Shown: positions 1 through 22,955 of the stretch, in pieces
How positions within the stretch are numbered: position 1 is the stretch's first letter
Layout: every line of letters begins with the position of its first letter
Source of the DNA: a virus
Lineage: Duplodnaviria; Heunggongvirae; Uroviricota; Caudoviricetes
Virus record (IMG/VR): IMGVR_UViG_2541047790_000011
Reading direction: 5' to 3' (one strand)
DNA length: 22,955 nucleotides
Notes under the pieces: generated by a model
Seen by the model: only the letters and a program-made list of their open reading frames with translations
What the model was told of the DNA's origin: nothing
The model's database searches: none
Translations under genes and position numbers: made by a program

Positions 1-1239
1 ATGAGCAGGGCAATTCATAGACTTAGCGACACTCTTTTACGAAAATTAAGCGGATCACCAACCACAAAAAGCACCTTTTTTAATGATGGTGGCAATCTTA
101 GCGTAAGGCATTCAATCAATGGCCTGTTAACCTGGTATTTCACTTACAGGGCCGGAACTGGTAGGCAGATATCACCGGAACGTCTGAGGCTGGGCAATTA
201 TCCCGATCTGAGCCTGAAAGCTGCCAGGGAAAAAGCGGCACAGTGTCGCGCCTGGCTGGCTGAGGGGAAAAATCCGCGCTATGAACTTAATCATGCTGTA
301 CAGGACGCGTTAGCCCCCGTGACGGTTAAGGAAGCGCTCACTTACTGGCTTGAATCGTACGCAAAGGAAAAGCGCACTGACTACGAATCACTGAAAAGCC
401 GGATCAATAAACACATAATTAGCCAGATTGGCGCTATGCCACTGGAAAAATGCGAGCTACGCCACTGGCTGGCCTGTTTTGACCAGCTTGCTAAGCGTAA
501 TCCGGTATCAGCCGGATTTTTGCTACAGGTATGCAAACAGGCGCTTAAGTACTGCCGAAAACGACGATACGCAATCAGCAACGTTCTTGATGATATGGTC
601 GTAGGTGATGTGGGGAAAAAAGCAGAAATAAGTGAGCGTGTACTGACAAACAAAGAGCTTGGAGAACTACTCCGCGCACTGGATGAAAAAATCTTCCCGC
701 CGTACTACAGCGCCCTAATTCGCCTCCTGATTGTTTTTGGATGCCGTACCACTGAGCTAAGGCGCTCTGAGGTGCAGGAGTGGGATTTTAAGGAAATGCT
801 CTGGACAGTACCGAAGGAGCACAGCAAAACGAAGGTCGCCATATTCAGACCAATACCGGAAAGCATTCTGCCGTTCGTCACGCAGCTGGTGGAGAAGAAC
901 AGGCACACGGGCTTATTGCTTGGAGAACTGAAAGGGCAATCATCCGTAGCAGAGTACGGAAGAACAGCGCACAGACGAATTAATCAAGCCCCCTGGACGT
1001 TACACGATATCCGGCACACATTTACAACCATGCTGAACGATTTAGGCGTGGATCCGCATATTGTCGAGCAGCTTACAGCCCACCAGATGCCAGGGATGCA
1101 ACGCGTCTATAACCACTCCCGTTATCTTGATGCAAAACGTGATGCTCTTAATCTATGGGTAGACCGTCTCGAGCTTCTCCAGAACAATGATGAAAAAGTC
1201 GTTGTTATGACCCCACGAATTTACACCCAAAATTCTTGA
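1..1239 (+). CDS. int: Tyrosine recombinase / integrase, P4 family
   Basis: 412-aa ORF. The N-terminus 'LLTWYFTYRAG...RLRLGNYPDLSLKAAREKA' matches the arm-binding domain pattern of P4-type integrases. Catalytic-core motifs are present: 'FGCRTTEL' (Arg), 'HDIRHTF' (His-x-x-Arg) and 'YNHSRY' (Tyr region). The ORF begins at window base 1. Confidence 0.93.
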   Translation: MSRAIHRLSDTLLRKLSGSPTTKSTFFNDGGNLSVRHSINGLLTWYFTYRAGTGRQISPERLRLGNYPDLSLKAAREKAAQCRAWLAEGKNPRYELNHAVQDALAPVTVKEALTYWLESYAKEKRTDYESLKSRINKHIISQIGAMPLEKCELRHWLACFDQLAKRNPVSAGFLLQVCKQALKYCRKRRYAISNVLDDMVVGDVGKKAEISERVLTNKELGELLRALDEKIFPPYYSALIRLLIVFGCRTTELRRSEVQEWDFKEMLWTVPKEHSKTKVAIFRPIPESILPFVTQLVEKNRHTGLLLGELKGQSSVAEYGRTAHRRINQAPWTLHDIRHTFTTMLNDLGVDPHIVEQLTAHQMPGMQRVYNHSRYLDAKRDALNLWVDRLELLQNNDEKVVVMTPRIYTQNS

Positions 1240-1648
1240 CAAATTACGGCTGTTTTTTCTTTAAGAGATTACAGCCGTGAATAAAACGCTAAATATCGGT
1301 CAAGTTCGTTAATTTTTTATTTTTCAACCATCGAAAAAATTGAAATGCACCCTACTAAACCCTTATTAGCTATTTCTTGATTGTTCCAATACCTGATGGT
1401 TTATCTGTTTGTTTTTAATGAGATAATTCAAGCGTAATGCCAAATGACGACATTTTTTGTTGCGTCGCTTAAAAACTCGTGACACGATTTTAAACACTAA
1501 CGAGCTTCTACGAACCTTAGCGAACAAAGCCTTTAGCAAGGTTGTGTTTTTAATTTAAGAGGTGAAAAAGAATCTAAGTAATATCCGATCTCATATATCT
1601 ACAGCTAAGAGAAAAGTTTATATACGTAATTTTTATGTAGGTTTTTGT

Positions 1649-1858
1649 ATGCGTGAAATAAATGAAGATCGCGTAATCCGTGAGGATGAATGTCGTAAGT
1701 TAACTGGAGTGTGTCGCACTACACGCTACGAACTGGAGAAAAAAGGATGCTTTCCGTCACGTCTTAATCTGGGCGGTCGTTCTGTTGGTTGGCTGCTGTC
1801 CGAGGTTATGGAATGGGTTAAAAGCCGGGATCGCATTAATTCAGGTAAGGCAGCGTAA
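1649..1858 (+). CDS. alpA: AlpA-family helix-turn-helix regulator / excisionase-like protein
   Basis: 69 aa from ATG 1649; the ORF-track GTG at 1562 is an unlikely start. 'RVIREDECRKLTGVCRTTRYELEKKGCFPSRLNLGGRSVGWLLSEVMEWV' is the typical AlpA/MerR-like HTH pattern. It sits immediately after int, as in P4-like islands and PICIs. Confidence 0.85.
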   Translation: MREINEDRVIREDECRKLTGVCRTTRYELEKKGCFPSRLNLGGRSVGWLLSEVMEWVKSRDRINSGKAA

Positions 1859-1970
1859 AGGGGGAGTATATGGCACATAAAACAAAGGCGACCGGGGGCG
1901 GTCGCCAATGGGAAAACACTAAACATAAGCACGGGGATGATAGCCGCTATCAGGCTGGTGGGCAATGCAA

Positions 1971-2159
1971 TCAGTCTGGTTCAGTTCGTTGCCATACCTG
2001 CAATGAGCGCTTTTCCCTGTACTCTTTAAGGAATTGCTCAAGGGCAAAAGCACATGACGCGAATCTTTCTGATTCATGCTCTATCTTTCTGCGCCGTCTT
2101 TTCCGTGCCGGTGATAATGTTTTGGTCAATTCTTTATCGGTCATTGTGTTGTCCTGCAT
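1971..2159 (-). CDS. Hypothetical small basic protein (62 aa), second gene of the leftward RHH operon
   Basis: ORF downstream of, and co-oriented with, the RHH gene. It has an Arg/Lys-rich centre 'ARKRRRRKIEHE'. No recognisable family. Confidence 0.4.
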   Translation of the reverse strand: MQDNTMTDKELTKTLSPARKRRRRKIEHESERFASCAFALEQFLKEYREKRSLQVWQRTEPD

Positions 2160-2201
2160 AGCAATGCGCCGTAATACCTTACACCACGGCGCTGGTGATG
2201 G

Positions 2202-2381
2202 TTACTCCTGCTCTTTGGCTTTGCGGCGCTGGCGGCGTTTGATCTCGCCTTTTGCGGCAGTAACTAAAAAACCAGCGGTACTTTCGCCAGGTTCTTTAAG
2301 TTGCTCAATATCATCCATTACTTCATGTGGGATTCTGACAGTTGTCATTTGTGATTTTGCGTTCTTTGCACCAGTTGCCAT
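2202..2381 (-). CDS. Ribbon-helix-helix (CopG/Arc-like) DNA-binding protein, candidate island repressor
   Basis: 59 aa from ATG 2381, preceded by TAGGAG with a 7-nt spacer. 'MTTVRIPHEVMDDIEQLKEPGESTAGFLVTAA' fits the beta-strand/helix/helix RHH pattern. The 115-aa ORF-track version is an upstream over-extension. Confidence 0.65.
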   Translation of the reverse strand: MATGAKNAKSQMTTVRIPHEVMDDIEQLKEPGESTAGFLVTAAKGEIKRRQRRKAKEQE

Positions 2382-2447
2382 TTCTGGATCTCCTAAAAAT
2401 TGGTGTATGTCAGTATACGCAAAAAAAATGATAAAAAAAGGCTTGAA

Positions 2448-2493
2448 GTGTATTTCACCAGTGAGTAAATTAAAAAGCAAAGGTGAAATACAC
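2448..2493. promoter_or_regulatory. 12-bp perfect inverted repeat (GTGTATTTCACC ... GGTGAAATACAC, 22-bp spacer) in the divergent control region
   Basis: Read directly. It lies in the 390-bp non-coding gap between the leftward RHH operon and the rightward replication operon, so it is a candidate operator. Confidence 0.45.
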
Positions 2494-2770
2494 CTGAAAG
2501 AGCAACGCCCCGCAGTGCTCGCAACACATGCAGGGCGTCTAACCACCAACGATAGAAAGAGTATCGAGGTAGCTATGAGAAATCATACCACACACCCGCA
2601 AGGGCGGGACTCGCACAACCTGAATAAATATATCTGGCGTTTTATCGCCCTGAGCACGGCACAACCGCGCGTAATCCACATTGAGGCCACCAGAGAACAG
2701 GAAGCCCGTCAGCAATCCCCGGCTGGCTGCGTGATGGTATTCGCCGCCCGTATTCGTCAGGGGGTGAGTC

Positions 2771-2998
2771 ATGCATAAAATACCCTTTGATGTTCTTGTT
2801 CATTCTGAAAACGCATTAATCCGCGCAAAGGAAATGGACGCATTACTACTTAAGTTAATTGATGTGCCGGAAAGTGGCGAAGATCATTCATCATTAATGT
2901 TTGCCGCTGTTCAGACATTATTGACACCTGTTATTGATGAACTCAATAAGGCTATGGCAATTCACGAGAATAATAAAGCGCCCCACACCGGAGAATAA
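2771..2998 (+). CDS. Hypothetical protein (75 aa), first gene of the rightward replication operon
   Basis: ORF with an ATG start, tightly followed by the next two genes. No family recognised. Confidence 0.6.
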   Translation: MHKIPFDVLVHSENALIRAKEMDALLLKLIDVPESGEDHSSLMFAAVQTLLTPVIDELNKAMAIHENNKAPHTGE

Positions 2999-3003
2999 AA
3001 ATA

Positions 3004-3303
3004 ATGAAACTTAAATATTCTGGCTTAACTGCCAGTGGCAAAACTCGCACTAAATTCATGCGCGGTGATATTTACCGCGACCAGTACGGCGGCACGGTAA
3101 TGATTAAGGGCGTGGAGGAACGGCGCGTAACCTACCGTCGTGAAGGCTACGAATATGATTGCGTGATGCCTGTTTATCAGTTCGATCGTGATTTTTCTCT
3201 GGTGCAGGCCGTACCGCGTAACGTGCCCACCAGCAGGGAGAAAGCACGCGCCAATATTCAGGAAATAAAAAAGATGCTTAACGTATTCAGGGGTAAAAAA
3301 TGA
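3004..3303 (+). CDS. Hypothetical protein (99 aa)
   Basis: The ORF's stop overlaps the primase start (ATGA at 3300-3303), indicating translational coupling. Confidence 0.6.
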   Translation: MKLKYSGLTASGKTRTKFMRGDIYRDQYGGTVMIKGVEERRVTYRREGYEYDCVMPVYQFDRDFSLVQAVPRNVPTSREKARANIQEIKKMLNVFRGKK

Positions 3304-5048
3304 AACTGGCACCGAACGTAAAAAAACAGCCACGCGGAATAAAACACAAAGACACAGAGGTAATTATTTTCGCGGGTAGTGATGCCTGGTCGCACGCGAA
3401 ACAATGGCAGGAGCAGGATGGCCCCGCATCCGGCGATAATGTGCCGCCTGTGTGGCTTGGGCCAAATCAGCTTGCCGAACTTGATGCACTGAAAATTGTT
3501 CCGGATGGAAAAAAACGCGTAAGGCTGTACCAGGCCGGAGAACTGGATTTGGTGGAGACCAAAAAGATTGGTCAGAAGCTGGCGGCGGCAGATATTCAGG
3601 ACGCAAATTTTTACCCCGAAGGAATGCACGTCCAGAAGTGTGAAAACTGGCGGCGCTATCTGAATGCTGAGCGTGAAAATATTGCCGCAGGGCTTACCAT
3701 GCCGGAGCAGAAAAATACGCAACTGGCACAAATGGCAGACAGTGAGCGCGCACAGATGCTTGCTGGTCGATTTGATGGCGTTTGTGTGCATCCGGAAAGT
3801 GAAATCGTTCACGTATGGCGCGGCGGGGTATGGTGTCCGGTCAGCACAATGGAACTTAGCCGCGAAATGGTGGCGATCTATTCAGAGCACAGGGCCACTT
3901 TCAGCAAGCGCGTAATCAATAACGCCGTGGAAGCGTTAAAAGTTATTGCCGAACCAATGGGCGAGCCGTCCGGTGATTTGCTGCCGTTTGCCAATGGTGC
4001 GCTTGACCTGAGAACAGGGGAATTTTCCTCTCACCAGCCGGATAACTGGATCACCACACACAACGGCATTGAGTACACGCCGCCAGTACCAGGTGAGAAT
4101 ATCCGCGACAACGCGCCAAACTTTCATAAATGGCTTGATCACGCTGCCGGAAAAGACCCGGGCAAGATGATGCGCATATGTGCCGCGCTATACATGATTA
4201 TGGCGAACCGGTACGACTGGCAGATGTTTATTGAGGCCACCGGAGACGGCGGGAGCGGCAAGAGCACTTTCACGCACATAGCCAGCCTTCTGGCAGGGAA
4301 ACAGAACACCGTAAGCGCTGAGATGACATCACTCGATGATGCTGGTGGGCGTGCGCAGGTTGTCGGAAGTCGGCTTATTGTCCTGGCAGACCAGCCGAAA
4401 TATACAGGCGAAGGCACGGGCATCAAGAAAATCACGGGCGGCGACCCTGTGGAGATTAACCCGAAATATGAAAAGCGATTCACGACCATAATCAGGGCTG
4501 TGGTACTGGCGACCAACAACAACCCGATGATATTCACGGAACGGGCCGGAGGCGTGTCACGTCGTCGCGTGATTTTCCAGTTCGACAACATTGTAAGGGA
4601 GGACGAAAAAGACAAGGATTTGCCGGAGAAGGTCGCGGCTGAAATCCCCGTAATTATACGCCGCTTGCTGGCTAATTTTGCCGACCCTGAAAAGGCACGG
4701 GCTTTACTCCTGGAACAGCGCGACGGTGATGAAGCACTGGCGATAAAGCAACAGACGGATCCGGTTATTGAGTTTTGCCAGTTCCTGAATTTTCTGGAGG
4801 AAGCACGCGGCCTGATGATGGGTGGCGGTGGCGATTCCGTGAAGTACACGACCAGAAACAGCCTTTACCGCGTCTATCTGGCGTTTATGGCATACGCAGG
4901 AAGAAGCAAGCCGCTAAACGTGGCTGAGTTCAGCAAGGCCATGAAGCCAGCGGCAAAAGTTTACGGACATGAATATATTACGCGGAAAGTTAAGGGAGTA
5001 ACGCAGACCAACGCAATTACAACGGATGATTGTGACGCGTTTTTATAA
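3300..5048 (+). CDS. Primase/helicase replication initiator (P4-alpha / D5-like, pri-rep type)
   Basis: 582 aa. Walker A 'EATGDGGSGKSTF' and Walker B-like 'RLIVLADQP' are present. The layout matches the C-terminal domain of phage/plasmid primases. An iteron array follows immediately 3' of the gene. Confidence 0.88.
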   Translation: MKLAPNVKKQPRGIKHKDTEVIIFAGSDAWSHAKQWQEQDGPASGDNVPPVWLGPNQLAELDALKIVPDGKKRVRLYQAGELDLVETKKIGQKLAAADIQDANFYPEGMHVQKCENWRRYLNAERENIAAGLTMPEQKNTQLAQMADSERAQMLAGRFDGVCVHPESEIVHVWRGGVWCPVSTMELSREMVAIYSEHRATFSKRVINNAVEALKVIAEPMGEPSGDLLPFANGALDLRTGEFSSHQPDNWITTHNGIEYTPPVPGENIRDNAPNFHKWLDHAAGKDPGKMMRICAALYMIMANRYDWQMFIEATGDGGSGKSTFTHIASLLAGKQNTVSAEMTSLDDAGGRAQVVGSRLIVLADQPKYTGEGTGIKKITGGDPVEINPKYEKRFTTIIRAVVLATNNNPMIFTERAGGVSRRRVIFQFDNIVREDEKDKDLPEKVAAEIPVIIRRLLANFADPEKARALLLEQRDGDEALAIKQQTDPVIEFCQFLNFLEEARGLMMGGGGDSVKYTTRNSLYRVYLAFMAYAGRSKPLNVAEFSKAMKPAAKVYGHEYITRKVKGVTQTNAITTDDCDAFL

Positions 5049-5062
5049 TTTTTTGTAAAAGC

Positions 5063-5288
5063 CCTCTACCCCATCTACCTGAATGAAATAAACGCATATT
5101 ATTCAACATGATAAGTGGGTAGAGGGATAGGTAGAAGGCTAATAAAACCCCTCTACCTCCTCTACCATGATTAAGGTCGTTTGTGAGGGGCGGGTAGAGG
5201 ATGGGTAGAGGGCCACGAAAAGCCCTCTACCCATCTGAAAGCCGCGCCATTACTGACCTGAAAGATGATTAGGTAGAAGAGGTAGAGG
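5063..5288. repeat. Replication-origin iterons: 11 copies of an 8-mer GGTAGAGG/CCTCTACC (8 exact, 3 one-off variants) in both orientations, flanking an AT-rich stretch
   Basis: Exact copies at 5063, 5118, 5150, 5159, 5193, 5204, 5224 and 5281. Variants at 5072 (CATCTACC), 5130 and 5272 (GGTAGAAG). The AT-rich segment is about 5080-5115. The position just 3' of the initiator gene matches SaPI/PICI origins. Confidence 0.75.
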
Positions 5289-5335
5289 AGGTGCACCACA
5301 ACCTAAAACTTTTTAAACGAGGGGGGTAAAAATAA

Positions 5336-5650
5336 ATGTGCATACATCAAAATCACTTAACAAACATGCCGACCGAAAACATGAATCAGGGGCGACAAAT
5401 GACCAAAATGCGCAGAGACAGAACAGAACCGAAATATCGCGCGTTAGACATGACAGAGCACGCTTTAAAGGTGGCAATCAGAACGATAGACCGCCACGCG
5501 GGGGAAGGATACGCGAAAGCACATCCCGAACTGATAAGCGCATTCATGACCACGGCGGCGGCAAACTTTGCCACGCTGACAGAACGGGAGATTGCCGAAG
5601 CGGAACAGGTAACAACCATCAACGTTAAAACCGGAGAGGTGGAATTATGA
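5336..5650 (+). CDS. Hypothetical protein (104 aa)
   Basis: ORF preceded by the G-rich SD-like GAGGGGGG. Its stop overlaps the ssb start (ATGA at 5647). Several internal ATGs make the start uncertain. Confidence 0.55.
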   Translation: MCIHQNHLTNMPTENMNQGRQMTKMRRDRTEPKYRALDMTEHALKVAIRTIDRHAGEGYAKAHPELISAFMTTAAANFATLTEREIAEAEQVTTINVKTGEVEL

Positions 5651-6072
5651 CGGCACAGATAGCCGCTTACGGGCGGCTGGTGGACGACCCGCAGGTAAAA
5701 CAGACCAGCAAGGGCACACCGATGACGCTGGCGCGTATGGCGGTATCTTTGCCATGCAGCCAGGCACAGGACGGACAGGCGACGTTATGGTTATCGGTCA
5801 TCGCATTTGGCAAACAGGCCGACTTCCTGGCTAAACATCAAAAAGGCGATGTTGCCAGCGTATCCGGCACGATGCAGGTAAGCCAGTGGACCGGACAGAA
5901 CGGAGAAACGCGGCAGGGCTGGCAGGTTATCGCAGACAGCGTGATCAGTGCGCGAACAGCGCGACCGGGCGGCAAAAAAGGCCAGCAGGGGCAGGCCACT
6001 GACGCACTGAACAGGGCAAAACAGCAGACGGGTCAGCACGATGATCCGTACGGGGACAACATACCGTTTTAG
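5647..6072 (+). CDS. ssb: Single-stranded DNA-binding protein
   Basis: 141 aa. The N-terminal half is OB-fold-like ('GRLVDDPQVKQTSKGTPMTLARMAV...WLSVIAFGKQADFLAKHQKGDVASVSGTMQVSQW'). A Gly/Gln-rich linker leads to the acidic tip '...DDPYGDNIPF', comparable to the E. coli SSB tip DDDIPF. Confidence 0.88.
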   Translation: MTAQIAAYGRLVDDPQVKQTSKGTPMTLARMAVSLPCSQAQDGQATLWLSVIAFGKQADFLAKHQKGDVASVSGTMQVSQWTGQNGETRQGWQVIADSVISARTARPGGKKGQQGQATDALNRAKQQTGQHDDPYGDNIPF

Positions 6073-6094
6073 CGACAACAGAGGGGACATTCCA

Positions 6095-6337
6095 GTGACA
6101 TTTGAAGAAGTCCAGCAACATAAAAAGTTTCATGATTTTGATGATCTGGAAACCATGACAGCAAAAAAATATCGCCGTCTGCTTTCTTCCGATGCGTTGT
6201 TTGTTGTGGATCATCATGATTTTCTGCGTAGCTCACTGACCGGGGAAATTTTCGCAACCAACCGTGAGCAGGTGGAAGCGATGATCGAATATCTGTGGAA
6301 AATAAGGCGCAGAATGCGAGATCCCGTGAAACGGTAA
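6095..6337 (+). CDS. Hypothetical protein (80 aa from GTG 6095; alternative ATG at 6041 gives 98 aa)
   Basis: GTG 6095 follows GAGGGGA with a 7-nt spacer and starts just after the ssb stop. ATG 6041 would overlap ssb by 32 nt. Confidence 0.5.
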   Translation: MTFEEVQQHKKFHDFDDLETMTAKKYRRLLSSDALFVVDHHDFLRSSLTGEIFATNREQVEAMIEYLWKIRRRMRDPVKR

Positions 6338-6346
6338 AATAATAAA

Positions 6347-6373
6347 GGCCTGGTAAAATCCAGGCCATTTTTT
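6347..6373. terminator. Bidirectional intrinsic terminator between convergent genes
   Basis: Stem GGCCTGG (6347-6353) pairs with CCAGGCC (6360-6366), with loop TAAAAT. A T-run lies at 6368-6373 on the plus strand. The minus strand reads T-rich after the stem. Confidence 0.7.
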
Positions 6374-6878
6374 ACAGTAAGCCTATTAGGGCACTTGCGC
6401 CAGCCCCAACAATGCTGGCAACGGTACTGTTTTCCAGTAACTGCTTTAATACTGATTTGGCTTGTACATCCCCCGATTTAGCGACTTTTTCAACCAGTTC
6501 AGTGATGCTGATGTTTACCAGCATATGGTTATGCTCACCTATCTGCACTTGATCACCACTAATTGAACCAATGTTAAATGTATTACTTTTAGTTGGCGTC
6601 ATATGTTCATTTCCCGTGATATTTTCAATATAGAGAGTCAACATATTTGGATGATTGGTTCCCTGTCTGCGGGTTCCATTGGGAAGCAACTTCATATCTA
6701 TAATTTTTAGATTTATCTCGTTTTTACCGACACGCTGGATAATGTGTTGACCAATAGTTACTTCCGGTTCATTTGTATATGGAATTAATACCTTGTTTTC
6801 TTTTGCGTTTCTTTTACCTCTGAATGATTCGCCATTAATTATGAAAGTATCAGGGTATACCATTGCGCTTAAATTCAT
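6372..6878 (-). CDS. Hypothetical 168-aa protein with a C-terminal hydrophobic tail; opposite-strand, AT-rich cargo gene of the island
   Basis: Clean ORF with AAAGGA upstream of the ATG. It ends in 'STVASIVGAGASALIGLL', a predicted C-terminal membrane anchor. It is the only large minus-strand gene between the replication and head modules. It is visibly AT-richer than its neighbours (by eye, not computed). Confidence 0.75.
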   Translation of the reverse strand: MNLSAMVYPDTFIINGESFRGKRNAKENKVLIPYTNEPEVTIGQHIIQRVGKNEINLKIIDMKLLPNGTRRQGTNHPNMLTLYIENITGNEHMTPTKSNTFNIGSISGDQVQIGEHNHMLVNISITELVEKVAKSGDVQAKSVLKQLLENSTVASIVGAGASALIGLL

Positions 6879-6944
6879 GATGCGTCCTTTGTTGTAGTCA
6901 GAGACAGCAATAATAGGCCATGGTTTACTTCTTTTGTAAATTAT

Positions 6945-6971
6945 TTGTTCGTGTTCTTTCGTGGTTGTTCG
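6945..6971 (+). promoter_or_regulatory. Three 10-bp-phased direct repeats TTGTTCG / TCTTTCG / TTGTTCG upstream of the head operon
   Basis: Copies start at 6945, 6955 (2 mismatches) and 6965. The same 7-mer occurs three times in the same 10-bp phasing at 14177-14203. Confidence 0.4.
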
Positions 6972-7164
6972 GTCTGACTGACAGGTGTTTACATACTGAT
7001 TTTTATGTATATGTTGTAGCGTGGCACTCAGACGTGAGCCGCCACAATGCCGCCTGACCCCCTGCGCGATGCCGGGTTGATCTGCGAGATGCCGAGAGTG
7101 TCGGGCGGCGCTCCCCCCGTGTTGGTTTCACGTCCTGAATCTTAACCAATACGAGAAAACCTTC

Positions 7165-8334
7165 ATGAAGAAATTAATCGAACTCCGCCAGCAAAAAAAC
7201 GCCCTGAAAAACCAGATGCGATCCCTGCTGGAAAAAGCCGACAGTGAAAACCGTAGTCTGAACGCTGAAGAAGGCAAACAGTTTGATGAACTGCGTGCAA
7301 AAGCTGATGCCCTCGACACAGAAATTTCCCGCCTCGAGTCTGTGGCTGATGAAGAACGCAGCAAGCCAGGAACGGGCATCCAGAAATTATCATCTGATGA
7401 ATTGCGTAACTACATCGTAACCGGAGATGTGCGATCACTGTCCACCAGCACTGACAGCGGCAGGGATGGCGGATATACCGTAATTCCTGAGCTTGATCGC
7501 GAAGTCATGCGCCAGCTACAGGATGACAGTGTTATGCGCGTGATCGCGACCGTGAAGACCGCAAAATCAAATGAGTTTCAGAAACTGGTTTCCACTGGCG
7601 GCGCAACTGTAGGACGAGGCACAGAAGGCAGCGCACGCAGTGAAACCAACACCCCGAAAATTGAACGCGTAACCATCAAGTTGAATCCGATCTACGCCTA
7701 CCCGAAAACCACGCAGGAAATCCTGGATTTTTCAGAGGTGGATATTCTGGGCTGGTTATCCTCCGAAATTGCCGACACGTTCGCCAGCACCGAAGAGGAT
7801 GATTTTGTTAATGGCGACGGTAACGGCAAGCCGAAAGGCTTCATGGCTTACACCCGTGCGGCGACCAGTGACAAAACCCGCGCTTTTGGCACCATTGAAA
7901 AAATAGTAGCGGCAAGTGGAACCGCCATTACAGCGGACGAACTGATCGACATTCTCTACAAGCTGAAAGCGAAATACCGCAAAAATGCCGTATGGGTGAT
8001 GAACTCGGGCACGGCAGGGACACTACAGAAGCTGAAAAATGAGAACGGCGATTATATCTGGCGCGACAGCCTTAAAGAAGGTGCGCCGGATATGTTGCTT
8101 GGTCGTCCTGTTTACTGCCTGGAGTCCATGCCGGACATCGGCGCAGGAAAAGCACCGCTAGCGGTTGGCGATTTCAGTCGTGGTTATTTCATCGTTGATC
8201 ATGTAACAGGGATTCGCACCCGACCGGACAACATTACTGAACCCGGATTCTACAAGGTCCACACGGATAAATATCTGGGCGGTGGTGTGGTGGATTCAAA
8301 CGCCATCAAAATTCTGGAAATGAAAGCTGGCTAG
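7165..8334 (+). CDS. Major capsid protein, HK97 family, with N-terminal coiled-coil scaffolding (delta) domain
   Basis: 389 aa. The N-terminus 'MKKLIELRQQKNALKNQMRSLLEKADSENRSLNAEEGKQFDELRAKADALDTEISRLESV' is delta-domain-like. The rest resembles HK97-family MCPs. A prohead protease and portal follow. Confidence 0.92.
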   Translation: MKKLIELRQQKNALKNQMRSLLEKADSENRSLNAEEGKQFDELRAKADALDTEISRLESVADEERSKPGTGIQKLSSDELRNYIVTGDVRSLSTSTDSGRDGGYTVIPELDREVMRQLQDDSVMRVIATVKTAKSNEFQKLVSTGGATVGRGTEGSARSETNTPKIERVTIKLNPIYAYPKTTQEILDFSEVDILGWLSSEIADTFASTEEDDFVNGDGNGKPKGFMAYTRAATSDKTRAFGTIEKIVAASGTAITADELIDILYKLKAKYRKNAVWVMNSGTAGTLQKLKNENGDYIWRDSLKEGAPDMLLGRPVYCLESMPDIGAGKAPLAVGDFSRGYFIVDHVTGIRTRPDNITEPGFYKVHTDKYLGGGVVDSNAIKILEMKAG

Positions 8335-8346
8335 TCATGAGTAAGG

Positions 8347-8368
8347 AGGAGGCTGCGGCCTCCTTTTT
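8347..8368 (+). terminator. Intrinsic terminator/attenuator between the capsid and protease genes
   Basis: Stem AGGAGGC (8347-8353) pairs with GCCTCCT (8358-8364), loop TGCG, then a T-run to 8368. It sits 13 nt after the MCP stop. Confidence 0.55.
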
Positions 8369-8388
8369 CAGCTTTATGGAGTACACCG

Positions 8389-8949
8389 ATGAAAAACACC
8401 GATTTTGAAATCCGCACATCTGAACTGACCGCCAGCAATAAAAAGCTGGTGGGGTATGCCGTTCGCTGGAACAGCCTTTCAGAAATTATCTGGGACGAAT
8501 TCCGCGAACAGTTCACGCCGGGGGCTTTTGCTGACTATCTGGCGACGGGTAATGATGTGCGCTGCCTGTATGAGCATGACTATACCCAACTGCTGGGGCG
8601 CACCAAATCCGGCACTCTGGTACTGACTGAGGATAACACCGGGTTACGTTTTGAACTGACACCGCCGGATACCCAGCTTGGAAAAGATGTGCTTACGCTG
8701 GTGGAGCGTGGCGACATTACAGGAATGAGCTTTGGTTTTCGCGCATTATGCGAGGAGTGGAGTATCGCGCAAAAACCGTATCTGCGTACCGTAACCGCCG
8801 CTGAACTCCGTGAAATCACAATAACGTCGATGCCTGCTTATCCAGAATCTGGCGTGGAGATTGCCCACCGTTCGTTGTTTGCACAGCACCCTGAATTACG
8901 TCCGACAGGAAATAATCTTCATCGCTGGTCTGAGCTGGCGGGGTTGTGA
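8389..8949 (+). CDS. Prohead (head maturation) serine protease, HK97 family
   Basis: 186 aa. 'LVGYAVRWNSLSE...FTPGAF...DVRCLYEHD...LLGRTKSGTL.L.ED..GL.F....PDT..G.D.L.LV.RGDI.GMSFGF' is the pattern of HK97 gp4-type (S78/U35) proteases. Confidence 0.9.
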   Translation: MKNTDFEIRTSELTASNKKLVGYAVRWNSLSEIIWDEFREQFTPGAFADYLATGNDVRCLYEHDYTQLLGRTKSGTLVLTEDNTGLRFELTPPDTQLGKDVLTLVERGDITGMSFGFRALCEEWSIAQKPYLRTVTAAELREITITSMPAYPESGVEIAHRSLFAQHPELRPTGNNLHRWSELAGL

Positions 8950-8950
8950 T

Positions 8951-10165
8951 ATGTGGTGGCCTTTTAGTCGTAAAAAAAGCGAGCAGCGTAACCTGTCCAT
9001 TGATGATTTTCTGGCGCTGTCCGGCGTACCGAATACCGGATCCGGAGAATATGTTTCTGCCGGGACGGCTGAATCATTGCCTGCAGTGATGAATGCGGTT
9101 TCTGTCATCGCTGAGGCGGTGGCCACGATGCCGTGTTATCTGTATCTGGTACGTAATGACAAGGGCAGGGAGGCGCGGGAATGGCTGGACAGTCACCCGG
9201 TAGATATTCTGCTGAATGAGCAGCCTAATTCGTGCCAGACACCTTACCAGTTTAAACGCACAATGATGCGTCACTGCCTGCTGAACGGTAACGCCTATGC
9301 GGTTATTGAGTGGGGGCAGGACGGGCAGCCAAAATCACTTCATCCTTATGCGCCGGGGTGTGTTGTACCGGAACGCACAGGCGCACACAAATACCGCTAT
9401 ACCATCACCGAACCCTGTACAGGAACGGTGCGCACGTATTTACAGGAAGAAGTTCTGCATCTCCGCTATGCCTCGGATGATGGCTTTCTGGGGCGTTCCC
9501 CCGTCACGATTTGCCGTGAGGCGCTGGGGCTTGGCCTTGCTCAACAGCGTCACGGAGCCAGCATTATGAAAGATGGCATGATGGCGGCAGGGATTATCAC
9601 GTCAGGCGAATGGCTGGACGGCGTGAAAGGTAAACAGGCATTGGATGCTCTGGAACGCTACAAGGGGGCGAAAAATGCCGGAAAAACGCCAATCCTTGAA
9701 GGGGGCATGGATTACAGGCAACTGGGAATGAGTAACCAGGATGCGGAATGGCTGGCCTCCCGTCGCTTCTCCATTGAAGACATCGCCCGCATGTTCAACG
9801 TATCGCCTATTTTTCTGCAGGAATACAGCAACAGCACCTACAGCAATTTCAGCGAGGCAAGCCGCGCGTTTCTGACCATGACAATGCGCCCGTGGCTGGC
9901 GAACTTCGAACAGCAAATCAAGGCCGCTTTGCTGGTGGCTTCTCCCGTACCTGGTACCCGTTATCTGGTTGAGTTTGATTCAGCCGATTTATTACGCGCC
10001 ACACCCACCGAACGTTATGCCACGTATGAGAAAGGGATTAAGAACGGGATCATGAATCCGAACGAAGCCCGTGAGCGTGAGGGTATGCCGCCGCGTGAAG
10101 GTGGTGATGAGTTCAGCCAGGCATGGAAACAGACTGTGGAAATTAAAGGGAGAAAAGATGAGTGA
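8951..10165 (+). CDS. Portal protein, HK97 family
   Basis: 404 aa from ATG 8951, which lies 1 nt after the protease stop. The ORF-track start at 8861 overlaps the protease gene. Size, position and sequence character match HK97-type portals. Confidence 0.9.
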   Translation: MWWPFSRKKSEQRNLSIDDFLALSGVPNTGSGEYVSAGTAESLPAVMNAVSVIAEAVATMPCYLYLVRNDKGREAREWLDSHPVDILLNEQPNSCQTPYQFKRTMMRHCLLNGNAYAVIEWGQDGQPKSLHPYAPGCVVPERTGAHKYRYTITEPCTGTVRTYLQEEVLHLRYASDDGFLGRSPVTICREALGLGLAQQRHGASIMKDGMMAAGIITSGEWLDGVKGKQALDALERYKGAKNAGKTPILEGGMDYRQLGMSNQDAEWLASRRFSIEDIARMFNVSPIFLQEYSNSTYSNFSEASRAFLTMTMRPWLANFEQQIKAALLVASPVPGTRYLVEFDSADLLRATPTERYATYEKGIKNGIMNPNEAREREGMPPREGGDEFSQAWKQTVEIKGRKDE

Positions 10166-10460
10166 AGCCAAAATTACACCTGATGAAGTCAGGGCACATC
10201 TTCGACTTGATGATGATTTATCCGGTGAAGGCGAACTTCTGAAAATGTATACCGATGCGGCGCTGGAAGCCTGCCAGAAGCATATCGGGAAACGTTTTGA
10301 AGACGGGCTGGAATTTACCCCGGCAATGCGTGTTGGTTGCCTGATGTACATCGCTTTCCTGTACGAGAACCGGGAAGCGGTTTCACCAGTGGAGCACTCG
10401 GAACTGCCTATGGCTATTTCTGCGCTCTGGTCAGTTTATCGTGACGTAGGGGTGTACTGA
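10158..10460 (+). CDS. Head-tail connector / adaptor (gp6-like DNA-packaging protein)
   Basis: 100 aa from ATG 10158, overlapping the portal stop. 'ITPDEVRAHLRLDDD...ELLKMYTDAALEACQKHIG' is the typical N-terminus of gp6-like head-tail connector proteins. Confidence 0.8.
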   Translation: MSEAKITPDEVRAHLRLDDDLSGEGELLKMYTDAALEACQKHIGKRFEDGLEFTPAMRVGCLMYIAFLYENREAVSPVEHSELPMAISALWSVYRDVGVY

Positions 10461-10900
10461 TGCCGTGGCAACCATTAAGGCGATGCACTGAGCCTGGCTG
10501 TAATAAGCGCGTGAAGTCCGGCAAGTGTGAAGAGCACAGGCGGGCTGCATGGCGTGCAGAGGATGCCAGACGGGGACACCGCCGCGCGCGCGGGTATTCC
10601 CGACAGTGGGACAAATACCGCGCCCTGTACCTGAGCAAAAACCCGTTATGCGTGAGTTGTCTGGCTAAGGGGATTTATACGCCAGCTCTTGTGGTGGATC
10701 ACATCATTCCCATCAATGGCGGCGGTGATGTTCTCTTCTGGCCTGAGTGGAACCACCAGGCATTGTGCCAGACGTGCCACAACCGTAAGACGACACGGGA
10801 AGATCCCGCCACGAAAGCGAACCGTAAGGCGGGCATGTATCGCGATCAGGAAGAACGGGCGGCACACCGTAACGACTGGATGTATGGCGATGATGACTGA
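10460..10900 (+). CDS. HNH endonuclease (cos-packaging accessory nuclease)
   Basis: 146 aa. The motif 'LCVSCLAKG....A.VVDHIIPI.....F...WNHQALCQTCHNRKT' carries HNH residues plus Cys pairs. It lies just upstream of terS, as in HK97-like cos phages. Confidence 0.9.
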   Translation: MPWQPLRRCTEPGCNKRVKSGKCEEHRRAAWRAEDARRGHRRARGYSRQWDKYRALYLSKNPLCVSCLAKGIYTPALVVDHIIPINGGGDVLFWPEWNHQALCQTCHNRKTTREDPATKANRKAGMYRDQEERAAHRNDWMYGDDD

Positions 10901-11069
10901 ACAGGAGCAAAACAGGCTGATACGTGGGTTGATAAGGCAGCGTGACACATGGAAGACACAGGAGACAGGGCACAAAGCCAACAGGACAGGGCGCACAAAA
11001 CGCACCACAGCGAAGCGATTAACCGACCGTGACCGCGAGGTCATGGAATGTTTTCGCAATCGCTGGTGA
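10884..11069 (+). CDS. Possible small basic protein (about 58-61 aa)
   Basis: This is the distal part of ORF 10689-11069, beginning at the ATG cluster 10884/10890/10893 that overlaps the HNH stop. Arg/Lys/Thr-rich. No family recognised; it may be non-coding. Confidence 0.3.
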   Translation: MAMMTEQEQNRLIRGLIRQRDTWKTQETGHKANRTGRTKRTTAKRLTDRDREVMECFRNRW

Positions 11070-11188
11070 GGCCGTCAGAGGGGGTGGGGGTGGTTTTCAG
11101 GACGAAACCGTCCCTGCCGGACACCGACCGCCTCCCCAAATTTTTATGCACGGGAATTTTTTGAAAAATAATCTGACGAAAAATAAGC
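11070..11188. other. Candidate cos (cohesive-end) region
   Basis: 119-bp non-coding gap between the HNH module and terS. It has a G-run (11078-11093, GAGGGGGTGGGGGTGG) and a C-rich tract (11124-11137). This is the canonical cos position in HNH-dependent HK97-like packaging systems. Confidence 0.4.
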
Positions 11189-11545
11189 ATGGCAAGACCA
11201 CCGAAAGCCCCCGCCTACCTGGATGATATCGCCGTGAAGCAGTGGCGGGAAAAATCGCGGCAGCTTGCGGAACGGGGAGACCTGACCCCCGCCGACTGGA
11301 GCAATCTGGAACTGTATTGCGTCAACTACTCCATTTACCGGAAAGCCGTTGCAGACCTTGCGGCGCGCGGGTTCAGCATTGTTAACAGTCAGGGCGGCGA
11401 GAGCAGAAACCCCGCATTAAGCGCAAAATCCGACGCTGAAAGAGTGATGATAAAAATGGCCTCCTTGCTCGGTTTTGACCCGATAAGCCGCCGTAAAAAT
11501 CCACCGGAAACAGAAGAAGAGGACGAGCTTGACCGCCTGGAATAA
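11189..11545 (+). CDS. terS: Terminase small subunit, P27 family
   Basis: 118 aa. 'PPKAPAYLDD.A...W......L...G.LT.AD...LE.YC..Y..YR.A...L...G......G....NPA' matches the P27-family TerS pattern. It overlaps the terL start. Confidence 0.88.
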   Translation: MARPPKAPAYLDDIAVKQWREKSRQLAERGDLTPADWSNLELYCVNYSIYRKAVADLAARGFSIVNSQGGESRNPALSAKSDAERVMIKMASLLGFDPISRRKNPPETEEEDELDRLE

Positions 11546-13190
11546 GTACGCAGAAGACGTAAAAACGGGCAAAATTCCGGCCTGTAAACGGCTGAAACAG
11601 GCCGTTAAACGGTACTTTTCGGACCTTGAAAGCCCCCTTTACACGTTCGATCGTGAGGTTGTGGAGCGGTTTATTGCCTTTTCCAGGGTGTGCGCGCACG
11701 TAAAAGGGCCGATGCGTGGCAGACCCATTGAGCTGGAGCCGTGGCAGCAGTTCGCCTTTGCGTGCATCCTCGGCTTTAAGGTTAAGGCCACCGGACGGCG
11801 CAAATACACGAGCGCCTTTATCGAAGTGCCGCGCAAAAATGCGAAATCCACGACCGCCGCGATTCTGGCTAACTGGTTTCTGATTATGGAGAACGGTCAG
11901 CAGGATATCTACACCGCAGCGGTGAGCCGTGACCAGGCGCGGATCGTCTTTGATGATGCGCGTCAGATGTGCCTTTTATCCCGACCGTTACGCAGGCGGG
12001 TGAATATTCAGGCGCATAAGGTGATACACCCGAAAACCAACAGCCTGTTAAAGCCACTGGCAGCAAAAGCGGCAACCATTGAGGGGACAAACCCGAGTCT
12101 TGCCATTGTGGATGAATATCACCTGCACCCAGACAACGGGGTTTATTCCGCACTTGATATGGGGATGGGCGCACGTCCCGAAGGGCTGTTATTTGCCATT
12201 ACCACATCGGGCAGTAACGTCGTTTCAGCCTGTAAGCAGCACTATGATTATTGCTGCCAGATCCTGGACGGCGAAGAGGTCAACGATTCAATTTTTGTAC
12301 TGATTTACGAACTGGACGACGAAAACGAGGTTGATGATCCGGCGATGTGGATAAAGGCTAACCCTAACATCGATGTTTCCGTCGATCGTGAAAAACTGGC
12401 CTCAACCATCCAGAAAGCGCGGGGTATTCCGTCGCAATGGGTGGAAATGCTCACCAAGCGATTCAATATCTGGTGTCAGGGGGCTACGCCGTGGATGGGT
12501 AACGGTGCATGGGCGGAGTGTGCCGGAACGTTCGCGGAGGCGGATTTATACGGGCAGGAGTGCTACGCGGGGCTGGACTTATCATCAACCAGCGATATTT
12601 CCAGCGTGTGCTATGCCTTCCCGGTCGGTAAAAAGATTATGCTGGTTTCCCGTCACTATCTGCCGGAATTTCAGCTACAGAATCCCGCCAATAAAAACCG
12701 CGCCATCTATCGCCAGTGGGTAAAGGCGGGCTGGATACGCACAACACCGGGTGACTGCATTGATTATGACCGTATCCGTGATGACATCATGGCGGATGCA
12801 GAGAATTTCAATATCAGGCTGGTGGGCTTCGATACATGGAACGCCACGCACCTGAGGACGCAGTTACAGGGCGCAGGATTTGAGGTGGAGCCGTTCCCGC
12901 AAACCTACCTCAGATTCAGTCCGGCGGCGAAATCGTTCGAAGTTTTTGTTAACCGGAAGGTGATTGTGCATCGTGGTGATCCGGTGCTGGCCTGGTCAAT
13001 GAGTAATGTTGTGATGCAGAGTGACGCGAACGCCAATATCAAGCCGAACAAGAAAAAATCATCCAACAAGATAGACCCGAGCGTTGCGGCGCTGATGGCG
13101 TTTGGCACATTCCAGGCAGAGCACGAGGACTTTGCATTCGATATGAGCGACAGCCACAAAGAGCGGCTTGCGGCGTTTGATGGGGTATGA
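11529..13190 (+). CDS. terL: Terminase large subunit
   Basis: 553 aa. ATPase motifs 'VPRKNAKSTTAA' (Walker A-like) and 'LAIVDEYH' (Walker B) are present, followed by a C-terminal nuclease-domain-sized region. Confidence 0.93.
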   Translation: MTAWNKYAEDVKTGKIPACKRLKQAVKRYFSDLESPLYTFDREVVERFIAFSRVCAHVKGPMRGRPIELEPWQQFAFACILGFKVKATGRRKYTSAFIEVPRKNAKSTTAAILANWFLIMENGQQDIYTAAVSRDQARIVFDDARQMCLLSRPLRRRVNIQAHKVIHPKTNSLLKPLAAKAATIEGTNPSLAIVDEYHLHPDNGVYSALDMGMGARPEGLLFAITTSGSNVVSACKQHYDYCCQILDGEEVNDSIFVLIYELDDENEVDDPAMWIKANPNIDVSVDREKLASTIQKARGIPSQWVEMLTKRFNIWCQGATPWMGNGAWAECAGTFAEADLYGQECYAGLDLSSTSDISSVCYAFPVGKKIMLVSRHYLPEFQLQNPANKNRAIYRQWVKAGWIRTTPGDCIDYDRIRDDIMADAENFNIRLVGFDTWNATHLRTQLQGAGFEVEPFPQTYLRFSPAAKSFEVFVNRKVIVHRGDPVLAWSMSNVVMQSDANANIKPNKKKSSNKIDPSVAALMAFGTFQAEHEDFAFDMSDSHKERLAAFDGV

Positions 13191-13480
13191 CGAGAATGAG
13201 CGAAACCGAACTACTAAAAATAATCCGCCGTGTTACCGGAGCCAGCCAGACAGCAGACAAACAGGAGGCCACGCAGCCGGACAGCGTGATAGCCGAAAAT
13301 TACGCGCGTGTGGTGGCTGAGGTGATGCGCCGTGACGGTATTGAGCTTAACGGCGTGGATATGCGCAACATACGAACCAGAGTCCTTGAGTTGCTGGCAT
13401 ACCGTCGCCGTTCTCAACAACGGAGGGAGAGCGCGAAAAATACTTATCAGTGGAAGAAGCCGGAACGGTTGCGGCGGTAA
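13187..13480 (+). CDS. Hypothetical protein (97 aa), last gene of the island
   Basis: Its start overlaps the terL stop (ATGA). No family recognised. Confidence 0.5.
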   Translation: MTRMSETELLKIIRRVTGASQTADKQEATQPDSVIAENYARVVAEVMRRDGIELNGVDMRNIRTRVLELLAYRRRSQQRRESAKNTYQWKKPERLRR

Positions 13481-13593
13481 CTTGCAGATATTCCCGATAA
13501 CGTAAAATTGCGTTGGCTGGCAGAGTGCAAATTTGCACGATGGCCTAACCCATTGATTGTTTCGGAAACCTCAATTTGAGGAGGCCGGACAGC

Positions 13594-13628
13594 GTGACGG
13601 AGGGTGACAACCAGTGACACGCCGTGAC
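13594..13628 (+). repeat. Four direct GTGAC repeats at exact 10-bp phasing
   Basis: GTGAC at 13594, 13604, 13614 and 13624. This is in the non-coding right end of the island. Confidence 0.4.
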
Positions 13629-14176
13629 AAAAAGACGGTTTAACCATCCATTAAAAATCGACGTGATTTTGTGCTTTCCGTATGAGGTGGCCAGCGTCAT
13701 TTTTTAGTGAGAAATTCTGGTCAGGGGCGTTGGCTGAATGGTTATTTTATCGTGCCCATGCACAGGGAGGGGGCGGGTAAAATCTCTGGAGGTGATGCCT
13801 GTCAGGACCGCCGCCTGACCCTTCCTCACATCGCCGCAGGTTCGAAAACTTTTTTTGTGTCAGGTGCGCACGGAATTGATAGATAAAACCTATATTAAAA
13901 AATCACGGAAGCCGTGCCATTGCTGGAGCAGTCAAAAATTCCACATCTCACGGCAGGCAAAAAAAGCGAATTTTGGGCCAGTTGAGGATAAAAAAGGGCT
14001 CACTAGTTTTGCACATCCTGGTATCGGGGTCGTCAGCCTCCCGCCAGTAACTAGGTAACTAATCACGCTGGTGGGCATGATGCCGATGCCGGGATCTCGG
14101 TATCGGTTTATCTGTGATCATCCACCAGCTTGATGACAGATAACAGGGAGTCATAACGGTTAAAGCGTGTTGATCT

Positions 14177-14233
14177 TTGTTCGTGGTTGTTCGATATTGT
14201 TCGTAAAGCGGTGTAGTTAATGGTGTAGTTAAT
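14177..14233 (+). repeat. Three exact TTGTTCG repeats at 10-bp phasing, followed by a tandem 12-mer GGTGTAGTTAAT x2
   Basis: TTGTTCG at 14177, 14187 and 14197. GGTGTAGTTAAT at 14210-14221 and 14222-14233. Confidence 0.4.
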
Positions 14234-14406
14234 TTCGCTGTTTTTGACGAGCTTATCATTTGCAACGCAATGAAAAACAAAGACTAATTAACAAAATGCT
14301 ATAAATGATAGTTATCTATCATGTGGAGTAGATTGGTCAGGCAAATAAGCTCTTGTCAGCGGCAGGGCGTTCTGCCGATAACCGTAACCGAAGATGATAA
14401 CTGACA

Positions 14407-14727
14407 ATGGGTAAAACGAACGACTGGCTGGACTTTGATCAACTGGCGGAAGAAAAAGTTCGCGACGCGCTAAAACCGCCATCTATGTATAAAGTGATAT
14501 TAGTCAATGATGATTATACTCCGATGGAGTTTGTTATTGACGTGTTACAAAAATTCTTTTCTTATGATGTAGAACGTGCAACGCAATTGATGCTCGCTGT
14601 TCACTACCAGGGGAAGGCCATTTGCGGAGTCTTTACCGCTGAGGTTGCAGAAACCAAAGTGGCGATGGTGAACAAGTACGCGAGGGAGAATGAGCATCCA
14701 TTGCTGTGTACGCTAGAAAAAGCCTGA
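14407..14727 (+). CDS. clpS: ATP-dependent Clp protease adaptor ClpS
   Basis: 106 aa. The translation '[51 protein letters not shown]...' is recognisably E. coli ClpS. Confidence 0.97.
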
Positions 14728-14757
14728 ATGCAGGCATAAAAATTGGGGGAGGTGCCT

Positions 14758-17034
14758 ATGCTCAATCAAGAACTGGAACTCAGTTTAAATATGGCTTTCG
14801 CCAGAGCGCGCGAGCACCGTCATGAGTTTATGACCGTCGAGCACTTGTTACTGGCGCTGCTCAGTAACCCATCTGCCCGGGAGGCGCTGGAAGCGTGTTC
14901 TGTAGATTTGGTTGCGCTCCGTCAGGAACTGGAAGCCTTTATTGAACAAACCACACCCGTTCTGCCTGCCAGTGAAGAGGAGCGCGACACACAGCCGACG
15001 TTGAGTTTTCAGCGTGTACTGCAACGTGCGGTCTTCCATGTCCAGTCCTCCGGTCGCAATGAGGTTACCGGTGCAAACGTTCTGGTCGCTATCTTTAGCG
15101 AACAGGAGTCGCAGGCGGCATATCTGTTGCGCAAACATGAAGTCAGCCGTCTCGATGTGGTGAACTTTATCTCTCATGGCACGCGTAAAGACGAGCCGAC
15201 ACAGTCTTCTGATCCTGGCAGCCAGCCAAACAGCGAAGAACAAGCTGGTGGGGAGGAACGTATGGAGAATTTCACGACGAACCTGAATCAGCTTGCGCGA
15301 GTGGGCGGAATCGACCCACTAATTGGTCGTGAGAAGGAGCTGGAGCGTGCTATTCAGGTTCTCTGCCGTCGCCGTAAAAACAACCCGCTGCTGGTGGGGG
15401 AGTCTGGTGTCGGTAAAACCGCGATTGCGGAGGGGCTTGCATGGCGAATTGTTCAGGGCGATGTGCCGGAAGTGATGGCTGACTGTACGATTTACTCTCT
15501 CGATATCGGTTCCCTGTTAGCGGGCACAAAATATCGCGGCGACTTTGAAAAACGTTTTAAAGCGTTGCTCAAGCAGCTGGAGCAGGACACTAACAGCATC
15601 CTGTTTATTGATGAGATCCACACCATTATCGGTGCGGGTGCAGCGTCTGGTGGCCAGGTCGATGCGGCTAACCTGATTAAACCGTTGCTCTCCAGCGGTA
15701 AAATCCGCGTAATTGGTTCGACAACCTATCAGGAGTTCAGCAACATTTTCGAGAAAGACCGTGCTCTGGCGCGTCGCTTCCAGAAAATTGATATTACTGA
15801 ACCGTCAATCGAAGAAACTGTTCAAATCATCAATGGCCTGAAACCGAAGTATGAAGCGCACCACGACGTGCGTTATACCGCAAAAGCGGTGCGTGCGGCG
15901 GTAGAGCTGGCGGTGAAATACATTAACGATCGTCATCTGCCGGATAAAGCGATTGATGTTATCGACGAAGCGGGCGCTCGCGCACGTCTGATGCCGGTAA
16001 GCAAACGCAAGAAAACCGTTAATGTGGCGGATATTGAATCCGTGGTGGCCCGTATTGCACGCATTCCAGAGAAGAGTGTTTCTCAGAGTGACCGCGATAC
16101 CCTGAAAAACCTCGGCGATCGCCTGAAAATGCTGGTCTTCGGTCAGGATAAAGCCATTGAGGCGCTGACTGAAGCCATTAAGATGGCGCGTGCAGGTTTA
16201 GGTCACGAACATAAACCGGTCGGTTCGTTCCTGTTTGCCGGCCCTACTGGGGTCGGGAAAACAGAGGTGACGGTACAGCTTTCGAAAGCGTTGGGCATTG
16301 AGCTTCTGCGCTTTGATATGTCCGAGTATATGGAACGCCATACCGTCAGCCGTCTGATTGGTGCGCCTCCGGGATACGTTGGTTTTGATCAGGGCGGTTT
16401 GCTGACTGATGCGGTCATCAAGCATCCACATGCGGTGCTGCTGCTGGACGAAATCGAGAAAGCGCACCCGGACGTGTTCAATATTCTGTTGCAGGTGATG
16501 GATAACGGTACGCTGACCGATAACAACGGACGCAAAGCGGACTTCCGTAACGTGGTGCTGGTGATGACCACTAATGCCGGGGTACGGGAAACTGAGCGCA
16601 AATCCATTGGTCTTATCCACCAGGATAACAGCACCGATGCGATGGAAGAGATCAAGAAGATCTTTACACCGGAATTCCGTAACCGTCTCGACAACATTAT
16701 CTGGTTCGATCATCTGTCAACCGACGTGATCCATCAGGTGGTGGATAAATTCATCGTCGAGTTGCAGGTTCAGTTGGATCAGAAAGGTGTTTCTCTGGAA
16801 GTGAGCCAGGAAGCGCGTAACTGGCTGGCCGAGAAAGGTTACGACCGGGCAATGGGCGCACGTCCGATGGCGCGTGTCATCCAGGACAACCTGAAAAAAC
16901 CGCTCGCCAACGAACTGCTGTTTGGTTCGCTGGTGGACGGCGGTCAGGTCACCGTCGCGCTGGATAAAGAGAAAAATGAGCTGACTTACGGATTCCAGAG
17001 TGCACAAAAGCACAAGGCGGAAGCAGCGCATTAA
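14758..17034 (+). CDS. clpA: ATP-dependent Clp protease ATP-binding subunit ClpA
   Basis: 758 aa from ATG 14758 ('[24 protein letters not shown]...'), preceded by GGGGGAGGTG. Two AAA+ modules are present ('GESGVGKT', 'GPTGVGKT'). Confidence 0.98.
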
Positions 17035-17057
17035 TCTGATTGTCTGGTAGGTTGGTG

Positions 17058-17092
17058 AAGTCCGTAATCTCGTCAGGGGTTACGGACTTTTT
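17058..17092 (+). terminator. clpA intrinsic terminator
   Basis: 10-bp stem AAGTCCGTAA (17058-17067) pairs with TTACGGACTT (17080-17089), followed by a T-run. Confidence 0.8.
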
Positions 17093-17246
17093 ATTTATGG
17101 GGGGAGGAGGTTCAGACCCTTTTTTTGATGATGATGGTAAGTTATTGATAATTAGTGCTGCGGGTAGGTAAGGATAAAAAAGGGTGGCAGCAGGAGATTG
17201 AGATGGTTTTGCTTTATTAACAACGGGCTAAACGTGTAGTATTTGA

Positions 17247-17334
17247 GTTCACTGCCGTACAGGCAGCTTAGAAATTGCCGCGGATCCTGTCTGCCAATAA
17301 TGACAAGTTCACTGCCGTACAGGCAGATAAAATG
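17247..17334 (+). CRISPR. Minimal orphan type I-F CRISPR array (2 repeats, 1 spacer); no cas genes in the window
   Basis: Repeat 1 is 17247-17274, GTTCACTGCCGTACAGGCAGCTTAGAAA, the E. coli/Yersinia I-F repeat. The 32-nt spacer is 17275-17306, TTGCCGCGGATCCTGTCTGCCAATAATGACAA. Repeat 2 is 17307-17334, identical for 20 nt and then degenerate (ATAAAATG), as terminal repeats usually are. Confidence 0.85.
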
Positions 17335-17336
17335 CG

Positions 17337-17364
17337 AAAAAAAAGCCCGTACTTTCGTACGAGC
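17337..17364 (-). terminator. serW intrinsic terminator
   Basis: On the minus strand, the stem GCTCGTAC/GTACGGGC (1 mismatch) with loop GAAA is followed by 8 T (plus-strand A-run 17337-17344). It lies just 3' of the tRNA. Confidence 0.75.
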
Positions 17365-17377
17365 TCTTCTTTAAATA

Positions 17378-17465
17378 TGGCGGTGAGGGGGGGATTCGAA
17401 CCCCCGATACGTTGCCGTATACACACTTTCCAGGCGTGCTCCTTCAGCCACTCGGACACCTCACC
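17378..17465 (-). tRNA. serW: tRNA-Ser (anticodon GGA)
   Basis: The reverse complement reads GGTGAGGTGTCCGAGTGGCTGAAGGAGCACGCCTGGAAAGTG...GGGGGTTCGAATCCCCCCCTCACCGCCA. It is 88 nt with a long variable arm, the anticodon loop CTGGAAA and an encoded CCA end. Confidence 0.95.
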
Positions 17466-17508
17466 AAATTGTTTTTTTGCCTGACCTCATGGGGGGCAAC
17501 GGGGCGCT

Positions 17509-17537
17509 ACTATAGGGAGTTGGAATAAAACGGTCAA
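17509..17537 (-). promoter_or_regulatory. serW sigma70 promoter with a GC-rich discriminator
   Basis: On the minus strand: -35 TTGACC (17532-17537), a 17-bp spacer, -10 TATAGT (17509-17514), then the GC-rich AGCGCCCCG typical of stringently controlled tRNA promoters. Confidence 0.6.
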
Positions 17538-17830
17538 GAAGAATTTTTATGATAATTATTGTTTGCTCATACTGTAAACAAGTTGTGCAGTATATCTACA
17601 TCTGATGCGCCGCGCGATAAATAAGCCGCAATCCGTGAGATAAATGGACACAGTGCGGCTTTTCAGATACGGAAAAGGAATTACAGATTATCAGTCGTAA
17701 GCAACCCACGCTTACTGGCAAGGATGGTTTACAATGCTGAAAGCGCCTCCCGGCAATACCGCCAATCATCACTCAAACAGAAAAAATTATTGCTCATGGT
17801 TCACTCCGGTAATGAATCGTTTTACAGGCG

Positions 17831-18424
17831 TCATTCGGTCATGGAAAGATTGCTGATTTCGGTAATCCCGGCAATTTCCTCGCTGACGGATTTCAGTTCG
17901 ATTTCCAGCTTGGTGCGTTCGTTGACCAGCGCAGCTACGGTCTTACGGCGGTCTGCCAGTGACGGAAGGTTGTCATTGCCCCACGCCACGCTTTTATCCT
18001 TTTTGAGCGCTTCGGTCAGGCGGGTGGCGACCACATCCGGGAAGAAAAAGCATAACTTACGCATAACCGTCATCCCGACATCAGCCAGGGGGACATTCCC
18101 GCTCAGTCCCACCAGACGGAACAGACCAGAAATATCACCATTCTCATTTTCCAGATTACCCCAGCGTTCGGCGTTCCCTTCACTGCCGGAACCGTTGCAA
18201 AGAGCAAGCTTGAATGACTGATATTCTTCCTGCCCGAATCGCTCAATATATTCAGGAATAAAGGAACAGTAATCATTAAGCGATAATGGCATATCCTGTA
18301 ATGTGGTTATTTCACTGTTAATCTCTCCAATTCGGCGGGAGAGCTTTTCTTTCTGCTCATTCAGGGAGGCAAGATTATTTTTAACGGCGTTCAGTGCTTC
18401 GATAAGGGAAATAACAGGTTTCAT
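17831..18424 (-). CDS. Hypothetical coiled-coil protein (197 aa), possibly scaffold-like
   Basis: ATG 18424 is preceded by GGAG and lies 2 nt after the upstream gene's stop. Heptad-like N- and C-terminal segments are present ('LNAVKNNLASLNEQKEKLSRRIGEINSEITTLQ', 'RRKTVAALVNERTKLEIELKSVSEEIAG'). The ORF-track start at 18493 is an over-extension. Confidence 0.7.
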   Translation of the reverse strand: MKPVISLIEALNAVKNNLASLNEQKEKLSRRIGEINSEITTLQDMPLSLNDYCSFIPEYIERFGQEEYQSFKLALCNGSGSEGNAERWGNLENENGDISGLFRLVGLSGNVPLADVGMTVMRKLCFFFPDVVATRLTEALKKDKSVAWGNDNLPSLADRRKTVAALVNERTKLEIELKSVSEEIAGITEISNLSMTE

Positions 18425-18425
18425 T

Positions 18426-19040
18426 TTAATAACTCCAGATGAAAGGCGTGGTGAGGGCGAGCGCTTCAGAATAGGAGACATTGCAGGCTGCACTTACGTC
18501 CTTTATTAAAAGGTGCTGTGCTGCCCTCTGACTGTCTGCTATGCCGTCAAACTCTGAAAAATGAACGTGTGATTCATTGTGATAAAAGCAAACCGGGTAA
18601 CAGCTTTCCATAAATTCTACCTGCGCCAGTCCCTTTACTGCTGGAGGCTGTGAGCCGAGAAAACCGATATGCTGAAGATACCAGGCACCGATTCCTGCCG
18701 GGTTGTTCGCTTCGCCGGGTCTATAAAATGCCGCAGACACTTTCCTGTAACGCCCTGCGCGTACCAGTCCCAGCAGGGTTTCATCAGGCTTAACCAGCGC
18801 GAAAAGCCTGCCGTTTTTACTTATCAGCCCAGTTGTTTCACCATAAGATGGGCTGTTGCTGGCCGGATGTCCAATACACAGCGGCGCACCATAACCCGCA
18901 CGATGATAGCCGTTATAGGCTGCCGCCATGTTGTCGATATCCTCGTCGGAAAAGGCAATTTCCTGCCCAGCCATCGTGATATGCGTTCCCGCCCGGAATA
19001 TCTCGATAGTTTTCCAGTTGCCAATATCGATATCTTTCAT
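18426..19040 (-). CDS. Phage head maturation protease / scaffold N-domain-like protein (P2 gpO / Mu I-like pattern); function tentative
   Basis: 204 aa. The pattern 'W..IEIFRAGTH....G..I.F...DID.MAAAYN......APL.IGHP....P.YG....L...G.LFA.V.P.....LV..G.YRKVSAAFY.P......G.WYL.HIGFLG..PPAVKGL' resembles phage prohead protease/scaffold families, with candidate His in GHP and Ser in KVSA. This is recalled from memory, not searched. Confidence 0.55.
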   Translation of the reverse strand: MKDIDIGNWKTIEIFRAGTHITMAGQEIAFSDEDIDNMAAAYNGYHRAGYGAPLCIGHPASNSPSYGETTGLISKNGRLFALVKPDETLLGLVRAGRYRKVSAAFYRPGEANNPAGIGAWYLQHIGFLGSQPPAVKGLAQVEFMESCYPVCFYHNESHVHFSEFDGIADSQRAAQHLLIKDVSAACNVSYSEALALTTPFIWSY

Positions 19041-19041
19041 T

Positions 19042-19569
19042 TTAAATTACCCCATATTTCGCATCGCGCTGTATTTTATTTTTCTTGCGTTCGGCGGCTA
19101 TAATCTGATAAATACACTGAATGGAACGCTTGTATTTTTTTGATAGTTCAAAAATAGAGATACCCTGATAAAAATCAGCCAGTATTTTTGAGTTCCTGTC
19201 GAAAGTGTTTTTTGATGCGCCCATAGGGATATATATATTCCCCCTGAAAAATGTATTCCTGAGACATTCAGTGATGGCAGGAGAAAGTTTTTCGGCTTGC
19301 GAACAGAGGTAAGGTATGGTTCCTAATGTCTGCTCAATAGATTCAGTCAGCTCCTGTAGGAAGCGAACTGCCTTAGGTGCTCTTTCTCGGTGTTCAGCCA
19401 TATACCCCTGGCAGCCACCAAGGTTATCAGAGATACCCAACACAATATGATTAGCCGCACTGCAGGACTGTTGCCGTGAATACCCTTTGTTGATCAGAAA
19501 CACTTCTATAGCATCGCCCATTGCCCCCAAAGTATCGGATGAAGCATACAATCCTTCTCTTGTAATCAT
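19042..19569 (-). CDS. Mor/C-family transcriptional activator-like protein
   Basis: 175 aa from ATG 19569, with GAGGT 6 nt upstream. 'IVLGISDNLGGCQGYM' and 'GNIYIPMG' resemble Mu Mor 'VVAICKHLGGGQVYIPRG'. The C-terminal HTH 'ILADFYQGISIFELSKKYKRSIQCIYQIIAAERK' resembles Mor 'IWNDFNGRNVSELTTRYGVTFNTVYKAIRR'. Confidence 0.7.
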   Translation of the reverse strand: MITREGLYASSDTLGAMGDAIEVFLINKGYSRQQSCSAANHIVLGISDNLGGCQGYMAEHRERAPKAVRFLQELTESIEQTLGTIPYLCSQAEKLSPAITECLRNTFFRGNIYIPMGASKNTFDRNSKILADFYQGISIFELSKKYKRSIQCIYQIIAAERKKNKIQRDAKYGVI

Positions 19570-19601
19570 AATCACACCTCGTCAACGATAAATATGCGCA
19601 C

Positions 19602-19624
19602 ATAAAGCCTTTATAAAGCTTTAT
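19602..19624. promoter_or_regulatory. Overlapping dyad and direct repeats (ATAAAGC x2, palindrome CTTTATAAAG) upstream of the Mor-like operon
   Basis: ATAAAGC at 19602 and 19613. The 10-bp palindrome is at 19609-19618. The inverted copy GCTTTAT is at 19618-19624. Confidence 0.3.
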
Positions 19625-19770
19625 GAGGTGCATTACTGGTGTCATTCCATGATGCACACCACCAACAACCAAAAACGCCTTACAGAGCATTTCAATGTGT
19701 GTTATTAATGTGGATTAAGAATATGGTTTTGGGGCGAGAATGTTTTTTAATGTACTTTAGATATGACGAA

Positions 19771-19788
19771 GCCCCTCAAAGGAGGGGC
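19771..19788 (-). terminator. GC-rich hairpin just downstream of the 92-aa gene
   Basis: Stem GCCCCTC/GAGGGGC, loop AAAG. The U-tract on the minus strand is weak, so termination efficiency is uncertain. Confidence 0.4.
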
Positions 19789-19809
19789 GAGGCGGAAAAC
19801 TATTTATAA

Positions 19810-20088
19810 CTATTCCTTACTCTCCTGATCAAGACGATTACCTATCAGGTTAATCATTGCCATTGCATCAGATAGCAGGATACTGTTAACAAGTGCTAAG
19901 GGCGTCTGTGTTGATTTATCATCAACGGCAACAGAAAGTTCATCATTCAGGCGACGAACGGCCTCAAGACGGCTAAAGGCGGCTTCCCATATTTCTGTAC
20001 TCGGGGCATCAGCATTAACAAACAAAACATCGTAAGACGTTCCCTGAGACTCATGAGGACAGGCTATGAAATTAGCAGTAGCTTTCAT
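19810..20088 (-). CDS. Hypothetical protein (92 aa)
   Basis: The ORF's start overlaps the stop of the upstream gene (ATGA at 20085-20088). No family confidently recognised. Confidence 0.65.
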   Translation of the reverse strand: MKATANFIACPHESQGTSYDVLFVNADAPSTEIWEAAFSRLEAVRRLNDELSVAVDDKSTQTPLALVNSILLSDAMAMINLIGNRLDQESKE

Positions 20089-20564
20089 TTTGCAGTCCTC
20101 CGGTTAATTATAAATTTATTATAAATTTCATAACTTGCGGCATTCAGTCCTGGACTGTATTTATCTGCCAGTGAACAGGCAATGAATTCTTCAATCGATT
20201 TAGTCAGTATATCAAGCTCAGTTGTTCCGGAATAACGCAAGGCCACTCGAAATAATTCTCGGCAGTATGTTTTTTTATGGTCAATATTTTGTAACTGCTG
20301 TTGCGGTATATCACGACGTTCAAATATATTAACAAATGCATTAAGCGGGAAGCTATGATTTGCCTGCGGATATTGCTCATAGGAAAACACCACAGTATTA
20401 CCGTTGCATTCTTTAACAATTGCATTCATACCGCTGTTAATTTCAATATACCACTCTCCTATACATGGAGGATTGATAGCTTCGCTCTGTGCCTTGATTA
20501 AAGGTAAGCGGATAGTATCCACTTGGTTTGTTGCAACTGAATCGTTAGACTTGTCGTTAGCCAT
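20085..20564 (-). CDS. Hypothetical protein (159 aa)
   Basis: ATG 20564 is preceded by AGGA at an 8-nt spacing. The ORF-track start at 20582 lacks an SD. No family recognised. Confidence 0.65.
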   Translation of the reverse strand: MANDKSNDSVATNQVDTIRLPLIKAQSEAINPPCIGEWYIEINSGMNAIVKECNGNTVVFSYEQYPQANHSFPLNAFVNIFERRDIPQQQLQNIDHKKTYCRELFRVALRYSGTTELDILTKSIEEFIACSLADKYSPGLNAASYEIYNKFIINRRTAK

Positions 20565-20660
20565 GACTGTTATCCTACACATAACGGTTTTTGGTTAGGC
20601 CATAGCAAGTGCTCGCAACATTTGTTATGGCCGTTTCTTTGGCCCTTTCCCTGTGATAAG

Positions 20661-20701
20661 GTATAGACCTAACAAGTAAACACTAAGCCATAGGTCTATA
20701 C
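20661..20701. promoter_or_regulatory. 11-bp perfect inverted repeat GTATAGACCTA ... TAGGTCTATAC (19-bp spacer) in the divergent promoter region
   Basis: Arms at 20661-20671 and 20691-20701; the right arm abuts ATG 20702. A second 7-bp inverted repeat, GGCCATA/TATGGCC, is at 20598-20604 / 20626-20632. Confidence 0.45.
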
Positions 20702-20893
20702 ATGTCAACTATCTTGAGAGATAAAAGCCAAAAAGGGGCAGGGAAAGCCCCCATGTTTAACGTTAGAATATCGCCAGATTTGAAAGAACAGTTTGAAATA
20801 CAAGCAAAAAAAGAAGGTGTTAGCTTGGGAAACTGGCTCAAGGAACTTGGCAGGGCGGAACTAAAACGTAAGGGGATCGAGCCGAAAGGGTGA
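20702..20893 (+). CDS. Arc/CopG-like ribbon-helix-helix DNA-binding protein (63 aa; more likely 46 aa from ATG 20753)
   Basis: 'MFNVRISPDLKEQFEIQAKKEGVSLGNWLKELGRAEL' matches the Arc/Mnt/CopG beta-alpha-alpha pattern (compare Arc 'MPQFNLRWPREVLDLVRKVAEENGRSVNSEIYQRV'). AGGGA lies 8 nt before ATG 20753. No SD precedes 20702. Confidence 0.7.
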   Translation: MSTILRDKSQKGAGKAPMFNVRISPDLKEQFEIQAKKEGVSLGNWLKELGRAELKRKGIEPKG

Positions 20894-20919
20894 TGTTTTA
20901 GTCTCCCTGTGTTTGATTA

Positions 20920-21757
20920 AAAGCGAAATCGCTTTCACATTTAAAGTTCAAGATAGCCAATGCCATCACCAAAGCGGACAGCGCTGTCCGCTTTTCATCA
21001 GTAAAAACCACATATTTACGCCAAAACGCTCAACGTTGAGCGCTACGTACCCCGGCAAAAGCGCAAGCGTCTGCGCTTTTGGTAACAAGCAATCAGCATT
21101 TAAATGCGGACAACGTTGACCGTTTTGAGGAATCAATGTCGGCTGAGCAAAAACGACAACGTTGTCGTTTTTAAAACGGCAAGCGCTTACCGTTTCAGAT
21201 TATCGAGGCGGTAAGAGTTTACCGTTTGGTGTCAATTATGTTCAATAAGCGAAAACGTTTTCGCATTTTCTCACCTAACGCGGCAAACCTTCTTTGTCCT
21301 AGATGGAAAAACGACAGCGCTGTCGTTTCTAATCCGGGGTTCCAAACCGCTCAGCGCTGAGCGGTTCTGTGGCTTTCTTACAATCCAAATCCGCCAACGT
21401 TGGCAGATTTGCAAATATCACATATGATTGATGGTCCCGAATCACAAATGTCCCAGCGCGGGGATATTTCAAGTAGTTCAATCATTTCATGCGCTGGCAG
21501 TCATCTCCAAAACTGCGAACGCCTGCCCTTTCAGTACAGTTTGGTAATATATATTGGTAAGCTTTACTTGTAGAAATATAAAACTCCAAAAGCGCCAGCG
21601 CTGGCGCTTTGTAAGGCCAGCAATATCATTCCCAGCGCTGGAATACTAAAAGGCGGATTCCTGCATCTTAATTTGAGATGGAATCTCATGGCAATCCAGT
21701 GTTAACGTAGGGTTTTAGCCAGTACTCACGACTTGAATATGCCAGCGCTGGCACATT
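20920..21757. repeat. ORF-free array of at least 16 sequence-variable palindromes with conserved centres AGCGCT or AACGTT and A-tract/T-tract flanks; class unknown
   Basis: Read directly. Perfect palindromes: 20971-20994 (24 bp), 21027-21042 (16), 21149-21172 (24), 21249-21264 (16), 21309-21328 (20), 21345-21366 (22), 21589-21610 (22), 21740-21753 (14). Near-perfect units: 20920, 21056, 21103, 21174, 21209, 21386, 21446, 21632. Confidence 0.85.
21554..21582 (+). promoter_or_regulatory. Candidate sigma70 promoter inside the palindrome array
   Basis: TTGGTA (21554-21559), a 17-bp spacer, TATAAA (21577-21582), in the only strongly AT-rich stretch of the array. It would start transcription at about the 21589 palindrome. 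Confidence 0.3.
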
Positions 21758-21975
21758 TGAAGTCTGGTAACATCAATAATCTAATGACACCTGATGTAAT
21801 TTTGAACCCTGAACTGGAATCAACCCCAAATTTAATGGCAACAGCTATCAGCCAGATTACTGATGAACGTGACCTGCTGAACCAATTACTTGACCAAGCA
21901 CAGATGGCCGATGCATTCGAGCAATTTTCCCGAACGGTTCGGACTTCTAAACTGGCTTTTGTGAAGGAAAACAAG
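21739..21975 (+). pseudogene. 5' fragment (about 79 codons) of an unknown gene, truncated by IS insertion
   Basis: The ORF from ATG 21739 (or TTG 21733) runs straight into the IS terminal inverted repeat at 21976. Its last residues and its stop are IS-derived. Confidence 0.5.
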
Positions 21976-22955
21976 GGCTTTGTTGAATAAATCAGATTTC
22001 GGGTAAGTCTCCCCCGTAGCGGGTTGTGTTTTCAGGCAATACGCACGCTTTCAGGCATACCTGCTTTCGTCATTTTGTTCAGCGCTCGTACCAGGGCCAT
22101 AGCCTCTGCAACCTGACCATCGTAGTCACGCAGTGTCAGTGAACCTCCGAACAGCTGTTTTACCCGGTACATCGCCGTTTCCGCTATCGAGCGACGGTTA
22201 TAATCTGTTGTCCATTTCCACCGCGCATTACTCCCGGTCAGCCGCTGATTCGCAACAGCACGGTTACGGTCTGCATATTCACCGGGCCAGTAACCCGCGC
22301 CTTTTCGGGGCGGGATAAGCGCGCTGATTTTCTTACGCCGCAGTTCATCGTGACAGAGCCGGGTGTCGTAAGCGCCGTCTGCCGATGCTGCCCTGATTTT
22401 TCTGTGAGTCTGCCGGATAAGACCCGGGAAGGCTTCTGAGTCCGTCACATTGTTCAGCGACAGGTCTGCACAGATGATTTCATGTGTTTTGCTGTCAACT
22501 GCCAGATGCAACTTTCGCCATATACGACGGCGTTCTTTGCCGTGTTTTTTGACTTTCCATTCGCCTTCACCAAAGACCTTCAGCCCGGTGGAATCAATCA
22601 CCAGATGCGCGATTTCACCTCGGGTGAACGTTTTGAAACTGACATTAACCGACTTTGCGCGCTTGCTGACACTGGTGTAATCCGGGCAGCGCAACGGAAC
22701 ATTCATCAGTGTAAAAATGGAATCAATAAAACCCTGTGCAGCCCGCAGGGTCAACCTGAACACGCGTTTAATGACCAGAACGGTGGTGATGGCGAGATCA
22801 GAATAGCGCTGAGGTCTTCCCCGTGATGAAGGCGTTGCCGACTCATACCAGGCCTGAATAGCTTCATCATCCAGCCAGAAAGTTATGGAGCCACGGTTGA
22901 TGAGGGCTTTATTGTAGGTGGGCCAGTTGGTGATTTTGAACTTTTGCTTTGCCAC
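21976..22955 (-). mobile_element. IS903/IS102-family insertion sequence (IS5 family), partial; it runs off the window end
   Basis: The terminal inverted repeat GGCTTTGTTGAATAAATC is at 21976-21993. The internal sequence and transposase are recognisably IS903-like. The far inverted repeat, about 80 bp beyond the window, is not visible. Confidence 0.92.
22032..22955 (-). CDS. IS903/IS102 transposase (DDE, 307 aa, GTG start at the window edge)
   Basis: The translation 'MAKQKFKITNWPTYNKALINRGSITFWLDDEAIQAWYESATPSSRGRPQRYSDLAITTVL...' is near-identical, from memory, to the IS903 transposase. Confidence 0.95.
   Translation of the reverse strand: MAKQKFKITNWPTYNKALINRGSITFWLDDEAIQAWYESATPSSRGRPQRYSDLAITTVLVIKRVFRLTLRAAQGFIDSIFTLMNVPLRCPDYTSVSKRAKSVNVSFKTFTRGEIAHLVIDSTGLKVFGEGEWKVKKHGKERRRIWRKLHLAVDSKTHEIICADLSLNNVTDSEAFPGLIRQTHRKIRAASADGAYDTRLCHDELRRKKISALIPPRKGAGYWPGEYADRNRAVANQRLTGSNARWKWTTDYNRRSIAETAMYRVKQLFGGSLTLRDYDGQVAEAMALVRALNKMTKAGMPESVRIA

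Follow-up and report, generated by a model that had tools for sequence, protein, structure and literature searches.

A cf-PICI-type island in Escherichia coli that lacks the head-closure gene Hc1

The window, by which we mean the entire 22,955-nucleotide stretch of DNA that was analysed, holds an element inserted between yljB/cspD and clpS of Escherichia coli, at a site that alignment showed to be empty in K-12. A direct-repeat search and alignment to the empty K-12 site set the length of the element at 14,488 bp between att cores, the att repeat being 21 bp. The attR core, ATAAATGATAGTTATCTATCA, lies at 14301-14321 (direct repeat D11), and the same two approaches placed the attL copy upstream of window base 1, at a distance of 188-168 bp. 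A block of arm-type repeats with TGTTCG and GGTGTAGTTAAT motifs occupies 14168-14240, forms a 73-nt imperfect direct repeat with positions 5912-5984 of locus L001, and is mirrored just inside attL. To the right follow clpS (14407) and then clpA; in the identical strain SaT040, the sequence directly upstream of base 1 holds attL and then core genome, cspD-yljB, and no tail genes. A preliminary description of this DNA had ended the element at 14233, against clpS; clpS does adjoin, but 14233 falls within the arm-type block and the right end is attR. The exact island was present in 16 genomes at 99.9-100% identity (13 exact copies and three at 99.9%), at least one of which is O25:H4.

Genes lie on the plus strand except where stated. 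A P4-type tyrosine integrase with an arm-binding domain (1-1239; Pfam PF00589, Phage_integrase, and PF13356, Arm-DNA-bind_3) was 77% identical to the integrase of EcCIEDL933, the prototype capsid-forming phage-inducible chromosomal island (cf-PICI), from E. coli O157:H7 EDL933 (NZ_CP008957.1, 1680329-1694760), and was followed by an AlpA-family regulator (1649-1858; PF05930, E = 1e-15; 66% identical to EcCIEDL933 AlpA). In Gram-negative PICIs, AlpA is a helper-activated inducer of excision (10.1101/2022.09.08.507074). Downstream are an Icd-like pseudogene fragment (1921-2200; RefSeq annotation of SaT040) that shares 98% identity with a portion of an EcCIEDL933 open reading frame (ORF); a minus-strand gene for a small DNA-binding-like protein of the YlcI/YnfO family (2202-2381; NCBIfam NF041551, E = 9e-18; phrog_949), previously labelled RHH; an Icd-like host cell-division inhibitor (2575-2778; NCBIfam NF033153, E = 1e-18); and a small conserved ORF (2771-2998; phrog_2196). 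A gene for a DUF4222 protein (3004-3303; PF13973, E = 5e-24; 93% identical to the EcCIEDL933 protein) precedes the primase gene, as it always does in these islands, and the primase/helicase is of the D5_N plus DUF5906 type (3300-5048; Pfam). Similarity to the DUF927-type protein of EcCIEDL933 is limited to its first 161 aa, so the C-terminal primase module, D5_N in the element and DUF927 in EcCIEDL933, has been swapped.

Directly 3′ of the primase gene lies an iteron cluster (5056-5292) with 11 CCTCTACC-like motifs in both orientations, a putative replication origin as had been proposed earlier. When up to one mismatch was allowed, CCTCTACC matched at 16 places in the window, 11 of them within 5063-5288, and all eight exact matches fell inside the cluster. 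The cluster is followed by a small conserved ORF (5399-5650; phrog_1231; 90% identical to its EcCIEDL933 homologue), a gene for single-stranded DNA-binding protein (SSB) (5647-6072; PF00436, E = 2e-16), another small conserved ORF (6089-6337; phrog_1957) found in relatives both with and without the head-closure gene Hc1, and a bidirectional terminator (6347-6366). The accessory gene orf168 (6372-6878, minus strand), in the place where EcCIEDL933 has PerC, belongs to a variable region that precedes the packaging operon. orf168 has about 100 homologues annotated as "hypothetical" and zero matches in Pfam, NCBIfam or PADLOC, and a fold search with its predicted structure (pLDDT 76.7) gave no significant match. 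Homologues of orf168 elsewhere sit in prophage accessory regions. The block had been described as co-directional, which holds for most genes but not for ylcI/ynfO and orf168.

The packaging operon begins with a major capsid protein (MCP) of the HK97 fold with an N-terminal delta domain (7165-8334; PF05065, E = 2e-71; 63% identical to EcCIEDL933 MCP). The protein matched PDB 9gyi (E = 7e-154), a 385-aa entry with the deposited name "Major head protein" that is presumably the EcCIEDL933 capsid protein. The 22-residue "connector loop" was retained at full length, and the N-terminal maturation motif, SxGxxAD in EcCIEDL933 versus STSTDSGRD in the window, had a 2-residue insertion and was not strictly conserved. 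The next genes encode a prohead serine protease of the S78 type (8389-8949; PF04586, E = 6e-46), a portal (8951-10165; PF04860, E = 3e-92; 81% identical to EcCIEDL933 portal), a gp6-like head-tail connector, Ad1 (10158-10460; PF05135; TIGR01560, 5e-20; phrog_40; only 56% identical to EcCIEDL933 Ad1), and an HNH endonuclease (10460-10900; PF01844; 83% identical) of the class that serves as terminase cofactor in HK97-type cos packaging. A conserved 61-aa ORF (10884-11069; 80% identical to an EcCIEDL933 ORF) was without match in family searches that included NCBIfam and, judging by gene order, is probably the counterpart of EcCIEDL933 "gene 1792." Then follow a small terminase of the P27 family, TerS (11189-11545; PF05119, E = 1e-23; WP_000113645.1, 100% identical to EcCIEDL933 TerS), a large terminase, TerL (11529-13190; PF03354 and PF20441; 95% identical), and a conserved 94-aa ORF (13196-13480; phrog_1561; 73% identical to the EcCIEDL933 homologue). 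The G-rich intergenic region at 11070-11188 belongs to a conserved stretch (10850-11200) with a mean column identity of 94% in an alignment of three cf-PICIs, the window, EcCIEDL933 and L005, and this region, shared with EcCIEDL933, is a plausible candidate for a cos site between the HNH gene and terS. Every gene named in the preliminary description was confirmed at its position by a strong profile match (Pfam, PHROGs and NCBIfam), and profile searches of all window ORFs (Pfam, PHROGs, NCBIfam and PADLOC) bore out its claim that tail, lysis and CI/Cro genes are absent.

The cf-PICI family was described in 2022-2025, and about 969 copies have been catalogued (PMC10085698); its typical order is capsid-protease-portal-connector-hnh-terS-terL (10.1101/2022.09.08.507074). 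We compared the element with the criteria set out by He et al. 2025 (Methods) and Alqurainy et al. 2022. The element had an integrase, alpA and PICI-type replication genes (66-93% identity to EcCIEDL933 for integrase, AlpA and DUF4222, with an iteron origin); its own capsid, protease and portal; its own HNH, TerS and TerL; neither lysis genes nor a tail module; a connector but no adaptor; and a size within the range of about 10-18 kb. Packaging proteins of Proteobacterial cf-PICIs are expected to be 50-90% similar to those of EcCIEDL933, and the element showed the family-typical order with identities of 56-100%. The cfPICI model of SatelliteFinder calls for a minimum of 9 of its 11 core components and for the absence of tail and holin, with 11 in Type A, 10 in Type B and 9 in Type C (PMC10085698); a count by hand gave 10 of 11, the adaptor being the one missing, and the element is therefore Type-B-like. 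Common to the element and EcCIEDL933, in the same order and orientation, were int, alpA, DUF4222, primase, SSB, MCP, protease, portal, Ad1, HNH, the 61-aa ORF, TerS, TerL and the trailing ORF. The two are similar in size (14.5 versus 15.4 kb) and differ in att site (yljB-clpS versus roxA-phoQ). On these sequence comparisons, and in agreement with the preliminary description, we conclude that the 14,488-bp element with its P4-type integrase is very probably a cf-PICI of the EcCIEDL933 clade. Elements of this kind are already known, since EcCIEDL933 is an experimentally proven cf-PICI.

Other known systems resemble the element in part. Classical Gram-negative PICIs (EcCICFT073 and EcCIED1a) share its int-alpA-primase backbone and the logic of a helper-induced alpA, but they remodel and use helper capsids and terminase through Rpp- and Ccm-type functions, whereas the element has its own MCP, protease, portal, TerS, TerL and HNH. 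A classical PICI, which does not encode a portal, a connector or TerL, was rejected on the Pfam matches to portal, Ad1 and TerL. A P4-like satellite (psu-delta-sid, cos of a P2-type helper) was rejected as no ORF matched Psu, Sid or Delta in Pfam or PHROGs; resemblance to P4 is confined to the integrase, Icd-like and primase themes. HK97 and HK97-like prophages, such as the prophage in L005, share the HK97-fold MCP with delta domain, S78 protease, portal, gp6-like connector, P27-type TerS and HNH-dependent cos type of packaging. HK97-like phages have about 40 kb of DNA, a T=7 capsid, and the order terS-terL-portal-protease-MCP-Ad1-Hc1-gp10-gp17-tail. As MCP-protease-portal runs in reverse in the element, its layout is not a simple circular permutation of HK97, as had been stated. 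A complete HK97-like temperate phage was rejected because tail, lysis, head-closure and immunity genes were all absent by profile searches and tblastn.

The packaging operon had been called a full HK97-type head set, and it is incomplete because the head-closure gene is missing. Hc1 denotes the head-closure protein of the HK97 gp7/SPP1 gp16 type (PF05521/TIGR01563), called "adaptor" in the Penadés naming. In necks of the SPP1/HK97 type, the stopper ring holds the DNA in and forms the tail-binding surface. EcCIEDL933 has a 112-aa PF05521 adaptor between portal and Ad1 that was confirmed as a member of the Hc1 family, by the NCBIfam profile among others. In the element, the portal and Ad1 genes overlap, the latter beginning 8 nt ahead of the portal stop codon, and the junction alignment left nothing between them. 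Searches of all six frames of the window with six Hc1 queries found none (tblastn, E up to 10), and a profile built from 15 Hc1 sequences gave a best E value of 0.42 against all 515 ORFs versus 2.5e-44 for the positive control. Moreover, comparison of elements found no gene unique to Hc1-less elements that could replace Hc1. Adaptor and connector are both present in EcCIEDL933, EcCIGN02175 and KpCIDSM30104, that is, in all three tested cf-PICIs, and mutation of either one abolished EcCIEDL933 transfer. EcCIGN02175 and KpCIDSM30104, of the same family and compared here by description only, carry both genes in an adaptor-connector cassette that varies within a packaging operon conserved in its other parts and that sets tail specificity in the studied cf-PICIs (10.1101/2025.02.11.637232); the cassette of the element holds the connector only. 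We conclude that the absence of Hc1 is a real difference from the studied cf-PICIs, one that the preliminary description overlooked.

The Hc1-less form is not confined to this island. The EcCIEDL933-clade packaging module occurs in ~10% of complete E. coli genomes, 534 E. coli genomes share the conserved cf-PICI layout, and a portal-Ad1 junction without Hc1 was found in 143 of 5,426 E. coli genomes. Hc1-less junctions were spread over three or more att sites, three types of replication module, two MCP alleles and differing integrase backbones, a distribution that requires horizontal movement and recombination. Packaging ORFs were intact in 46-49 of about 50 loci, with a median dN/dS of 0.05-0.19. 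The same architecture was present in Erwinia and Gilliamella elements, and Hc1 was cleanly present or absent among the elements of three host clades; elements of Gilliamella and Erwinia differed by a clean indel of Hc1 that left the Ad1 start alignable. A close comparison is L004, a cf-PICI of E. coli strain 10 (NZ_CP048330.1) inserted inside a prophage terL, with MCP 98.7%, portal 98.5%, TerL 98.9%, TerS 100% and orf168 96% identical to those of the element and an integrase only 42% identical. L004 carries Hc1 and another Ad1 allele (57% identical), and the difference between the packaging modules is confined to the cassette, 466 bp in L004 versus 124 bp in the element. As read from these sequences, the Hc1-less state is maintained, with its genes under purifying selection, and is neither decaying nor a one-off deletion.

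One way in which such an island could form particles is to take Hc1 from its helper. Since Hc1 is absent, and recurrently so in relatives, helper Hc1 would probably be borrowed along with the tail, a proposal of our own to which we give nearly even odds. A helper Hc1 is a plausible supply, as the Hc1 proteins of cf-PICIs and HK97-like prophages are 50-64% identical and Hc1-less elements have no substitute gene. Binding of a foreign Hc1 is nonetheless not assured, because PICI and prophage Ad1 proteins are only 25-36% identical. In addition, neither the surroundings of the island nor the HK97-like prophage terL marker, missing from 14 of the 16 genomes that carry exactly this island, pointed to a candidate helper, and thus a resident helper or donor of Hc1 is not evident.

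The remaining steps, like all of the mechanism, are carried over from EcCIEDL933, EcCIGN02175 and KpCIDSM30104, each of which encodes adaptor and connector. By analogy with EcCIEDL933 experiments, a helper phage would turn on alpA, and the island would excise and replicate from the iteron origin with its own primase and SSB. One operon would then supply MCP, protease and portal for small HK97-fold capsids, probably T=4 like the published EcCIEDL933 capsid (10.1101/2025.02.11.637232). Island concatemers would be cut at cos between hnh and terS and packaged by the island's own HNH, TerS and TerL, and the helper would provide lysis and tails. Helper Hc1 would dock on island Ad1, the portal-proximal connector, such that both the neck-closing ring and the tail were borrowed. 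Taken whole, a cf-PICI with its own head and packaging that uses a helper's Hc1 and tail is the best explanation, which we favor by a modest margin over even odds.

The island had been proposed to take only tails from its helper, which the absence of the adaptor makes doubtful. For that to be so, the divergent Ad1 alone would have to close the portal channel and dock on a class of helper tails. Loss of Hc1 does coincide with strong divergence of Ad1 relative to L004 amid near-identical portal and TerL, which is in keeping with adaptation of Ad1 to a new partner, and Hc1-less forms are widespread, under purifying selection and repeatedly arisen. However, Ad1 is of unchanged size, about 97-101 aa in Hc1-less versus 97-98 aa in enterobacterial Hc1-plus elements, with no added domain; the clean indel in Gilliamella and Erwinia left Ad1 alignable from its start; and in SPP1/HK97-type necks both tasks fall to the stopper ring. 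We consider borrowing of tails alone unlikely, at about one chance in four.

A less probable alternative is that the element is a transfer-defective derivative that excises, replicates and fills capsids, but whose heads, without Hc1, cannot hold DNA or join tails, leaving mainly vertical inheritance. The near-identity of the island in all 16 genomes could reflect clonal inheritance, and both the lack of a visible helper and the loss of EcCIEDL933 transfer upon adaptor or connector mutation are consistent with such a defect. The spread of the Hc1-less cassette over att sites, integrase and replication backbones and MCP alleles instead indicates horizontal movement, and intact ORFs, low dN/dS and independent recurrence in other genera also argue against a defect. 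That the element is an HK97-like prophage remnant with tail, lysis and immunity genes deleted is highly improbable, as it has HK97-type head and packaging genes but also a PICI-type backbone (int, alpA, DUF4222, primase and iterons), precise att borders, a gene order unlike HK97-type prophages, an Ad1 only 34-39% identical to those of the nearest true phages and a layout kept in the 534 genomes, and published trees place cf-PICI capsid and TerL in clades apart from phages.

Returning to helper-supplied Hc1, we tentatively propose, at somewhat below even odds, that Hc1-less cf-PICIs are a distinct, repeatedly evolved sub-type that outsources both stopper ring and tail to the helper. If so, any helper with an Hc1 that binds island Ad1 would automatically be a match for the capsid, and tail compatibility would be solved differently from the swapping of adaptor plus connector in the studied cf-PICIs. 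Dependence on helper Hc1 would also set limits on the ability of such islands to release stable tail-less capsids filled with DNA.

The window comes from an E. coli chromosome, and its positions 1-14400 matched 13 complete genomes at 100% identity, including strain SaT040, and three more at 99.9%, one of them O25:H4. Profile searches with Pfam and NCBIfam recovered every gene listed in the preliminary description, each at the position given there: integrase (1-1239), AlpA (1649-1858), a DUF4222 protein (3004-3303), a D5_N-type primase (3300-5048), SSB (5647-6072), an HK97-fold MCP (7165-8334), an S78 protease (8389-8949), portal (8951-10165), the gp6-like connector Ad1 (10158-10460), HNH (10460-10900), a P27-type TerS (11189-11545) and TerL (11529-13190), all on the plus strand. 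The island had been called one co-directional block, which holds for most genes but not for ylcI/ynfO (2202-2381) and the accessory gene orf168 (6372-6878), both on the minus strand, opposite to the rest. The iterons of the putative origin were also confirmed, as 11 CCTCTACC-like repeats in both orientations at 5063-5288, and all exact copies in the window lie there. A 302-amino-acid open reading frame (ORF) at 1870-2778 is not a gene; it covers two Icd-like stretches, a pseudogene fragment (1921-2200) and an intact gene (2575-2778), which flank ylcI/ynfO on the other strand. A terminator-like hairpin, bidirectional, is found at 6347-6366 between orf168 and the small, convergent ORF hyp82, and the interval upstream of the MCP gene (6879-7164) is AT-rich and likely holds divergent promoters.

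Searches of the island ORFs against Pfam, NCBIfam, PADLOC and PHROGs gave no match to a tail or lysis gene, in agreement with what had been read by eye. The remaining small ORFs belong to PHROG families of unknown function and had no match in Pfam, NCBIfam or PADLOC suggestive of a tail, lysis or immunity role, and an Rfam scan indicated no regulatory RNA in the island. orf168 lies in the variable region, where accessory or immunity genes are expected in phage-inducible chromosomal islands of the capsid-forming type (cf-PICIs). Its family comprises about 100 uncharacterised proteins of Gammaproteobacteria, with homologues in prophage accessory regions, one of which, in Pseudomonas, sits next to a HEPN protein in a P2-like prophage. 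Pfam, NCBIfam, PADLOC and PHROGs returned only "unknown" for orf168. From the single sequence, AF2 gave a poor model (pLDDT 59.5); a model built from an alignment (pLDDT 76.7) had an N-terminal beta domain followed by C-terminal helices, and Foldseek found no PDB match to the model better than E 0.036 and TM 0.33. Assignment of orf168 as a tail, lysis or defence gene was rejected since neither profile nor fold searches gave such a match, and no result points to a role in tails or lysis.

An alignment to the unoccupied K-12 MG1655 site identified a 21-bp att core, ATAGATGATAGTTATYTATCA, with the attL copy at the end of yljB, 188-168 bp upstream of window base 1, and the attR copy at 14301-14321, such that the island is 14,488 bp long. 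In SaT040, the region upstream of base 1 reads macB-cspD-yljB and contains no tail genes. A 73-nt imperfect repeat, which looks like the arm-type binding sites of integrases, is present just inside both ends. The right end proposed earlier, 14233, falls within the right copy (14168-14240), about 90 bp before the actual border. Past the island come clpS and clpA, then an orphan CRISPR repeat of type I-F, serW and an islet. The single direct repeat (17247-17274, between clpA and serW; Rfam CRISPR-DR4, 50 bits) occupies the known site of the residual E. coli CRISPR3/4 locus. The islet of about 6.5 kb, between serW and infA (17500-22955; SaT040 948.6-954.6 kb), encodes a Mor-family activator (19042-19575) and an IS5-family transposase (22032-22955), both on the minus strand, as well as a HicB antitoxin and several hypothetical genes, and is unrelated to the satellite.

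EcCIEDL933, the experimentally proven prototype cf-PICI, was found between roxA and phoQ in the EDL933 chromosome and was compared with the window island gene by gene. The order of the common genes is kept, and protein identities are 100% for TerS (the same RefSeq accession), 95% for TerL, 93% for DUF4222, 83% for HNH and for SSB, 81% for portal, 80% for a 61-amino-acid ORF, 77% for the integrase, 73% for the trailing ORF, 66% for AlpA, 63% for MCP, 61% for protease and 56% for the connector. Compared with EcCIEDL933, the primase (3300-5048) is a chimera of modules: no more than its first 161 residues can be aligned, at 68% identity, and the remainder is of the D5_N/DUF5906 type where EcCIEDL933 has DUF927; a third replication option in relatives is a RepA helicase behind the same DUF4222 gene. 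The window MCP matched PDB 9gyi (E 7e-154), an entry deposited only as "Major head protein" that is presumably the EcCIEDL933 capsid protein. The MCP lacks exact conservation of the EcCIEDL933 maturation motif SxGxxAD, and its cleavage site is therefore putative. The 22-residue "connector loop", which has been proposed to determine the small T=4 shell (10.1101/2025.02.11.637232), is kept in the window MCP at full length. The EcCIEDL933 capsid is 47.5 nm across with T=4 geometry (10.1101/2025.02.11.637232), and the island genome, at 14.5 kb, amounts to 94% of a full load of that head, 15.5 kb. The hnh-terS intergenic region, a candidate cos site at 11070-11188, lies within an aligned stretch 94% conserved among three islands, and capsid-protease-portal-connector-hnh-terS-terL is the order reported for all Proteobacterial cf-PICIs (10.1101/2022.09.08.507074). 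Because the genes, their order and the MCP match are shared with EcCIEDL933 and its family, with identities of 56-100% in the packaging module, we conclude that the island was correctly read as a capsid-forming satellite. Its gene order is not, as had been thought, a circular permutation of that of HK97. HK97-type prophages run terS-terL-portal-protease-MCP-connector-head closure-tail and the island runs MCP-protease-portal-connector-hnh-terS-terL; since MCP, protease and portal are reversed, circularisation and cos cutting would not yield the HK97 order.

The cf-PICI family was described in 2022-2023 (10.1101/2022.09.08.507074), its capsid structure and tail-swapping biology followed in 2025 (10.1101/2025.02.11.637232), and the SatelliteFinder catalogue lists 969 copies (PMC10085698). 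The island's portal-to-HNH module is present in 534 of the 5,426 complete E. coli genomes searched. Classification alone matters little, as the family is already published and catalogued. Three cf-PICI-sized accessions with a cf-PICI connector, deposited as "Escherichia phage vB_KppS-Ant" (LR881103.1; 16,548 bp), "Pasteurella phage Pmp8" (OR544139.1; 15,321 bp) and "Pmp7" (OR544138.1; 10,714 bp), are probably satellites deposited as phages. We conclude that the window island is of a known kind, a new member of the family that represents a catalogued but unstudied form without the adaptor.

The adaptor is encoded in EcCIEDL933 by a 112-amino-acid gene between portal and connector that is absent from the window, where the connector begins at a start codon that overlaps the portal stop codon. 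In RefSeq the protein is named "phage head closure protein"; its profile matches are PF05521 and TIGR01563 (SPP1 gp16 type), and head-tail adaptor is the name used by the Penadés group; here it is called Hc1. Six Hc1 queries found nothing elsewhere in the window by tblastn at E values up to 10. A profile of 15 diverse Hc1 sequences, run against all 515 window ORFs (every stop-to-stop ORF of 25 amino acids or more), gave a best E of 0.42, and the positive control, a prophage copy in a control locus, scored 2.5e-44. Moreover, no ORF unique to Hc1-less relatives was shared among them. A hidden or displaced Hc1 gene was rejected, as tblastn, profile and shared-ORF comparison were all empty, and the head gene set, originally described as full, lacks head closure by junction, tblastn and profile. 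The adaptor is one of 11 core components in SatelliteFinder, which also admits elements that have 10 (Type B) or 9 (Type C) of them (PMC10085698); by hand count the island has 10, without the adaptor, and is Type-B-like under that rule. He et al. place adaptor and connector among eight packaging genes that define a cf-PICI, a stricter list on which the island lacks one feature, and report that the choice of phage tails captured by the capsids is set by the adaptor-connector pair, as is therefore the choice of species that the studied cf-PICIs reach (10.1101/2025.02.11.637232). We found no mention of adaptor-less cf-PICIs in the literature searched.

The direct portal-connector junction was detected in 143 of the 5,426 E. 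coli genomes, at identities from 100% down to 90%, so that the Hc1-less lineage makes up about a quarter of genomes with the packaging module (143 versus 534). It occurs at no fewer than three integration sites, namely yljB-clpS in the window, near fis, and within a prophage terL (L005, L006 and L010), and is combined with replication modules of three types and with two MCP alleles only 68% identical to each other. The copy near fis, in E. coli PD7 (L009), carries IS1 (3007-3851) at the place expected for the integrase and is probably immobilised as a result. The closest Hc1-plus relative, in strain 10 (L004), has a near-identical packaging operon (MCP 98.7%, TerL 98.9%), whose sole difference is a 466-bp cassette, with the gene for head closure and the beginning of another connector allele, where the window has 124 bp. 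Packaging ORFs are intact in 46-49 of about 50 Hc1-less loci of E. coli-type elements, and pairwise dN/dS has a median of 0.19 in the connector and medians of 0.05-0.10 in portal, TerL, HNH and protease. Clean presence or absence of exactly Hc1 between otherwise collinear elements also occurs in Gilliamella/Frischella and in Erwinia and relatives, and Hc1-less elements are scattered among Hc1-positive ones in portal and connector trees. Because of its frequency, its range of sites and backbones, the intact ORFs, the low dN/dS and the recurrence, we conclude from these comparisons that the gap is, by all appearances, a maintained variant that has arisen repeatedly rather than decay.

In SPP1- and HK97-type necks, a portal-bound Ad1 ring is capped by a ring of Hc1, which holds the DNA in and forms the surface that joins the tail. 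By extension from experiments on EcCIEDL933, a helper phage would activate alpA, the island would excise at its att sites and replicate from the iteron origin, small capsids would be built of its own MCP, protease and portal, HNH-TerS-TerL would package island DNA in unit lengths from a cos site in the hnh-terS interval, and the helper would provide tails and lysis. The step peculiar to the window island would be that it borrows the helper's Hc1 as well as its tail. This is the most plausible reading, with a chance approaching even, because the island has neither Hc1 nor a candidate substitute. Consistent with it, cf-PICI Hc1 is closer to the homologues in HK97-like prophages (50-64% identity) than is Ad1 (just 25-36%). 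A distant second is that the divergent Ad1 allele docks helper tails directly. When the origin of this allele was sought in a phage database, the only close matches were 15-16-kb "phages" that are themselves cf-PICIs, and Ad1 of true phages was at most 39% identical to that of the window. It is improbable that Hc1-less islands fill heads and transfer poorly, given the signs that the form is maintained, and very unlikely that the element is a degraded prophage.

The only prophage near the island is P2-like and 30 kb away, besides the small islet at serW, and an HK97-like prophage terL marker, searched with a chimeric query, was missing from 14 of 16 genomes with the exact island, which weakens the claim of a resident helper; that candidate was rejected on these two grounds. 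Close relatives of the island, Hc1-plus and Hc1-less alike, were observed within terL of HK97-like prophages (L004 1-16900, L005 1-16500, L006 1-16500 and L010 1-16700). When the two L005 flanks are joined, terL is again in frame (...RVNFFTKHMNVWV...), with a short core of about TCACGAA. This joined sequence occurs unbroken in 905 of 5,426 E. coli genomes, and at least 30 genomes have split halves alone. A satellite that splits the TerL gene of a likely helper would block phage packaging until it excised; we found no report of cf-PICI insertion into a prophage terL in the literature searched.

We conclude that the preliminary description was right in kind and overstated in completeness and novelty. 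What is of use is the lack of a head-closure gene: a common lineage without the adaptor, with counterparts in Erwinia and Gilliamella, has to close its heads and dock tails by some other means. If the helper's stopper is used, the accepted view that cf-PICIs "steal only tails" needs qualifying, and both host-range predictions and the expected stability of free tail-less capsids would change for the Hc1-less subgroup.

Follow-up and report, generated by a model that had tools for sequence, protein, structure and literature searches.

A RHIM-like motif in the product of a swappable phage-satellite gene in E. coli suggests a self-assembling, membrane-attacking conflict protein

In the Bab/Agp system of E. 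coli ECOR25, a 20-aa amyloid motif (BASS11) controls a membrane-targeting abortive-infection effector (bioRxiv 10.1101/2024.11.07.622273). RHIM, the fungal PP motif and BASS3 have a common central G-phi-Q-phi-G signature. For BASS3, the reported occurrences are at the ends of proteins and in Bell/NLR gene pairs, and they are specific to multicellular bacteria (Dyrka et al., bioRxiv 10.1101/2020.01.06.895854). In the HET-S protein of Podospora anserina, which consists of a HeLo and a prion-forming domain, amyloid templating frees a Gly-rich hydrophobic helix that attacks the membrane. Variable hotspots that carry defence genes are also reported for P4-like satellites, P2 prophages and PICIs (Rousset et al. 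2022, PMC9122126; Fillol-Salom et al. 2022).

Here we analyse a 168-aa cargo protein encoded in a 22,955-nt stretch of viral DNA, which we call the window. Its host element is found in E. coli SaT040, between cspD/yljB and clpS. According to the RefSeq annotation, the locus carries an integrase, regulator, primase, capsid, prohead protease, portal, head-tail connector, HNH, TerS and TerL, and has no tail, holin or lysis genes. Applying the criteria of de Sousa et al. 2023 to this annotation, the element is a capsid-forming PICI (cf-PICI), and not the P4-like satellite that the original prediction had also considered as a context. The features discussed below are collected in Table 1.

Table 1. 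Features of the cargo cassette and of the protein that it encodes, in window positions
Feature	Position	Strand	Evidence or remark
Bidirectional intrinsic terminator hairpin	6347..6366	both	Terminator scan on both strands; filled/empty/alternative-slot alignment
Exchangeable cargo cassette, approximate boundaries	6367..6925		Three-way alignment A3: window, empty slot, alternative cargo
CDS, 168-aa cargo protein	6372..6878	-	ORF, RefSeq WP_001053662.1, PHROG 5789, 98 homolog clusters, purifying selection
Terminal hydrophobic Gly/Ala/Ser-zipper helix STVASIVGAGASALIGLL, aa 151-168	6375..6428	-	Hydrophobicity, zipper count, C-terminal position
Two amphipathic helices SITELVEKVAKSGDVQAKSVLKQLLEN, aa 124-150	6429..6509	-	AF2 and conservation across module relatives
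RHIM-like motif TFNIGSISGDQVQIGEHNHMLVNI, aa 100-123	6510..6581	-	Conservation, pLDDT <50, sub-cut-off Pfam RHIM, PDB profile search, shuffle control
N-terminal small beta-barrel, aa 1-92	6603..6878	-	Most variable folded part; presumed specificity/sensor domain
Candidate expression signals	6884..6940	-	SD AAGGAC 6884-6889, -10 TATTAT 6910-6915, -35 TTTACA 6935-6940; pattern search

In the cf-PICI the cassette occupies a slot with the replication module on one side and the capsid module on the other, and the contents of this slot differ between related islands. It is empty in the closely related islands L002 and L014, where about 555 bp are absent, and in island L013 it holds an unrelated 157-aa gene. 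Some related islands carry the cargo gene alone, and in others (L016 and L040-L043) it is accompanied by a paralog. This comparison bears out the earlier proposal of a variable cargo slot with gene turnover; the cargo gene is not present in all related islands and is swappable cargo of an E. coli phage satellite. As had also been predicted, the gene is AT-richer than its neighbours, with a GC content of 0.381 and a GC3 of 0.355, against a GC content of 0.508 for the rest of the island and a GC3 of 0.549 for the capsid gene. It is indeed the sole substantial minus-strand gene in the central part of the island: apart from it, just one annotated CDS of the island lies on that strand, a 59-aa YlcI/YnfO gene. 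The slot is like the known satellite and prophage defence hotspots in its presence, absence and replacement of genes at a fixed site, its foreign GC content, its own terminator and its opposite orientation. It is unlike them in lying at the junction of the cf-PICI replication and capsid modules, and in that PADLOC finds no model match among the slot occupants observed.

The cargo gene is real, conserved and under purifying selection. The ATG-started frame encodes a protein that is entered in RefSeq as a 'hypothetical protein' and is matched over its full length by PHROG 5789, a family of unknown function (E 8.5e-85). Its full-length homologs, at 93-46% identity, come from Enterobacterales, Pseudomonas, Shewanella, Xanthomonas and others. 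These homologs support the call, together with a dN of 0.29-0.46 set against saturated synonymous sites and an N-terminal domain that folds at a pLDDT of about 90. Database searches with the window protein returned no NCBIfam match, and from Pfam only a sub-threshold match to RHIM. Neither a homology to a housekeeping or morphogenetic function nor, in a literature search, a published description of the family (WP_001053662.1, PHROG 5789) was found.

The original prediction described a soluble domain of about 150 aa, followed by a C-terminal membrane anchor. The first part of this description has to be replaced. In the AF2 model a confidently folded barrel (residues 1-92, pLDDT about 90) is followed by a conserved motif region of low confidence (93-123) and by helices (124-150). 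The pLDDT is below 50 at residues 93-108, 110-112 and 114-120, with means of 45-48 for the 10-residue blocks over 91-120. Helices span residues 125-167, those at 125-135 and 138-149 having a pLDDT of 75-88; within them A140 is invariant and K141 nearly invariant in alignment A2. Conservation does not follow fold confidence. The motif averages 3.36 bits against 3.0 bits for the barrel, and the C-terminal segment is the best-conserved block of the family at 3.62 bits. The fold match of the N-terminal domain is generic, and a Foldseek search against BFVD returned nothing convincing for the cargo protein. We also considered PilZ-like c-di-GMP binding and set it aside, as the RxxxR and D/NxSxxG motifs do not have the right form in the alignment.

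The motif, which the original prediction missed, is the most informative feature of the protein. It is an N/Q/G-rich stretch of about 25 aa (FNIG...VQIG..N..VNIS), in which a phi-(N/Q)-phi-(G/S) unit occurs three times. Of the five residues that are invariant in the family, it contains three (I103, Q112 and G114); G108 and N117 hardly vary, N117 being at least 90% conserved. Searches in both directions indicate that the motif resembles RHIM. With 63 non-redundant modules as queries, Pfam RHIM (PF12721) ranks first among the families in 19 (E<0.1), the best E being 3.6e-6. The gathering cut-off of this family is 20 bits. The window protein stays under it (15.4 bits for the full protein, 16.6 bits for the module alone), and the relative P0243 exceeds it at 25.2 bits; a member of the 90% cluster of P0243 is named by NCBI 'RIP homotypic interaction motif-containing protein'. 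In the opposite direction, a search of 177,635 PDB sequences with the module profile places RIPK1 RHIM fibril peptides first, at a marginal E of 0.045, and RIPK1 or RIPK3 account for 7 of the top 13 matches. A RIPK1 peptide scores 16.4 bits, whereas none of 5000 shuffles scores above 11.1.

In detail, the cargo protein shares with RHIM, PP and BASS3, as known from the RIPK1-RIPK3 necrosome, HELLP and the Bell-NLR pairs of filamentous bacteria, a phi-Q-phi-G core followed by a conserved Asn and flanked by N/G-rich strands. The core tetrad (I/V)-Q-(I/V/L)-G with its following Asn is present as V111-Q112-I113-G114-E-H-N117. The reciprocal profile matches are a further likeness to RHIM. The window protein differs in its score under the Pfam cut-off and in a displaced first Gly. 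It does not have the full G-phi-Q-phi-G signature (G108-D-Q-V-Q112-I-G114), since its first Gly, G108, is four residues ahead of Q112, where the signature has a spacing of two. The signature is complete in the relatives P0243 (NSQGIQIGDNNVQHI), P0244, P0236 and P0245. Unlike BASS3, the motif of the cargo family is internal and belongs mostly to single genes, and it is carried by mobile elements in unicellular Gammaproteobacteria and, sporadically, in other phyla.

An hmmsearch of 1.84 billion representatives gave 265 matches, many of which cover only profile positions of about 90-168. Judged by sequence, the motif-plus-tail module is reused behind many unrelated N-terminal domains: the N-terminal sequences to which it is joined in other bacteria form at least 20 clusters. 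It is C-terminal in nearly all cases, and in 118 of 188 proteins the last residue of the module is also that of the protein. Homologs lie in P2-like prophage cargo, beside a peptidase S8 and a weak HEPN_RiboL-PSP match (E<=0.001), and at the lambdoid moron position behind Rz, and one module relative adjoins a HigBA-like toxin-antitoxin pair (weak Gp49 match; dnstrm_HI1420). Given the invariant RHIM-like motif and a module common to many N-terminal domains, a homotypic self-assembly switch becomes a likelier mechanism than a simple anchored effector.

The motif also occurs in neighbouring genes. In E. coli BA92, Enterobacter soli and four further islands, metagenomic or genomic, the slot also holds a paralog of 236-256 aa directly upstream of the cargo gene, and an adjacent motif-sharing gene is present in the sister islands L016, L020, L040, L041 and L043. 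This paralog has the same motif, a charged, degenerate tail and an N-terminal domain that is a generic helical bundle. As tail-less motif-bearing paralogs adjoin tail-bearing proteins, the motif is likely an interaction interface in its own right. In the window, and in most of the E. coli copies surveyed, the cargo gene is solo, and a regex and HMM scan of the window in all six frames gave no other ORF with the motif.

What of the predicted membrane anchor? A conserved hydrophobic C-terminal helix is indeed present, but as a transmembrane segment it is marginal. A constitutive anchor is marginal because the tail has only 17 hydrophobic residues, a mean Kyte-Doolittle value of 1.91 and positive Hessa sums (+1.4 kcal/mol over 17 residues and +4.3 over 19). 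The tail contains a zipper of small residues, A154-G158-S162-G166, and a four-element small-xxx-small zipper is found in 139 of 187 modules. One distant lambdoid-phage homolog has a non-hydrophobic tail. The cargo protein has no signal peptide in its sequence. A C-terminal sorting signal (GlyGly-CTERM and similar) was considered and set aside, there being neither a signal peptide nor a basic cluster beyond the tail.

Taken together, the cargo protein suggests a self-assembling, membrane-attacking conflict protein. A role in conflict is favoured by the presence, absence and replacement of genes in the slot, by the prophage, toxin-antitoxin and moron neighbourhoods of relatives and by the foreign GC content. 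Our preferred reading, held tentatively and with somewhat less than balanced confidence, is that this cassette gene of a cf-PICI encodes a three-part, amyloid-like, self-assembling membrane effector for phage conflict. The N-terminal domain would recognize a trigger, most plausibly a phage component or a consequence of infection. Recognition would lead to homotypic stacking through the motif, probably of the cross-beta (amyloid-like) kind, as the resemblance to RHIM and the motif-sharing gene pairs suggest. In the resting state the weakly hydrophobic zipper helices may be shielded by the helical hairpin; stacking would align them for cooperative insertion into the inner membrane, with loss of the membrane potential. 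The infection would then be aborted, or a competitor excluded, and the satellite and its host clone would profit. In the sister islands, the upstream paralog may serve as a separate sensor or regulator that signals to the effector via the common motif.

This reading draws on the three-part architecture, the conservation and modularity of the motif, the two-way likeness to RHIM, the paralog partner and the precedent of Bab/Agp. It is weakened by the sub-cut-off RHIM score and incomplete signature, the PDB E of 0.045 and the want of a PADLOC or NCBIfam match, as well as by the internal position of the motif, the absence of a partner in the window, the short and weakly hydrophobic tail, the lambdoid-phage homolog whose tail is not hydrophobic and the generic N-terminal fold. 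The low pLDDT at the motif is itself no proof of a conditional amyloid, as the motif could be a strand that folds only within an ordinary oligomer. The PADLOC check, proposed with the original idea of a defence gene, gave that idea no support: PADLOC-DB v2 has no match for the window protein, the partner paralog or the alternative cargo, and 39 module relatives yielded just three weak matches, to candidate-system models (PDC-M39B, M14B and M15B; E 0.006-0.05), with one member each.

The comparison with Bab/Agp shows how far the precedent reaches. Both are E. coli mobile-element cargo, both couple a motif of about 20 aa, unfolded in the monomer, to a small helical region, one helix of which is hydrophobic and presumably inserts into membranes, and in the sister islands an adjacent gene shares the motif. 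In the cargo protein the motif is RHIM-like and internal, not BASS11 and terminal, and the hydrophobic helix is C-terminal, whereas that of Bab/Agp is N-terminal. Pfam gives no Bell/HeLo-type helical domain and no NLR or TPR-GreA/B-PIN receptor; the cargo protein is a solo effector with its own variable N-terminal domain, and any partner that it has is its own paralog, not a large sensor. In Bell/BASS-NLR and Bab/Agp pairs the motif lies at the effector C-terminus and the receptor N-terminus, and in all described amyloid-signalling proteins it is terminal, whereas here it is followed by a further 45 of the 168 residues. The proposed logic, in which amyloid templating would release a membrane-attacking helix, is that of HET-S. 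There is no sequence or domain homology to HET-S, however, the order of the parts is reversed, and the HET-S motif is a two-repeat beta-solenoid that is not RHIM-like.

Do these features call for assembly at all? Small membrane proteins are common as prophage exclusion factors, and the cargo protein may be a constitutively membrane-associated accessory protein that excludes superinfection or blocks injection. The tail would then anchor a cytoplasmic barrel at the inner membrane, the motif would be an ordinary oligomerization strand or linker, and neither an amyloid switch nor cell killing would be involved. This is rather unlikely in our view, although it would fit the conserved C-terminal hydrophobic helix, the lack of a signal peptide, the cargo and moron positions in satellites and prophages, and an N-terminal domain whose variation could track different phages. 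It sits poorly with a tail of only 17 residues and positive Hessa values, with a conserved core that is the motif and not the barrel, with the specific RHIM match in both search directions and with the tail-less, motif-keeping paralogs beside tail-bearing ones. Hydrophobic glycine-zipper tails are also seen in many small membrane toxins. A selfish addiction cassette, in which a membrane-active toxin stabilizes the island or kills cells that lose it, could explain the tail, and the tail-less upstream paralog, where present, would be a dominant-negative antitoxin. The two-gene arrangement with a tail-degenerate paralog and the one relative beside a HigBA-like pair would suit such a cassette. We consider it improbable: the solo gene of the window and of most E. 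coli copies surveyed has no antitoxin candidate nearby, the large variety of N-terminal domains is unexpected of a simple toxin, and loss of the gene is tolerated, as nearly identical islands often have nothing in the slot.

Herpesvirus RHIM proteins block RIPK3 signalling through hetero-amyloids, so viral RHIM decoys exist in animals, and by analogy the satellite or prophage protein might co-assemble with an amyloid-signalling immune protein of the host and neutralize it. In favour of this, the RHIM-like motif is carried on mobile elements, and E. coli does have an amyloid-signalling abortive-infection system. That system uses BASS11 and not a RHIM-like motif, however, no motif-bearing host protein was found near any copy except its own paralog, and a decoy would have no role for a conserved membrane tail; we give the idea very little credence. 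The least probable of the explanations weighed here is a helper-interference or morphogenesis factor, whose barrel would mimic a head-closure or stopper protein and cap helper heads or connectors, leaving tails for the satellite capsids. The fold match that could speak for it is shared by PilZ and split-barrel flavoproteins, which score equally well, and Foldseek against viral models gave nothing convincing. Aligning the family by hhalign to the satellites' own Phage_HCP proteins yields a probability of 0.2%. The presence of the gene does not track that of Phage_HCP, and homologs occur in prophages and non-satellite loci. A neck mimic was rejected as the primary explanation on this hhalign result and on a search of PDB sequences with the full-length profile, which returned only CsrA (E 0.11).

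To return to the self-assembling effector, a broader claim can be attached to it, namely that a RHIM-type amyloid switch, up to now associated with animal necroptosis, cell death in fungi and the Bell/NLR pairs of filamentous bacteria, also operates in unicellular enterobacteria. It would take the form of a compact all-in-one protein of satellites and prophages, with a freely exchangeable sensor domain, a RHIM-like motif, a glycine-zipper membrane helix and sometimes a tail-less templating paralog. We regard this as possible, if doubtful. Were it true, RHIM-like immune cell-death logic would no longer be confined to multicellular organisms and filamentous bacteria but would reach ordinary enterobacteria and their phage satellites, and the cf-PICI replication/capsid junction would be a new cargo hotspot for mining conflict genes. 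If the motif drives amyloid-like assembly, a single 168-aa protein with natural two-gene versions would offer a minimal, tractable E. coli model of RHIM-type signalling, and the at least 20 N-terminal sequence clusters found on the module provide candidate phage sensors ready to hand. Even if assembly does not occur, the analysis defines an uncharacterized, widespread mobile-element family (PHROG 5789) with a clear domain plan.

The bidirectional terminator that had been predicted is found as a 7-bp GC-rich hairpin that scores terminator-like on both strands; it lies just downstream of the cargo-gene stop, is shared with the upstream plus-strand gene and forms the left edge of the cassette. 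A standard promoter scan found no minus-strand promoter for the cargo gene, since the 19-nt spacer between the candidate -10 and -35 exceeds 18 nt. The upstream region, which had been described as the gene's own, is mostly shared backbone and includes the candidate -35, and only the candidate -10 and SD lie inside the cassette.

The 168-aa minus-strand ORF placed at 6372-6878 by the original prediction is clearly a genuine gene, because its protein (WP_001053662.1, PHROG 5789) has 98 homolog clusters of nearly constant length, its dN of 0.29-0.46 stands against saturated dS, and its N-terminal fold is confident. The gene was also correctly described as AT-richer (GC 0.381 vs 0.508 in the rest of the island; GC3 0.355 vs 0.549 in the capsid gene) and as adjoining a bidirectional terminator. 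The predicted -35/-10 pair is a weak candidate only for its promoter, since the spacer is 19 nt.

In an AlphaFold2 model from a 39-sequence alignment, residues 1-92 form a beta-barrel (pLDDT about 90), residues 93-120 fall below pLDDT 50 and residues 125-167 form four short helices (pLDDT 75-88). A barrel, a motif and helices therefore replace the single soluble domain of about 150 aa that had been proposed. The low-confidence stretch, NTFNIGSISGDQVQIGEHNHMLVNISI, consists of three phi-(N/Q)-phi-(G/S) units and is the most informative part of the protein: it holds three of the five family-invariant residues (I103, Q112 and G114) and the near-invariant G108 and N117, and carries 3.36 bits per column vs 3.0 bits in the folded barrel. 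The last 17-18 residues, STVASIVGAGASALIGLL, are the best-conserved block (3.62 bits) and form a small-xxx-small zipper (A154, G158, S162, G166). The C-terminal anchor originally proposed stands as a conserved hydrophobic tail, but the hydrophobicity is only moderate (KD mean 1.91 over 17 aa) and the summed Hessa values are positive (+1.4 over 17 aa, +4.3 over 19 aa), so the predicted behaviour looks more like that of a conditionally inserting helix than of a classical anchor.

The sole Pfam match of the protein is RHIM (RIP homotypic interaction motif, PF12721), at 15.4 bits for the full length and 16.6 bits for the module of motif, helices and tail, which is below the Pfam cut-off of 20 bits. 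RHIM is the top Pfam family in 19 of 63 non-redundant modules (best E 3.6e-6), and the relative P0243 ('NSQGIQIGDNNVQHI') exceeds the cut-off with 25.2 bits. When the module profile was searched against all 177,635 distinct PDB sequences, RIPK1 RHIM fibril peptides ranked first (E 0.045) and RIPK1/RIPK3 entries made up seven of the 13 top matches; the RIPK1 peptide scored 16.4 bits, with none of 5,000 composition-preserving shuffles above 11.1. By these reciprocal matches and the shuffle control, the resemblance is specific rather than compositional, short and statistically modest though it is. The G-phi-Q-phi-G signature given for RHIM, PP and BASS3 (Dyrka et al., bioRxiv 10.1101/2020.01.06.895854) lacks its first Gly in the target protein; we call the motif RHIM-like without assigning the protein to the RHIM family. 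P0282 (WP_023596881.1, Pandoraea pnomenusa), from the 90% cluster of P0243, bears the NCBI name 'RIP homotypic interaction motif-containing protein', so public databases already label a few family members as RHIM, a label that has gone undiscussed.

Among 1.84 billion representative proteins, a profile search returned 265 relatives, many matching only profile positions of about 90-168. These relatives keep the motif, helices and tail behind differing N-termini, which fall into 20 BLAST-unconnected clusters. Weak Pfam hints alone suggest winged-helix-like, zinc-ribbon-like and long helical domains among them. One cluster, P0095-P0097, can still be aligned with the barrel, the invariant G43 and G51 included, so its N-domain is probably a barrel that has diverged strongly and not an unrelated domain. 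The module ends at the exact C-terminus in 118 of 188 proteins, and within nine residues of it in all but one; the four-element zipper is kept in 139 of 187 tails. The Escherichia phage relative (L004 in the table) retains the barrel and a 'FQAGNDN' version of the motif, and its tail is amphipathic and non-hydrophobic. EAD10 (PF19954), a conflict-system effector-associated domain, matches the helical part of one or two members in the family alignments A1 and A4 at E 0.02-0.05, too weak to interpret.

The family extends beyond the Gammaproteobacteria, to MAGs of Thermodesulfobacteriota, Kiritimatiellales, Sulfurimonas, Helicobacteraceae and Flavobacteriaceae. In a P2-like Pseudomonas prophage, the member at the cargo end has as neighbours a peptidase S8 and a protein that matches HEPN_RiboL-PSP weakly; another adjoins a HigBA-like pair (weak Gp49 match) and a Dam methylase, and those of Xanthomonas and Shewanella sit amid runs of small unknown genes. 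In Azomonas agilis (L035:5716-6508) two overlapping ORFs, one for barrel and motif and the next for helices and tail, make up the member, which is apparently a frameshifted pseudogene.

Positions 5600-7200 of the window are 100% identical to the chromosome of E. coli SaT040, where RefSeq annotation places the island between cspD/yljB and clpS and shows no tail or lysis genes in it. Since its gene content matches the set, without tail or lysis genes, by which capsid-forming PICIs are defined (de Sousa et al. 2023), the island is a cf-PICI and not a P4-like satellite. In its regulatory region, a 302-aa ORF at 1870-2778 is without RefSeq annotation; over 1870-2780 RefSeq instead gives a 59-aa YlcI/YnfO gene on the minus strand and Icd-like fragments, of which one is a pseudogene, and the regulatory region looks partly decayed.

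Features of the island and of related loci (window coordinates unless a locus is named)
Feature	Position	Strand	Remarks
Tyrosine integrase	1-1239		RefSeq, SaT040 locus
HTH regulator, Icd-like fragments, DUF4222 gene	after integrase, before primase		RefSeq
Primase	3300-5048		RefSeq
SSB	5647-6072		RefSeq
Small hypothetical gene	6089-6337		RefSeq
Intrinsic terminator hairpin	6347-6366	both	GC-rich; terminator scan
Target gene	6372-6878	-	168 aa; opposite to neighbours
SD AAGGAC	6884-6889	-	inside cassette
Candidate -10 TATTAT	6910-6915	-	inside cassette
Candidate -35 TTTACA	6935-6940	-	conserved backbone, outside cassette
Major capsid protein	7165-8334		RefSeq
HK97-type prohead protease, portal, head-tail connector, HNH, P27-type TerS, TerL	after capsid gene, in this order		RefSeq
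28%-identical relative, Escherichia phage vB_EcoM-689R6	L004:5001-5507		between Rz and HNH/terminase genes; lambdoid moron position
Alternative cargo WP_001293446.1, E. coli 06-00048	L013:1787-2260	-	157 aa; same slot, unrelated to target
Two-gene cassette, E. coli BA92	L016:2476-3779		236-256-aa paralog and 168/169-aa member; also L020, L040, L041/L042, L043/L044

The variable accessory slot that had been postulated is found when related islands are compared. In an alignment of the window with strains 181.1 (L014) and 06-00048 (L013), the left flanks are near-identical as far as the terminator hairpin and the right flanks from about 6925 ('TTTTGTAAATTATTTG...'), and between them lie the target cassette, 0 bp or the unrelated 157-aa gene, respectively. 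The last, with no Pfam and no PADLOC match, is another uncharacterised cargo gene of this hotspot. Among 5,426 complete E. coli genomes, the neighbouring SSB segment is present in 1,611, a query spanning the hypothetical gene, slot and capsid gene gives 164 matches, and the target gene is found at >=80% coverage in 49-51. About 25 further genomes match the 3' part (the C-terminal module) only, at about 70-79% identity; the two examined (L016, L017) are both diverged full-length alleles in the same slot. The footprint is about 555 bp shorter in many survey rows, which is what an empty slot predicts, with direct confirmation at L002 and L014 only. Just upstream of the capsid gene, the intergenic region 6990-7160 is nearly invariant among islands differing in slot content. 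It contains a GC-rich stretch (about 7030-7120), its sole called promoter-like site is TTTACA-16-TATGTT (6988-7015, + strand), and it may control the packaging operon or serve as a packaging site.

Homologs occupy the same slot in L005, a metagenomic cf-PICI whose homolog, P0096, has a strongly diverged N-domain, and in L003, a Klebsiella record that was deposited as a phage. The latter, Klebsiella phage P12620-1 (PQ569648.1, 106 kb), has its homolog in the final ~10 kb, which we read as a cf-PICI because the sizes of the unannotated neighbouring genes fit capsid, protease and portal. Four Klebsiella plasmid records of 16-692 kb also give homolog matches. Two of 16-17 kb (CP018459.1, NZ_CP069874.1; homolog match only) and L003 may represent packaged, circular or co-assembled satellite DNA.

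The target gene is solo in the window, where there is no second motif-bearing ORF. A scan of every fetched locus with the module HMM revealed such an ORF, lacking the hydrophobic tail; it directly precedes the family member in E. coli BA92 and Enterobacter soli (L020), and lies 1.5 kb upstream of it in Vreelandella (L025). Searching with the BA92 partner gave 21 clusters of 201-266 aa; in all contexts examined (L040, L041/L042, L043/L044) the partner is immediately followed by a 168/169-aa member, and the pair occupies the cf-PICI slot that faces the capsid gene. The partner has a helical N-domain, the same RHIM-like motif ('IFNIxTVNSxYxQFGTNNNI' in the alignment, pLDDT <50) and helices that align as homologs of the module helices; its tail has degenerated to charged sequence in most members, but is intermediate in P0263 and P0264 and intact in P0266. 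Because it shares the motif and the helices and most tails are charged, the partner is, as judged from sequence, a paralog that has lost its membrane helix. No other conserved partner emerged across the contexts examined. Adjacent genes sharing a short motif that is not folded in the monomer are a hallmark of amyloid-signalling pairs (Bab/Agp, bioRxiv 10.1101/2024.11.07.622273; Dyrka et al., bioRxiv 10.1101/2020.01.06.895854).

What is established is the plan: three parts, a module behind exchangeable N-domains, a RHIM-like signature, paralog pairs and cassette polymorphism. The N-domain would sense a trigger, the motif would drive homotypic cross-beta assembly, and stacking would bring the zipper helices into line so that they insert cooperatively into the inner membrane, with abortive infection or exclusion as the outcome. 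We hold only tentatively that the protein is a self-assembling, membrane-acting conflict effector, and the specific amyloid mechanism is rather doubtful. The chief alternative is an exclusion protein held constitutively at the membrane: its motif would be an ordinary oligomer interface, and its tail, conserved but only moderately hydrophobic, a permanent anchor. Less likely are a toxin or addiction cassette, counter-defence by a RHIM decoy, and interference with the helper by a neck mimic.

For the conflict effector, the nearest tested precedent is Bab/Agp, where, upon infection by T5, a membrane-targeting effector is activated through a 20-aa motif that two neighbouring E. coli proteins have in common (bioRxiv 10.1101/2024.11.07.622273). 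The target differs substantially from Bab/Agp: its motif is internal and of a different family, its hydrophobic helix is at the C-terminus instead of the N-terminus, there is neither a Bell domain nor a large receptor, and the design is a single polypeptide. No description of the family was found in the defence libraries, curated families or literature searched, and PHROG 5789 is listed as of unknown function.

Beyond the island, positions 17247-17274 (+), downstream of clpA and next to a tRNA-Ser (17381-17465, -), match CRISPR-DR4 (Rfam RF01317, 50.1 bits) as a single repeat, and TRF detected no repeat array around it. This repeat may be an orphan left over from the type I-F CRISPR locus that E. 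coli is known to have between clpA and infA. Past clpA and the tRNA-Ser, over about 17800-22955, GC falls to about 0.40 and RefSeq lists hypothetical genes on the minus strand along with a protein of the Mor transcription-activator family. These features suggest a second mobile element, of Mu-like type, whose edge would lie at the tRNA-Ser site.

Follow-up and report, generated by a model that had tools for sequence, protein, structure and literature searches.

The locus considered here raises the question of which protein recognises a heptamer, TTGTTCG, that recurs in 10-bp steps ahead of the capsid operon of a mobile island and again elsewhere in the same element, and what that protein does there. 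The DNA analysed (IMG/VR record IMGVR_UViG_2541047790_000011; 22,955 nt), referred to below as the window, was the subject of an earlier note in which phased triplets of the heptamer were recorded at three places and attributed to cooperative binding of one small island protein, with AlpA as the obvious candidate, that would couple excision to expression of the head genes.

AlpA has been described in Gram-negative PICIs as an activator (EcCICFT073), as a pure excisionase (Vibrio PICMI) and as either one or the other depending on the paralog (EcCIMP1), and as far as the literature on Gram-negative PICIs could be searched, no cis-acting AlpA site has been defined in it. The class of mechanism is already known from Cox, Apl, Vis, TorI and RdfS, and what appears to be new within the searchable literature is the definition of a site for the AlpA of a PICI or cf-PICI, and the presence of such a site at a capsid promoter. 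We consider it probable that the phased TTGTTCG arrays, with GTTCG as their core, are AlpA operators involved in excision, in control of alpA itself and in activating the capsid operon. The anatomy of the arrays, their statistics, their conservation and their agreement with sites mapped by experiment in related elements are shown below, and from these we infer both the binding of the arrays by AlpA and the sign of the regulation.

The island between yljB/cspD and clpS

Over its full length, the window matched the chromosome of several E. coli strains, including an O25:H4 isolate, with 100% identity, and the gene content was taken from what RefSeq annotates at that locus. The int gene (positions 1 to 1239, plus strand), whose ATG opens the window, encodes a tyrosine integrase of the P4 type that carries an Arm-DNA-bind_3 domain at its N terminus (RefSeq, Pfam). 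The int gene is followed by alpA, a reverse-oriented gene of the YlcI/YnfO family, Icd-like genes, a DUF4222 gene and the genes for a primase and SSB. After the SSB gene come a divergent ORF of 168 aa and a head and packaging module that includes the genes for an HK97-type capsid protein, protease, portal, connector, HNH protein, TerS and TerL, with clpS and clpA located beyond the module. The locus has neither tail nor lysis genes, as is characteristic of a capsid-forming PICI (cf-PICI), and the island is such an element, located between yljB/cspD and clpS. Relatives of its capsid gene, 59-76% identical, were found in 80 loci.

The site is empty in the K-12 strain MG1655, where yljB runs into clpS over a single ATGATAGTTATCTATCA core. 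Comparison of the occupied and the empty site identified the core consensus ATGATAGTTAT(C/T)TATCA bounding the island, with the attR core and crossover region, ATGATAGTTATCTATCA, at 14304 to 14321. The attL core lies 168-185 bp before window position 1, which corresponds to coordinates 1316-1333 in L001, the version of the locus with 1.5 kb of flanking sequence added to the window that was used for the repeat search. The distance between the att cores is ~14.5 kb, in line with the ~14-15 kb and the defined att site expected of a cf-PICI.

A distinct set of iterons (CCTCTACC/GGTAGAGG) is located at 5056-5292, after the primase gene. The heptamer TTGTTCG is absent from this region, where the other repeat set occurs, and a role for the heptamers as iterons of the replication origin was therefore rejected.

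Phased heptamer arrays

Inspection of the sequence placed TTGTTCG, TCTTTCG and TTGTTCG at 6945, 6955 and 6965, three TTGTTCG copies at 14177, 14187 and 14197, and CGAGCTT, CGAACCT and CGAACAA at 1501, 1511 and 1521, exactly as the earlier note had recorded them. All three clusters are intergenic. When a fourth cluster on the left att arm, described below, is included, the spacing is exactly 10 bp and the arrangement head-to-tail in all four clusters, and positions 3-7 (GTTCG) are nearly invariant among the 15 heptamers (a weak TTGTAAA at 6934 being left out).

The earlier note had treated a bare copy of the heptamer as likely to occur by chance and the phased triplets as not so explained, and the statistics bear it out on both counts. 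The 7-mer occurs 8 times in the window with 3.9 copies expected, and at least 8 copies were present in 4 of 100 shuffles, which is not significant; the copy at 18703 (plus strand), which had been set aside as isolated, is indeed a singleton, as is another at 13045 (minus strand). GTTCG-N5-GTTCG was found 3 times in the window compared with 0.07 expected, and all 3 matches fall within the three clusters first noted. Similarly, TTCG-N6-TTCG-N6-TTCG was found twice with an expectation of 0.00, and arrays of at least three sites arose at a rate of 0.007 per shuffled island.

The heptamers on the att arms

The right-arm (attR) array at 14177 to 14203 on the plus strand consists of three TTGTTCG copies with 10-bp spacing, which are putative sites for AlpA as a recombination directionality factor (RDF). 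The earlier note had allowed that this sequence might be core cspD-clpS intergenic DNA. However, the triplet does not occur in the unoccupied MG1655 site, thus it is island DNA and lies inside the att arm. Beyond it, the repeat search identified two tandem 12-mers (GGTGTAGTTAAT; coordinates 14210 to 14233, plus strand) that are candidate arm-type sites for the integrase. The order on the right arm is hence TTGTTCG three times, GGTGTAGTTAAT twice, ~70 bp of further sequence and the core, and the array is ~100-127 bp from the attR core.

The left arm, located 24-163 bp before window position 1 and so outside the window, carries six phased heptamers, all in one orientation and with 10-bp phasing. 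The block proximal to the core is GTGTTCG-cgg-GTGTTCG, and ~56 bp further in there is a second block, TTGTTCG-ccc-TTGTTCG-tcg-CTGTTTG-ccc-TTGTACG, which together place the left-arm arrays 5-130 bp from the core. A doublet formed by GGTGTAGTCAAT and GGTGTAGTTAAT follows, then 24 bp and the int ATG. Excision sites had previously been proposed only for the right end of the island; the triplet at 14177 does lie in an att arm, but the right end is not the only arm with such sites.

Both island ends belong to a 73-nt imperfect direct repeat (family D2 in the repeat search), so that part of the similarity between the arms is due to shared descent. This raises the possibility that the arrays are due to chance or are a non-functional duplication of an arm segment. 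However, the shuffle expectations of 0.00-0.07 are too low for chance, and the spacers diverge while the phased cores are kept across genera, making this explanation extremely unlikely.

Probable integrase sites and excisionase-type sites

The arm sequences thus reveal two classes of repeat that occur on each arm, with order and orientation unchanged between the two, namely phased heptamers (class A) and a contiguous pair of 12-mers (class B). The layout of an array followed by a doublet was also found on both arms of the islands L084, L085, L086, L088, L089, L090 and L093, and the right arms of L084, L086, L088, L089 and L093 carry the same array layout as that at 14177-14203. A 12-mer identical to that of the island studied here was found only in islands in which the N-terminal 100 aa of Int are 80% identical (L086 and L088); EcCICFT073 carries the same 12-mer and its Int N-terminal sequence is closely similar by eye. 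Where the identity of the Int N-terminal sequence is 40-56%, other doublets are present (GTGCAGTCAGTG, GGTGTATCAATC, TGTATAAACA and TGTGTATTGCA), and in islands with differing 12-mers an array of the TGTTC/GTTC type is kept just upstream of the doublet.

Two known att regions have a comparable arrangement. The P4 record annotates 'attP arm sequence repeats' that are two contiguous 12-mers per arm, and one of these pairs is located ~15 bp before the int ATG with three 10-bp-phased xTCCG copies just upstream. P4 attP resembles the island in having a tandem 12-mer doublet on each arm and a phased array preceding it. P4 differs in the motif, which is TCCG rather than TTCG, in that its putative Vis sites are read from the sequence, and in that it has no capsid operon of its own.

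In attL of the prophage KplE1 (CPS-53), experimental mapping has placed five sites for the excisionase TorI in two blocks, and the three sites of the second block, separated by 2 nt, have the cores GTTCG, GATCG and GTCCG and abut the -35 element of PintS, with arm-type sites for IntS coming after them (Panis et al. 2010, PMC2951348). In the MG1655 genome sequence, the first TorI block of KplE1 was found directly beside the core, sites I3-I5 were found to have 10-bp-phased cores GTTCG/GTTCG/GATCG, and acaGTTCGtcatgGTTCGcttcaGATCGTTGACA is followed by GGGTAAAAAGTGGATAAAAT (12-bp spacing) and then by the intS ATG. KplE1 thus shares with the island the GTTCG core, the phasing, the arrangement in two blocks and the order of array and arm sites, and the two integrases, IntS and the island Int, do not differ in Pfam architecture. 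However, TorI sites are reported on attL only whereas the island has arrays on both arms, PMC2951348 gives no promoter target outside att, and TorI represses PintS whereas AlpA is expected to activate.

These data bear on whether the heptamers could themselves be what the integrase binds through its N-terminal domain as arm-type sites. Their presence on both arms is what would be seen with arm-type sites, and Int possesses an Arm-DNA-bind_3 domain. However, the separate 12-mer doublet sits where P4 has its annotated arm repeats and KplE1 its P' sites, and it changes with the Int N-terminal domain, while the GTTC core of the heptamers is constant across Int clades that are only 40-56% identical in this domain. 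As arm-type sites would also be unexpected upstream of alpA or at the capsid promoter, it is very unlikely that the heptamers have this role. The co-variation with Int, the P4 annotation and the mapped KplE1 sites together led us to assign the 12-mers to the integrase and the heptamers to an excisionase-type protein, and the 12-mer doublet, rather than the heptamer, is likely to be the integrase arm site. Separation of excisionase-type sites from integrase arm sites in att regions of the P4 type helps in the annotation and engineering of satellites. Excisionase sites are usually found on one arm only, and the presence of arrays on both arms of this island is a point against reading them as AlpA sites.

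The 12-mer doublet, and not the heptamer array, corresponds to the 'doubled motif' that Tommasini et al. (2023, PMC10111431) described in helper-embedded PICIs. The copies of the doubled motif are co-oriented and flank the attP centre on its two sides, at ~81 and ~132 bp compared with ~90 and ~141 bp here. The binder of the doubled motif was left as either the integrase arm domain or AlpA, and the motif was called unique to helper-embedded PICIs (PMC10111431).

AlpA as the candidate binder

The alpA gene (coordinates 1649 to 1858, plus strand) encodes a 69-aa HTH regulator of the Phage_AlpA family (Pfam PF05930, E 9e-16; 57.9 bits with a cut-off of 21), which is the candidate for binding of the arrays. 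AlpA is 43% identical to Vis of P4 (E 4e-19), and a profile search matched the PDB entry 8c3t, 'AlpA family', at 8.5e-13. P4 Vis is both an excisionase and a transcription regulator, and acts on the P4 late promoters and on Pint.

A winged-helix fold is expected for AlpA from its family relatives. The AlphaFold model made from the single sequence had a pLDDT of 65, and a Foldseek search of the PDB with this low-confidence model gave no match below E 0.001 (best E > 0.4), with MerR-type winged helices ranked at the top and TorI at rank 8, a result that agrees with such a fold but is no evidence for it. TorI and AlpA share 25% identity with an hhalign probability of 7%; as their homology is not demonstrable by sequence, the GTTCG core that their sites have in common could be a coincidence.

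Experimental work on related islands connects AlpA with the functions considered here. Mutation of alpA in the prototype cf-PICI abolishes induction and transfer (bioRxiv 10.1101/2022.09.08.507074). AlpA of EcCICFT073 activates its own promoter, and its overexpression leads to excision and replication of the island, for which AlpA alone suffices, while the activity of the int promoter is unchanged (PMC6092414). In the Vibrio PICMI, AlpA altered no satellite transcription (PMC10803314).

Binding by RDFs is cooperative, proceeds head-to-tail along tandem repeats spaced by one helical turn, and is of relaxed specificity (PMC7498355), which suits the degenerate middle site, TCTTTCG, of the capsid-operon array. 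The arrays have the features of RDF operators, in that at least three head-to-tail repeats with 10-bp spacing are present in an att arm of an element that encodes a small AlpA protein near int. The same motif is also found at both att and promoters, as is the case for the dual-function RDF/regulators Cox, Apl, Vis and RdfS. P2 Cox and 186 Apl resemble the situation here in that their targets are direct repeats with a spacing of one helical turn, found at promoters as well as at att (PMC7498355), but belong to another protein family, mostly repress (apart from Cox at PLL), and have operators that lie between face-to-face promoters.

AlpA may hence be an RDF-like protein that doubles as a transcription factor, with monomers that would bind head-to-tail, one per helical turn, in a cooperative manner that bends the DNA. 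On the att arms, the arrays beside the 12-mer doublets would help to assemble the excisive complex, and the left-arm array probably also overlaps the int promoter region.

The heptamers could instead be bound by another small island protein acting as a repressor or co-factor, for example the product of the divergent YlcI/YnfO-family gene (coordinates 2202 to 2381, minus strand). This gene is present in the locus studied here, in L083-L089 and in EcCICFT073, and it is absent from L090, which has another type of capsid box. However, only one island provides this contrast, no Pfam family matched the protein, and KplE1 and P4 share the arm layout without such a gene as annotated. Ribbon-helix-helix proteins usually bind contiguous or inverted repeats and not head-to-tail arrays with 10-bp spacing, and this site preference also speaks against the YlcI/YnfO protein, which we consider quite unlikely to be the binder.

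The AlpA antiterminator of Pseudomonas aeruginosa was rejected as an analogue, as it has only the name in common. The Pseudomonas protein is Q-like, exceeds 140 aa in length and recognises one GGGACG element placed between -35 and -10 (PMC9371919), and PMC9371919 describes no fold of the Vis/AlpA type for it and no link to the Vis/AlpA family.

The array upstream of alpA

On the minus strand, the sequence at 1501 to 1527, located 120-150 bp before the alpA ATG, reads TTGTTCG-cta-AGGTTCG-tag-AAGCTCG, with the cores GTTCG, GTTCG and GCTCG. This cluster had been called the weaker one, which is not supported here, as it contains one of the 3 GTTCG-N5-GTTCG matches in the window and has counterparts in related islands. 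L086 carries 3 copies at the corresponding position, and pairs are present in L004, L010, L019 and L084. Of the 10 islands with an alpha- or beta-type AlpA, 7 carry two GTTC[GC] copies in phase on the minus strand of the int-alpA interval, and such a pair is present in 2.6% of random 700-nt intervals.

The int-alpA interval of EcCICFT073 carries five phased copies on the minus strand (TTGTTCC TTGTTCC TTGTTCG TTGTGTC TTGTTTC) in a cluster with the same position and orientation as that at 1501-1527. EcCICFT073 also has TTGTTCC/TTGTTTC arrays followed by GGTGTAGTTAAT doublets on both arms. The AlpA proteins of EcCICFT073 and EcCIEDL933 belong to the same protein family as that studied here and are encoded in islands with the same plan, and EcCICFT073 shares with this island the arrays on both arms and upstream of alpA. 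EcCICFT073 differs in that there is no array before its capsid gene and in that its int promoter is unaffected by AlpA. In L086, where AlpA is almost the same protein as in EcCICFT073, arrays were found on each arm, in inverted orientation in the int-alpA interval, and at the capsid promoter.

The inverted array at 1501-1527 is thus a candidate set of autoregulatory AlpA sites, through which AlpA would activate its own expression. A consensus promoter was sought upstream of alpA and none was found, which fits dependence on an activator but proves nothing.

The control region of the capsid operon

The array at 6945 to 6971 (plus strand; TTGTTCG / TCTTTCG / TTGTTCG with 10-bp spacing) is followed, 17 bp past the last repeat, by a sigma-70-like promoter for the capsid and packaging operon (TTTACA-16 nt-TATGTT; coordinates 6988 to 7015, plus strand), and comparable -35 and -10 elements are present in the class-1 relatives. 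The site centres are at ~-74, -64 and -54 from the predicted transcription start at ~7022, and all three fall on the same helical face. The array is directly preceded, on the same strand, by an invariant TTTGTAAAT box (6932 to 6940) that is kept from E. coli to islands of Xenorhabdus and the Pasteurellaceae. A possible weak fourth site, TTGTAAA at 6934-6940 (centre ~-85), lies inside the TTTGTAAAT box. The box itself is not attributable to any of the variable AlpA types. An Rfam search with the control region and leader returned nothing relevant.

The control region was found to be conserved among the capsid relatives (80 loci), where it comprises TTTGTAAAT, three phased repeats, a promoter and a leader. 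In 12 non-redundant class-1 boxes from Enterobacterales and Pasteurellaceae, the repeat cores had an information content of 1.32 bits, compared with 0.35 bits for the 3-nt spacers, and the minima recurred every 10 columns. In this alignment, the 10-bp periodicity of the capsid box is a footprint of selection. The position of the array would fit activation from upstream, by analogy with P2 Cox at PLL of P4, and AlpA bound there (centres ~-54, -64, -74 and perhaps -85) would activate the promoter. One helper-induced protein could then bring about excision and capsid production together.

Of the steps proposed, that from AlpA to the capsid promoter is the least secure, because of the TTTGTAAAT box and three further findings. 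When the best ungapped match of 18 nt was scored across 21 islands, capsid boxes agreed with the arm arrays of their own island at 12.5 of 18 positions and with those of other islands at 12.0 (cognate versus non-cognate), which is no signal. The gamma-type islands L090, L016 and L008 have arms like those of L085, but their capsid-box repeat is of the GTTTACCC type and is followed by a hairpin. Finally, L083 and L087 have a capsid box as in the island studied here together with different AlpA paralogs and poorly phased arm sites. On the supporting side, GTTC-rich capsid boxes go mostly with AlpA recognition helices of the alpha and beta types.

It was therefore considered whether only the arrays on the arms and upstream of alpA are AlpA sites, the capsid array being bound by another factor, either from the packaging module or from the host, and its likeness to the arms being due to shared ancestry or to a generic preference for T/G-rich sequence. 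Conservation of the capsid box, with its TCTTTCG variant and TTTGTAAAT, follows the packaging module even in Pasteurellaceae islands with very distant int and alpA genes, and class-2 boxes are unlike the arm arrays of their own islands; the negative cognate test points the same way. However, the capsid box and the arms of this island carry one and the same heptamer and also have the 14-mer TTCGTGGTTGTTCG in common, the variants in box and arms match by eye in L084, L085 and L086, and no other conserved DNA-binding gene accompanies the box. A separate factor at the capsid promoter is thus unlikely, and is retained as an alternative because the step from AlpA to this promoter is the weakest one. 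The divergent 168-aa ORF (6372-6878) was rejected as the binder, as L083, L086 and L088 retain the box but lack this ORF.

A further alternative is that some or all of the arrays are docking sites for an excisionase from the helper phage or another element, which would switch the island on. The PLL region of P4 has three phased 10-bp repeats with TTAAAG, the Cox box, and P2 Cox reportedly activates PLL via these phased upstream boxes, which provides a precedent. Cross-talk between excisionases of PICIs and helpers has been shown (PMC11773190), and no helper-encoded inducer of alpA is named in PMC6092414. However, AlpA alone is enough for excision and replication in EcCICFT073 (PMC6092414), and the location of the motif on the att arms of the island, by the sites of its own integrase, points to an RDF of the island itself. 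Recognition by a foreign excisionase in place of AlpA is accordingly very improbable. A combined arrangement, in which the arrays at alpA and the capsid operon might act as landing pads for AlpA and also for excisionases of helpers or resident elements, is suggested by the same analogy but is distinctly improbable. If true, a helper excision protein would be the long-sought inducer of Gram-negative PICIs, and cross-reacting excisionases would explain how cf-PICIs are induced by different phages and make capsids without a dedicated helper.

With AlpA as the preferred binder, a single operator (GTTCG, 10-bp phased) at the arms, alpA and the capsid promoter turns the question of what AlpA does into simple experiments, and its distribution predicts that activation and excision are functions of a single protein in cf-PICIs. 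A phage origin of the control region was also considered and rejected, as only three partial matches were found in phage records, of which two or more (one of 16.5 kb and one of 3.8 kb) have the appearance of satellite DNA or of fragments entered as phage.

Tandem repeats on the att arms

A 12-mer doublet, two copies of GGTGTAGTTAAT, was found on the right att arm of the cf-PICI (window positions 14210-14233), and the same doublet was present on the left att arm, 24-47 bp before window position 1. On the two att arms, these doublets are separated from the centre of the core by about 90 bp and 141 bp, and are likely to be arm-type sites for the integrase. A 'doubled motif' at 81 and 132 bp has been reported as unique to helper-embedded PICIs (PMC10111431). 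As the geometry of the GGTGTAGTTAAT doublets resembles that arrangement, it seems that the 'doubled motif' is more general than the helper-embedded PICIs.

In three distant relatives from the Pasteurellaceae (L070, L073 and L078), phased arrays of GTGTTCAC or GTATTCAC, with 3-5 copies at 10-bp spacing, precede the capsid box (the conserved stretch before the capsid operon) by about 130 bp. This location looks like the left end of the island, suggesting that very distant cf-PICIs carry the same kind of arm array. In E. coli 2014C-3075 (L083) and ETEC4090 (L087), a cf-PICI whose capsid control region is 93% identical interrupts the gene for the terminase large subunit of a prophage. This cf-PICI has genes for two AlpA paralogs, and the end of int overlaps one of them.

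The capsid-operon leader and other conserved elements

A TTTGTAAAT box (window positions 6932-6940), located directly 5' of the repeats at the capsid promoter, showed no variation across cf-PICIs of hosts ranging from E. coli to Xenorhabdus and the Pasteurellaceae, regardless of AlpA type. The leader of the capsid operon (window positions 7021-7140) is conserved, with GTGGCACTCAGACGTGAGCCGCCAC forming a hairpin on the 5' side and GGTTTCACGTC located distally; its fold z-score was -2.45, and it matched no Rfam family. Three linked positions in this leader covary, being T/A/A in 25 loci and G/C/C in 3, which suggests alternative pairings. A 12-mer in the leader, GCCGCCTGACCC (7049-7060), recurs at 13810-13821 within a 700-bp non-coding stretch preceding the right arm (chance expectation for both places, 0.00).

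In four relatives with an alpha-type AlpA recognition helix (L004, L010, L019 and L084), the alpA-proximal GTTCG pair is within a hairpin just before the alpA ATG, and the stem changes are compensatory (CTCTCG/CGAGAG, CCCTCG/CGAGGG and TCCTCG/CGAGGA). A T run follows the hairpin immediately 5' of the alpA start, and together they look like a terminator-like element overlapping the putative operator.

Dense iterons, CCTCTACC / GGTAGAGG, with at least 12 copies in direct and inverted orientation, were found 3' of the primase gene (window positions 5056-5292), and are probably the replication origin of the island. The related PICI EcCICFT073 has iterons of the CTGTCTACC type at the equivalent position.

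Beyond tRNA-Ser(GGA), window positions 17378-22955 contain another island, unrelated to the cf-PICI, which includes genes for a Mor-family activator, a HicB antitoxin and an IS5 transposase, as well as hypothetical genes.

Follow-up and report, generated by a model that had tools for sequence, protein, structure and literature searches.

Publications already describe capsid-forming PICIs (cf-PICIs; bioRxiv 10.1101/2022.09.08.507074 and 10.1101/2025.02.11.637232) with an HNH-TerS-TerL module of their own and with cohesive ends of the cos type. Exclusive self-packaging has been shown in published experiments for the prototype cf-PICI. The specificity of packaging for the satellite's terminase rests on published experiments on cf-PICIs other than the one described here (bioRxiv 10.1101/2022.09.08.507074). 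Cohesive cos ends have been reported for KpCIDSM30104, the cf-PICI of Klebsiella pneumoniae DSM 30104 (preprint 10.1101/2025.02.11.637232). The two preprints contain no cos coordinates or cos sequence; the journal version of the former may map cos.

Among phages, HK97 and HK022 have their cos between the gp74 HNH gene, at the right genome end, and terS, at the left end. The HK97 overhang is a 10-nt 3' extension (PMC9410871). The minimal site bound by HK97 TerS spans +15 to +29 (CTAACCCGATTTTTT) and is recognised through a GC pair and the shape of an A-tract (PMC11331095); we checked this numbering against the HK97 record. Cluster E mycobacteriophages have 9-nt 3' extensions, CGCTTGTCA (PMC4472888).

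The window analysed here, a stretch of 22,955 nt, is E. coli ST131 chromosome containing a cf-PICI of ~14.3 kb. SaT040 and other E. coli ST131 chromosomes are 100% identical to it over 1.2 kb around the gap discussed below, and a relative is present in 515 of 5,426 complete E. coli genomes. The island is inserted between cspD/yljB and clpS and is flanked by 73-nt att-like direct repeats spaced 14,256 nt apart; it contains no tail or lysis genes according to the RefSeq annotation and Pfam/PHROG scans, which also identified the insertion neighbours. Its assignment to the cf-PICIs follows from the size class of 10-18 kb, the integrase and the primase/replication module, as judged from Pfam, PHROG, the PGAP list and the att-like repeats. 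The genes that matter for the argument are listed here, those flanking the gap with coordinates taken from the SaT040 chromosome, which is identical, as annotated by PGAP.

1-1239, integrase (Pfam/PHROG, RefSeq)
3300-5048, primase (Pfam/PHROG, RefSeq)
7165-8334, major capsid protein (Pfam/PHROG, RefSeq)
8389-8949, prohead protease (Pfam/PHROG, RefSeq)
Between the prohead protease and HNH genes, portal and head-tail adaptor genes (RefSeq, Pfam/PHROG)
10460-10900, + strand, HNH endonuclease gene, homologue of HK97 gp74, at the right-hand end of the packaged island DNA (PGAP; Pfam HNH, E 3.2e-9)
10884-11069, + strand, conserved ORF of 61 aa, the last gene before cos (PGAP; phrog_3173 over its full length, E 4.8e-29)
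11070-11188, non-coding gap of 119 bases with the whole predicted cos region (no Rfam match, no conserved fold, coding excluded by indels)
11189-11545, + strand, terS, small terminase of the P27 family (Pfam Terminase_4, E 1.3e-23; phrog_83)
11529-13190, + strand, terL, large terminase of the HK97 type (Pfam TerL_ATPase and TerL_nuclease)

Three elements named EcCIEDL933, KpCIDSM30104 and EcCIGN02175 (Penades laboratory) are of the same type as the island and have an equal set of packaging genes, but the island belongs to a different lineage, with about 73-78% DNA identity in this region. HK97-type cos phages have the same order HNH, gap, terS, terL, as had been proposed from the sequence alone; we found it in the records of HK97, HK022, D3 and phiC31, and it is likewise given in a review summarising Kala 2014 (PMC13595911). 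The preliminary description had placed the gap between the HNH module and terS. The order is as described, but the immediate neighbour of the gap is the 61-aa ORF, whose C-terminus ...ECFRNR(W) is kept in relatives.

Island TerL shares 27% identity with HK97 gp2 (E 2e-48), and the only PDB sequence it matches is that of HK97 TerL, 6Z6D; island HNH is 36% identical to HK97 gp74 (E 5e-17). The island TerS, in contrast, is a P27-family (Terminase_4) protein unrelated in sequence to HK97 gp1 (BLASTP E 2.4), which itself has no Terminase_4 match and falls into no Pfam family; this refines the preliminary picture of an HK97-like module. No solved structure related to island TerS was found, and an AlphaFold model built from a 26-sequence alignment reached a pLDDT of 54.9, too poor for a fold search. 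Homology to gp1 does not define the type of cos, because phiC31 and the Cluster E phages combine a P27-family TerS with the same layout. A lambda-type cos, with a 12-nt 5' overhang and a gpNu1/gpA terminase, does not fit the island: its TerL matches PF03354, PF20441 and HK97 TerL only, and the contig ends of a relative (see below) show a deficit of bases, not a duplication.

The gap was singled out in the preliminary description as the only sizeable one in the morphogenesis block, and rightly so: the one other intergenic stretch between the capsid gene and terL measures 54 nt (8335-8388), and 11070-11188 is the only non-coding stretch of more than 60 nt in the packaging operon. Its composition is also as first described, with a G-run GAGGGGGTGGGGGTGG at 11078-11093, a C-rich tract CCGACCGCCTCCCC at 11124-11137 and an AT-rich remainder before terS (25% G+C over 11138-11188). 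Repeats within the gap are limited to short, chance-level matches. The G-run by itself is not significant: the window has a single GGGGNGGGGG (0.21 expected), and 18 of 100 shuffles contain at least one; it is raised above chance by its conservation, not by its count. Two coding readings were considered. An ORF at 11029-11226 running across the gap and database calls of a 165-aa "long TerS" were both rejected as genes, on single-base indels among relatives and on the TGA at 11174-11176, which closes the terS frame in the window. Since relatives differ by single-base indels (alignment A2), a coding explanation of the gap is excluded.

Relatives for this comparison were collected through the TerS protein rather than through DNA, in a collection with one genome per species. 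The search returned 80 loci from Enterobacterales (including Klebsiella, Xenorhabdus, Photorhabdus, Proteus, Serratia, Yersinia and Erwinia), Aeromonas, Orbales and Pasteurellales. Unique upstream regions could be assessed in 75 cases, and 71 of these contain the element, which is truly absent from four. A core-motif filter removed 11 of the 75 (seven variants or extraction artefacts, and the four without the element); de-replication at 90% identity then left 35 non-redundant sequences, on which all block identities below are based.

Three blocks of the gap are as well conserved as the first and second codon positions of terS. Mean pairwise identity (n=35) is 0.80 in the G-block, 0.76 in the C-rich block (about 11123-11137) and, within the third block, 0.87 for AAATTTTTATGCACGGG and 0.78 for the stretch from the T-tract to GAAAATAA. 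The corresponding values for terS are 0.78, 0.84 and 0.46 at codon positions 1, 2 and 3, and the variable parts of the gap lie at 0.42-0.53 (intervening spacer, 0.45; stretch before the ATG, 0.42). The third block, AAATTTTTATGCACGGG..TTTTTT..AAAATAA, corresponds to 11138-11171. Columns without any variation are those of window positions 11084, 11087-90, 11105, 11123-25, 11140-45, 11148, 11153, 11157-61 and 11170, and they centre on A|TTTTT at 11140-11145. What is conserved is the primary sequence of double-stranded DNA with no conserved pairing, and it therefore fits protein recognition sites. The resulting map of the gap, including the cut predicted below, is as follows.

11078-11093, + strand, G-block GAGGGGGTGGGGGTGG, upstream cos element, with G invariant at 11084 and 11087-11090
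11094-11122, spacer, with TTTTCAGGAC kept among Enterobacteriaceae only and the rest variable (identity 0.53 and 0.45; no covariation)
11123-11125, + strand, invariant ACC (columns A50, C51 and C52 of alignment A2), containing the predicted bottom-strand nick 11124/11125
11125-11134, + strand, predicted 3'-protruding cohesive end of 10 nt, CGACCGCCTC, from alignment to the 10 nt missing in a relative
11135, + strand, predicted first base at the left end of packaged DNA, after a top-strand nick at 11134/11135
11138-11171, + strand, most conserved block AAATTTTTATGCACGGGAATTTTTTGAAAAATAA, proposed TerS site (cosB-like), +4 to +37 from the predicted left end

The position of the cut is suggested by public sequences of two related cf-PICIs, whose DNA is only about 75-78% identical to that of the island and whose linear assemblies end inside the homologous gap. 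One is the 15,518-nt metagenome contig IMGVR_UViG_3300022664_000095. It starts CTCAAATTTTTACGCACGG..., opening with CTCAAATTTTT, 60 nt before terS, and it ends ...CAGGACAAAACCCAAGCCGCAAGGCAC, closing with GCAAGGCAC. By alignment, this start and end are the equivalents of window positions 11135 and 11124; in blastn, nucleotide 3 of the contig aligns to 11137. Integrated relatives read GGCAC|CACCCGCCCC|CTCAAATTTTT at this place, and the contig lacks exactly the 10 nt CACCCGCCCC, the only bases absent between its two ends. The deficit fits a 3' overhang trimmed during end repair; a circular or concatemeric template would have given an overlap, and a 5' overhang would have been filled in and duplicated. 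We infer the 3' polarity of the overhang from this pattern.

The second assembly, vB_KppS-Ant (LR881103, 16.5 kb), derives from phage propagated on K. pneumoniae DSM 30104, the host of the experimentally studied KpCIDSM30104; it was sequenced with Nextera XT and assembled with SPAdes (PMC8006926). It ends ...GGGGTGGGGGAGGTTTTCAGGAC and starts ACGAAAAGG..ATG(terS), and the metagenome contig is colinear with it throughout, in the same permutation. Compared with the copy integrated in the chromosome of K. pneumoniae ATCC 13883 (a strain that we take to be the same type strain as DSM 30104), the record lacks 69 nt (21+10+38) around the same point. Tagmentation is expected to drop a few tens of terminal bases on either side. 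Given the 69 extra chromosomal bases, the linear vB_KppS-Ant molecule therefore ends inside the homologous gap.

Other records add little detail. The chimeric 106-kb record PQ569648 (Klebsiella phage P12620-1) includes a cf-PICI part that breaks around the gap with a loss of ~127 nt, which is support at low resolution. A search for further metagenome contigs ending at the G-block gave 70 matches, none with an informative end, and no E. coli-type viral contig in IMG/VR starts at the predicted left end. The IMG/VR loci reached through TerS are for the most part proviruses in isolate genomes. Apparent ends at three loci (L103, L360 and L263) were discarded as boundaries of stored sequence pieces rather than contig ends.

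We then compared the ends of phage records with 3' cos ends. When the gap was used as a short BLAST query against 50,697 phage records, an unexpected match emerged: 11074-11095 is identical at 22 of 22 positions to sequence located 38 nt before the right genome end in ~150 Cluster E mycobacteriophages. Part of this identity is due to chance, because some of the positions differ among cf-PICIs; it is the G-block that is conserved. Direct DNA similarity to HK97 cos is marginal for the window, where the local alignment is matched by 20 of 1000 shuffles, and not significant for the family consensus, where 568 of 1000 shuffles do as well. For this reason we argue from architecture and spacing. The criterion, a G-block about three helical turns before the overhang, was derived here from record ends and is not a published one. 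The distances from G-block to overhang are the following.

HK97 and HK022, 32 nt, overhang CGCCGCCAAA
D3, 30 nt, overhang CGCGCCCCCA, assumed to be the last 10 nt of the record
phiC31, 32 nt, overhang CCCGGCCCCA, assumed to be the first 10 nt of the record
Quink (Cluster E), 32 nt, overhang CGCTTGTCA
cf-PICI metagenome contig, 31 nt, missing 10 nt CACCCGCCCC
Window, 31 nt, predicted overhang CGACCGCCTC

Like the predicted island cos, that of HK97 and HK022 has a C-rich 3' overhang of 10 nt. The island differs from HK97 in being a 14-kb satellite that makes T=4 heads, as opposed to a 40-kb phage. D3 and phiC31 share with the island the HNH gene at the right end, and phiC31 and Quink the P27-family TerS; no HNH was found by Pfam among the last genes tested in Quink. 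In phiC31, D3 and Cluster E (Quink, Mindy), a G-block reading GAGGGGGCGGGGCGG, GGGGTGGGGCGGG or GAGGGGGTGGGGGTGG lies 30-32 nt before an overhang of 9-10 nt, and D3 shares GGACAC|CG with the window. These phages are unlike the island in being full-size and in infecting hosts of different phyla, and the sequences downstream of their cut, on the TerS side, are unrelated to those of the island. In five of the six lineages compared, the bottom-strand nick has the sequence G^GT, read on that strand.

Taken together, gene order, TerL and HNH homology, the conserved element and the ends of relatives support the original proposal that the island's own packaging signal lies in this gap. We are highly confident that cos falls within 11070-11188, and the gap is very probably the cos of the cf-PICI itself, of the HNH-dependent HK97 type that gives 3' overhangs. 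The proposal can also be sharpened in two respects. The C-rich tract is predicted to contain the 10-nt cohesive end (11125-11134) rather than merely to adjoin cos, and the conserved part of the AT-rich stretch (11138-11171) appears to be positioned where HK97 TerS binds its own cos. We propose 11138-11171 as the TerS recognition site from its position and conservation; it is assigned to TerS because it is the best-conserved part of the gap. Counting from +1 = 11135, the T-tract of the island would occupy +23 to +28, nearly in register with the T-tract of the mapped HK97 TerS site (+24 to +30), and in the island it is preceded by an invariant G..CGG.

With regard to the cut itself, we consider it likely, at a lower level of confidence than the location of cos in the gap, that the bottom strand is nicked at 11124|11125 and the top strand at 11134|11135, leaving a 10-nt 3' overhang. 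These positions are transferred from the relatives by alignment and are to be read as predictions for the island. The G-block spacing had already given an end at 11134/35 when the left end of the metagenome contig was read, and the two agree. The window contains an ACCG ACCG duplication, which creates a possible 4-nt ambiguity of register for the bottom-strand nick. Cos could thus be in the gap with its nicks shifted by a few bases, or with a different overhang length, in this E. coli lineage; for example, the bottom strand might be cut at 11128|11129, after the second ACCG/GAC copy, to give a 9-nt overhang. Such a shift would suit the presence of ACCGACCG in the window at a place where relatives show ACC only once, the nicking of HK97 and Quink after GAC|CGC, a motif present at window positions 11126-11131, and the Cluster E overhang of 9 nt instead of 10. 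However, aligning from the side of the invariant AAATTTTT sets the 10-mer at 11125-11134, the resulting 31-nt spacing from the G-block equals that of the relative with observed ends, and the last base of an E. coli-type contig (L144) corresponds to 11125, one base beyond 11124. We regard a shifted cut as rather unlikely.

A quite different reading is that the gap serves mainly as a terminator or attenuator, as a promoter for terS-terL or as a structured RNA, with cos elsewhere. The G-run and the C-run can pair and are followed by a T-run, the single-sequence RNA fold reaches -39.9 kcal/mol, and one terminator-like match lies at 11072-11087. The fold, however, is no better than those of shuffled sequences (z = -1.66 for RNA and -1.41 for DNA), and RNAalifold on 33 diverse sequences gives only -2.17 kcal/mol with a covariation term of -0.09. 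There is no Rfam match at E values up to 1, no promoter-like site on the + strand, and terminator-like matches stay within the shuffle expectation. Conservation resides in the primary sequence and not in pairing, and the linear assemblies that end in the gap would be left without an explanation. This reading is very improbable.

Least probable of all is headful (pac) packaging, or the use of a helper cos and terminase, such that the gap would not be the satellite's own signal: one of these two routes is taken by many classical PICIs and SaPIs (bioRxiv 10.1101/2022.09.08.507074; PMC5052747), but the island encodes its own TerS, TerL and HNH, terminases of the HK97 type that are associated with HNH act at cos (PMC13595911, PMC9410871), the ends of related cf-PICI assemblies are unique and non-permuted, the element accompanies the satellite terS across four bacterial orders, the only matches of more than 36 nt to the gap in the 50,697 phage records are vB_KppS-Ant and a 1.6-kb HNH-gap-terS fragment, and the prototype cf-PICI, as stated above, packages itself exclusively.

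On the reading of the gap as the island's own cos, packaging might proceed as follows. After excision and replication, the P27-family TerS would bind 11138-11171, just downstream of the cut, and recruit the island's HK97-type TerL and gp74-like HNH nuclease. Two nicks 10 bp apart, on the bottom strand at 11124/11125 and on the top strand at 11134/11135, would create the 10-nt 3' cohesive end CGACCGCCTC. Packaging would then run rightwards from 11135 through terS, terL, the att junction, int, the replication genes and the head genes to HNH, with the next cos acting as the stop, such that each small capsid would receive one unit of ~14.3 kb. The last G of the G-block is 31 nt before the predicted bottom-strand nick. 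Lying three helical turns upstream of that nick, the G-block would belong to the signal, probably to place the nuclease complex or because the terminating cut requires it. TerL encloses ~25 bp of DNA up to the portal in the termination complex of HK97 (PMC10359639); by the time of the final cut, a site 31-46 bp upstream of the nick would thus already have reached or entered the portal. We infer both the role of the G-block and the pairing of proteins with blocks.

Other satellites are also packaged as cos-delimited units in small capsids: SaPIbov5 and SaPIbov4, with the phi12/phiSLT cos, P4, with the P2 cos, and PICIs of the EcCICFT073 type (PMC5052747; bioRxiv 10.1101/2022.09.08.507074). These elements copy the cos of their helper or, in the EcCICFT073 type, retarget the helper TerS (redirected by Rpp), and they need the helper terminase. 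Unlike them, the island has its cos inside its own hnh-terS-terL module, where it co-varies with the lineage of the island's own TerS.

A cos in the gap is an expected and unsurprising component of an element of this known type, and public virus-particle sequences place the cut within a few bases. What is new is a modest comparative observation on the spacing of the G-block. We tentatively suggest, at a little short of even confidence, that HNH-dependent 3' cos sites across phyla share the G-block as a general sub-element, held at a fixed ~31-32 bp from the bottom-strand nick and serving the conserved TerL-HNH nuclease pair, with a downstream block that differs from one TerS family to the next. 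The spacing common to HK97, D3, phiC31, Cluster E and cf-PICIs provides a simple rule for predicting 3' cos ends. The base-level prediction makes it possible to test minimal cos plasmids for cf-PICI-based DNA delivery, as well as the mutual neglect of each other's DNA by helper and satellite terminases, and it aids the reorientation and annotation of cf-PICI sequences in viromes. cf-PICIs spread between species in their own DNA-filled heads with borrowed tails, and their own cos is the cis signal that chooses the DNA to be packaged. If the suggestion about the G-block is true, the specificity of cos would be modular, with a "cutting" half held in common and a "recognition" half that is private, which would explain how a satellite can use HK97-type cutting chemistry and yet be invisible to the helper terminase.

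The island is probably bounded by att sites in the form of two imperfect 73-nt direct repeats, which are 74% identical, lie 14,256 nt apart and include GGTGTAGTTAATGGTGTAGTTAATTT and TGTTCG repeats:

14168-14240, attR-like repeat
16-88 nt before position 1 of the window (positions 1513-1585 of the compared record L002), partner of the attR-like repeat

Just after the primase gene there are copies of a further repeat, one of them with two mismatches, that look like replication-origin iterons:

5057-5232, three copies of AAAAGCCCTCTACCC, with spacings of 87 and 74 nt

Past clpA and a tRNA-Ser gene, the region 17800-22955 contains hypothetical genes as well as one gene each for a Mor-family activator, a HicB antitoxin and an IS5 transposase (names taken from the annotation of the identical region of the SaT040 chromosome), and it may be the remnant of a second mobile element.

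The window is very dense in Chi sites (GCTGGTGG), with 15 occurrences compared to 0.79 expected from shuffled sequences. Nine of those within the 14.3-kb island are on the plus strand and three on the minus strand:

885, 1954, 4341, 5676, 8445, 8697, 9931, 12818 and 14067, plus strand, Chi
3227, 7442 and 14122, minus strand, Chi

If the genome is read with the terminase genes on the left, Chi sites in the plus orientation are those able to act on RecBCD that has entered at the right cos end, as has been described for Chi-rich lambdoid phages (PMC12315714). Given that the flanking clpA gene also contains plus-strand Chi sites, codon usage or a leading-strand effect may be involved.

The reading frame between the HNH gene and the predicted cos site may encode a packaging accessory protein:

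10884-11069, 61-aa ORF with a full-length match to phrog_3173

Its C-terminus, ...ECFRNR(W), is kept in many Enterobacterales relatives; Pmp7 and Pmp8, two elements from Pasteurella, have no such ORF. Many database entries (among proteins P0005-P0063) give TerS as a 165-aa protein with a 47-aa N-terminal extension, which would be translated across the cos site. The extension shows no conservation, and in the window its frame is stopped by a TGA at 11174-11176. The 165-aa entries are probably start-codon miscalls.

About 150 Cluster E mycobacteriophages share 22/22 nt with satellite positions 11074-11095 (for example, KF279417 at 1529-1550), a match of which one part is judged to be due to chance; it adjoins the 3' cos end in these phages and, as predicted, in the E. 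coli satellite. Upstream of terS in Xenorhabdus hominickii (NZ_NJAI01000005), the G-block has grown to five tandem GGGGTA units, which could form a G-quadruplex. The Pasteurellaceae bacterium Macca has at least eight TerS relatives in one genome (L350-L357). In several of these loci, and in the Lonepinella copy (L349), the region preceding terS does not carry the conserved cos element, and the module may be differently arranged.

Finally, two public 'phage' records, LR881103 and PQ569648 (88000-106503), are really cf-PICIs. The former, vB_KppS-Ant, is a filamentous ssDNA phage according to its own paper (PMC8006926). The latter, the 106-kb 'Klebsiella phage P12620-1', is a chimeric assembly, of which the cf-PICI forms the final ~15.9 kb, beginning inside the terS start codon.

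Follow-up and report, generated by a model that had tools for sequence, protein, structure and literature searches.

A palindrome array inside a defective mini element

The window, by which we mean the whole 22,955-bp stretch of DNA analyzed here, contains an array of about 16 palindromes. The array is part of a 5.3-kb defective element of E. coli ST131 with Mu-type ends, an added IS903, and no transposase, a context that was missing from the original prediction. The features of this region are the following.

17603–17738, no strand: left end of the mini element (TGATGCGCCGCGCGATAAATAAGCC...GTGAGATAAAT...), then a deletion junction where a TMP-like gene has been lost
17831–18424, minus strand: p197 homologue, a coiled-coil protein of unassigned function in the element's leftward operon
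18426–19040, minus strand: p204 protein, N-terminal part like a Mu-type head protease domain (phrog_976)
19042–19575, minus strand: Mor-family transcription activator (PF08765, E = 3e-15)
19810–20088, minus strand: 92-aa protein, function unassigned
20085–20582, minus strand: 165-aa protein, a shortened homologue of p245 of the 7.8-kb elements, divergent from the RHH gene
20702–20893, plus strand: RHH (HicB/Arc-like) gene directly 5′ of the array (PF05534, E = 1.3e-6; phrog_228, Arc-like repressor)
20920–21757, no strand: palindrome array
21784–21975, plus strand: N-terminal remnant of a JBD67-type DUF3102-family early gene (phrog_4623), broken by IS903
21930–21942, no strand: odd palindrome CCGAAC-G-GTTCGG inside the remnant gene
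21976–22955, minus strand: IS903 (IS5 family) with the 9-bp target duplication GAAAACAAG, outside the array proper

The ends of the element read TGAT...TCA, with GTGAGATAAAT motifs at each end. Window positions 17603–17738 align with 6055–6190 of locus L002, and the window from 17741 onward aligns with L002 from 8570. Relatives of 7.8 kb occupy other insertion sites in E. coli, Citrobacter, Erwinia, and metagenomes; the insertion sites of the elements include serW/infA, ynbC, dacD/sbmC, and a Citrobacter IncF plasmid. Target duplications of 6 bp were identified at four different sites (TACATC, AGTGAA, and ACTCAT among them), and the TACATC of the left flank recurs after the right end in L005 (∼15074). 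No DDE transposase gene is present in the 5.3–7.8-kb elements. With its Mu-type ends, target duplications, several insertion sites, and no transposase, the element has the features of a non-autonomous derivative of a transposable phage, a mini-Mu-like element or satellite. Its right end shares 78% identity with the Mor end found in a full DUF3102 phage, and one ST131 genome holds both the element and a full DUF3102 phage (allele AGCGAC-AACGTT). Indirectly, the sequences suggest that the element may be mobilized or packaged by a helper phage.

The array segment was found in 32 of 5,426 E. coli genomes, in a single copy each and invariably within the mini element. Megablast searches gave no match among phage records and a single match among plasmids, the Citrobacter element. 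The gene 3′ of the array, originally placed at 21739, starts at ATG 21784, is cut by IS903 at 21975/21976, and resumes beyond IS903 in complete ST131 genomes, where a second copy of CCGAAC-G-GTTCGG lies 75 bp downstream, as in JBD67 gp14. This ST131 remnant is a patchwork of DUF3102 fragments from different lineages. No intact element with both an array and a full gene was found, and homologues of the truncated gene are all short or cut at contig ends. The copy in the window, with its decayed units, insertion sequence, and deletions, may no longer be working.

Units of the array and comparison with known repeat classes

The units are listed below, none with an assigned strand, together with their relation to alleles of a palindrome in the DUF3102 genes of phages (described in the following section).

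P1, 20920–20935: decayed, AAAGCGA-AA-TCGCTTT; counterpart in L002, AAAAGCGAA-AACGTT-TTCGCTTTT
P2, 20971–20994: AAAGCGGAC-AGCGCT-GTCCGCTTT, perfect; arm 1 nt off phage allele ACGGAC
P3, 21027–21042: CGCTC-AACGTT-GAGCG; arm ACGCTC is the phage allele of L146
P4, 21056–21081: CAAAAGCGCA-AGCGTC-TGCGCTTTTG, arms perfect, centre asymmetric; arm AGCGCA is the phage allele of L143
P5, 21103–21126: GCGGAC-AACGTT-GACCG; A·A mismatch as in phage allele ACGGAC...GACCGT (L169/L200)
P6, 21149–21172: AAAAACGAC-AACGTT-GTCGTTTTT, perfect; arm AACGAC is a phage allele (L156), of the same helix class as the resident ST131 phage allele AGCGAC-AACGTT
P7, 21174–21195: AAACGGCA-AGCGCT-TACCGTTT; arm ACGGCA is a phage allele (L154)
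P8, 21209–21224: decayed, CGGTAA-GAGT-TTACCG; CGGTA-AACGTT-TACCG in relatives
P9, 21249–21264: GCGAA-AACGTT-TTCGC; arm AGCGAA is a phage allele (L160)
P10, 21309–21328: AAACGAC-AGCGCT-GTCGTTT; arm AACGAC is a phage allele (L198)
P11, 21345–21366: AACCGCTC-AGCGCT-GAGCGGTT; a single compensated base pair off phage allele ACGCTC-AGCGCT (L144, JJ1887)
P12, 21386–21411: CAAATCCGCC-AACGTT-GGCAGATTTG; one mismatch
P13, 21446–21469: AAATGTCCC-AGCGCG-GGGATATTT; perfect in the L008 copy; arm 1 nt off phage allele AGTCCC
Two decayed units, 21488–21535: intact in relatives as ATTCCC-AACGTT/AGCGCT and AAACGGCA-AGCGCC (in L001, TCATTCCC-AACGTT-GGGAATCA and AAACGGCA-AGCGCC-TGCCGTTT)
P14, 21589–21610: AAAGCGCC-AGCGCT-GGCGCTTT; arm AGCGCC is the commonest phage allele, on at least 20 phage contigs
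P15, 21630–21643: (AT)TCCC-AGCGCT-GGAA; compare CATTCCC-AGCGCT-GGGAATG in phage L185
P16, 21736–21757: AATATGCC-AGCGCT-GGCACATT; arm TATGCC is a phage allele (L208)

A palindrome scan of the whole 22,955-bp window identified 16 perfect palindromes of at least 12 bp, 10 of which fall within 20971–21753 (P2, P3, P6, P9, P10, P11, the core of P12, P14, P16, and an incidental GCATTTAAATGC at 21096); allowing one mismatch adds P1, P5, P7, P12, P13, and P15. All units that had been described earlier are present at the coordinates given for them, including P8, which the form found at that place in relatives identifies as a decayed AACGTT unit. The stretch near 21488–21535, previously reported as decayed, is so in the window, but relatives carry good palindromes there. 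Between 20920 and 21757, AACGTT occurs 5 times (9 in the other ∼22 kb), as had been counted; the earlier figure of 7 for AGCGCT holds for unit centres, while the total is 8 (7 in the other ∼22 kb) because of an incidental copy at 21039. The centre is AGCGCT or AACGTT in 12 units of the window, and the AGCGTC and AGCGCG of others are one step off. Most units have a 5′ CAAA flank, and fewer have a 3′ TTTG (P4, P5, P12, P14, P16). In agreement with the original prediction, the array contains no credible ORF, and none is annotated by RefSeq in identical ST131 genomes. The predicted RNA folding energy of 20894–21760, a calculation that had been proposed earlier, is −289.5 kcal/mol compared to −228.7±7.6 kcal/mol for shuffles (z = −8.0).

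The claim that the array is unlike CRISPR, REP/BIME, iterons, ToxI repeats, and ordinary terminators holds up. The repeats are inverted rather than direct (no direct repeats were found in the array), the arms all differ, the spacing is irregular (24–142 bp), and the window contains no cas genes, all of which separates the array from CRISPR, where identical direct repeats of 24–48 bp alternate with unique spacers of similar length, usually close to cas genes. Iterons and centromere-type arrays are not matched either, as the RRCGYY centre and A/T flanks are common to the units but the N6 arms differ from unit to unit. The single copy per genome, always within the mini element, is not the distribution of REP/BIME, imperfect palindromes of one or a few sequence types that are scattered over the chromosome in hundreds of copies and go with RAYT. 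When an intrinsic terminator was required to have a G+C-rich stem-loop and, after it, a tract rich in U (five or more T in eight), one unit of the array (21249–21264) qualified, and the total did not exceed the shuffled expectation, as was also the case in a promoter scan. Rfam 15 gave no match at gathering score for the window or L002 (E-value mode gave noise); the best scores were 21 bits for STnc40 (gathering, 45) and, outside the array, 32 bits for R1162 antisense (gathering, 55). Several other candidates were dropped: Mom modification sites (motif misfit), the Mu target consensus (misfit), and protelomerase sites (enzyme absent). A strong gyrase site or enhancer was considered and set aside, the data pointing neither way.

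The single palindrome in phage DUF3102 genes

Full-length B3-like (Mu-like) transposable prophages of Enterobacterales carry one palindrome of the array's class each, within a DUF3102 early gene that lies directly upstream of the transposase genes A and B; this counterpart had escaped the original prediction. The gene is carried by 634 of 5,426 complete E. coli genomes. Its site has the form (C/T)CAAA-N6-RRCGYY-N6-TTT(G/A)G, typically CCAAA-N6-AGCGCT/AACGTT-N6-TTTGG, lies at nt ∼345–375 of the gene in five E. coli prophages, and keeps its register in almost all of the 73 phage loci compared, with 21 distinct full alleles. A distant clade (∼30% identity) has GACGTC centres.

Among phages, the arms vary and their complementarity is kept. 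In a set of 29 alleles, 94.1% of cells are paired compared to 73.3% in shuffles, and changes on both sides account for 85 cells versus 29±4 in shuffles, a number that none of 500 shuffles reached. The covariation score is 0.566, and at most 0.09 when the partner column is slid by 1–3 positions. The −2/+2 and −3/+3 pairs covary too in this set, which fits recognition of a dyad-symmetric duplex and which a hairpin cannot explain; together with the lack of a G·U bias, this bears out the view, put forward in the original prediction, that symmetry is maintained at the DNA level rather than by selection for RNA hairpins. The centre is symmetric in 35 of the 36 phage genes with a readable site. Asymmetric centres (AGCGTT, AACGCT) would be synonymous in these genes yet are avoided, whereas arrays do have them. 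The centre type is completely linked to the downstream residues 127, 157, 161, and 162 and not to the upstream helix, indicating a haplotype boundary at the palindrome; we rejected it as a specificity determinant because it follows this downstream haplotype and not the helix.

The stretch 60–100 bp upstream of the site encodes an HTH-like motif (consensus LG[ILM]-xx-R-T-A-Q-R-M-M). Residues 85–125 of DUF3102 are hypervariable while the rest of the protein is conserved, and this block comprises a predicted helix (84–92), a turn, a second predicted helix (96–109), and then the helix encoded by the palindrome. Each arm allele pairs with one helix variant, with no exceptions in 31 haplotypes. Examples of arm and helix are the following.

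AGCGCA: SKRTAQV
AGCGAC or AACGAC: H[VE]RAAQR
ACGCTC: APQVARR
ACGGCA: AERTARL
TGTGCC: [PA]YRTSVR
AGCGAA: EPRIAQK
AGCGCC: P[EA]RTAQR, in 13 proteins at 50–70% identity whose transposases are 46–88% identical
TGCGTC (distant GACGTC clade): EPRQAQR, in 3 loci

Linkage could account for part of this correlation, since helix and arm are just 60–100 bp apart. A column-wise scan placed the allele association within ∼±150 columns and gave no co-evolving partner farther off, whether among Ner-like HTH genes or at the N-terminus of the transposase. Confidence in the AlphaFold2 model of DUF3102 is low (pLDDT 53). Pfam searches of the HTH-like segment to E = 10 returned no HTH family for the E. coli-type protein, only DUF3102 itself, and a weak HTH_28 match (E = 0.047) for the JBD67 type; a search of PDB sequences with the DUF3102 profile gave nothing meaningful.

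The arms in the window correspond to these phage alleles, exactly in 8 of 14 cases and within 1 nt in 13 of 14; in 20,000 trials with random arms, exact matches averaged ∼0.09 and never exceeded 3. The exact P2 allele, GCGGAC-AGCGCT, was not found in phage genes and occurs in the satellite only. The array units can be assigned to a class that we define in this work as the DUF3102-gene palindrome: a dyad of 24–32 bp with a CG centre within RRCGYY, flanked by (C/T)CAAA and TTT(G/A)G, whose arms come from the phage repertoire. Binding of this class by the cognate DUF3102 protein is putative, being suggested by the correlative mapping of helices to arms.

These observations bear on two readings that go back in part to the original prediction. 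The first places the function at the RNA level: a transcript from the RHH promoter would form hairpins that terminate or attenuate transcription, soak up a protein as a sponge, or work as antisense RNA. In the antisense form, palindromic RNA being self-complementary, array hairpins would kiss the identical hairpin in the helper's DUF3102-A-B early mRNA and lower the amount of transposase. The strong RNA folding, A-tract and T-tract flanks that resemble bidirectional terminators, AAAAGCGCCAGCGCTGGCGCTTTT as an evident terminator elsewhere (L225), and the position of arrays directly 3′ of a regulator gene in two architectures (RHH here, a repressor in L224) all speak for this model; allele matching to phages would suit antisense targeting, and self-complementary loops could nucleate kissing. 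Against these points, a single unit obeys the terminator rule and the T-tracts are 3–5 nt long, no Rfam family is matched, and G·U wobble is not enriched among mismatches in array units (G·T 12, A·C 30, transversion type 33). A hairpin, moreover, does not need covariation at the loop positions −2/+2 and −3/+3, and the model leaves unexplained why the phage palindrome stays perfect and why the upstream HTH-like helix follows its arms. We regard an RNA-level function, and with it the sponge or multi-terminator proposed originally, as improbable.

The second reading, in which the units are single-stranded or cruciform hairpin substrates of a structure-specific recombinase or nuclease, with a logic like that of attC or REP/RAYT, would account for a conserved structure with variable arms, and perfect palindromes of 24–32 bp could extrude as cruciforms. 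It is the least probable of the alternatives that we consider: no integron integrase, HUH/Y1, RAYT, or protelomerase is linked to the array loci examined, covariation of the centre favours duplex symmetry over a looped hairpin, and the units are far shorter than attC sites and fully symmetric.

A possible bank of DUF3102 binding sites

Arrays recur across four or more architectures, with two classes of centre. Besides the Mu-ended elements, they occur in a full phage beside an XRE-type repressor with no adjoining RHH gene (L224), in an integrase/primase island (L261), and directly upstream of a Mor gene (L277). Palindrome columns are 82% identical between lineages, compared to 68% for spacers, and the CAAA/TTTG flanks and RRCGYY centres are kept in these non-coding arrays, which indicates more than coding constraint. 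DUF3102 gene-flank HMMs find nothing in the arrays, where the palindrome alone aligns, so that we rejected the idea that the units are fragments of the gene. Deletions between arrays end at palindrome centres and produce chimeric units, such as AAATGTCCC-AGCGCT-GGGAAT.

The position of these deletion end points raises the possibility that the array is a functionless by-product. Palindromes promote template switching and illegitimate recombination, and repeated exchange of modules between element and phage might have stacked them at its junctions. The haplotype boundary at the phage palindrome, with the centre linked to downstream residues only, would fit such a history, as would the patchwork of DUF3102 lineages in the ST131 remnant and the decay of several units. 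This account nevertheless does not predict units that lack gene-flank homology, palindromes better kept than spacers, or the independent recurrence of arrays; nor does it explain why flanks and centres are constrained even in non-coding DNA, or why each phage has a single perfect site whose codon position stays fixed across ∼30% protein divergence. We consider it unlikely.

A protein-binding array, one of the possibilities raised in the original prediction, appears the most likely alternative, although the partner indicated is the DUF3102 protein of helper-type phages and not the adjacent RHH or Mor-like protein. In favour of the latter, the RHH gene stands immediately before the array in every Mu-ended element, the MetJ box AGACGTCT is an example of the short palindromes that RHH dimers bind, and the L277 array adjoins a Mor gene. 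Against them, RHH homologues are present at ∼100 loci with no array, and the L224 array lies beside a different regulator. A single protein would not need at least 12 different arm sequences, and the arms match alleles of the phage gene and nothing in the RHH or Mor genes, so that it seems very unlikely that the array provides binding sites or decoys for regulators of the element itself.

Instead, we propose to read the array as a multi-allelic bank of binding sites for DUF3102, and we assign this reading a probability of roughly 0.5. It would comprise about 16 tandem allelic variants of one cis-acting duplex-DNA site, and the protein most likely to bind that site, as a dimer, would be DUF3102 itself, acting within its own gene. 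Because the HTH-like helix changes whenever the N6 arms change, the phages would be split into many protein/site specificity classes, and the mini element would hold one site per class in place of a single site. Upon induction of, or infection by, any related phage, the DUF3102 protein of that phage would meet a cognate unit, and the element could sense, titrate, or exploit an early protein of many helpers, as a key ring or a decoy. We infer both the binding and its effect from sequence comparison, and the effect is speculative. Sensing or decoy ranks above recruitment of the helper's transposition machinery because an array is also present in the integrase/primase island, and because the array of one full phage (L224) lacks that phage's own allele. 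Counting against the bank, a 28-bp site is long for a single HTH dimer, and the proposal does not account for the excess of A·C over G·T mismatches (30 versus 12).

Satellites with cis-acting sites of their helpers are known, as SaPIbov5 carries both pac and cos, and PICIs carry cos sites. Like these, the mini element would be a non-autonomous element with copies of helper-recognized DNA sites and a wider helper range, but it differs in carrying no packaging sites and ∼16 tandem variants of an early-operon palindrome instead, and in having transposable (Mu-like) helpers, Mu-type ends, and no integrase. Protein-binding repeat arrays include iterons, centromeres (parC, parS, omega heptads), and titration loci (datA, P1 incA), which likewise cluster short sites for a dimeric DNA-binding protein in tandem within non-coding DNA; parS inside parB/spo0J recalls the site within the DUF3102 gene. 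Such arrays repeat one sequence for one protein, whereas here the arms differ per unit, the spacing is irregular, and each unit matches another phage's specificity class. The array resembles attC sites in that symmetry is kept while sequence varies, and CRISPR arrays in being a tandem archive of sequences matching different mobile elements. It has, however, no integron integrase, Cas genes, repeat-spacer layout, or direct repeats, its units are fully symmetric duplex palindromes of 24–32 bp, and their reader is probably a phage protein rather than a host enzyme. Comparable, too, are the transpositional enhancer of Mu (the internal activating sequence, IAS, with operators O1-O2), which acts in cis from a transposable phage's early control region, and mini-Mu elements, which rely on transposase in trans. 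The IAS, though, does not consist of arrayed palindromes and is recognized by MuA domain I-alpha and by the repressor, whereas the site described here lies within DUF3102, a gene absent from Mu. Our search of the literature on these palindromes, DUF3102, and Mu-like phage satellites found no published description of such arrays.

A broader scenario, which we put forward tentatively and regard as doubtful, is that the helix and its own palindrome form a self-contained specificity module in a phage early gene that diversifies under an arms race. Parasitic elements (Mu-ended or integrase-type) and rival phages would archive the site alleles of others in tandem, giving a protein-read repertoire for sensing or disarming competitors, with a CRISPR-like logic implemented through decoy or sensor DNA.

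If the binding-site bank is correct, the uncharacterized DUF3102 family, encoded next to the transposase genes of a class of Mu-like prophages that is very common, would gain a testable function, namely sequence-specific DNA binding within its own gene. Its more than 20 matched helix/site alleles would amount to a natural recognition code useful for studying how HTH specificity evolves. The finding points to satellites of transposable phages that have had no previous description, and by carrying a whole repertoire of sites, satellites and competing phages would have a new means of handling polymorphic helpers.

The array and its host element

Scanning the window for palindromes bore out the original prediction of an array at 20920–21757. 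The 22,955 bp contain 16 perfect palindromes of at least 12 bp, 10 of them within 20971–21753, and all predicted units were recovered at their coordinates when one mismatch was allowed. The predicted lack of genes also held, with no credible ORF within the array, as did the enrichment of the two centres: AGCGCT occurs eight times (seven as unit centres) and AACGTT five times in 20920–21757, against 7 and 9 in the remaining ~22 kb. Folded as RNA, the segment lies 8 standard deviations below dinucleotide shuffles. The stretch at 21488–21535 that had been listed as decayed is made up of degenerate versions of units that relatives still have intact, and P8 (21209–21224) is another such version.

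The window belongs to an Escherichia coli ST131 chromosome (100% identity to SaT040, ZH063, and others) and holds the features listed below.

Features of the window and related loci
1–13500: capsid-forming PICI-like island, adjoining clpS-clpA
1–1239: integrase of the island
3300–5048: D5-type primase of the island
7165–8334: HK97 capsid of the island
11529–13190: TerL of the island
17603: Mu-type left end of the array element, separate from the island at 1–13.5 kb
19042–19575 (−): Mor-family activator gene
20702–20893 (+): RHH gene
21784 to the IS at 21976: gene after the array, encoding the N-terminal part of an early protein of the DUF3102 family (phrog_4623; JBD67 gp14)
21976–22955: IS903 (IS5 family), splitting the DUF3102 remnant gene after the array; its 9-bp duplication reads GAAAACAAG
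17603 to beyond the window end (L005 8710–15074, the ST131 copy); L002 6055–13872; L003 6191–13812; L001: transposase-less elements of 5–8 kb with Mu-type ends

The island also encodes an SSB, a prohead protease, a portal, an HNH protein, and a TerS of the P27 family, and no tail genes were found within 1–13500. In complete ST131 genomes the right end of the array element lies ~3 kb past the array, giving a size of ~5.3 kb plus IS903; its TMP-like gene has been lost from the window through a 2.4-kb deletion at 17738/17741. Relatives of 7.8 kb carry, in the same order, leftward genes for TMP-like, p197, p204, Mor, p96, and p245 proteins and, rightward, RHH, the array, a non-coding stretch of ~700 bp, and a gene of the Gp27 family. 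They are inserted inside ynbC (AW1.7), in the dacD/sbmC interval (CX21, MS 115-1), and in a Citrobacter IncF plasmid, with further relatives in Erwinia, Intestinirhabdus, an Advenella MAG, and viral and metagenome contigs. At each insertion examined a different 6-bp sequence is duplicated (TACATC for ST131; AGTGAA and ACTCAT at unrelated sites), and the ends read TGAT...TCA with repeated GTGAGATAAAT motifs. All of these elements, in ST131 and among the relatives, lack a transposase gene. At the right end, identity to the Mor-proximal terminus of a full B3-like transposable prophage is 78%. In full phages the DUF3102-family gene directly precedes transposase A and B. The elements have the look of mini-Mu elements occurring in nature, or of satellites of B3-like transposable phages.

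Past IS903, L005 14140–14700 is a patchwork. It starts with what remains of the JBD67-type gene and continues with AAAAGCGCC-AACGTT-GGCGCTTTT, a palindrome of the E. coli type, and then with another DUF3102 N-terminal fragment, this one E. coli-type; the gene region has thus been reshuffled. The 7.8-kb elements have two 34-bp inverted repeats around a ~220-bp segment (L002 12683–12968; L001 6480–6765) that is absent from the window. A promoter close to consensus (TTGATT-17-TATAAT) and a strong terminator lie in this segment, which could be invertible or regulatory; the region is 93% conserved, above the array. A strong hairpin (GGCCATAGCAAGTGC...GTTATGGCC) occupies 20557–20633 in the divergent region between a 165-aa gene and the RHH gene, the minus strand giving a weak Rfam match to an R1162-like antisense RNA (31.7 bits versus a gathering score of 55, E = 0.004).

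A counterpart palindrome in phage DUF3102 genes

Each full-length prophage examined has exactly one palindrome of the array class, ~350 nt into its DUF3102 gene.

Palindromes in the DUF3102 genes of five full E. coli prophages
L143: CCAAAAGCGCA-AGCGCT-TGCGCTTTTGG
L144: CCAAAACGCTC-AGCGCT-GAGCGTTTTGG
L145: CCAAATGTGCC-AACGTT-GGCACATTTGG
L146: CAAAACGCTC-AACGTT-GAGCGTTTTG
L147: CCAAAAGCGAC-AACGTT-GTCGCTTTTGG

DUF3102 genes are present in 634 of 5,426 complete E. coli genomes, and 73 phage loci gave 21 distinct full alleles, with the palindrome in register at almost every locus. The form AAAAGCGCC-AGCGCT/AACGTT holds the same position in phages whose DUF3102 proteins are just 50–70% identical, while a clade at ~30% identity has CCAAAT-N5-GACGTC-N5-ATTTGA there. 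Array units correspond to the phage palindrome stripped of any gene flank. Eight of 14 array arms match a phage allele exactly and 13 lie within 1 nt, versus a mean of ~0.09 exact matches and a maximum of 3 for random arms (20,000 trials). Even the A·A mismatch of P5 (21103–21126) is shared with the phage allele ACGGAC...GACCGT.

Among 29 alleles, 94% of cells pair, and 85 cells have changed on both sides; shuffles give 29±4, and none of 500 comes up to 85. Covariation collapses in slid controls. The −2/+2 and −3/+3 pairs also covary, although a hairpin could not bring bases so near each other into pairing, so the constraint acts on dyad symmetry in the DNA duplex. Despite the low folding energy of the segment, it is therefore unlikely that the units act as RNA hairpins (terminators, sponge, or antisense), and mismatches in array units show no G·U bias. 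Hairpin substrates for a recombinase seem a highly improbable account of the array. Of 36 phage genes in which the site is readable, 35 lack asymmetric centres (AGCGTT, AACGCT), even though these would be synonymous; such centres do turn up in arrays.

JBD67-type genes, including the remnant in the window, replace the single even palindrome at nt ~350 with two odd-length ones near nt 150 and 225, about 75 bp apart (CCGAAC-G-GTTCGG or CCTCGAC-G-GTCGAGG). Internal dyad sites thus seem to be a trait of the DUF3102 family.

Odd palindromes of the JBD67 type
L004: 9115–9131 and 9190–9208
L058: 6628–6642 and 6701–6721
Window: 21930–21942, with the second copy past the IS
L005: 14186–14198

Two assembly contigs of full phages (L216 9001–9408; L217 9001–9342) break off 340–400 nt into DUF3102, roughly where the palindrome sits; short-read assembly may fail at the palindrome.

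Correspondence between the DUF3102 helix and the palindrome arms

The DUF3102 protein is well conserved outside residues ~85–125. This variable block comprises a helix-turn-helix (helix 84–92, turn, helix 96–109) predicted by a low-confidence model, together with the helix encoded by the palindrome. The second helix (LG[ILM]xxRTAQRMMQAS) resembles an HTH recognition helix and may serve as one; family searches gave a single, weak HTH_28 match, to the JBD67 type. In 31 haplotypes, variable helix residues and arms correspond one to one.

Palindrome arms and the associated helix residues
AGCGCA: SKRTAQV
AGCGAC or AACGAC: H[VE]RAAQR
AGCGAA: EPRIAQK
ACGCTC: APQVARR
ACGGAC: EPRVARR
ACGGCA: AERTARL
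ACGGCC: GDRAARR
TGTGCC or TATGCC: [PA]YRTSVR
AGTCCC: PKSTAHR

Arm AGCGCC accompanies P[EA]RTAQR in 13 proteins that are elsewhere 30–50% different. In the GACGTC clade, TGCGTC accompanies EPRQAQR in three loci, and each other allele has a separate helix. The identity of the centre (AGCGCT versus AACGTT) is fully linked to residues 127, 157, 161, and 162 (alignment residues 120–167 of L143, 12980–13123) and does not track the upstream helix, indicating a haplotype, or recombination, boundary at the palindrome. Array deletions, too, span centre to centre and leave chimeric units. That the array itself consists of recombination-junction scars is nonetheless unlikely, its units being 82% conserved across lineages versus 68% for spacers. 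The units are orthologous between lineages and keep their order; single units decay.

Proposed role of the array

We propose, with a probability of about one half and from sequence comparisons, that the palindrome is the site of a DUF3102 dimer, that diversification of the phages has produced many helix/site classes, and that the array forms a bank whose sites span them. A transposase-less element or rival phage would thereby capture the early protein of any related phage turning active. Capture might act as a sensor that turns on the Mor operon or gp27, weaken the helper by serving as a decoy, or recruit the helper's transposition machinery. One ST131 genome holds both the element and a DUF3102 phage whose allele, AGCGAC-AACGTT, is of the same helix class as P6 (21149–21172). 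Weighing against the proposal are the poor quality of the structural model, the tight physical linkage of helix and palindrome, the length of the site for a single dimer, and the partial decay of the ST131 array element.

Arrays also occur in other architectures. The full transposable phage L224 has 5–6 heterologous units (centres GACGTC, TTCGAA, GGCGCT, and GGCGCC) just 3′ of its repressor gene (array and own palindrome at 5980–6440 and 10155–10182); its own allele, AGCGCC-AGCGCT (AAAAGCGCC-AGCGCT), is found in the DUF3102 gene only and is missing from the array. L261, an island with P4-type integrase, primase, and small terminase, a TMP-like gene, and p197/p220 homologues, has eight units centred on GACGTC or GCCGGC (7179–8174). 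Together, an array in an integrase-type island and a phage array without the phage's own allele favor a sensing or decoy role. A further array of the class lies at L253 1811–2078. At L277 the array (332–1149), four units of which are identical 98-bp tandem repeats, lies immediately upstream of genes for Mor and a tape-measure protein; it is nevertheless very unlikely that the units serve the RHH or Mor protein of their own element, the arms being those of phage alleles.

As anticipated, membership tests placed the array with neither CRISPR arrays, REP/BIME, iterons, nor terminator strings; an attC array was rejected, and the array belongs to no Rfam family. The searchable literature yielded no description of the phage palindrome, DUF3102 function, or transposase-less Mu-ended elements. 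In its proposed working the array comes closest to the helper cis-sites of some satellites and also resembles titration or centromere arrays. What would set it apart from these is that it gathers many alleles of a site whose phage protein is itself polymorphic.
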